Positions 1 through 12,891 of a stretch of 12,891 bases of DNA are shown one piece after another. The stretch is from Candidatus Nanohalobium sp. (GTDB taxonomy: Archaea; Nanohalarchaeota; Nanosalinia; Nanosalinales; Nanosalinaceae). The stretch's first letter is position 1; the number at the start of each line of letters is the position of its first letter. The notes under the pieces are model-generated. The model had not been told where the DNA came from. It saw only the letters and a list, made by a program, of their open reading frames with translations, and made no database searches. Position numbers and translations under genes: made by a program. The stretch spans positions 1 to 12,891 of the forward strand of contig JBDGSM010000052.1 of the NCBI GenBank assembly GCA_042217545.1, in the 5' to 3' direction.

Positions 1-666
1 CAAGGCCTTTTCTATTCCAGCGGTTCCCGTAATGTTTTTGACTTCGACGCGCTGGCCTCCGTCGATGGAGATGTTCGCATCGGACTTGATGGAGAACTCG
101 GATTCAGGGAAGTAGATCTCCAGGTATTCGAGCATCTGGGCCAGTTGCTGCAGGTAACTTCTTGCTTCCTTCGGAGATCTGAAATCCGGTGCGGTAACGA
201 TCTCGAGCAGCGGTGTGCCTGCCCTGTTGTAGTCCACTTTAGTATATTTTGAGCTTGAGATGCTTCCGCCTTCGTGTTTCATCTTCGCCGGGTCCTCCTC
301 AATGTGAAGCCTGTTGATTCCGATCTCCTTCTTCTCGTCTCCAGTCTTGACCTCTATAGTTCCGTCCTCTCCGACCGGTACCTCGTACTGGGTGATCTGG
401 TAGTTCTTCGACATATCCGGGTAGAAGTAGGTCTTCCTCGAGAAGAAGATGTCCTCGTTGATGTCGCACTGCAGGGCCTGAGATGTCTTCACCGCATATT
501 CTAAGACTTTCTCGTTTAGCCTTGGCTTTGAGCCTGGGTGTCCGAGACAGGTTTCACATACGTGCGTGTTTGGCTCCTCCGCTTCCTCATTGGGGCAGCC
601 GCAGAATAGCTTTGTCTCTGTATCAAGTTGTACGTGCGTCTCAAGGCCTATTTTTACATCGGTCAT
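1..666 (-). CDS. gatB: Asp-tRNA(Asn)/Glu-tRNA(Gln) amidotransferase subunit B (5' part; runs off window edge)
   Basis: Not in ORF track (no stop in window). Hand translation from ATG 666: MTDVKIGLETHVQLDTETKLFCGC...CETCLGHPGSKPRLN...FSRKTYFYPDMSKNYQITQY...RLHIEEDPAK...VDYNRAGTPLLEIVT...KSDANISI...RVEVKNI, which are canonical GatB motifs. Confidence 0.97.
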   Translation of the reverse strand, partial: MTDVKIGLETHVQLDTETKLFCGCPNEEAEEPNTHVCETCLGHPGSKPRLNEKVLEYAVKTSQALQCDINEDIFFSRKTYFYPDMSKNYQITQYEVPVGEDGTIEVKTGDEKKEIGINRLHIEEDPAKMKHEGGSISSSKYTKVDYNRAGTPLLEIVTAPDFRSPKEARSYLQQLAQMLEYLEIYFPESEFSIKSDANISIDGGQRVEVKNITGTAGIEKAL

Positions 667-692
667 AGTATCGTTTCGTTCAGTCATTCTTT

Positions 693-1886
693 TTATTTTG
701 ATCTCGTCGCGGCGAAGTAGGCCAGCTGTTCAAGAAGCATCTTCTCCTTACCATTGACCGGTGAGGCCTCGAGCTCGCCAGCTGCCTCTTCAGCGTAGCC
801 CCTTGCTTCGTCTTCCGCTCTCTTCAAAGCATCTGAGGACTCAACCATCTTACCGGCAAGCTTCAGTTCCCAGGCCTCAGGCTCCTTCTTCCTCAAAACA
901 TGCTTCAGAAACTTCCTGCTGGAACCGTACTCTGTCTCCAGCTCCTCCCTGCCGGAATCTTTATCAAGGCCTTCGATGAACTCCCTGTTCTTGGTGAATC
1001 CATCTTGAAGCTCCTGGATGGCGTAGTATACAGGCAGTGTGACAGTGCCTTCCAAAAGATCGGAGAACCTGTCCTTCCCTATCTCCTGTTCAAGGCCTTC
1101 CCCGGCCCCTATCTCCTCCTCGCCTCCGGTTATATCCAGGATGTCATCTCTGACCTGGAAAGCTTTACCTAACTGTTCTGCGTACTTTTTCAGGTTTCCA
1201 AGTTCTTTTCCTGAGATTACTTCGAGTATCCTGGGACCTGCCTTTATCAAAGGCGTGGTCTTCCTGGCTACGACTTCCTCGTAGAACTTCAGGTATTCAA
1301 AGCTTTCATCTTTCCCGGAAAGCATTTCCCTGAATTTCTCTCCCCGGTATATGCTTTCACCTGCTATGTCAAGCATCTGGCCACGCGAAATATCCTCTAG
1401 TACTCTGTCAAGTATTTCAGCAACTTCCATCTTCTTTTCGTGTTGAATATCAAGTTTCAGAACTGATCTCTGGACTATAGACTGCAGATGCATGACATCA
1501 AGGGTTGCCAGTGACTCTGCCTGTCTCCTGGAGAAACCTATTGACTTGAATTTTTCGTGAGGTGTTTCCAGGCCCCTCCTGACTTGATCCTGGTCCATTA
1601 CATCGTCCTGTATAAGTGAGAGGCCGTGTATAACTTCGAGAGGTATCAAAACTTTGAGAAGCTCTTCCTCAGATAGATCTATATCGAGGCCTTTCGCCAT
1701 GATGTATGGCACAGCGACGCGGAAACGTTTGCCGTCTCCCGTGATCAGCCTGCTGCAGTACTCTTCAACGGTGTTCAGGACTTCTATATCGGCTCCTGTC
1801 CTGTCAACTGTTTCGGCAAGAATTTTCTCTACTTTCTCCAGGGGTACGTAACCTGCCAGCTCCTGCTTCACCTTCTTATCTTCCAA
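693..1886 (-). CDS. Trans-isoprenyl diphosphate synthase (polyprenyl synthetase, GGPPS/IdsA-like family)
   Basis: GKRFR, first Asp-rich motif LIQDDVMDQDQVRRG, GQMLDI, KT, second motif AFQVRDDILD, DLLEGTVTLP. Start moved from track 1937 to the in-frame TTG at 1886, which follows an SD AGGTGAT and avoids a 44-nt overlap with gatA. Confidence 0.92.
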   Translation of the reverse strand: MEDKKVKQELAGYVPLEKVEKILAETVDRTGADIEVLNTVEEYCSRLITGDGKRFRVAVPYIMAKGLDIDLSEEELLKVLIPLEVIHGLSLIQDDVMDQDQVRRGLETPHEKFKSIGFSRRQAESLATLDVMHLQSIVQRSVLKLDIQHEKKMEVAEILDRVLEDISRGQMLDIAGESIYRGEKFREMLSGKDESFEYLKFYEEVVARKTTPLIKAGPRILEVISGKELGNLKKYAEQLGKAFQVRDDILDITGGEEEIGAGEGLEQEIGKDRFSDLLEGTVTLPVYYAIQELQDGFTKNREFIEGLDKDSGREELETEYGSSRKFLKHVLRKKEPEAWELKLAGKMVESSDALKRAEDEARGYAEEAAGELEASPVNGKEKMLLEQLAYFAATRSK

Positions 1887-1892
1887 AAAGTG

Positions 1893-1899
1893 ATCACCT
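1893..1899 (-). promoter_or_regulatory. Shine-Dalgarno (AGGTGAT) overlapping the gatA stop, upstream of the TTG start of the prenyl synthase
   Basis: Complementary to the archaeal 16S 3' end (AUCACCU); contains gatA TGA (1896-1894); 6 nt before TTG 1886. Confidence 0.7.
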
Positions 1900-3255
1900 G
1901 CTGTAGGTATACGCCACGTCAAGGACTTTTTCCTCATCGAAGTGATCGCCGATGATGTGAAGACCTGTCGGCATCTCCTTGCTGGTGCCGTTAGGAACTG
2001 AGATCATTGGTAACCCGGCAAGGTTAGGCCCTACTGTCAGGGTATCCATCGCGTAGACCTCCGCAGGACTCATATCCTGGGCTTCCTCTATCTTCGGTGC
2101 AATATTCGGCATCGAAGGAGAAACAAGTACATCGAACTCTTCAAAGGCCTCCTTGAACTGATTGATAATCTTTTGCCGGACTTCAGCGGCTTTGATGTAG
2201 TACTGATCCCTGTAACCGGCCATCCGCGTATACGTACCGAGCAGGATCCTTCTCTTCGCTTCCTCTCCGAAGCCTTCCGACCTGACCTCCGAGAAGTACT
2301 CGTTGAAGTCCTCGAAATCTTCAGGATCTTTCTCAAGGCCGTACCTCATACCTGACATCTTCGCCAGATTCGTCGAGGCCTCGGCCATCGCCAGAACGTA
2401 GTAAGCAGGAACTGCGTAATCTGCGGATAGAAGAGGCATATCGACTTTTTCTACTTCCGCTCCCATCTCTTTCAGTTCTTCAAGAGAATCTTCAAAGTTC
2501 TCTCTTACTCCGTCTTCAAGGCCTTCAAGCTCCAGGTACTGTTTCGGCACTCCTATCTTTAGGCCTTCTACTTCTTCAAGATTCGAGTATTTAGGTACTT
2601 CTTTTTTCGCTGTGGTCTGATCGTTTTCGTCTTCACCTGCTATCACTTCAAGGCCTTTTGCTGCACCGTACACGTTTTTTGCGAGGACACCGATCTTGTC
2701 CAGTGAGTTAGCATAGTCCACCAGTCCGTACCTTGACACGCGTCCGTATGTAGGTGTTATCCCTACTACGCCGTTGTAAGCTGCAGGATTTGTTATGGAT
2801 CCTCCTGTGGATTCTCCTATCGATATGATCGGATGGTCTACTGCGGCAACGATCGCTCCTGCGCCACCTGAACTTCCTCCTACGACTCTTTCCGGGTCAT
2901 GCGGGTTCTTCGGTGTTGTGAATGCGTTGTTGGTTGAGAAGGTTCCGAAGCCGAACTCATCCTGCTCCGTCTTTCCGAAGAACTGGCCTCCTGCCTCTTT
3001 CAGTCGTTTGACGACTGTGGCGTCGAATACAGGCCTGTAGTCTTCAAGTATCTTTGAACCTGCTGCGGTAGTCGTTCCCTCTGTGCAGATCGCGTCTTTA
3101 ACTACGAAAGGTATGTTTTCGAGCTCTCCCTGATGCTGCTCGCCACGTTTGACCTCTCGCATCAGATCGTATTTCTTATCTGCTTCCTTCAGCTCCTCAA
3201 GAAACTTCTTGCTGTCTACTTCCTCATCTCCCTTGACAACTTTCTCAACCGACAT
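1894..3255 (-). CDS. gatA: Asp-tRNA(Asn)/Glu-tRNA(Gln) amidotransferase subunit A
   Basis: Amidase signature VVKD, GGSSGG, TGGS, PTYGRVSRYGL; GatA-specific AEASTNLA, RSEGFGEEAKRRILLGTY, YYIKA; clustered with gatB and gatC. Confidence 0.97.
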   Translation of the reverse strand: MSVEKVVKGDEEVDSKKFLEELKEADKKYDLMREVKRGEQHQGELENIPFVVKDAICTEGTTTAAGSKILEDYRPVFDATVVKRLKEAGGQFFGKTEQDEFGFGTFSTNNAFTTPKNPHDPERVVGGSSGGAGAIVAAVDHPIISIGESTGGSITNPAAYNGVVGITPTYGRVSRYGLVDYANSLDKIGVLAKNVYGAAKGLEVIAGEDENDQTTAKKEVPKYSNLEEVEGLKIGVPKQYLELEGLEDGVRENFEDSLEELKEMGAEVEKVDMPLLSADYAVPAYYVLAMAEASTNLAKMSGMRYGLEKDPEDFEDFNEYFSEVRSEGFGEEAKRRILLGTYTRMAGYRDQYYIKAAEVRQKIINQFKEAFEEFDVLVSPSMPNIAPKIEEAQDMSPAEVYAMDTLTVGPNLAGLPMISVPNGTSKEMPTGLHIIGDHFDEEKVLDVAYTYSR

Positions 3256-3278
3256 ATCTTCCGTGTTCGGAGGAGAAC

Positions 3279-3286
3279 CTTAAAAA
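3279..3286 (-). promoter_or_regulatory. Probable TATA box of a leaderless gatA transcript
   Basis: TTTTTAAG on the minus strand ending about 24 nt before ATG 3255, the spacing expected for leaderless archaeal genes. Confidence 0.5.
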
Positions 3287-3287
3287 T

Positions 3288-3422
3288 TCATTTCCCGGCT
3301 TCGTCCTCTTCAACGCATTCATCGATATGGAACGTCTGGCCGCATTCAGTACATGTAGGGAAGAGAGGCCTGTATCCCTTGAAAGCCATCTGTCCCCCGC
3401 ATTCAGGACAGAAATAGGTCAT
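3288..3422 (-). CDS. 44-aa CPxCG-type zinc-finger micro-protein
   Basis: Below ORF-track cutoff. MTYFCPECGGQMAFKGYRPLFPTCTECGQTFHIDECVEEDEAGK: two CxxCG knuckles, acidic tail, and an ATGA overlap (3422-3419) with the upstream gene's stop. Confidence 0.88.
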   Translation of the reverse strand: MTYFCPECGGQMAFKGYRPLFPTCTECGQTFHIDECVEEDEAGK

Positions 3423-3913
3423 GAGGCCTCGATCCTGTGAAACTCCAGTTCACGGTTTTCAGTATCCATTGTCGCGACATGAAACCTTTCCTCCTGATCA
3501 GGAAATCTGATGCCGCCAGGATTCACCTCTACCGTTCCAGAATGCTCGGCAACCTTCTTCTCATGTGTGTGACCGCGGAACACGAAGTCGTAATCTTTCC
3601 CCACAAGGCCTTCCACAATCTCCTCCTCGGTCCCGTGGTAGACGCAGATTTTCAGGCCTTCAACTTCCAGTTCTGCGATGTTGTTGTAGAACTCTCCGAA
3701 CTGGTTCACCGTCGATTTCAGGTTCCATTCTCCATCGTTGTTGCCTCTGACAGCGTGGAACTCGAACTCTGCGTCAAAAAGCTCTGCTGTGAAAGGCGCA
3801 ACCATGTCTCCGCAGTGAATCACTACTTCACATTCCTGCTTCTCGAAAAAGTTTACTGCTTCCTCCGCTAGTTCGATGTTATCGTGTGTGTCCGAGACTA
3901 TTCCAAGTTTCAT
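3419..3913 (-). CDS. Calcineurin-like metallophosphoesterase (MJ0936/YfcE/Vps29 family)
   Basis: SDTHDN, HCGD, VRGNND, YHG, GHTH and NPG motifs. ATG 3913 (MKLGIVSDTH) preferred over track TTG 3919. Confidence 0.93.
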   Translation of the reverse strand: MKLGIVSDTHDNIELAEEAVNFFEKQECEVVIHCGDMVAPFTAELFDAEFEFHAVRGNNDGEWNLKSTVNQFGEFYNNIAELEVEGLKICVYHGTEEEIVEGLVGKDYDFVFRGHTHEKKVAEHSGTVEVNPGGIRFPDQEERFHVATMDTENRELEFHRIEAS

Positions 3914-3983
3914 AACCAAGGTTCTCGGGCTCGAAACTTATCTATTTTTGCGAGACTGGAACCGGGTCAGCATAAAGAAATTT

Positions 3984-4205
3984 CTAGGTGAATGTCATTT
4001 TTCCCTTCCGATCGTAGTAGTTTTCAAGAAGTTCTTCTTCCGTCATATCAAGGACTGCTGAGAACCCGTCGTTCTCTATTTTTTCACCCAGTTCCCCGAC
4101 CCTGACTCCTTCCACATCAGTGGCCTTGAACGAGTAGGCCGTGCCTTTGAGATCCCTGTAGATGTCCCTGCTGTCTAGCTCGGTTATGTCGTTGCAGACG
4201 TACTC
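3984..4205 (-). pseudogene. Out-of-frame C-terminal continuation (73 codons) of the 4184..4786 gene
   Basis: Open frame EYVCNDITELDSRDIYRDLKGTAYSFKATDVEGVRVGELGEKIENDGFSAVLDMTEEELLENYYDRKGKMTFT*. It is acidic and protein-like, has no start codon near its 5' end, and overlaps the end of the upstream ORF in the -1 frame. Confidence 0.75.
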
Positions 4206-4786
4206 TCAGCCATGATCCTTACTAGTGATTCGTCTATCCCTTTCAGGCCTGCTGCTTCAAAGAACCTTTCGTAGGCTTCCTCCCCGTACTCCTCCTGGAC
4301 ATAGTCAGCCTGGCGGAGAAGCAGGTCACGGTTGAAATCCGGGTTGACCCTGAAATCGTCCTCGCTCAACTGGAAAATCTGATTCAGAGTTTCGTGATCC
4401 AGATCTTTCAGCCATTCAGTAAGCATGCCTTCAGTCATCAACTCCCACATATCCCTGAAGTCGTACTCCAGCTCCGGGACATCAAAGTTATCCCTGAAGT
4501 AGGTATGTGAGGCTTCATGCACCTCTGTCTTCCTTTCCTCGATGCCTTTGAAGGAAAGGCTAGACAGATTGCCCTCCACCAATCTGTGGTTCTTATGGTC
4601 AAACTCGGGAAAGATCACGGACTTCCACTGATCCTCCCGGGGATCAAAATGACCGCTGCTGGCCGTCTCACCTACCACATCAATCTCGACTTCAGGAAGA
4701 ACATCCGTATCCACGCCGATCCAGTTGTAGAACCGCTTGACCTCGCCTTCAATAAAGTCCTCAGAAACATGGTAATCAGTATTCAA
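4184..4786 (-). CDS. Hypothetical zincin-like metallopeptidase (HExxH), apparently truncated by a frameshift
   Basis: EVHEASHTYF followed 24 residues later by an EG motif (LMTEGML) that could supply the third Zn ligand. TTG start at 4786 with SD GAGGTGG at 4797-4791. Confidence 0.7.
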   Translation of the reverse strand: MNTDYHVSEDFIEGEVKRFYNWIGVDTDVLPEVEIDVVGETASSGHFDPREDQWKSVIFPEFDHKNHRLVEGNLSSLSFKGIEERKTEVHEASHTYFRDNFDVPELEYDFRDMWELMTEGMLTEWLKDLDHETLNQIFQLSEDDFRVNPDFNRDLLLRQADYVQEEYGEEAYERFFEAAGLKGIDESLVRIMAESTSATT

Positions 4787-4802
4787 AGTTCCACCTCAAA
4801 TT

Positions 4803-5081
4803 TCAGGCGCTCGGCCCTCTGAAAAAACCTTCCTCCTCGTTCTCCGTGTTCCGGAAGACCTTCTCCCTCGTCAGAGTATCTTCTTTCTCATCGCTTCTGG
4901 TATCAGGACTTACATCGACAGGATGGAAAGCAGGTTCAACATCTTCAGTATCGATCTCCTCCAGTTTCTCGAACATCTCCAGGACCTCATCGAAGTCCTC
5001 GGCGAACTCAGAGGCCTCTTCCCCAGTTACATTAATCCTGGCGTTCTCTGCCACTTCCTGAACTTTATCCGAATCTACCAT
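4803..5081 (-). CDS. gatC: Asp-tRNA(Asn)/Glu-tRNA(Gln) amidotransferase subunit C
   Basis: 92 aa: VAENARI, VLEMFEKLEEIDTEDVEP, RSD, EEGFFRGP, typical of GatC; same strand as gatA and gatB. Confidence 0.93.
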   Translation of the reverse strand: MVDSDKVQEVAENARINVTGEEASEFAEDFDEVLEMFEKLEEIDTEDVEPAFHPVDVSPDTRSDEKEDTLTREKVFRNTENEEEGFFRGPSA

Positions 5082-5211
5082 GAAGTTAAAGTTGAGACCT
5101 CAGATTTTTGTATCAATTTGTTTCCCCGAAGTGAAGGCCTTTCAGCTCTGAAAAACTTCTCGATGAACAGTCGTGAACAGTTAAGGTTTCCGAAAACTAT
5201 CGTCGAATTAT

Positions 5212-5226
5212 GGGAAGATTTATAAA
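5212..5226 (+). promoter_or_regulatory. BRE-like purine tract plus TATA box (GGGAAGA-TTTATAAA)
   Basis: Best consensus TATA in the window (5219-5226) with purine-rich sequence immediately upstream on the plus strand; implies a TSS near 5250, about 260 nt before ftsZ. The TATA is palindromic, so orientation rests on the BRE. Confidence 0.6.
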
Positions 5227-5272
5227 CGATCCCTGAAAATGTTTGGATAAGCAAGATACAGATACAGATTTG

Positions 5273-5429
5273 AGTCTCTTCGTTTGGGCGCGGAGGGCTG
5301 CGTTCGAACTTGACTCGCGGGCACGAGTGAAGTTCAGTGGACTTGCGAAATATGTAGCATGTTTGAGTTTCGAACTTGGGCAAGTTCGAAGTCGAATGTT
5401 GAATGTTTCGAGTCTTGGGCAAGACTCAA
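5273..5429 (+). ncRNA. Candidate structured RNA or ftsZ 5' leader: four stem-loops with a GGGC apex
   Basis: Stems 5276-5297 (CTCTTCGT/GCGGAGGG with G-U pairs, loop TTGGGC), 5306-5335 (GAACTT-g-ACTCG/CGAGT-g-AAGTTC, loop CGGGCA), 5369-5390 (TTCGAACTT/AAGTTCGAA, loop GGGC), 5410-5427 (GAGTCTT/AAGACTC, loop GGGC). Confidence 0.5.
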
Positions 5430-5507
5430 TTAGTTCTAAGGTAGGATTACCTATACCGACTTAAAAAGGTTTGGTATGGCTAGACCGCACCGCAGGTTGA
5501 TACTACA

Positions 5508-6584
5508 ATGGAATCCATAATCGAAAACGCTCAAACGGACGAAAAATCCACTGAAAACCTTGATGAAATGAAAGATGCTAAAATTATAGTAGTAGGAGTT
5601 GGAGGAGCTGGTAACAACCAGGTCACCAGGATACAGAAGAAAGAAGTTGAAGGTGCCGAGACGGTTGCCATCAACACGGACAAACAGCACCTGGAGATGT
5701 CCTCCGCCGACAGAAAAATACTTGTAGGAAAAGATCTTACACGAGGCCTCGGAGCTGGCGGCAAACCTGAGAAAGGAGCACGCTCAGCAGAAGAGAACCG
5801 TGCCGAACTACGTAACCTGTTCAAGGATGCAGACATGGTCTTCCTCACAGCAGGAATGGGAGGCGGAACAGGAACAGGAGCAGCACCAGTCCTCGCAGAA
5901 ATTGCAAAGAAAGAAGACTGCATCGTGATCGGAACAGTAACAATGCCGTTCGAGATCGAAGGCGCAAGAATGAGTAAAGCAGAAGACGGCCTCTACAGGC
6001 TCAGGCAGCACGTGGACACAGCAATCGTCATCGAAAACGACAAGCTGCTTGACATCGCAGGAGATATGCCTCTCGACCAGGCCTTCGGAGTCGCAGATGA
6101 GCTCATCACAACGATGATCAAGGGAATCACGGAAACGATCGCAAAGCCGTCACTAGTCAACCTGGACTACGCAGACGTCCAGGCGATCATGAACGAAGGA
6201 GGAGTCGCGGTAGTAGGCTACGGAGAAAGCGACACCAACAACAAGGGAGAGGAAGCAATCCACGAAGCACTATCCAACCCACTCCTCGACGTAGAGTTCA
6301 GCGGAGCAAACGGAGCACTCCTACACGTGGCAGGAGGAGAAGACCTGACACTCAACGAGATCAACGATGTAGGTCAGAGAGTGAAACAGAAGCTTGACAA
6401 ACAGGCCCAGGTAATCTGGGGCGCAAGAATCAGAGACGACCTGAAAGGCAAGCTACAGGTAATCTCCATCGTAACAGGAGTTGAATCACCTTACGTCCTA
6501 GGCGACCTAGACGAACAGAAAGAACAGGAAACAGAAGTAACAGGAGACGTCAACGACCTAGGCCTTGAGGTGATGAACGGCTGA
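5508..6584 (+). CDS. ftsZ: Cell division protein FtsZ (archaeal FtsZ2-like)
   Basis: GVGGAGNN, AINTD, GLGAGG, signature GMGGGTGTG, T7 loop PSLVNLDYAD. The LDYAD, GGVAV and IWGARI motifs resemble FtsZ2; C-terminal LGLEVM tail. Confidence 0.98.
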   Translation: MESIIENAQTDEKSTENLDEMKDAKIIVVGVGGAGNNQVTRIQKKEVEGAETVAINTDKQHLEMSSADRKILVGKDLTRGLGAGGKPEKGARSAEENRAELRNLFKDADMVFLTAGMGGGTGTGAAPVLAEIAKKEDCIVIGTVTMPFEIEGARMSKAEDGLYRLRQHVDTAIVIENDKLLDIAGDMPLDQAFGVADELITTMIKGITETIAKPSLVNLDYADVQAIMNEGGVAVVGYGESDTNNKGEEAIHEALSNPLLDVEFSGANGALLHVAGGEDLTLNEINDVGQRVKQKLDKQAQVIWGARIRDDLKGKLQVISIVTGVESPYVLGDLDEQKEQETEVTGDVNDLGLEVMNG

Positions 6585-6609
6585 AAAACAAGAGCCGGCT
6601 AAAATGATA

Positions 6610-6795
6610 TTAGAGGAGGAAAGTCAACTTCAAACCCCCCCCTCACCTCCGACTTTCCTCCCCTAAAACCTATATTTCAACGGCAGGAAAAGGAGATTCC
6701 CGCAGTTCAATCTTCCGGAAACCCCACAGGTTTTCGGCTTGAACACGAAAACTCCCCCTCCCCCCCTTACGCGGGAATCGCCTTCACATCCTGCC
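6610..6795. other. Two long inverted-repeat structures with C-rich loops downstream of ftsZ (candidate sRNA, 3' UTR structure or terminator)
   Basis: A: TTAGAGGAGGAAAGTC (6610-6625) / GACTTTCCTCCCCTAA (6651-6666), 15/16 paired. B: GGCAGGA/TCCTGCC, AAGG/CCTT, GATTCCCGC/GCGGGAATC enclosing GTTCAA/TTGAAC and CCGGAAACC/GGTTTTCGG (6682-6795). Confidence 0.7.
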
Positions 6796-6870
6796 TTACT
6801 CTTTATTACTAACTCCTTCCCAAAGATCCAGGGAAAACTGTTTAACTCTTCGGCCGTAATAACAAATTCA

Positions 6871-7371
6871 GTGGATAACCAGAACTTCTACCTCAAAATA
6901 TCAGGAGCAGCTATCTCAGTAATACTTGCAGCCTCAGCACTAATTCTCAACACAGGAATCCGAGGCCTTACCGCAGCAGCATTCACAGCAGCCGCAGCAG
7001 TACTGATCCGGAGCGCCGAGAAAAGCTCCCGGAAAACAGGAAGAACGGACAGGATGAAGGCAACCCTCAAAGCAGTAAAACCTGCAGCAGAACTTATACT
7101 GATCTCCTCAGGCCTGATCAGCTACTCGCCAACCACAACAGTATCAACAGCAGTAATAGGCCTTGTATCCTTCTCCGAGATCTTCTCCAGAGGAGGCCTG
7201 GAATCACAAGAGTTCTTCGGCCAGGAAGTCCGCACCGGATTACTGATCCTTACCTTCATAGGCCTCACATTCAACGAATACATCCTGTTCTACGGTCTTA
7301 TCGCAGTAGGCCTTGTCGCAGCATTTGACTCGCTCTACATGCTGTACGAATCCATGGATACCGGTTTTTAA
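6871..7371 (+). CDS. Polytopic membrane protein (166 aa), possible degenerate CDP-alcohol phosphotransferase homolog
   Basis: About 5-6 hydrophobic segments. Start moved to GTG 6871 because a TATA-like TTTAAC (6841-6846) preceded by GGAAAA lies about 25-30 nt upstream, and the track's N-terminal extension runs through the hairpin region. Confidence 0.8.
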   Translation: MDNQNFYLKISGAAISVILAASALILNTGIRGLTAAAFTAAAAVLIRSAEKSSRKTGRTDRMKATLKAVKPAAELILISSGLISYSPTTTVSTAVIGLVSFSEIFSRGGLESQEFFGQEVRTGLLILTFIGLTFNEYILFYGLIAVGLVAAFDSLYMLYESMDTGF

Positions 7372-7449
7372 GGCCTTTCTGGCTTTGTTTTGAGAGCTGT
7401 TGTGTTGTGTTCCTCAAGTATTTAATTTTTCCCGCACCCTTTGTTTTGT

Positions 7450-7953
7450 ATGAAGGCTCCAATCTGTAATGTATGTCTAAAGAGCGATGTTCTCTGCAGC
7501 AAGTGTGGGGAGAAGCTGGAAAACGGAGAGATCTCAGAACTCGAAATCGAAGTATCAAGGATCCTGAAGGATCTAAGCAGTGAGTACGGCTCACTGAGAG
7601 ACTCAGAGATCCTTCACGTCTACGACACTGAAAATGTCGTCATCATAGTAACTGCAGAAGGCGACGGAGCAAAAGTCGTAGGCAGAAGCGGCGAGATCGT
7701 CAAAAAGGTCGCGGAAGAGATTGACAAGTCGATCAGAGTAGTCGAGAAAAGCGAGGACGACAGAGATGTTATCAAAGGCCTTTTGAGCCCTGCTGAAGTT
7801 GAAAGTATCAACACAGTCTTCAGTCCAGAGGGCGAGTACAAGAAGGTCGTCGTCAGCGACGAGTACGAGGGCAAGATCAACCTCAGTGAAGACGAGTTCG
7901 AAGAGATCATCGAAGAGATCACAGACACCAAGTACGAACTCTCCTTCGAATAA
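7450..7953 (+). CDS. Archaeal NusA-like protein with N-terminal Zn-binding motif and KH domain
   Basis: MKAPICNVCLKSDVLCSKC (CxxC-x6-CxxC); KH loop VVGRSGEIVKKV...IRVVE. ATG 7450 with TATTTAAT at 7419-7426. Confidence 0.88.
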   Translation: MKAPICNVCLKSDVLCSKCGEKLENGEISELEIEVSRILKDLSSEYGSLRDSEILHVYDTENVVIIVTAEGDGAKVVGRSGEIVKKVAEEIDKSIRVVEKSEDDRDVIKGLLSPAEVESINTVFSPEGEYKKVVVSDEYEGKINLSEDEFEEIIEEITDTKYELSFE

Positions 7954-8056
7954 AGCATCGCTCACAGATCTCTCAACTTTTCTTTTTCCTATTGAAGGCC
8001 TTCAACGCTTTCTGGCTGCGGTCGGTATTAAAATTCTTCAGGTAAACTTTCTAGAT

Positions 8057-9883
8057 ATGACGACAGACAAAAACAGCAAAAGTTTTATCGTGGCGATCGA
8101 CCAGGAGAAGATCGAGCCAGACCTGGCCCGGGAGACAGTAGTCAAGTACGATCCACTGAACAGGGCAGGAAAAGAGGGAGGTTTCCACGTAACGGAGGAA
8201 GGACAGCTCCACATCGACAACGAGAAGGTGATGGAGGCCCACAAGATGGCTATAAACAAGTACCCTCATGAAGGAGCCATCAAACTTATCCGGCTTGACA
8301 GGGAGTTCGGGGAGAAGATCCACCAGTTCGGGGAAAACGCTTTCCGACTGTACGGACTACCGGAACCGCAGGAAGGCCGCGTAGTGGGAATCCTCGGAAG
8401 AAACGGAATCGGAAAATCCACCGCACTAAAAATACTATCCGGCGACATCAAGCCGAACCTCGGAAACTATGAGGACGCTCCTGACTGGAAGAAGATTCAG
8501 GAAGAATACAGAGGGACAGGCCTCCAGGAACACTTCAACAAGCTAGCGGAAGGAAACGTAGAGGCCTCCTATAAACCGCAGCAGGTGGACAAGATACCAG
8601 AGTTCCACGACGGAGAAGTAGGAGAACTCCTGGAGAAAGCGGACGAGAAAGACGCAGCGGAGAAGTTCGCTGAAAAACTTGACATCGACCATCTACTGGA
8701 CAGGGATATCGACGAGCTTTCAGGAGGAGAGCTGCAGAGAGTGGCGATCGCATCCTGCCTCGTAAAAGATTCTTCTATTTATGTAATCGACGAGCCTTCC
8801 TCATTCCTGGACGTTAAACAGCGTCTGAACGTGGGAAGAGCGATCCAGGAACTTGGAGAGGAGAAGAGTGTTCTAGTGGTAGAGCACGACCTGGCGACTC
8901 TGGACCTGGTCTCCTCGGCGATCCACGTCTTCCACGGAGAGCCGGGAGCATACGGAATGGTGTCGAACGCATTAAGCACCAGAGAGGGAATCAACCAGTA
9001 CCTCGAAGGCTACCTGAAGACACACAACCTGAGAATAAGAGACGACTCCATAAGCTTTGACAGGACGAAGAGAAGCCAGGTGGAGAAGAAAGCTGAAACA
9101 CTGAGCTTCCCTGAGATGAAGAAGAACTTTGGGGAAGACGAGTTCCAGCTAGAGACAGAAGCCGGTGCACTACACGAAGAAGAGATACTCGCGATATTCG
9201 GAGAGAACGGGGTCGGAAAGACCACTTTCGCAAAGATGCTCGCAGGCGCCCTGAAGCCTGAAGAAGGCGAGACACCTGAGGCCTCGGTCAGCTACAAAGC
9301 GCAATATCTAGAAGCAAAGGACGAAAGAGTCGACACCGCGATCAGCAAACATGTCAACCCTGAGTCGAAGAAGTTCAAGGCCAGGATCGCAGAACCGTTA
9401 GGCCTTGAAGACCTGTACGAACAGAACCTGCAGGAACTTTCCGGAGGAGAGCTACAGCGCGTAGGAATCGCGATCTGCCTCGCAAGAGAAGCGGACGTTT
9501 ATCTCCTGGACGAGCCATCAGCCTATCTGGATGTCGAATCCCGTGTAGAGCTAGGTAAGGCCCTGAAACGGTTCGCGAGAAAGACGGAAAAGCCGCTCAT
9601 GGTTATCGACCACGACCTCCTCCTTCTCGACTACATCGCGGACAGGGGAATGGTCTTCACAGGAGAACCAGGAAAAAGCGGGAAGACCACCGAGCCATTG
9701 AAGATCGAAGAGGCGATGAACGAGTTCCTGAAAGAAGTCGACATCACCTTCAGAAGAGACCCTGAGACCGGAAGGCCTCGCGCCAACAAGTCTGGTAGCC
9801 AGAAAGACAAAGAGCAGAGGAAGAACGACGAGTTCTACGAACAGAAAGCACTGAAGAAAAACAGTGATGACGACGATGAATAG
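8057..9883 (+). CDS. rli: Ribosome recycling ATPase ABCE1/Rli1 (N-terminal FeS-type domain lacks cysteines)
   Basis: FRLYGLPEP, Walker A GRNGIGKST and GENGVGKTT, two LSGGELQR signatures, DEPS Walker B, EHD/DHD H-loops, hinge TFRRDPETGRPRANK. Start moved to ATG 8057 (TATTAAAA at 8026-8033); the track's extension is a low-complexity off-frame overlap with the upstream gene. Confidence 0.97.
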   Translation: MTTDKNSKSFIVAIDQEKIEPDLARETVVKYDPLNRAGKEGGFHVTEEGQLHIDNEKVMEAHKMAINKYPHEGAIKLIRLDREFGEKIHQFGENAFRLYGLPEPQEGRVVGILGRNGIGKSTALKILSGDIKPNLGNYEDAPDWKKIQEEYRGTGLQEHFNKLAEGNVEASYKPQQVDKIPEFHDGEVGELLEKADEKDAAEKFAEKLDIDHLLDRDIDELSGGELQRVAIASCLVKDSSIYVIDEPSSFLDVKQRLNVGRAIQELGEEKSVLVVEHDLATLDLVSSAIHVFHGEPGAYGMVSNALSTREGINQYLEGYLKTHNLRIRDDSISFDRTKRSQVEKKAETLSFPEMKKNFGEDEFQLETEAGALHEEEILAIFGENGVGKTTFAKMLAGALKPEEGETPEASVSYKAQYLEAKDERVDTAISKHVNPESKKFKARIAEPLGLEDLYEQNLQELSGGELQRVGIAICLAREADVYLLDEPSAYLDVESRVELGKALKRFARKTEKPLMVIDHDLLLLDYIADRGMVFTGEPGKSGKTTEPLKIEEAMNEFLKEVDITFRRDPETGRPRANKSGSQKDKEQRKNDEFYEQKALKKNSDDDDE

Positions 9884-10121
9884 AGAGAAAATAGATATCG
9901 ATAGAGGAGACAACGACATCGTCTTCGTAAGGCCTGAACTCGACATGGAGGACGTATCAGAGAAAGAAGACCCGAGAAACTTTCTTGAAGAAAAGATGAA
10001 ACAGGAAGGCCTTGAATGGGAGAACGCCCGGATAATAGGCCTGTTCCAGGACGAGTTCACACTGATGCTGGACACCAAAGGAAAGGTCCTGCTCGACGGC
10101 GAAGAAGTATACAGCCACTGA
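9876..10121 (+). CDS. Hypothetical acidic protein (~81 aa)
   Basis: MNREKIDIDRGDNDIVFVRPELD...; overlaps the ABCE1 stop, has an SD-like AGTGAT at 9863-9868, and matches host composition. ATG 9867 is an alternative start. Confidence 0.8.
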   Translation: MNREKIDIDRGDNDIVFVRPELDMEDVSEKEDPRNFLEEKMKQEGLEWENARIIGLFQDEFTLMLDTKGKVLLDGEEVYSH

Positions 10122-10160
10122 CCAAAAGGCCTACAAGTTTTTCGGTTCGAAACACTTTCT

Positions 10161-11084
10161 ATGACAGACTGGACCGCAGACGACATGCCGGATCTCAAAG
10201 GTAAAACCGTTATCGTTACAGGAGCTAACTCAGGCCTAGGATTCGAAGCTACAAAGGAACTCGCCCGGAAAGGCGCAAATGTAACGATGGCATGCAGGAG
10301 CATCGAACGCGGGAAAAACGCGAAAGAAGAGATAGAGAAAGAAATTCCCGGGGCCTCTCTCGAGGTAAGACAGCTTGATCTTGCAAGCCTTGAATCGATC
10401 GACGAGTTTGCGGAAGAGTACAAGGCCAACCATGAAGAACTCGATATACTCTGCAACAACGCAGGCCTCATGAACATTCCAAGACAGGAAACGGAGGACG
10501 GCTTCGAAAAACAGTTCGGCGTAAACCACCTCGGACACTTCGCACTAACATCAAAACTTCTCCCAGTACTGAAGAAAGCCGAAGAGGCAAGGATCGTGAC
10601 ACAGAGCTCAGGCCTCCATGAGAGAGGAAGAATCAACTTCAACGATCTTATGAAAGAGGGAAAATATGATTCAGGACAGGCCTACGCAGACTCAAAGCTG
10701 GCCAACGTCCTGTTCGCCTACGAACTTGACAGGAAGATCAGGAGGGAAGGCCTCGACATGAAATCGGTCGCTGCCCACCCCGGTTTCGCAGCCACGAACC
10801 TTCAGAACGCCGAGGAGAACGATAACTTCTTCCTGAAAGAGCTCGGTATGAAGGCCTTCACGAAAATCTTTGCACAGAGTGCTGCCAAAGGCGCTCTGCC
10901 TATGCTATACGCTGCGTCGGCTTCATATGTTGAAGGCGGCGAATACATCGGGCCAGGAGGTCTGATGAATATGAGAGGTCTTCCAGAGAAACAGGAAAGT
11001 TCAGAGGCCTCTTATGACACAGAGACGGCTGAAGAGCTGTGGGCTGTAAGCGAGGAGTTGACAGGCCTGAGTTTTGAGGTCTAG
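10161..11084 (+). CDS. Short-chain dehydrogenase/reductase (retinol dehydrogenase/WWOX-like subgroup)
   Basis: TGANSGLG, LDLAS, NNAG, FGVNHLGHFALT, catalytic YADSK, HPG, LWAVSEELTG. Confidence 0.96.
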   Translation: MTDWTADDMPDLKGKTVIVTGANSGLGFEATKELARKGANVTMACRSIERGKNAKEEIEKEIPGASLEVRQLDLASLESIDEFAEEYKANHEELDILCNNAGLMNIPRQETEDGFEKQFGVNHLGHFALTSKLLPVLKKAEEARIVTQSSGLHERGRINFNDLMKEGKYDSGQAYADSKLANVLFAYELDRKIRREGLDMKSVAAHPGFAATNLQNAEENDNFFLKELGMKAFTKIFAQSAAKGALPMLYAASASYVEGGEYIGPGGLMNMRGLPEKQESSEASYDTETAEELWAVSEELTGLSFEV

Positions 11085-11437
11085 CTTAATGTGCCTCGCC
11101 ACAGGTCGAGGCCTGGAATACTCAGGTATGTTTCCTCGTTTGCGCTGAGGTAGAAAAGTGGTTCTTGATCCTGTTCGACAGCTACTTTCAGGTCTCCGCC
11201 GTCTATCTCCATGTACTGCTGGACGTTTTCCTCTCCGCCGAAGGAGTCTACAAGGCGTTCGTATCTGTCACCCAGATCTGTCTTCCACTTCATCTCGGTA
11301 TCATCCGGGTAGGAGATCTCTGCACGCCCCATGACCTGCAGCTGGCTTCTCACCTGTTCTGTGTCTGTAGGCCTCAAAGATTCACGTACAACGCTCCAGT
11401 TATCCCCCGGCTCCCAGCTATTCCTTGAAATGTACAT
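11081..11437 (-). CDS. Hypothetical protein (~118 aa)
   Basis: Acidic ORF filling the gap between SDR and Nudix genes; its stop overlaps the convergent SDR stop in CTAG (11081-11084). ATG 11437 preferred over TTG 11446. Confidence 0.8.
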   Translation of the reverse strand: MYISRNSWEPGDNWSVVRESLRPTDTEQVRSQLQVMGRAEISYPDDTEMKWKTDLGDRYERLVDSFGGEENVQQYMEIDGGDLKVAVEQDQEPLFYLSANEETYLSIPGLDLWRGTLS

Positions 11438-11510
11438 AGGAAACAATTAACGGCAAAAATCTAAAAGAGAACCGGCACACCTAAAAAATTCTACACAGCA
11501 AAAGCTTTCC

Positions 11511-12461
11511 ATGGACAAAGTTCCCGTCTCAAAAGGCCTGATAGAGAACGAAAACGGAGAGTTCCTGATGCTGAAGAAAGCCGAAGACTACGACTTCACA
11601 GCAGGAAAATGGGAACAGCCAGGTGGACGCATCCAGAAACTGGATGCTCCTAACAGCATCTCTGCTGGAGATGCGGATGGAAAGATAGAGGAAAGGGAAA
11701 ACCGGTTCGAAGCTTTGAAACGTGAAGTGAAGGAGGAGACAGGCCTTGAGATCGAAGAGTCTGAGGATCTTGTAAGGATCGAGCTGGAGGACGAAAACCA
11801 TATCAACTGCTACGTACTTCACAGCTCCGACTTTTCAGGCGAGATCGAACTCTCCGGGGAACACGAAGATTTCTGCTGGGTAAGGCCTGAAAAGTTCTCC
11901 GAACTGGAATGGCATAGAGACTCCGCCTACATCCTTCCCCCGGGACGTTACTGCGAGAAATACCTGAAAGACGAGAGAGATTACGGTTCCGGCATGGAGA
12001 TCGCAGTCGTCAAGGCCCTGGTACAGAACGAGGAAGGAAAGTTCCTCGCTGTGAAGAAATCTGTTATAGAGAAGGTCTCCTCCGGCCAGCGGTTCAAAAA
12101 ATACGGCGACATGAGCGGGAAATGGGGGCTACCTGGCGGCAGGATAGGTAAAAGGAAAGATGAGGACCGGTTCGAGGCCCTGGGGCGGGAGCTGGCTGAG
12201 GAGCTTGGTATTGAAGTTTCTGGAGGCGTTGATGTTGTACGTGAGGAGATCGAGGAGGAGAACACTGTAGACGTGTTCATCGTCCTGTTAAGGCCTGATG
12301 ACTGGAGCGGTCAGGTCGAGCTTTCCGAGGAGCATTCAGCTTTTGAATGGGTGAGGCCTGATGAATACCTGGAACTGGACTGGCATAAGGACGCGGGCTA
12401 CGGTTACTCACCGATGAAGTTTCTGGACGAGTACAAGGATATGGATCTGCGGTATGAATGA
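11511..12461 (+). CDS. Tandem double-domain Nudix hydrolase
   Basis: Nudix boxes GKIEERENRFEALKREVKEETGL and GGRIGKRKDEDRFEALGRELAEELGI; each domain ends with LSxEHxxFxWVRP..LxWHxD. Confidence 0.94.
   Translation: MDKVPVSKGLIENENGEFLMLKKAEDYDFTAGKWEQPGGRIQKLDAPNSISAGDADGKIEERENRFEALKREVKEETGLEIEESEDLVRIELEDENHINCYVLHSSDFSGEIELSGEHEDFCWVRPEKFSELEWHRDSAYILPPGRYCEKYLKDERDYGSGMEIAVVKALVQNEEGKFLAVKKSVIEKVSSGQRFKKYGDMSGKWGLPGGRIGKRKDEDRFEALGRELAEELGIEVSGGVDVVREEIEEENTVDVFIVLLRPDDWSGQVELSEEHSAFEWVRPDEYLELDWHKDAGYGYSPMKFLDEYKDMDLRYE
11624..11681. mobile_element. 54-nt in-frame palindromic insertion bounded by a TGGA direct repeat
   Basis: TGGA at 11624-11627 and 11678-11681; terminal inverted repeat CGCATC/GATGCG; hairpins GCATCCAG-AAA-CTGGATGC and GCATCTC-TGCTG-GAGATGC. 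Removing 11628-11681 restores WEQPGGKIEERE. Confidence 0.62.
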
Positions 12462-12470
12462 CTGTTCAGG

Positions 12471-12476
12471 TTTTTT
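12471..12476 (+). terminator. Oligo-T tract after the Nudix gene (archaeal intrinsic terminator candidate)
   Basis: TTTTTT starts 10 nt after the TGA at 12459-12461. Confidence 0.4.
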
Positions 12477-12520
12477 CAACAGGATTTCGGATTTAAGTTT
12501 TTGATACAGTGTACAGGTTC

Positions 12521-12891
12521 ATGGGGGAATGGGGTGAACCGGTTAGAAGTTTTCTTAACGGCGACAACCCTTCTGATCCCTCTGATTTCGCCCGGTTGAT
12601 GGGCTCTAAAGTCCCGGGCTGGCATCCTTCTCAGGTTTCTCCTCCAAGCGGTGAAGAATCAGTCGACCGCGATCCGATGAGAGAAGGCGATGCACAGATG
12701 ATCGCGAATAGCTTTGAACGGATGGTCGCCGAGGATTACTCAGGAAAGAATATCAGCGACGGTAAGGACTCTGAAGGAGAGGCCGACGTCGTTGTAGGCC
12801 TTAACGACCGAGCTTACGGCTGGCCGATCCAGGTGAAGTCCTGTCTCATGTACAGGATGGACAGCAGTTCGGACAGAGGCTACAGGCCTGG
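12521..12891 (+). CDS. Putative PD-(D/E)XK superfamily nuclease (5' part; runs off window edge)
   Basis: Not in track. MGEWGEPVRSFLNGDNPSDP...IANSFERMVAEDYSGKNISDGKDSEGEADVVVGLNDRAYGWPIQVKSCLMYRMDSSSDRGYRP shows a helix-E ... AD-hhh ... hQhK pattern. TATA-like ATTTAAGT at 12491-12498. Confidence 0.65.
   Translation, partial: MGEWGEPVRSFLNGDNPSDPSDFARLMGSKVPGWHPSQVSPPSGEESVDRDPMREGDAQMIANSFERMVAEDYSGKNISDGKDSEGEADVVVGLNDRAYGWPIQVKSCLMYRMDSSSDRGYRP

What the first reader, a model, noticed from the sequence alone, without database searches (positions are those of the whole stretch)
3..12889. AGGCCT is a HIP1-like highly iterated palindrome (~58 copies, ~18x expectation)
Seen: about 58 exact copies by hand count, roughly one per 220 bp, against about 3 expected. 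It is read in all three frames (GAA GGC CTT = EGL at 10007, AAG GCC TTC = KAF at 10852, AGG CCT = RP at 11883) and also occurs outside genes (5135, 7996, 10127), so codon or peptide bias alone does not explain it. It is dense in the membrane gene (6 in 500 bp) and SDR (8 in 924 bp) and sparser in gatB, ftsZ and ABCE1. Known: prokaryotes usually avoid 6-bp palindromes, and cyanobacterial HIP1 is the classic exception, linked to methyltransferase sites; AGGCCT is the StuI site with a GGCC core. Inference: a genome-wide system (methylation-coupled mutation/repair, a chromatin or segregation protein site, or a recombination/uptake signal) maintains the motif. I do not recall a description of this in this lineage, but cannot search.
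Basis: partly seen in the sequence, partly recalled or inferred. Interest (0 to 1): 0.85.

Follow-up and report, generated by a model that had tools for sequence, protein, structure and literature searches.

The report
Hyper-abundant AGGCCT palindrome in nanohaloarchaea
This tiny salt-loving symbiotic archaeon spells the six-letter palindrome AGGCCT at about three quarters of all places where its proteins allow it, an unexplained DNA-level signature that resembles the cyanobacterial HIP1 word but comes without any matching methylase gene.

Summary
Confirmed and extended. The window holds 58 AGGCCT (3.4 expected). Its genome holds 3,699 (15x expectation), the commonest hexamer, present on all 82 contigs and equally dense in genes (all three phases) and spacers. 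About 75% of the places where the protein allows the word carry it. Every other synonymous spelling is depleted about five-fold (one-transition spellings 2.5-fold), so the whole word is favoured, not one mismatch type. The pressure has changed proteins, spares rRNA genes and foreign islands, and weakens within 50 bp of another copy. The word is rich in 13 of 70 genomes of the phylum, in at least three clades with word-poor sister lineages, and in 0 of 201 genomes of another DPANN phylum. No methylase family is shared: 10 of 13 rich genomes lack all three families surveyed. Vsr was not found in 31 relatives, nor ComEC in 50 family genomes. Nine clade-specific candidate genes failed the co-occurrence test, and the AddB-like nuclease tree does not unite the rich clades. 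This is a HIP1-like iterated palindrome without the methylase link, and its reader is unknown. The scan had already found this word in other nanohaloarchaeal genomes. I found no paper describing it.

The parts
3..8 (.). AGGCCT copy; gatB (partial), phase 1, KAL
644..649 (.). AGGCCT copy; gatB, phase 2, IGL
764..769 (.). AGGCCT copy; polyprenyl synthetase, phase 1, EAS
872..877 (.). AGGCCT copy; polyprenyl synthetase, phase 1, EAW
967..972 (.). AGGCCT copy; polyprenyl synthetase, phase 2, EGL
1093..1098 (.). AGGCCT copy; polyprenyl synthetase, phase 2, EGL
1687..1692 (.). AGGCCT copy; polyprenyl synthetase, phase 2, KGL
2145..2150 (.). AGGCCT copy; gatA amidase, phase 1, EAF
2376..2381 (.). AGGCCT copy; gatA, phase 1, EAS
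2519..2524 (.). AGGCCT copy; gatA, phase 2, EGL
2561..2566 (.). AGGCCT copy; gatA, phase 2, EGL
2651..2656 (.). AGGCCT copy; gatA, phase 2, KGL
3031..3036 (.). AGGCCT copy; gatA, phase 0, RP
3366..3371 (.). AGGCCT copy; intergenic
3424..3429 (.). AGGCCT copy; metallophosphoesterase, phase 1, EAS
3606..3611 (.). AGGCCT copy; metallophosphoesterase, phase 2, EGL
3654..3659 (.). AGGCCT copy; metallophosphoesterase, phase 2, EGL
4245..4250 (.). AGGCCT copy; unknown ORF 4184-4786, phase 2, AGL
5012..5017 (.). AGGCCT copy; gatC, phase 1, EAS
5135..5140 (.). AGGCCT copy; intergenic
5744..5749 (.). AGGCCT copy; ftsZ, phase 2, RGL
6079..6084 (.). AGGCCT copy; ftsZ, phase 1, QAF
6560..6565 (.). AGGCCT copy; ftsZ, phase 2, LGL
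6963..6968 (.). AGGCCT copy; unknown membrane ORF 6739-7371, phase 2, RGL
7110..7115 (.). AGGCCT copy; membrane ORF, phase 2, SGL
7158..7163 (.). AGGCCT copy; membrane ORF, phase 2, IGL
7194..7199 (.). AGGCCT copy; membrane ORF, phase 2, GGL
7260..7265 (.). AGGCCT copy; membrane ORF, phase 2, IGL
7308..7313 (.). AGGCCT copy; membrane ORF, phase 2, VGL
7371..7376 (.). AGGCCT copy; starts on the last base of ORF 6739-7371, otherwise intergenic
7776..7781 (.). AGGCCT copy; NusA-like KH gene, phase 2, KGL
7996..8001 (.). AGGCCT copy; intergenic, upstream of the likely ABCE1 start
8518..8523 (.). AGGCCT copy; ABCE1, phase 2, TGL
8562..8567 (.). AGGCCT copy; ABCE1, phase 1, EAS
9279..9284 (.). AGGCCT copy; ABCE1, phase 1, EAS
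9400..9405 (.). AGGCCT copy; ABCE1, phase 2, LGL
9773..9778 (.). AGGCCT copy; ABCE1, phase 0, RP
9930..9935 (.). AGGCCT copy; small ORF 9864-10121, phase 0, RP
10007..10012 (.). AGGCCT copy; small ORF, phase 2, EGL
10037..10042 (.). AGGCCT copy; small ORF, phase 2, IGL
10127..10132 (.). AGGCCT copy; intergenic
10232..10237 (.). AGGCCT copy; SDR gene, phase 2, SGL
10463..10468 (.). AGGCCT copy; SDR, phase 2, AGL
10610..10615 (.). AGGCCT copy; SDR, phase 2, SGL
10678..10683 (.). AGGCCT copy; SDR, phase 1, QAY
10748..10753 (.). AGGCCT copy; SDR, phase 2, EGL
10852..10857 (.). AGGCCT copy; SDR, phase 1, KAF
11005..11010 (.). AGGCCT copy; SDR, phase 1, EAS
11063..11068 (.). AGGCCT copy; SDR, phase 2, TGL
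11109..11114 (.). AGGCCT copy; unknown ORF 11081-11446 (-), phase 2, PGL
11369..11374 (.). AGGCCT copy; unknown ORF 11081-11446 (-), phase 0, RP
11534..11539 (.). AGGCCT copy; NUDIX gene, phase 2, KGL
11741..11746 (.). AGGCCT copy; NUDIX, phase 2, TGL
11883..11888 (.). AGGCCT copy; NUDIX, phase 0, RP
12291..12296 (.). AGGCCT copy; NUDIX, phase 0, RP
12354..12359 (.). AGGCCT copy; NUDIX, phase 0, RP
12796..12801 (.). AGGCCT copy; unknown ORF 12509-12889 (partial), phase 2, VGL
12884..12889 (.). AGGCCT copy; unknown ORF (partial), phase 0, RP

Best explanation
AGGCCT is a highly iterated palindrome kept up by a force that acts on double-stranded DNA as such. SHOWN: any stretch that spells the whole hexamer is favoured over any stretch that does not. 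The strength is about the same in synonymous positions (odds ratio 30) and in spacers (19), and it applies to all classes of resident genes. It is strong enough to change amino acids, and is limited only by hard constraint (rRNA), by recent arrival of the DNA (islands), and by another copy within about 50 bp. INFERRED: the advantage is a transmission bias (molecular drive) rather than a benefit of each copy. An unidentified factor reads the symmetric word, probably as a dimer. It biases recombinational repair or gene conversion among genome copies or cells, or biases which DNA is taken in and recombined, so that word-bearing alleles replace word-less ones. Mutation, protein constraint and this bias balance at about 75% occupancy. 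It is not a canonical DNA methylase with Vsr-type repair.
For: Whole-word advantage: among 2,145 conserved Arg-Pro, [EK]-Gly-Leu and [EK]-Ala-[SFY] peptides, 1,712 use the word against 251 expected. One-transversion, two-change and three-change spellings are all at 0.18-0.20 of expectation, and one-transition spellings are at 0.40. One strength fits all DNA: ln odds 3.4 in synonymous positions and 3.0 in spacers, with 3.46 copies per kb in genes and 3.97 per kb outside. Occupancy is 0.77 in genes with homologues in all three compared genomes (G003, G011, part of G018) and 0.69 in genes with none, and is unaffected by the next copy beyond 50 bp. The two genomes use conserved opportunities almost independently (observed/expected joint use 1.02-1.08), as in a dynamic balance rather than a fixed set of functional sites. 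Foreign low-GC islands and rRNA genes lack the word. Proteins are reshaped: 1.3-1.9 times more opportunity peptides than in orthologues of poor genomes. Distribution is patchy: 13 of 70 genomes, three rich clades on the AddB-like tree, and the G000 and G003 lineages separated by poor lineages on a three-gene tree. Density is bimodal: 9 loci at 1.9-4.9 per kb, 2 at 0.7-0.8 and 69 below 0.5. Methylase families are rarer in rich than in poor genomes and no Vsr was found.
Against: No reader was found. Nine clade-specific candidate genes failed the co-occurrence test. The AddB-like nuclease subunit does not group the rich lineages. ComEC is not found in any of the 50 family genomes. Nothing here measures a conversion or uptake bias directly. 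The reads available were contigs with only 3 differences carried at full depth (plus 6 minor-variant positions), so there are no polymorphism data. The drop in use near another copy (0.49 at 6-15 bp against about 0.78 beyond 50 bp) is explained more simply by a bound protein whose second site adds little, that is, by function. In very large populations weak selection on each of 3,700 sites could also give ln odds of about 3. For HIP1, Xu et al. 2018 (abstract read) argued for selection rather than biased repair.
Confidence: 0.4

Rival explanations
1. Each copy is a working binding site. An abundant sequence-specific protein (nucleoid organiser, segregation or condensation factor, or a 'self' mark that stops a nuclease, as Chi stops AddAB/RecBCD) binds AGGCCT, and weak selection in a very large population keeps nearly every permissive position occupied.
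For: Use of an opportunity falls when another copy lies within 50 bp (0.49, 0.59, 0.69 against about 0.78). Pairs closer than 30-50 bp are under-represented in G000 and G003, like a footprint. Flank preferences are weak, symmetric and the same in genes and spacers (-1 A>G>C>>T, +1 T>C>G>>A, -3 T, +3 A), as expected for a dimeric reader. Foreign islands lack the word, as a self mark would predict. A bacterial-type AddAB-like helicase-nuclease operon exists in these genomes. The HIP1 literature favours selection (abstract).
Against: Beyond 50 bp use does not depend on the distance to the next copy. Spacing is near-exponential (CV 0.95) and the variance/mean ratio is 0.94 per kb in G003, so there is no sign of a needed density or regular spacing. 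10-90 kb periodicity is not robust (p 0.014 against bin permutation, 0.205 against block permutation). No DNA-binding protein follows the trait: HxlR, ArsR and SWIM are all present in word-poor G061. AddAB-like genes are also in word-poor G011, and the AddB-like tree splits the rich lineages into three clades. Known Chi sites are asymmetric and far less enriched (recalled).
Confidence: 0.3
2. Elhai's HIP model applies. A DNA methylase of a family not recognised here methylates AGGCCT or its GGCC core, and a methylation-dependent mismatch repair creates and maintains the word.
For: It is the only published model for highly iterated palindromes, and alternate HIPs go with cognate methylases (abstract of PMC4390886). 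AGGCCT is a real methylase and restriction target elsewhere: in Alcanivorax borkumensis almost all of 1,674 sites are methylated (passages of PMC12128166). 58% of all GGCC in the genome lie inside the word, while other NGGCCN contexts are at 0.17-1.74 of expectation. About a third of nanohaloarchaeal genes have no assigned function (passage of PMC10266531).
Against: Of 13 rich genomes, PF01555 is in 1, PF00145 in 1 and PF02384 in 2, and 10 have none of the three, including closed G001 and G057. Among the 37 other family genomes these families are in 10, 14 and 9. PF02086 is in 0 of 5. Eco57I-type genes are broken in G001, absent from G000 and present in poor G011. G003's type I methylase sits in the largest word-free stretch of a low-GC island, so it arrived recently. 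Vsr is in 0 of 31. One-transition spellings, the products of cytosine deamination, are the least depleted class rather than the most. Deviations are not confined to the outer bases.
Confidence: 0.12
3. The excess is a by-product of codon, dipeptide or base composition, or an artefact of assembly or binning.
For: Phase 2 (x-Gly-Leu) dominates (1,485 of 2,999). The order-4 Markov ratio is only 1.11. Both ends of this contig carry a copy.
Against: The synonymous shuffle gives 569 (max 610 of 30) and codon permutation 281, against 2,999 observed. Spacers are as dense as genes. The order-4 null is uninformative because the pentamers AGGCC and GGCCT are themselves carried by the word. Only 8 of 164 contig ends carry a copy within 12 bases. 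By my arithmetic about 4 would be expected from the genome-wide density. Closed genomes (G001 part, G003) and independent metagenome contigs show the same excess. Syntenic DNA of a relative with 65-85% identical proteins has 1 copy in 11.2 kb.
Confidence: 0.01

Closest known systems
HIP1 (GCGATCGC) and alternate highly iterated palindromes of cyanobacteria (Elhai 2015, PMC4390886; Xu et al. 2018, PMC5861425)
   Same: A short GC-rich palindrome, 15-20 times over-represented genome-wide, in all frames and in spacers. It overrides codon choice, is lineage-restricted with close relatives lacking it, and its cause is unknown.
   Different: It is a hexamer, not an octamer, and far denser (one per 250-280 bp). 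It occurs in Archaea (DPANN symbionts). No cognate methylase is shared by the rich genomes. There is no bias of deviations towards the outer bases, no robust 10-90 kb periodicity, and positional conservation is almost fully explained by conserved peptides plus saturation.
DNA uptake sequences of competent bacteria (USS of Pasteurellaceae, DUS of Neisseriaceae); properties recalled, not taken from a call
   Same: A clade-specific word accumulated in genes and spacers on both strands. It reshapes the proteome and is thought to spread by a transmission bias (uptake plus recombination) rather than by a benefit of each copy.
   Different: USS and DUS are 9-12-base non-palindromic words at about one per kb with extended flanks, read by a known competence apparatus. 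Here the word is a 6-base palindrome at about 4 per kb, and ComEC (PF03772) is not found in any of the 50 family genomes.
Chi sites read by RecBCD/AddAB; properties recalled
   Same: A short over-represented word that marks resident DNA and is missing from foreign DNA. An AddAB-like operon is present here.
   Different: Chi is asymmetric, strand-skewed with replication and only a few-fold enriched. The AddB-like protein is also present in a word-poor genome, and its tree does not unite the rich lineages.
Very-short-patch repair with Dcm in E. coli (CCWGG enrichment, CTWGG depletion); recalled
   Same: A repair bias tied to a palindromic site that shifts oligonucleotide frequencies genome-wide.
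   Different: The effect there is small and specific to T:G mismatches. Here no Vsr or C5 methylase is shared, and transition neighbours are the least depleted class.

Membership tests
Highly iterated palindromes (HIP1 class) | Short palindromic word, at least about 15-fold over-represented genome-wide | tested here: met
   3,699 copies, O/E 15.1 (base composition) and 13.0 (first-order Markov), commonest hexamer, next palindrome 2.3. G003 19.6 and G001 part 19.1.
Highly iterated palindromes (HIP1 class) | Present in all reading frames and in non-coding DNA, not explained by codon or peptide bias | tested here: met
   Phases 510/1,004/1,485. 3.46 per kb in genes and 3.97 per kb outside. Synonymous shuffle 569 and codon permutation 281 against 2,999 observed.
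Highly iterated palindromes (HIP1 class) | Lineage-restricted, with close relatives that lack it | tested here: met
   13 of 70 genomes of the phylum. Within genus g2, 2 of 6. Syntenic 11.2 kb of G061 has 1 copy. 0 of 201 genomes of another DPANN phylum exceed 0.6 per kb.
Highly iterated palindromes (HIP1 class) | A methylase specific for the word or its core is present when the word is frequent (Elhai 2015, abstract) | tested here: not met
   10 of 13 rich genomes have no PF00145, PF01555 or PF02384. PF02086 in 0 of 5. No Eco57I-type gene is shared. Only known families could be tested, and methylation itself was not.
Highly iterated palindromes (HIP1 class) | One-base deviations biased to the first and last base (Elhai 2015, abstract) | tested here: not met
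   Neighbour O/E by position: 1/6 0.95-1.74, 2/5 0.80-1.41, 3/4 0.76-1.87. Among synonymous spellings, transitions stand at 0.40 and transversions at 0.18 of expectation.
Highly iterated palindromes (HIP1 class) | Sites conserved between genomes beyond background (Xu et al. 2018, abstract) | tested here: inconclusive
   63% of G000 sites are shared in position with G001 (background hexamer identity 21%) and 40% with G003 (12%). Joint use at conserved peptides is only 1.02-1.08 times the product of the two genomes' rates.
Highly iterated palindromes (HIP1 class) | Periodic distribution with periods of 10-90 kb (Xu et al. 2018, abstract) | tested here: inconclusive
   Closed G003: strongest period 52 kb. 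1.4% of bin permutations but 20.5% of 5-kb block permutations reach it.
DNA uptake sequences (USS/DUS) | Competence machinery that takes up DNA bearing the word | tested here: not met
   PF03772 (ComEC) in 0 of 50 family genomes, while the control rings in 10 of 14 known genomes. Other uptake routes were not tested.
DNA uptake sequences (USS/DUS) | Word accumulation alters protein sequences | tested here: met
   In aligned orthologues G000 against G011: RP 292 to 186, xGL 896 to 615, [KEQ]A[FSYCW] 435 to 227. Against G018: 240 to 189, 725 to 536, 391 to 206.
Chi-like recombination or self marker | Read by a RecBCD/AddAB-type helicase-nuclease whose variant goes with the word | tested here: not met
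   An AddB-like (865 aa, PD-(D/E)XK) plus AddA-like (907 aa, UvrD + nuclease) operon is present in G003 and G000, but also in poor G011. On a tree of 80 AddB-like proteins the rich loci form three separate clades with poor sisters.
Chi-like recombination or self marker | Asymmetric word with strand skew along replichores | tested here: not met
   The word is its own reverse complement, so no skew is possible.
Restriction-modification target site | Site avoided, or fully methylated by a cognate methylase next to a nuclease | tested here: not met
   The site is 15-fold enriched in G000 with no methylase found. By contrast G018 shows all NGGCCN depleted, and G017 and G051 have 73 and 97 copies with a similar C5 methylase.

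The most novel reading that the evidence does not exclude
AGGCCT is the target word of a horizontally mobile, methylase-independent 'genome-writing' system of archaea. Its reader makes double-strand-break repair or gene conversion among the genome copies of these cells favour word-bearing DNA, acting as a palindromic, self-propagating Chi-like mark. On entering a lineage it rewrites a one-megabase genome, proteins included, to about 75% saturation, and it marks resident against foreign DNA.
Probability: 0.2. Interest if true: 0.9.

Novelty: new variant of a known kind. Interest (0 to 1): 0.7.

Why it matters
The origin of highly iterated palindromes has been open for three decades, and the only model ties them to methylases. 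Here the same phenomenon appears in another domain of life, denser than HIP1 and apparently without the methylase. It has several independent on/off contrasts between close relatives in one-megabase genomes. That makes the cause findable by comparative genomics plus one methylome and one pull-down experiment. If the force is a transmission bias, it shows that a six-base word can reshape the proteome of a reduced symbiont genome. If the sites are functional, there is an unknown abundant DNA reader in DPANN archaea. In practice, word density separates resident from recently acquired DNA in these genomes and flags mis-binned contigs.

Tried and rejected
1. Candidate genes. I took G000 proteins with a homologue in rich G003 but none, or only a weak one, in poor G011 and the first 780 kb of G018: 41 + 24 proteins, plus 60 from the G003 side. 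Fifty-three of these, plus 31 proteins from the bit-score-ratio screen, were scanned against Pfam. I tested 9 of them against rich G043, G056 and G060, poor G061 and intermediate G040, or against all 50 family genomes. All 9 failed.
- SbcE/YhaN-like ATPase: also in poor G048 and G014, not found in g26 or g29.
- SWIM protein: in G061, not in closed rich G056.
- HxlR: in G061.
- YgjP-like: not in G043 or G060.
- Methyltransf_11: in G061.
- Unknown 243-aa protein: in G061, not in G043 or G056.
- MGMT/ATL-like: in G061.
- Unknown 183-aa protein: only in G060.
- ArsR with membrane tail: in all five.
2. AddAB-like nuclease as reader: see the membership test.
3. Proteins unusually similar between G000 and G003 relative to G011/G018 (bit-score ratio). 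The top 31 scanned are transporters, tRNA synthetases, redox enzymes and NUDIX proteins. Only the AddB-like protein is DNA-related.
4. Population variation. Only assembled contigs of two runs of one study hold the window. There are 3 differences carried at full depth and 6 minor-variant positions, none inside a copy, which is too few to say anything.
5. Viruses. The best cluster-collapsed density was about 1 per kb. The two most enriched for their composition were L255 (O/E 9.2) and L297 (7.1). At most one weak protein match (23% identity, locus L261) to G000 or G003 was found. No conclusion.
A three-gene tree of 8 taxa replaced it.
8. The order-4 Markov expectation (O/E 1.11) is rejected as a null because it contains the word's own pentamers.

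Full report
OBSERVATION. The window is a whole contig (G000:C48) of a 1,032,751-base, 82-contig genome. It holds exactly 58 AGGCCT. Dinucleotide-preserving shuffles give 3.42 (sd 1.76, largest 10), and 0 of 200 reach 58. With the gene map (ORFs, Pfam: gatB, polyprenyl synthetase, gatA, a metallophosphoesterase, gatC, ftsZ, a NusA-like KH protein, ABCE1, an SDR, a NUDIX protein and six ORFs without a family) the copies fall as 8 in phase 0 (Arg-Pro), 13 in phase 1, 32 in phase 2 and 5 between genes.

GENOME-WIDE. The genome has 3,699 copies, one per 279 bases. AGGCCT is the commonest of all 4,096 hexamers, at 15.1 times the base-composition expectation and 13.0 times a first-order Markov one. 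The next palindrome stands at 2.3. All 82 contigs carry it at 1.3-5.9 per kb. Contig ends are not special: 8 of 164 ends have a copy within 12 bases. The unit is the hexamer itself. 58% of all GGCC lie inside it, the other fifteen NGGCCN contexts are at 0.17-1.74, and the 18 one-base neighbours are at 0.76-1.87 of expectation. Flanks add little, but they are symmetric and the same in genes and spacers: -1 A>G>C>>T, +1 T>C>G>>A, -3 T, +3 A.

NOT CODON OR PEPTIDE BIAS. I used 991 crude ORF calls covering 84% of the genome. These are my own caller, so 'non-coding' includes some missed genes. Density is 3.46 per kb in genes and 3.97 per kb outside. Shuffling synonymous codons within genes gives 569 copies (30 shuffles, max 610) and permuting codons gives 281, against 2,999 observed. 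The genome is close to saturated. 510 of 678 Arg-Pro dipeptides are spelled AGGCCT (about 11% expected from codon use), as are 973 of 1,617 [KEQ]-Ala-[FLSYCW] (73-100% when the third residue is not Leu) and 1,485 of 2,037 x-Gly-Leu. Closed genome G003 gives 646 of 771, 1,185 of 1,356 and 1,468 of 2,065. As odds ratios the excess is 29.8 at synonymous opportunities and 19.3 in spacers. One strength therefore fits both kinds of DNA.

THE WHOLE WORD IS FAVOURED. Among 2,145 Arg-Pro, [EK]-Gly-Leu and [EK]-Ala-[SFY] peptides the word is used 1,712 times (251 expected). All other spellings are depleted alike: one transversion away 0.18, two changes 0.18, three changes 0.20 of expectation. One transition away is less depleted (0.40), as expected if that class is refilled by decay of the abundant word. 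A repair that corrects one kind of mismatch, such as Vsr-type T:G correction after deamination, would deplete transition neighbours most. The data show the opposite.

WHERE IT IS MISSING, AND SPACING. rRNA genes resist. The 16S has 1 copy in 1.5 kb (G003) and 0 in 1.2 kb (G000), and an 1.8-kb part of the 23S has 0 and 2, where 5-7 would be average. In G003 the low windows are low-GC islands. The longest word-free stretch (681,006-685,115) contains the type I methylase gene, and the Eco57I-type gene lies beside another low window. Gaps are near-exponential (CV 0.95). Pairs closer than about 50 bp (G000) or 30 bp (G003) are too few. An opportunity is used 49% of the time when another copy lies 6-15 bp away, 59% at 15-30 bp, 69% at 30-50 bp and about 78% beyond, with no further dependence on distance. 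Occupancy is 0.77 in genes with homologues in all three compared genomes (G003, G011 and the fetched part of G018) and 0.69 in genes with a homologue in none. A 10-90 kb periodicity like that of HIP1 is not robust in G003.

EFFECT ON PROTEINS AND TURNOVER. Median protein identity of G000 is 72% to G001, 62% to G003 and 59% to G011 and G018, so synonymous sites are saturated. Even so, 63% of G000 copies sit at the same aligned position in G001 (background hexamer identity 21%) and 40% do so in G003 (12%). Against poor G011 and G018 the figures are 2.8% and 0.4%. Where the peptide is conserved, each rich genome uses the word 74-91% of the time and almost independently of the other (joint use 1.02-1.08 times the product). 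In aligned orthologues G000 has 1.3-1.9 times more opportunity peptides than G011 or G018, the latter of equal GC. Residues under a copy are less conserved to the poor genomes (0.589 against 0.632, and 0.613 against 0.643). The word has therefore been written partly at the cost of amino-acid changes. The window itself shows this. The syntenic 11.2 kb of G061, with proteins 64-85% identical for seven of the eight matched window genes, has 1 copy. In 5,967 aligned bases G000 has 21 and G061 has 1. Only 7 of the 21 have the same peptide in G061, and G061 has 12 opportunity peptides against 23.

DISTRIBUTION. All 70 genomes held for the phylum were counted.
- Twelve have 2.0-4.8 copies per kb: genus g1 3 of 3, g26 4 of 5, g29 3 of 3, g2 2 of 6.
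- One, G040 of g26, is intermediate (0.95 per kb).
- The rest have 32-892 copies per genome, like the control word.
- ABCE1 identity to G000 does not follow the trait: poor G061 77%, rich G056 75%, rich G003 69%, rich g26 59-63%.
- On a gatA+FtsZ+ABCE1 tree (1,415 columns, 8 taxa) G000 and the rich record L163 are sister to poor G061 and L168, and rich G003 groups with poor G011 and L169.
- Eighty metagenome contigs encoding an AddB-like protein split into 9 rich (1.9-4.9 per kb; opportunity use 0.61-0.72), 2 intermediate (0.7-0.8; 0.15) and 69 poor (below 0.5).
- On the AddB-like tree the rich ones form three well-supported clades, each with poor sisters.
- In 201 genomes of the phylum of a Woesearchaeota record none exceeds 0.6 per kb.
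The same word has thus been switched on, or off, at least three times, and intermediates are rare.

SEARCH FOR A READER. Methylases:
- Among the 31 nearest genomes, PF00145 and convincing PF01555 hits are missing from all four rich ones. Vsr is missing from all 31.
- Over the 50 genomes of the family, PF01555 is in 1 of 13 rich and 10 of 37 others, PF00145 in 1 and 14, and PF02384 in 2 and 9. Ten rich genomes, among them closed G001 and G057, have none.
- PF02086 is in 0 of 5 (G000-G003 and G011). Eco57I-type genes are interrupted in G001, absent from G000 and present in poor G011.
- ComEC is in 0 of 50.
Nine clade-specific genes, and then the AddAB-like operon, failed the co-occurrence or tree test (see Tried and rejected).

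HOW IT MOST LIKELY WORKS. Shown: a frame-blind, strand-blind preference for the complete double-stranded hexamer. Its population-scaled strength is about 3 everywhere in resident DNA. It is opposed by mutation and protein or RNA constraint, is absent from newly arrived DNA, interferes with itself over 30-50 bp, and is lost or gained between close relatives. Inferred: because use does not depend on local density beyond 50 bp and the unoccupied sites differ between genomes, I favour a transmission bias. This would be biased gene conversion or recombinational repair among genome copies or cells, or biased uptake, set by an unidentified symmetric reader that moves horizontally. I give this 0.4. 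Working binding sites of an abundant protein explain the short-range interference better and get 0.3. A methylase of an unrecognised family gets 0.12. Nothing here measures binding, methylation or conversion.

COMPARISON AND NOVELTY. The closest known thing is HIP1 and the alternate HIPs of cyanobacteria (abstracts and outlines of PMC4390886 and PMC5861425, plus one passage of PMC4390886). Three defining features are met, two are not (cognate methylase, outer-base deviation bias) and two are inconclusive. Recent work links HIP1 to transformation and a type IV secretion system. For those two papers I saw only the search listing (10.1101/2024.09.10.611283 and PMC13756078). Methylome papers on another nanohaloarchaeon report only GDGCHC methylation (passages of PMC10266531 and PMC11001535). 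A survey of archaeal restriction-modification does not mention the word (passages of PMC10609329). Searches for AGGCCT with nanohaloarchaea, for Nanohaloarchaeota with palindrome and over-represented, and for Nanosalina with StuI found no description. Subscription papers, and supplements I did not open, are not covered. This scan had already reported the same word in other nanohaloarchaeal genomes. Those notes agree with mine and name no cause.
- the phylum-wide census and the metagenome census;
- the polyphyly on two trees;
- the family-wide methylase survey;
- the whole-word spelling test;
- the single strength for genes and spacers;
- the short-range interference;
- ten rejected candidates.

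LIMITS. Gene calls are my own crude ORF caller. G018 and G001 were only partly fetched. Genome sizes of relatives are rounded by the tool, so densities for them are approximate. Rich and poor groups are not independent samples. MAG completeness is 68-99%, so a missing gene in one bin proves little. The closed genomes G001, G003, G056 and G057 carry most of the weight.

Noticed in passing
G003 (L039/L040) 498837-504147; G000 contig C17 39063-44359; G011 (L098) 15098-17779 and 19347 onward: A bacterial-type AddAB-like operon in nanohaloarchaea: an 865-aa PD-(D/E)XK protein followed by a 907-aa UvrD-helicase-plus-nuclease protein. It has 80 relatives on hypersaline metagenome contigs. Such end-resection machines are unusual for archaea.
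   Followed up: partly
G017, G051, G018 (handles): The opposite extreme occurs in the same family. G018 has 55 copies with every NGGCCN context depleted (TGGCCA 0.07, GGGCCC 0.05). G017 (73) and G051 (97) carry similar 338-340-aa C5 methylases. This looks like ordinary avoidance of a GGCC-type restriction site.
   Followed up: partly
G003 670000-690000 (L048, L049): A low-GC (40-43%) island with 11 and 18 copies per 10 kb against a mean of 39. It holds the type I methylase gene (683444-684397) inside a 4.1-kb word-free stretch. Word density marks recently acquired DNA.
   Followed up: partly
G000 contig C17 12296-14677: A 2.4-kb word-free stretch coincides with two adjacent genes that by eye (not scanned against Pfam) resemble a geranylgeranyl-reductase and a UPP-synthase. 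They are 72-73% identical to G003 and have no homologue in G011 or G018, so they may be a recent transfer.
   Followed up: no
G000 contig C12 128-3116: A membrane-anchored SbcE/YhaN-like AAA ATPase (655 aa) next to a metallophosphoesterase (343 aa). It is found in only 6 of 50 family genomes at convincing E-values (a seventh, G068, only at 9.5e-6), so it is a patchy double-strand-break repair pair.
   Followed up: partly
window 7799-8038: The 694-aa ORF that contains ABCE1 starts at a TTG about 80 codons upstream of where all homologues begin to align. It overlaps the NusA-like KH gene (7441-7953), so the real start is probably near 8039.
   Followed up: partly
L162 (G061) and G003 on the tree: G061 and G003 bear the same genus code, yet on the gatA+FtsZ+ABCE1 tree G061 groups with G000 (support 95) and G003 groups with G011 (support 100). 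Either these three genes do not follow the species tree or the genus is heterogeneous.
   Followed up: no
L255 and L297 (viral contigs): Two low-GC (36-37%) viral contigs carry AGGCCT at 7-9 times their composition expectation after collapsing clusters. They have no protein match to G000 or G003. Their hosts are unknown.
   Followed up: partly
G040, G053, G010; L184, L198: A few genomes and contigs are intermediate (0.6-1 copy per kb, opportunity use 0.15). They are either mixed bins or lineages caught while gaining or losing the word.
   Followed up: no

Follow-up and report, generated by a model that had tools for sequence, protein, structure and literature searches.

A conserved array of GGGC-capped hairpins upstream of an FtsZ2-like gene in nanohaloarchaea, a candidate multivalent protein-binding RNA

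The bacterial small RNAs CsrB, RsmY and RsmZ sequester proteins through A(N)GGA words, and in eukaryotes the 3' UTR of the transferrin-receptor mRNA carries iron-responsive elements, with a CAGUGN loop and a bulged C, that are recognised by IRP. Further described systems built on small hairpins include Guanidine-II (mini-ykkC), in which two hairpins with self-complementary ACGR loops kiss directly before the Shine-Dalgarno sequence; the E. coli thrS operator, which acts by anticodon-arm mimicry; and the REP/BIME and MITE elements, found as tens to hundreds of dispersed copies with conserved stems. To our knowledge, nothing is known of how DPANN archaea regulate cell division, and a literature search found no ftsZ-linked RNA. 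Darnell et al. 2020 (PMC7439475) report that all archaeal groups but DPANN have CdrS, and describe Halobacterium CdrL as binding one promoter only, that of the cdrS-ftsZ2 operon; CdrS of Haloferax volcanii is also the subject of a mBio 2021 paper (PMC8406309).

The window described here, the whole 12,891-nt stretch of contig JBDGSM010000052.1 that was analysed (Candidatus Nanohalobium sp., assembly GCA_042217545.1), derives from a 1.03-Mb, 92%-complete nanohaloarchaeal assembly. The 426-bp spacer before ftsZ to which a preliminary description had drawn attention is present between gatC and ftsZ (5082-5507), and holds an array of four hairpins spanning 5276-5427, downstream of a BRE/TATA element, with unrelated stems and apices of (U)UGGGC or CGGGCA (Table 1). 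Two ftsZ paralogs, 50% identical, are encoded in the genome; the second lies on contig C26, where the upstream region is short and without any array. Similarity to M. jannaschii FtsZ1 amounts to 350 bits for the window FtsZ versus 420 bits for the C26 paralog, suggesting that the window gene is the more divergent, FtsZ2-like paralog, as judged by distance from M. jannaschii FtsZ1. This assignment, together with the reported occurrence of CdrS outside DPANN only (PMC7439475), strengthens an earlier suggestion that the array occupies the position held by cdrS in haloarchaeal operons: both would be dedicated regulatory modules directly upstream of an FtsZ2-type gene, although the module of Halobacteria is a small RHH protein gene and the one here consists of hairpins and promoter boxes. 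A Pfam search (up to E = 1) of the four ORFs (73-115 aa) overlapping the spacer gave no match, and no small RHH ORF (PF01402) was found among them before ftsZ.

Table 1. Features of the ftsZ upstream region and of ftsZ in the window (positions are those of the window)
Feature	Position	Strand	Description
Tandem direct repeat TGAACAGT-N2-TGAACAGT	5164..5181	+	Period of 10 bp; lies some 40-55 bp 5' of the first TATA box
Promoter P1 (candidate)	5212..5226	+	BRE-like purine-rich GGGAAGA 5212-5218 and TATA box TTTATAAA 5219-5226
Hairpin 1	5276-5283 / 5290-5297	+	Arms CTCTTCGT / GCGGAGGG, loop TTGGGC, 8 pairs including 3 G-U
Hairpin 2	5306-5317 / 5324-5335	+	Arms GAACTTGACTCG / CGAGTGAAGTTC, 12 nt, 92% complementary, loop CGGGCA
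Hairpin 3	5367..5392	+	Arms (GT)TTCGAACTT / AAGTTCGAA(GT), apex GGGC, loop word CTTGGGCAAG
Hairpin 4	5410-5417 / 5420-5427	+	Arms GAGTCTT / AAGACTC, apex GGGC at 5417
Conserved 3' block	5434..5486	+	TTCTAAGGTAGrATTACCTATRCCG-mYTTAAAAAGG-TTAGGYATAG
Palindrome in 3' block	5442-5453	+	Small palindrome TAGGATTACCTA
Inverted repeat X / X' in 3' block	5450-5457 / 5473-5479	+	Candidate operator or RNA stem
TTAAAAA in 3' block	5461-5467	+	Second TATA-like box, between X and X'
Shine-Dalgarno-like GGTTGAT	5495..5501	+	7-13 nt before ATG; read from sequence
ftsZ	5508..6584	+	Pfam Tubulin and FtsZ_C; TIGR00065, 405.6 bits

All four hairpins of the preliminary description were recovered where it had placed them, hairpin 2 with arms of 12 nt in place of the shorter ACTCG stem given there, as were two smaller hairpins said to follow the array (TAGGATTACCTA, 5442-5453; GGTTTGG/CTAGACC, 5468-5486). 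Hairpin 3 has a core of perfect 10-nt arms (5369-5378 / 5381-5390) around GG, with GGGC at 5378. The array exists and far exceeds what chance would give: for the interval 5230-5507, the folding energy of the plus strand is -91 kcal/mol (z = -3.18), a value equalled by none of 200 shuffles, and the minus strand of the same interval reaches z = -2.54, with three of 200 shuffles as good. The loop word CTTGGGCAAG has two occurrences in the 1.03-Mb assembly, each of them at the array locus, and this locus alone carries three or more same-strand hairpin-capped GGGC words within 200 nt, numbering five there. With a cutoff of E = 1, Rfam cmscan of both strands of the whole window found no match in the spacer, its sole match being a chance hit to mir-627 at 6605-6672. 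Direct repeats within the array are partial only (10-14 nt), with irregular spacings and unlike stems; a CRISPR array was rejected, there being no identical, regularly spaced direct repeats and the stems being different.

Hairpin-capped GGGC is common across the genome, at 274 of 3952 occurrences (6.9%) versus 5.6-8.0% for ten other tetramers, and the abundance of such loose 5-bp stems is what chance inverted repeats, or a dispersed REP/MITE-like repeat, have in their favour as an explanation; the probability of either is negligible when set against the sole cluster in the genome, the confinement of CTTGGGCAAG to it, the shuffled folds and the recurrence of the array at the corresponding locus of all 54 relatives. 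In being imperfect palindromes that cluster between genes, the hairpins resemble REP/BIME and MITE elements, but they occupy one locus per genome and conserve their loops on variable stems. A REP/MITE-like nature, named beforehand as the outcome that would speak against a dedicated array, is excluded by the single-copy status of the locus in this genome and in a scan of the phylum, where a strict triple-word pattern matched in 35 of 70 genomes, at one locus in each; among matching genomes with a known place of ftsZ, the pattern lay just upstream of that gene in 21 of 22.

Upstream of orthologous ftsZ, the array design was found in 54 of 54 distinct relatives, and by eye in four more regions (G025 of family f2, G028 of f5, G037 of f3 and G040 of f4). 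The design is conserved in each of the five families sampled from the phylum. The earlier picture of a promoter-preceded, strand-specific array with variable stems and a constant apex is thereby borne out, and the upstream regions of relatives, proposed at that stage as the place to look, do contain GGGC- or GGGA-type hairpins. Between P1 and the 3' block, each of the 54 regions bears 3-7 GGG[CA] words (mode 5), of which at least three stand on a stem of at least 5 bp in 44 regions and at least two in 52, with some further copies unpaired; the word stands in 165 of 250 hairpin loops of the MFE structures but in 101 of 1609 for dinucleotide shuffles, and the regions fold with a mean z of -3.4. 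The words are flanked as U(78%) U(83%) GGG C(82%), and over 9906 nt of these regions GGG[CA] is found 256 times versus a single [TG]CCC. A metagenome scan for triple TTGGGC, which returned at least 121 stretches, was uninformative: the 80 taken included no FtsZ relative by tblastn and no array architecture. With its P1 TATA box, at least three sense words that are mostly apical, the TTAAAAA block and ftsZ, the window holds each of the features by which the nanohaloarchaeal ftsZ-upstream UUGGGC hairpin array is proposed here as a new candidate family.

The stems of these hairpins are variable in sequence yet paired. Plain MAFFT alignment followed by RNAalifold (46 rows) recovered hairpin 2 alone, because loop gaps shift the other hairpins out of register, and an alignment-free partner-swap test and a hand-written structure were therefore used. 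In the partner-swap test, the control of which takes the 3' flank from another genome, a stem of at least 5 bp forms at 183 of 256 motifs compared with 19.5% after swapping, and one of at least 7 bp at 134 of 256 compared with 7.3%; the relatives' hairpins include 72 distinct loop-proximal arms. The hand-written structure (alignment A3; 25 pairs) gives 88.2% of cells paired, against 79.6% when shuffled and 19-46% when slid, with double-sided changes at 13 pairs and in 58 cells (24.6 +/- 4.3 expected from shuffling; 0/500 shuffles as high), counts that depend on the choice of 22 rows of 54 and on the structure as written, since the plain alignment recovers hairpin 2 only. Orthologs of hairpin 1 have other stems (TTCACGC, GTTCGTG, TTCGTC and others) and double-sided changes in four of seven pairs; those of hairpin 3 have such changes in six of nine pairs, with 95.4% of cells paired; and in hairpin 2 the inner ACTCG/CGAGT is invariant in all 22 rows while the outer pairs covary.

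Pairs of G-U type, from which a plus-strand RNA had been argued, do occur in hairpin 1 of the window, but the argument does not generalise: internal stem mismatches across the relatives comprise 14 G-U, 16 A-C and 15 others, with no G-U excess. Equal numbers of G-U and A-C are unusual for RNA-level helices and fit DNA-level palindromes or rapid hairpin birth and decay. This balance, expected of DNA palindromes or of renewal by template switching, and the resemblance of the adjoining 3' block and the TGAACAGT tandem to protein-binding DNA, would suit a role at the DNA level, whereby hairpins or cruciforms are extruded (on the non-template strand in the course of transcription or replication, for example) and their apices read by a DNA-binding protein, in the manner of single-strand origins or HUH-nuclease sites, or whereby supercoiling is tuned at the ftsZ promoter. 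Such a role is improbable in view of a conserved BRE/TATA that, in 50 of 54 relatives, is oriented towards the array, an apex word confined to one strand (256 to 1), and a locus that is syntenic and single-copy across the phylum, in contrast to mobile HUH or REP systems; nor was an orc1/cdc6 or transposase gene present among the 13 window ORFs scanned. An archaeal replication origin had also been considered and was rejected, with no Orc1/Cdc6 among the 13 ORFs and repeat units of variable stem.

Within the hairpins, the apical word alone appears to be under sequence constraint, as UUGGGC here and as GUGGGA or UUGGCG in other clades. Among the 183 hairpins whose stem has at least 5 bp, UUGGGC is the loop word of 82, others being GGGC, CGGGCA and GUGGGA, and loop type is a property of the genome: the ratio of GGGA to GGGC is 38:1 in nine genomes and 8:209 in the other 45, and UUGGCG, with only two Gs, is found in a single family (f5). 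When loop type is placed on a quickly built FtsZ tree, GGGA entails three changes, at least two of them forced by well-supported branches. UUGGGC is also scarce in ORF sense strands, observed 15 times compared with 67.4 expected from synonymous-codon shuffling (z = -8), which makes it the most strongly avoided word in a set of 15 related ones; all UUGGN words are depleted as well, and the scarcity, which lends weak support to the reading preferred below, could be a codon-context effect.

A single partner word would likewise cause the loops of a genome to change in concert if the UUGGGC apices, exposed as they are in stable hairpins, served as seeds kissing GCCCAA in target RNAs, the array acting as a multi-seed antisense regulator. 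This alternative is unlikely, as GCCCAA is lacking on the plus strand of the 12.9-kb window, ftsZ mRNA included, and is rare in the genome (89 on both strands, 38 in long-ORF sense strands), and six bases afford little specificity. A K+-dependent G-quadruplex formed from four or more apical GGG tracts, on the RNA or a DNA strand, might instead sense or exploit molar K+ and set ftsZ expression; internal K+ is high in these salt-in halophiles, at least four GGG[CA] words occur in 49 of 54 arrays, and GGG is the invariant core, by the motif definition used. The tracts, however, lie in stable hairpin loops a median of 31 nt apart, far above usual G4 loop lengths, number only three in 5 of 54 arrays and shrink to two Gs in the UUGGCG loops of family f5, while the conserved UU before GGG and the concerted C or A after it are left unexplained, and a quadruplex is accordingly held very improbable.

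A constant hexaloop on variable stems is shared with the iron-responsive elements, of which about five hairpins in one mRNA are bound by one protein whose occupancy sets the fate of the message, albeit in a 3' UTR there and 5' of the gene here. The Guanidine-II riboswitch, a cis-regulator, likewise consists of nothing but small tandem hairpins, with covarying stems and conserved tetraloops; the arrays differ in having 3-7 hairpins, loops that are not self-complementary, a distance of 80-230 nt from the Shine-Dalgarno sequence and no Rfam match, and membership was rejected on the GGGC-type loops, the hairpin number and the missing Rfam match. A likeness to the thrS operator is an idea only: the array loops resemble an anticodon loop, U-UGG-G and C-GG-G holding Pro anticodons followed by G37, and the anticodon arm of tRNA-Pro(GGG) in this genome reads GCACG-CUGGGGG-CGUGU; unlike it, the array loops are mostly of 6 and not 7 nt, U33 is lost in the CGGGCA and GUGGGA loops, and the array precedes ftsZ and neither proS nor trm5.

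The promoter called strong in the preliminary description has a BRE and TATA box that are present and conserved, strength being an extrapolation from that conservation. Of the 54 distinct relatives, 50 have a motif RAAsATTTATAAAs, invariant in alignment A1, at 204-348 nt ahead of the ATG; TTTATAAA itself has 16 occurrences in the whole genome. P1 is assigned to the plus strand because its A-rich flank is on the 5' side, and the usual geometry of archaeal promoters would put the transcription start near 5247-5251 (ATAAG). Upstream, TGAACR-N4-TGAACR has its single occurrence in the 1.03-Mb assembly at 5164-5181, and in the 110 nt preceding the first TATA box, 36 of 50 relatives have at least two TGAACR/YGTTCA words, five have one and nine have none. 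The TGAACAGT tandem is a candidate site for a dedicated transcription factor, and its uniqueness in the genome parallels the reported single-promoter binding of CdrL (PMC7439475).

Between the array and ftsZ lies the conserved 3' block, a candidate ftsZ core promoter (P2) with an operator, or alternatively an RNA stem-loop. The TATA-like TTAAAAA within it, 47 nt before the ftsZ ATG, is invariant in alignments A1 and A2 and is present in 48 of 50 loci with the first TATA box, its median distance to the ATG being 43 nt (35-79); tRNA genes of the genome have similar TTTAAAA boxes. Pairing of X with X' is in modest excess (70.5% versus 63.9% shuffled), with double-sided changes in six of eight pairs, and RNAalifold on the block gave no stable consensus (-0.13 kcal/mol). 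GGTTGAT, which we take to be a putative match to the 16S 3' end, has counterparts in relatives of the form GGCTGAT, GTGATG and GGACGAT; with this box so near TTAAAAA, the leader of a P2 transcript would measure only about 8-16 nt, which hints that longer P1 transcripts matter. The same hint, and the presence of the array directly upstream of ftsZ in every genome, would be met by a passive structured 5' leader, the hairpins blocking 5' decay or slowing the polymerase, with no reader and with the apex as a stable loop. There is little to recommend this possibility, for structure alone needs neither a hexamer shared by all loops nor a strand purity of 256:1, and has no use for extra unpaired copies of the word or for a joint switch of loops to GUGGGA or UUGGCG.

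The preferred reading, to which a slightly better than even chance is given, is an RNA made from a promoter and linked to the control of ftsZ, with several loops that would each bind the same co-evolving reader. P1 would transcribe the plus strand across the array, probably under the influence of a factor that recognises the unique TGAACAGT tandem (5164-5181); the loops and some unpaired copies of the word would then be docking sites for a single trans-acting reader, most likely an RNA-binding protein whose specificity has drifted together with the loops, and by holding several copies of it the RNA would couple this reader to expression of the downstream FtsZ2-type gene. Two routes are conceivable at roughly even odds. 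In cis, a leader of about 260 nt would run into ftsZ, with the reader controlling termination ahead of the gene, or mRNA stability or translation; in trans, a separate RNA of about 180-190 nt would end after hairpin 4 and titrate the reader, with ftsZ served from P2. Directly 3' of hairpin 4, the T-rich AATTAGTTCT (5428-5437) is a possible 3' end of such a separate RNA, by consensus match only: a simple terminator scan selects hairpin 4 with this tail, having found two terminators in the region compared with 2.6 expected.

Several short hairpins with unrelated stems, a G-rich word in loops of 4-6 nt with unpaired copies besides, and a promoter of its own (predicted here) with a rare upstream activator site are all traits in common with CsrB, RsmY and RsmZ. 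The CsrB likeness drawn in the preliminary description holds for architecture and not for family membership, the loops not being GGA: the words here are UUGGGC, GUGGGA and UUGGCG, the host is archaeal and there is no Rfam match; moreover, the 92%-complete assembly has no match to CsrA (PF02599), which control genomes do match, and no DbpA-type RNA-binding domain. The CsrB, RsmY and RsmZ genes are furthermore not tied to their targets, while the array is fixed beside ftsZ across the phylum. A nearby KH protein had been suggested as the ligand and finds no support; the syntenic KH protein (7441-7953) belongs to a widespread NusA-like family, in which no alignment column follows the GGGA or GGGC loop type (27 of 54 loci usable). 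The most specific form of the preferred reading is offered tentatively, at clearly less than even confidence: a CsrB-like multivalent RNA, of a kind not known from archaea and turned on by way of a promoter site unique to the genome, would bind an RNA-binding protein in several copies by its UUGGGC loops, the specificity of the protein having co-evolved with those loops at least two times, and so control the FtsZ2-type gene.

As read from its sequences, the array carries clear marks of a co-evolving reader. Cultivated nanohaloarchaeon-host co-cultures exist, for instance of Ca. Nanohalobium constans and Ca. Nanohaloarchaeum antarcticus, the loop word could be used as bait for the reader, and the unique upstream DNA site could serve likewise for the transcription factor. 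Transcript STRG.4577.1 (266 nt; PMC7002113) may be the array RNA, in which case its expression has already been recorded. The array would enter RNA databases as a new, well-defined family and, being conserved, single-copy and attached to one of two ftsZ genes, provides a testable entry to division control in DPANN. If the CsrB-like reading is true, it would be the first archaeal protein-titrating RNA (or protein-gated leader), and would give a direct handle on the timing of division in an obligate symbiont.

The FtsZ encoded in the window (contig C48 in an assembly of 1.03 Mb, 92% complete) is closest, among the nearest public records, to that of 'Nanohaloarchaea archaeon SG9' (96% identity), followed by those of Ca. 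Nanohalobium and Ca. Nanosalina. Four GGGC-apex hairpins (H1 to H4) had been placed in the gatC-ftsZ spacer by the preliminary description; all are present where it located them, H2 with longer arms than it reported. Folding of 5230-5507 yields -91 kcal/mol on the plus strand (z -3.18; 0/200 shuffles as low) and -66.4 on the minus strand (z -2.54; 3/200), and an Rfam scan of the spacer returned no match. ftsZ is followed by an ORF of membrane-like character and poor conservation, then by a Zn-ribbon/KH NusA-like gene and RLI. The first of these, 210 aa long and of hydrophobic, membrane-like look, matches nothing in Pfam or NCBIfam. It evolves rapidly, sharing 53% identity with the closest relative (whose FtsZ is 96% identical), and is detectable in 17 loci only. 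A terminator-like or regulatory role is possible for the strong hairpin preceding this ORF, whose minus strand gives the window's only Rfam match, to mir-627 (E = 0.69, far under the gathering score), a chance match. The NCBIfam match in the RLI ORF starts at residue 97, so that the true start probably lies near 8087.

Coordinates of the features discussed (window plus-strand numbering unless a contig is named)
Feature	Position	Strand	Details
gatC	4803-5081	minus	
gatC-ftsZ spacer			426 bp
TGAACR tandem	5164-5181		TGAACAGT-N2-TGAACAGT
P1, putative promoter (first TATA box/BRE)	5212-5226		
H1	5276-5297		loop TTGGGC; 8 pairs, 3 of them G-U
H2	5306-5335		12-nt arms; loop CGGGCA
H3	5367-5392		perfect 10-nt arms
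H4	5410-5427		
ftsZ	5508-6584		
Hairpin past ftsZ	6611-6665		GAGGAGGAAAGTC ... GACTTTCCTCC; C-rich loop; 27 nt past ftsZ stop
210-aa ORF	6739-7371		
Zn-ribbon/KH NusA-like gene	7441-7953		NF005013
RLI ORF as called	7799-9883		TTG start 7799; overlaps KH/NusA-like gene
Second ftsZ paralog	G000:C26:24866-25978 (L214:467-1579)		closer to M. jannaschii FtsZ1
tRNA-Pro(GGG)	G000:C41:14900-14973		anticodon arm GCACG-CUGGGGG-CGUGU

Loose 5-bp stems surround GGGC at 274 of 3952 sites genome-wide (6.9%; 5.6-8.0% for ten other tetramers), and the sole place in the genome with at least three same-strand GGGC hairpins within 200 nt is the array locus, with five. CTTGGGCAAG is likewise found at this locus and nowhere else in the genome, and together these observations indicate a real, local element; a chance origin is excluded, as is the dispersed REP/MITE-like repeat once entertained as an alternative, there being a single cluster here and one place per matching genome. 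A strict scan of 70 genomes of the phylum for three TTGGGC/TKGGGC words spaced 12-42 nt apart matched 35, all matches within each genome overlapping at one place, which lies directly upstream of ftsZ in 21 of the 22 matching genomes with known ftsZ position. The exception (G025) matches on a different contig, apparently by chance, and its true ftsZ-upstream region holds five GGGC words with hairpins; the window's own genome is unmatched because its words are spaced too widely. The same array design is recognised by eye in G028 (family f5), G037 and G040.

Upstream DNA of ftsZ gathered from 30 same-phylum genomes and public contigs comprised 54 distinct regions after removal of identical copies. 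A lack of GGGC hairpins before orthologous ftsZ genes, which the preliminary description had named as part of a refutation, is not seen: GGG[CA] words occur in 54/54, in the stretch that runs from the first TATA box to 55 nt short of the ATG (three words in 5 loci, four in 17, five in 22, six in 7 and seven in 3). Across 9906 nt, 256 words lie on the ftsZ strand and one on its complement, with flanks reading U(78%) U(83%) GGG C(82%)/A(18%). The mean folding z is -3.4. In the minimum-free-energy folds 165 of 250 hairpin loops contain the word; dinucleotide shuffles give 101 of 1609. A G-quadruplex is an improbable account of the array. At least three words are hairpin-capped in 44/54 loci and at least two in 52/54, the weakest loci (L047, L049) having one each; words outside hairpins occur mostly toward the 3' end. 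The array is a phylum-wide, single-copy structured element.

Ungapped stems of at least 5 pairs underlie 183 of the 256 words and of at least 7 pairs 134. Swapping in the 3' flank of a word from another genome gives 19.5% and 7.3%, and this control is lenient, stems being shared among orthologous hairpins. The loop-proximal 5-nt arms number 72 distinct sequences. Covariation was assessed on a hand-written structure for the 22 of 54 regions with recognisably orthologous first three hairpins of UUGGGC type (L018, whose third hairpin differs, was left out): 88.2% of cells are paired (79.6% partner-shuffled, 19-46% partner-slid), 13 of 25 pairs show double-sided changes, and double-sided cells number 58 against 24.6 +/- 4.3 expected (0/500 shuffles as many). 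The inner ACTCG/CGAGT of H2 is invariant and uninformative either way; H2 alone was recovered by RNAalifold from 46 rows aligned with plain MAFFT (the 50 TATA-box loci without the most distant, L026, L030, L031 and L032). In helices selected at the RNA level, G-U mismatches usually far outnumber A-C ones. Here, mismatches that have two Watson-Crick pairs to either side comprise 14 G-U, 16 A-C and 15 other (56 G-U and 50 A-C in a looser count), a near-equality that removes the earlier argument for the strand from G-U pairing; the strand assignment depends instead on the 256:1 word asymmetry and the promoter. The pattern fits palindromes acting at the DNA level, or fast birth-and-decay turnover of hairpins, under which selection would favour several apices and not individual pairs. 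We consider hairpins in the DNA an unlikely explanation overall.

The case for recognition of multiple sites by a single trans-acting partner (a reader) rests mainly on the fact that the loops change together. Nine genomes carry GGGA in nearly all loops (GGGA:GGGC 38:1, usually GUGGGA or UUGGGA), the other 45 are GGGC-type (GGGC:GGGA 209:8), and the hairpins of G028 carry UUGGCG. A quick maximum-likelihood FtsZ tree (53 rows, one short sequence dropped) requires three changes for the GGGA state, at least two forced by well-supported branches. Gene conversion between hairpins is unlikely because stems within one array are mutually unrelated, and a common reader with shifted preference is the simplest explanation. 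Neither CsrA nor a DbpA-type RNA-binding domain is found in the 92%-complete assembly. The KH protein suggested previously as ligand fares poorly: its gene is syntenic downstream of ftsZ in 58 loci, its family also matches in four well-known archaeal genomes, and no column of its alignment tells GGGA-type genomes from GGGC-type ones (27/54 loci, near-complete sequences).

That the loops act by pairing with another RNA is improbable, the partner word GCCCAA being absent from the window's plus strand. Two side observations may concern a reader. In sense strands of long ORFs UUGGGC occurs 15 times against 67.4 +/- 6.5 expected from synonymous-codon shuffling (ratio 0.22, the lowest of 15 related words), CUGGGC and AUGGGC are at expectation, and antisense GCCCAA is more mildly depleted (0.66); words beginning UUGG are 2-5 times rarer than predicted, and depletion extends to every UUGGN word (0.29-0.55), which leaves room for a codon-context cause. 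Proline anticodons followed by G37 can be read in loops of the forms U-UGG-G and C-GG-G, and the arm of tRNA-Pro(GGG) looks similar to first hairpins in many relatives (e.g. TTCACGC-TTGGGC-GCGTGAA). Anticodon-arm mimicry may be taken as a lead only; array loops are mostly of 6 nt and some types lack U33. ARAGORN reports 18 tRNA genes in the assembly without introns allowed and 22 with, several with long introns.

The promoter motif RAAsA-TTTATAAA-s is found 204-348 nt before the ATG in 50/54 regions (TTTATAAA itself occurs 16 times in the window's genome), a median of 54.5 nt (46-87) from TATA start to first GGG. Its A-rich 5' flank fits a BRE, as expected of archaeal promoters, for plus-strand transcription. 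Copies of TGAACRGT lie about 20-80 nt upstream of the P1 box, often in tandem with a 10-bp period (at least two TGAACR-type copies in 36/50 regions, one in 5/50, none in 9/50); the window's tandem, the sole TGAACR-N4-TGAACR in the assembly, looks like a candidate operator, recognised by a dedicated transcription factor that would have this one target. Downstream of the hairpins, the conserved block TTCTAAGGTAGAATTACCTATRCCG-mYTTAAAAAGG-TTAGGYATAG contains a second TATA-like box (P2; median 43 nt before the ATG) similar to the TTTAAAA boxes of the genome's tRNA genes. An inverted repeat around it is paired in 70.5% of cells (63.9% shuffled), and RNAalifold found no stable consensus in this block (43/46 rows; L012, L017 and L062 omitted for long inserts).

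Two transcript architectures, weighed evenly, may be proposed. In one, P1 would drive a separate RNA of ~180-190 nt ending in the T-rich stretch past the last hairpin, with ftsZ started by P2; a simple terminator scan selects H4 and its tail, a weak hint in favour. In the other, ftsZ would be transcribed from P1 behind a leader of the full 260 nt; that this leader is passive is improbable. In most genomes no more than 35-45 nt separate the P2 box from the ATG, so a P2 transcript would have a leader of ~8-16 nt, barely covering the SD-like GGnTGAT, which hints that P1 read-through transcripts matter. SG9, the closest named relative, comes from the habitat studied by Gelsinger et al. Their work describes a transcript whose length fits P1-to-ATG (about 260 nt), which may or may not be the array RNA.

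The window's FtsZ scores 350 bits and the C26 paralog (50% identical to it) 420 bits against M. jannaschii FtsZ1 (PDB 1W58), suggesting, from comparison with an FtsZ1 reference alone, that the array precedes the more divergent, FtsZ2-like paralog. The other paralog has an ordinary, short upstream region without an array, with a TATA-like TTTTTATATA ~50 nt before the ATG, and is preceded by an ORF that looks FKBP-type in by-eye translation. In Halobacteria, according to Darnell et al. 2020 (PMC7439475), cdrS occupies the position upstream of ftsZ2 and is co-transcribed with it, CdrL binds solely the cdrS-ftsZ2 promoter, and CdrS is present in all archaeal groups but DPANN. No spacer ORF has a Pfam match, and the positional analogy to cdrS drawn at the outset is reasonable, given an FtsZ2-like paralog downstream and the absence of CdrS reported there for DPANN. 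The array resembles CsrB/RsmZ and IRE arrays in architecture but belongs to no known family, and is so far undescribed in the literature on nanohaloarchaeal non-coding RNAs, UUGGGC hairpins, ftsZ1-linked sRNAs or leaders, and cdrS/ftsZ2. With somewhat better than even confidence, we regard it as a predicted RNA made from P1 that shows a number of UUGGGC loops to a single reader evolving along with it, and that is linked to FtsZ2-type gene regulation.

Follow-up and report, generated by a model that had tools for sequence, protein, structure and literature searches.

The window analysed here, a stretch of 12,891 nucleotides from Candidatus Nanohalobium sp., carries on its forward strand a gene (8057-9883, from an ATG at 8057 to the end of the frame at 9883) for a 608-residue ABCE1/Rli1 protein (Table 1). 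A longer frame opening with TTG at 7799 was rejected as the start, since the additional part is of low complexity and overlaps the upstream gene, and homologues begin at the ATG. The equivalog profile NF009945 matches the protein with 719.7 bits (cut-off 469), residues 11-596 falling on positions 4-590 of the 592 in the profile, and the ABCE1 of P. abyssi (3bk7) aligns with it at an E-value of 1.2e-160 (residues 9-594 against 19-605). Two PF00005 matches in Pfam correspond to the two ABC nucleotide-binding domains, and the Walker A, signature, Walker B and H-loop residues of both ATPase cassettes are invariant across 59 sequences, in agreement with a preliminary description of this DNA that had taken both ATPase domains to be intact. 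The architecture, the length, the end-to-end alignment and the twin ATPase sites are those of canonical ABCE1/Rli1 (P. abyssi 3BK7, S. solfataricus 6TMF chain d and mammalian 3JAG chain jj), from which the window protein differs in that all eight ligand cysteines are replaced and the equivalents of the S. solfataricus residues K15 and N17 are changed. The genome also carries two genes with an eRF1_3 domain, and aRF1-like and Pelota-like genes are present.

Table 1. Features of the ABCE1 gene and its upstream neighbour, with positions in the window
Feature	Position	Strand	Details
Upstream neighbour of ABCE1: 170-aa NusA-like KH-domain protein with N-terminal Cys pairs	7441..7953	+	Context, outside the feature
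ABCE1/Rli1 gene, sole copy found in the genome	8057..9883	+	608 codons and stop; NF009945
N-terminal domain, residues 1-83, Fe-S-domain homologue without Cys	8057..8305	+	Alignments, profile, model, dN/dS
First motif: I19, A24, V28, D32 at Cys 1-4; E20-P21-D22 loop retained	8111..8152	+	Alignments, profile
P33-L-N35-R36-A-G38 loop	8153..8170	+	Aligns with the uS12-contacting P25/R28/S29 stretch of S. solfataricus ABCE1
Second motif: V58 (or M59), H62, A65, Y69 at Cys 5-8	8228..8263	+	Alignments
Walker A, nucleotide-binding domain 1 (G114-S121)	8396..8419	+	G114, N116, G117, G119, K120 invariant
ABC signature, domain 1 (L221-E225)	8717..8731	+	Sequence and conservation alignment
Walker A, nucleotide-binding domain 2 (G382-T389)	9200..9223	+	Sequence and conservation alignment
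ABC signature, domain 2 (L461-E465)	9437..9451	+	Sequence and conservation alignment

Residues 1-83 contain no cysteine, as had been noted for the first 80 (8057-8296), and the whole protein contains two. When aligned with 3bk7, and by MAFFT with canonical archaeal sequences, the eight cysteine columns hold I19, A24, V28 and D32 in the first motif and V58, H62, A65 and Y69 in the second, an assignment that depends on the placement of small indels (M59 may take the place of V58, and a gap that of V28) and that agrees with the residues listed earlier for these positions (I, A, V, D, V, A or H, A, Y). By itself, a run of 83 residues with no cysteine would be unremarkable in a proteome with a cysteine content of only 0.72%, its chance being about 0.55; the non-random part is that the same eight columns are occupied by cysteine in every canonical row of a 19-row alignment. 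The cysteine-free condition is, moreover, fixed: N-domain cysteines are absent from 119 of the 120 closest database homologues. Neither Fer4 (PF00037) nor the RLI N-terminal domain (PF04068) appears among the best 25 of the 39 Pfam matches (E up to 1) of the window ABCE1, and a profile built from 60 Cys-free N-domains retrieved from the PDB ABCE1 chains only (11 distinct sequences, the best being 6tmf_d with an E-value of 1.5e-8). The eight cysteines that bind two [4Fe-4S] clusters in the N-domain of ABCE1/Rli1 are lacking in the window protein. Judged from its sequence, the protein is an ABCE1 ortholog by descent and a cluster-free variant rather than an Fe-S ABCE1, with no cysteine in residues 1-83 and with I, A, V, D, V, H, A and Y in the eight columns. 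Full-length orthology and the non-cysteine columns both uphold the earlier view of a genuine ABCE1 whose N-domain is unable to ligate two [4Fe-4S] clusters through cysteine.

The N-domain is under strong purifying selection and is conserved like the ATPase body. The N-domain has a dN/dS of 0.027-0.034 and the body one of 0.036-0.040, at a dS of about 1.3 that is near saturation, and the identities of N-domain and body are 93 versus 88, 84 versus 75 and 74 versus 70%. The P-x-N-R and xPD loops, stretches to which passages of PMC7196836 assign the contact with uS12 and the coupling to domain 2, are conserved in Cys-free N-domains, and the P33-L-N35-R36-A-G38 loop is invariant or nearly so in 60 of them. 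A full-length AlphaFold model, for which the input alignment consisted of Cys-free sequences only, has a mean pLDDT of 87.6, with N-domain blocks at 86-95; it is not independent of known ABCE1 structures, because AlphaFold has seen them. The predicted model matches the overall ABCE1 fold, including the helix-loop-helix insertion and the hinge regions, and superposes on ribosome-bound mammalian ABCE1 (3jag_jj) with a Z of 41.6 and an rmsd of 2.2 Å for 570 of 577 residues, spanning 7-596 of the model. Structures without an Fe-S domain align to the model only from residue 82-83, and the N-domain is predicted to take the canonical Fe-S-domain position. Modelled alone, the domain reached a weak mean pLDDT of 64.4, and its best matches in Foldseek (P. 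furiosus ferredoxin, E 0.025) and in VIA (Z 3.8) were below significance. An N-terminus with the Fe-S-domain type of fold, as expected earlier, is predicted in the full-length model, the lone-domain model being weak.

Another point on which the earlier reading depended, the lack of a second, canonical ABCE1, also stood: when such a gene was sought, the nanohaloarchaeal genome yielded a single ABCE1, although at its completeness of 92% a further copy may have been missed, and eight closed relatives gave one match each. Among the 43 loci of family f1, 41 (one of them cut at a contig end) have no cysteine in the N-domain, one has a single non-ligand cysteine and one has five; in family f5, all six loci are without N-domain cysteines. 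ABCE1 is absent from all ten genomes of family f4, where aRF1-like and Pelota-like genes are mostly present, and therefore life without ABCE1 seems possible in this order. The sampled Halobacteria carry a canonical copy in 81 of 81 cases and a cluster-free second copy in two, one of which is the seed genome. A halophilic Thermoplasmatales MAG also carries a cluster-free second copy. Such second copies are accompanied by a canonical one in four of five genomes, and some of those of Halobacteria lie on plasmids or second chromosomes according to the record titles.

An intermediate form is found in small-genome (DPANN-type) archaea, whose single-cluster ABCE1 (P0263-P0285; the sole copy in G077 and G100) has C, C, C, D / V, H, S or C, C in the eight columns. 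It shares with the window protein D, V and H at Cys 4-6, a one-residue insertion before the H and a DP[LI]NRSG..GF motif, but retains cysteines 1, 2, 3 and 8, a complete [4Fe-4S] ligand set, where the window protein has I, A, V and Y. The eight columns hold I, A, V, D / V, H, A, Y in family f1, and V, V, A, D / V, H, I or V, I in family f5 and in the second copies of Halobacteria. The cluster-free second copies of Halobacteria and of the Thermoplasmatales MAG resemble the window protein in having no N-domain cysteine and D, V and H at Cys 4-6, and differ from it in their residues at Cys 1-3 and 8 (V, V, A and I), in being rare and in standing mostly beside a canonical copy. In a tree of the ATPase body, the single-cluster G077 is sister to family f1 (97% SH-aLRT); in two trees, the Cys-free copies of Halobacteria and Thermoplasmatales form one clade with the nanohaloarchaeal proteins (97-99% support). 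A duplication within Halobacteria was rejected as the source of the second copy by an AU test against monophyly of A+B, a group that was named after inspection of the tree (lnL difference 181, p 7.5e-8). The placement of G001 as sister of the cluster-free clade was set aside (85% in one tree, not resolved in the other). These data suggest a stepwise loss of clusters, in which two became one and then none, the final step apparently twice, with transfer among halophiles. A fuller scenario, which we put forward tentatively and would not rate as high as even, is that the last loss was independent in two nanohaloarchaeal lineages, that the cluster-free factor then moved among Nanohaloarchaeota, some Halobacteria and halophilic Thermoplasmatales as an adaptation to oxic, iron-poor brine, and that family f4 dispensed with ABCE1. 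If this were true, Fe-S clusters, and even ABCE1, would not be universally required for archaeal ribosome recycling.

For the protein in the window, we consider it likely that it is the sole recycling ATPase ABCE1 of the cell and that its N-domain, derived by stepwise loss from a two-cluster Fe-S domain, is now a cluster-free structural module, Fe-S clusters being made for a small number of other enzymes. The former cluster sites would be filled by side chains of Asp, His and hydrophobic residues, and the domain probably still performs the mechanical role of an Fe-S domain: resting on nucleotide-binding domain 1, it would be displaced as the two ATP sites close, help to split the ribosome together with aRF1 or Pelota, and after splitting dock on the small subunit close to h44 and uS12. 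The rRNA contacts K15 and N17 of S. solfataricus ABCE1 align with L23 and R25 here, and therefore docking on the small subunit may differ. The C4-C7 cluster would have been lost first, a state persisting in many small-genome archaea, and the C1-C3/C8 cluster second. Losing them would take an oxygen- and iron-sensitive cofactor out of an essential protein; because the cell still makes Fe-S clusters for other enzymes, the loss would amount to the removal of a sensitive cofactor and the need for biogenesis would remain. We infer that the window ABCE1 is metal-free and active in splitting, and oxygen or iron may have been the selective cause. Were ABCE1 instead a protein of changed function that recycles ribosomes no more, splitting would have to be done otherwise, as it must be in family f4; the ten ABCE1-less genomes of that family with their mostly kept aRF1-like and Pelota-like genes, together with the two altered rRNA contacts, could be read in this way, but a single copy with ATPase motifs conserved over its full length, a predicted model that matches ribosome-bound ABCE1 over residues 7-596, an N-domain under purifying selection equal to that of the body and a retained uS12-contact loop make it highly improbable. 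An unlikely reading, less so than a change of function, is that the first cluster has been replaced by one metal ion or a different cofactor, held by Asp32 and His62 at the former Cys 4 and Cys 6 positions and perhaps also by His52. D at Cys 4 and H at Cys 6 are fixed in every single- and zero-cluster row of the 19-row alignment, and across sets of 60 and 59 sequences D32 and H62 do not vary and H52 hardly does; however, there are just two or three candidate ligands, the other two positions are V and A, I or S, and the Asp-His pair could equally form a hydrogen bond in the interior that acts as the staple in place of the cluster.

The preliminary description had attributed the change to a reduced genome, in which a metal-free domain would free ribosome recycling from Fe-S biogenesis, and had expected cysteine loss to follow the absence of Suf. 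That the cluster-free domain evolved because Fe-S biogenesis disappeared from a reduced genome, leaving ribosome recycling with no need of Suf, SMS or Isc, is now largely refuted and very doubtful, although the Fe-S proteome is tiny (no match to Fer4, PF00037, in the whole genome and one radical-SAM gene), SufB in this assembly is a match of 73 residues only, within an ADH-N/SufB-C fusion ORF on contig C47, and no SufD turned up in this assembly. Against it, SufS (449.8 bits) and a SufC-like ORF, identified from its sequence, are intact, contig C39 ends at the exact place where sufD-sufB follow in the closed same-genus genome G040, and at the ADH/SufB junction metagenome contigs have loose ends on both sides, some extending by 232-255 letters of different sequence, which is the pattern that a chimera of the assembly would leave. 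A loss of Suf in this genome is unproven, since the fusion ORF lies at this likely chimera point and C39 stops where it does. SufBD is present in 47 of the 49 genomes of the family and so is a radical-SAM gene (47 of 49); the Elp3-like radical-SAM enzyme of this genome retains its CxxxCxxC, and a Cys-rich PP-loop protein, read as NcsA/TtuA-like, is kept too. Fe-S biogenesis and its clients are retained despite a cluster-free ABCE1. Large-genome Halobacteria can also carry a cluster-free extra copy, and the relative G001 presents the reverse of the expected correlation, a canonical eight-Cys ABCE1 with no SufBD match. The primase large subunit, examined as a second case of cluster loss, was rejected: its match is of 18.5 bits only, in a 463-residue ORF with four cysteines read as a primase small-subunit-like fusion.

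The Fe-S domain of ABCE1 is described as essential in a passage of PMC7196836 that cites Barthelme 2007, and the yeast Fe-S protein Rli1 is presented in the abstract of PMC3442406 as an important target of reactive oxygen. We found no paper on a Cys-free or single-cluster ABCE1 in the literature searched; outside it, Barthelme 2007 and Karcher 2008 could contain remarks on unusual sequences. An archaeal family whose sole ABCE1 is without cluster ligands, with the domain under strong selection, amounts to a natural experiment, and would imply that the clusters serve as structural staples and take no part in the chemistry of splitting; such a family would also offer an oxygen-insensitive ABCE1 for biochemistry and structural work. 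A parallel exists in other proteins: in haloarchaeal TFE-beta the Fe-S cluster is gone and the domain remains, and the same seems to hold for RNA polymerase subunit D, according to passages of Blombach et al. 2018 (PMC5861453) in which iron scarcity or oxidative stress is suggested as the cause and a low cysteine content is noted; ABCE1 is not mentioned in the text of that paper (0 occurrences). Although the proteins are different, the pattern would be the same in ABCE1, with a halophile shedding a structural Fe-S cluster from a protein central to information processing and retaining the domain, so that ABCE1 would add to TFE-beta and RpoD as cases of such shedding. The shared D, V and H substitutions could, in turn, serve as a rare-change marker that connects the ABCE1 genes of several halophile lineages.

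The product of the gene under study scores 719.7 bits against the curated ABCE1 equivalog NF009945 (cut-off 469), covering profile positions 4-590 of 592, and gives an end-to-end alignment with P. abyssi ABCE1 (3bk7; E 1.2e-160); its closest named homologues are those of Nanohaloarchaea archaeon SG9 (89% identity), Candidatus Nanohalobium and Candidatus Nanosalina. It has two ABC_tran domains (Pfam), and neither the RLI nor the Fer4 family appears among the best 25 of its 39 Pfam matches. The ATPase domains are intact, as the preliminary description had it, the Walker A, signature, Walker B and H-loop residues being invariant, in the two cassettes alike, in an alignment with 59 relatives. Its central observation, an N-terminal domain of Fe-S type without cysteine, is likewise confirmed: residues 1-83 (the N-domain) contain none, the whole protein contains two, and when it is aligned by MAFFT with canonical archaeal sequences, the eight ligand columns hold I19, A24, V28, D32, V58, H62, A65 and Y69 (with HMMER two small indels fall slightly elsewhere, so that M59 takes the place of V58 and the third Cys faces a gap). 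Since the Cys content of the proteome is only 0.72%, a Cys-free run of 83 residues is unremarkable by itself, and on these alignments the informative signal is the change at all eight otherwise fixed columns rather than Cys scarcity. A TTG start at 7799 was rejected, as the extension is only a Ser/Thr/Arg-rich sequence overlapping the upstream gene and homologues start at the ATG.

Positions of the features discussed (ORFs without a Pfam match at E 0.001 are of 121-210 residues)
Feature	Position	Strand	Note
ABCE1	ATG 8057, stop 9881-9883	+	608 residues
GatB	window	-
Polyprenyl synthetase	window	-
GatA	window	-
Metallophosphoesterase	window	-
FtsZ	window	+
KH-domain protein	window	+
Short-chain dehydrogenase	window	+
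Tandem NUDIX protein	window	+
ORF	4184-4786	-	no Pfam match
ORF	6739-7371	+	no Pfam match
ORF	11081-11446	-	no Pfam match
ORF	12509-12889	+	no Pfam match
ADH/SufB fusion ORF	G000:C47:4147-4695 (L006:1261-1809)		window's genome
463-aa ORF	G000:C9:22852-24243		window's genome
ABCE1 of G036 (L015)	G036:C20:5020-6950		family f1
Single-cluster ABCE1 (L129)	G077:C1:1174850-1176800		GTDB class of Haloferax
Single-cluster ABCE1 (L130)	G100:C40:8150-10100		GTDB class of Haloferax

The structural part of the preliminary description, a metal-free domain that keeps the Fe-S-type scaffold, is supported within the reach of sequence analysis and prediction. Within the family of the window's genome (f1), conservation of the N-domain matches that of the ATPase body (identities of 93 vs 88, 84 vs 75 and 74 vs 70%), and in comparison with two genomes of the same genus the N-domain has dN/dS values of 0.027 and 0.034 and the body of 0.036 and 0.040, at a dS of about 1.3, near saturation. 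When the PDB is searched with a profile built on 60 Cys-free N-domains, all matches are to ABCE1 chains (11 distinct sequences); the best, 6tmf_d (E 1.5e-8), aligns colinearly over its residues 3-91. Modelled alone, the N-domain takes a beta-alpha-beta-beta-alpha-beta topology with a mean pLDDT of only 64.4, and matches to this model are weak both with Foldseek (top P. furiosus ferredoxin, E 0.025; ABCE1 chains lower down) and with VIA (top Z 3.8). The full-length AlphaFold model, for which the input alignment was limited to Cys-free sequences and no templates were used, has a mean pLDDT of 87.6 (86-95 in the N-domain blocks) and superposes on ribosome-bound mammalian ABCE1 (3jag_jj) with a Z of 41.6 and an rmsd of 2.2 A over 570/577 residues (model 7-596); against structures without the Fe-S domain the alignment begins only at residue 82-83. 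Because the training of AlphaFold included ABCE1 structures, the full-length model is supportive of the fold, though not independently so.

Several residues with a known role have counterparts in the alignment, where P33, R36 and A37 stand at the positions of P25, R28 and S29 of S. solfataricus ABCE1, and E20-P21-D22 at those of its K12-P13-D14 loop. As stated in the S. solfataricus work (PMC7196836), P25, R28 and S29 contact uS12, K15 and N17 contact h44, and the K12-P13-D14 loop clashes with domain 2, which links the closing of the ATP site to the movement of the Fe-S domain. The window protein has L23 and R25 in place of K15 and N17, so its docking details may differ from those of S. solfataricus. 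Two eRF1_3-domain proteins, with frames of aRF1 and Pelota size, are encoded in the same genome.

A second, canonical ABCE1, which would have undercut the preliminary description, was not found in the window's genome (1,032,751 bases in 82 contigs, the window being contig C48; completeness 92.19%, contamination 0.5%), where the next-best ABC ATPase reaches 81 bits. A survey of 70 genomes of the phylum (match threshold E 1e-60) found ABCE1 in 53 of them, distributed, with the window's own genome excluded from the family counts, as 45/49 in f1, 1/1 in f2, 0/1 in f3, 0/10 in f4 and 6/8 in f5. Each had one match, eight single-contig genomes included, except G044, with an extra, N-terminally cut match on a different contig. 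Cysteines were tallied in the N-domains of 50 of the 54 matches, the window's being counted separately and G060, G047 and the second G044 piece omitted for want of an N-terminus. In f1, 41 of 43 loci are Cys-free (one of them cut at a contig end), the other two being G030, with a single Cys not at a ligand position, and G036, with five; f5 is Cys-free in 6/6, and the one f2 locus (G001) is canonical, with nine Cys. Among the best protein-database matches the N-domain is Cys-free in 119/120, the lone exception being the G036 protein. ABCE1 is absent from 10/10 genomes of f4 (G003-G012; same order, 80-93% complete), with top scores of 94 bits by HMM (a generic ABC domain) and 55 bits by protein search; eRF1_3-domain genes of aRF1 and Pelota size occur in nine of the ten, and the f4 genus g28 has 14-19 radical-SAM genes and no SufBD match.

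Searching with an f5 protein retrieved many named Halobacteria, the N-domain being Cys-free in 117/118 matches. Whole-genome searches identify these cluster-free proteins as second copies. Both forms are present in each of Haloferax sp. Q22, Halosimplex aquaticum, Haladaptatus salinisoli and a halophilic Thermoplasmatales MAG, the canonical one at 893-944 bits and the cluster-free one at 679-716 bits, with nine Cys in the canonical N-domain of each of the three Halobacteria and eight in that of the MAG. Among 81 evenly drawn genomes of the class, with 14 candidates scored per genome, 79 have a copy at 898-958 bits, a score like that of the canonical copies (the N-termini themselves were read in a few), and a cluster-free second copy occurs in only two, the seed genome being one. 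In G077 and G100, small genomes (~2 Mb) of the same class, the sole ABCE1 is a single-cluster form keeping Cys 1, 2, 3 and 8, which groups with f1 and not with the canonical halobacterial copy. Record titles place the second copies of Haladaptatus salinisoli, Haladaptatus halobius and Natrinema zhouii (L107, L111, P0196) on a plasmid or on chromosome 2, a location that fits an accessory, transferable gene. PMC3828320 cites unpublished results according to which ABCE1 is essential in H. volcanii, and does not name the copy meant.

The intermediate forms suggest an order of events. With the N-domain as phmmer query against 1.84 billion representatives, the 22 matches at E 0.001 or better rank as cluster-free, then those with only Cys 1, 2, 3 and 8 (some with Cys 7 as well), then canonical; the G036 N-domain finds 30 proteins, 24 besides the query being of single-cluster type. 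Where canonical proteins have eight Cys, positions 1-4 and 5-8 read C C C D and V H S/C C in single-cluster forms, I A V D and V H A Y in f1, and V V A D and V H I/V I in f5 and the second copies. The D, V and H common to single-cluster and cluster-free forms suggest that the C4-C7 cluster was lost once, early on. At C1-C3 and C8 the residues of f1 differ from those of f5 and the second copies, which suggests that the remaining cluster was lost later and on two occasions.

In trees of the ATPase body only (LG+G4, quick search, SH-aLRT support; the second omits the long-branch rows P0290, P0291, P0130 and P0126), the canonical halobacterial copies group with Methanosarcinia (100%) and the canonical Thermoplasmatales copy with Thermoplasmatota. 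A single clade (97-99%) unites the f1 and f5 proteins with the second copies and G077; in it G077 is sister to f1 (97%), and f5 joins the second copies (96%) in a group whose internal branching is unresolved. Joining of the two halobacterial copies is rejected by the AU test (p 7.5e-8), for a group named after the tree had been seen; several rows deviate in composition, and the placement of G001 shifts between the two trees. Transfer of ABCE1 between halophile lineages is needed whatever the rooting. In the G036 protein the body is of f1 type, with 76% identity to the window's protein, but the five-Cys N-domain is closer to the single-cluster forms found in other small archaea (67-72% identity) than to that of the window (only 44%). 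This mixed affinity suggests a domain swap by which one cluster site was regained.

The further proposal that loss of the ligands frees ribosome recycling from Fe-S biogenesis in a reduced genome was not borne out. Judged from its genes, the window's genome retains Fe-S biogenesis: it has a cysteine desulfurase (449.8 bits) and ORFs that we read as SufC-like, Elp3-like (a radical-SAM protein with a CxxxCxxC motif) and NcsA/TtuA-like (a 13-Cys PP-loop protein); no Fer4 domain was found in it. All that is present of SufB is its last 103 residues, which share 98% identity with G040 and continue, in the same frame, an alcohol-dehydrogenase (ADH) N-terminus. In G040, a closed genome of the same genus, a transporter gene is followed by sufD-sufB, next to sufS, and a contig end in the window's genome coincides exactly with this sufD-sufB site. 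Contigs from two salt-lake metagenome runs have loose ends on either side of the ADH/SufB junction, for which reason the fusion is probably an assembly chimera and not gene loss; some run on for 232-255 letters upstream in other sequence, and none among the contigs listed spans position 1498 with 31 letters to either side. SufBD is found in 47/49 genomes of f1, as is a radical-SAM gene (47/49, mostly exactly one, of ~530-550 residues), and no SufBD match was found in G001, which has the canonical ABCE1 and is 93% complete. The proposed correlation between Cys loss and absence of Suf therefore fails in both directions. SufB-like frames of 829-890 residues in G039:C71, G067:C15 and G047:C58 match SUFBD_core in two distant pieces, which an intein inside SufB would fit. 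A 463-aa ORF of the window's genome, with four Cys and a match of only 18.5 bits to the primase large-subunit family, is read as primase small-subunit-like, and the Fe-S-binding large subunit was not found there as a separate gene.

The window ABCE1 represents a known, essential factor in cluster-free form, fixed as the sole copy in a family-level lineage. Full-text literature searches found no description of a Cys-free or single-cluster ABCE1, and the cluster-free variant is apparently undescribed in print. The nearest precedent is haloarchaeal TFE-beta, in which, according to Blombach et al. 2018 (PMC5861453), the domain is kept and the Fe-S cluster is gone; the same authors hold that subunit D of haloarchaeal RNA polymerase appears likewise to have lost its cluster, and suggest iron scarcity or oxidative stress, together with a low-Cys trend, as causes. 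The genes around ABCE1 are housekeeping genes, and the hydrophobic ORF that begins at 6739 probably encodes a membrane protein.
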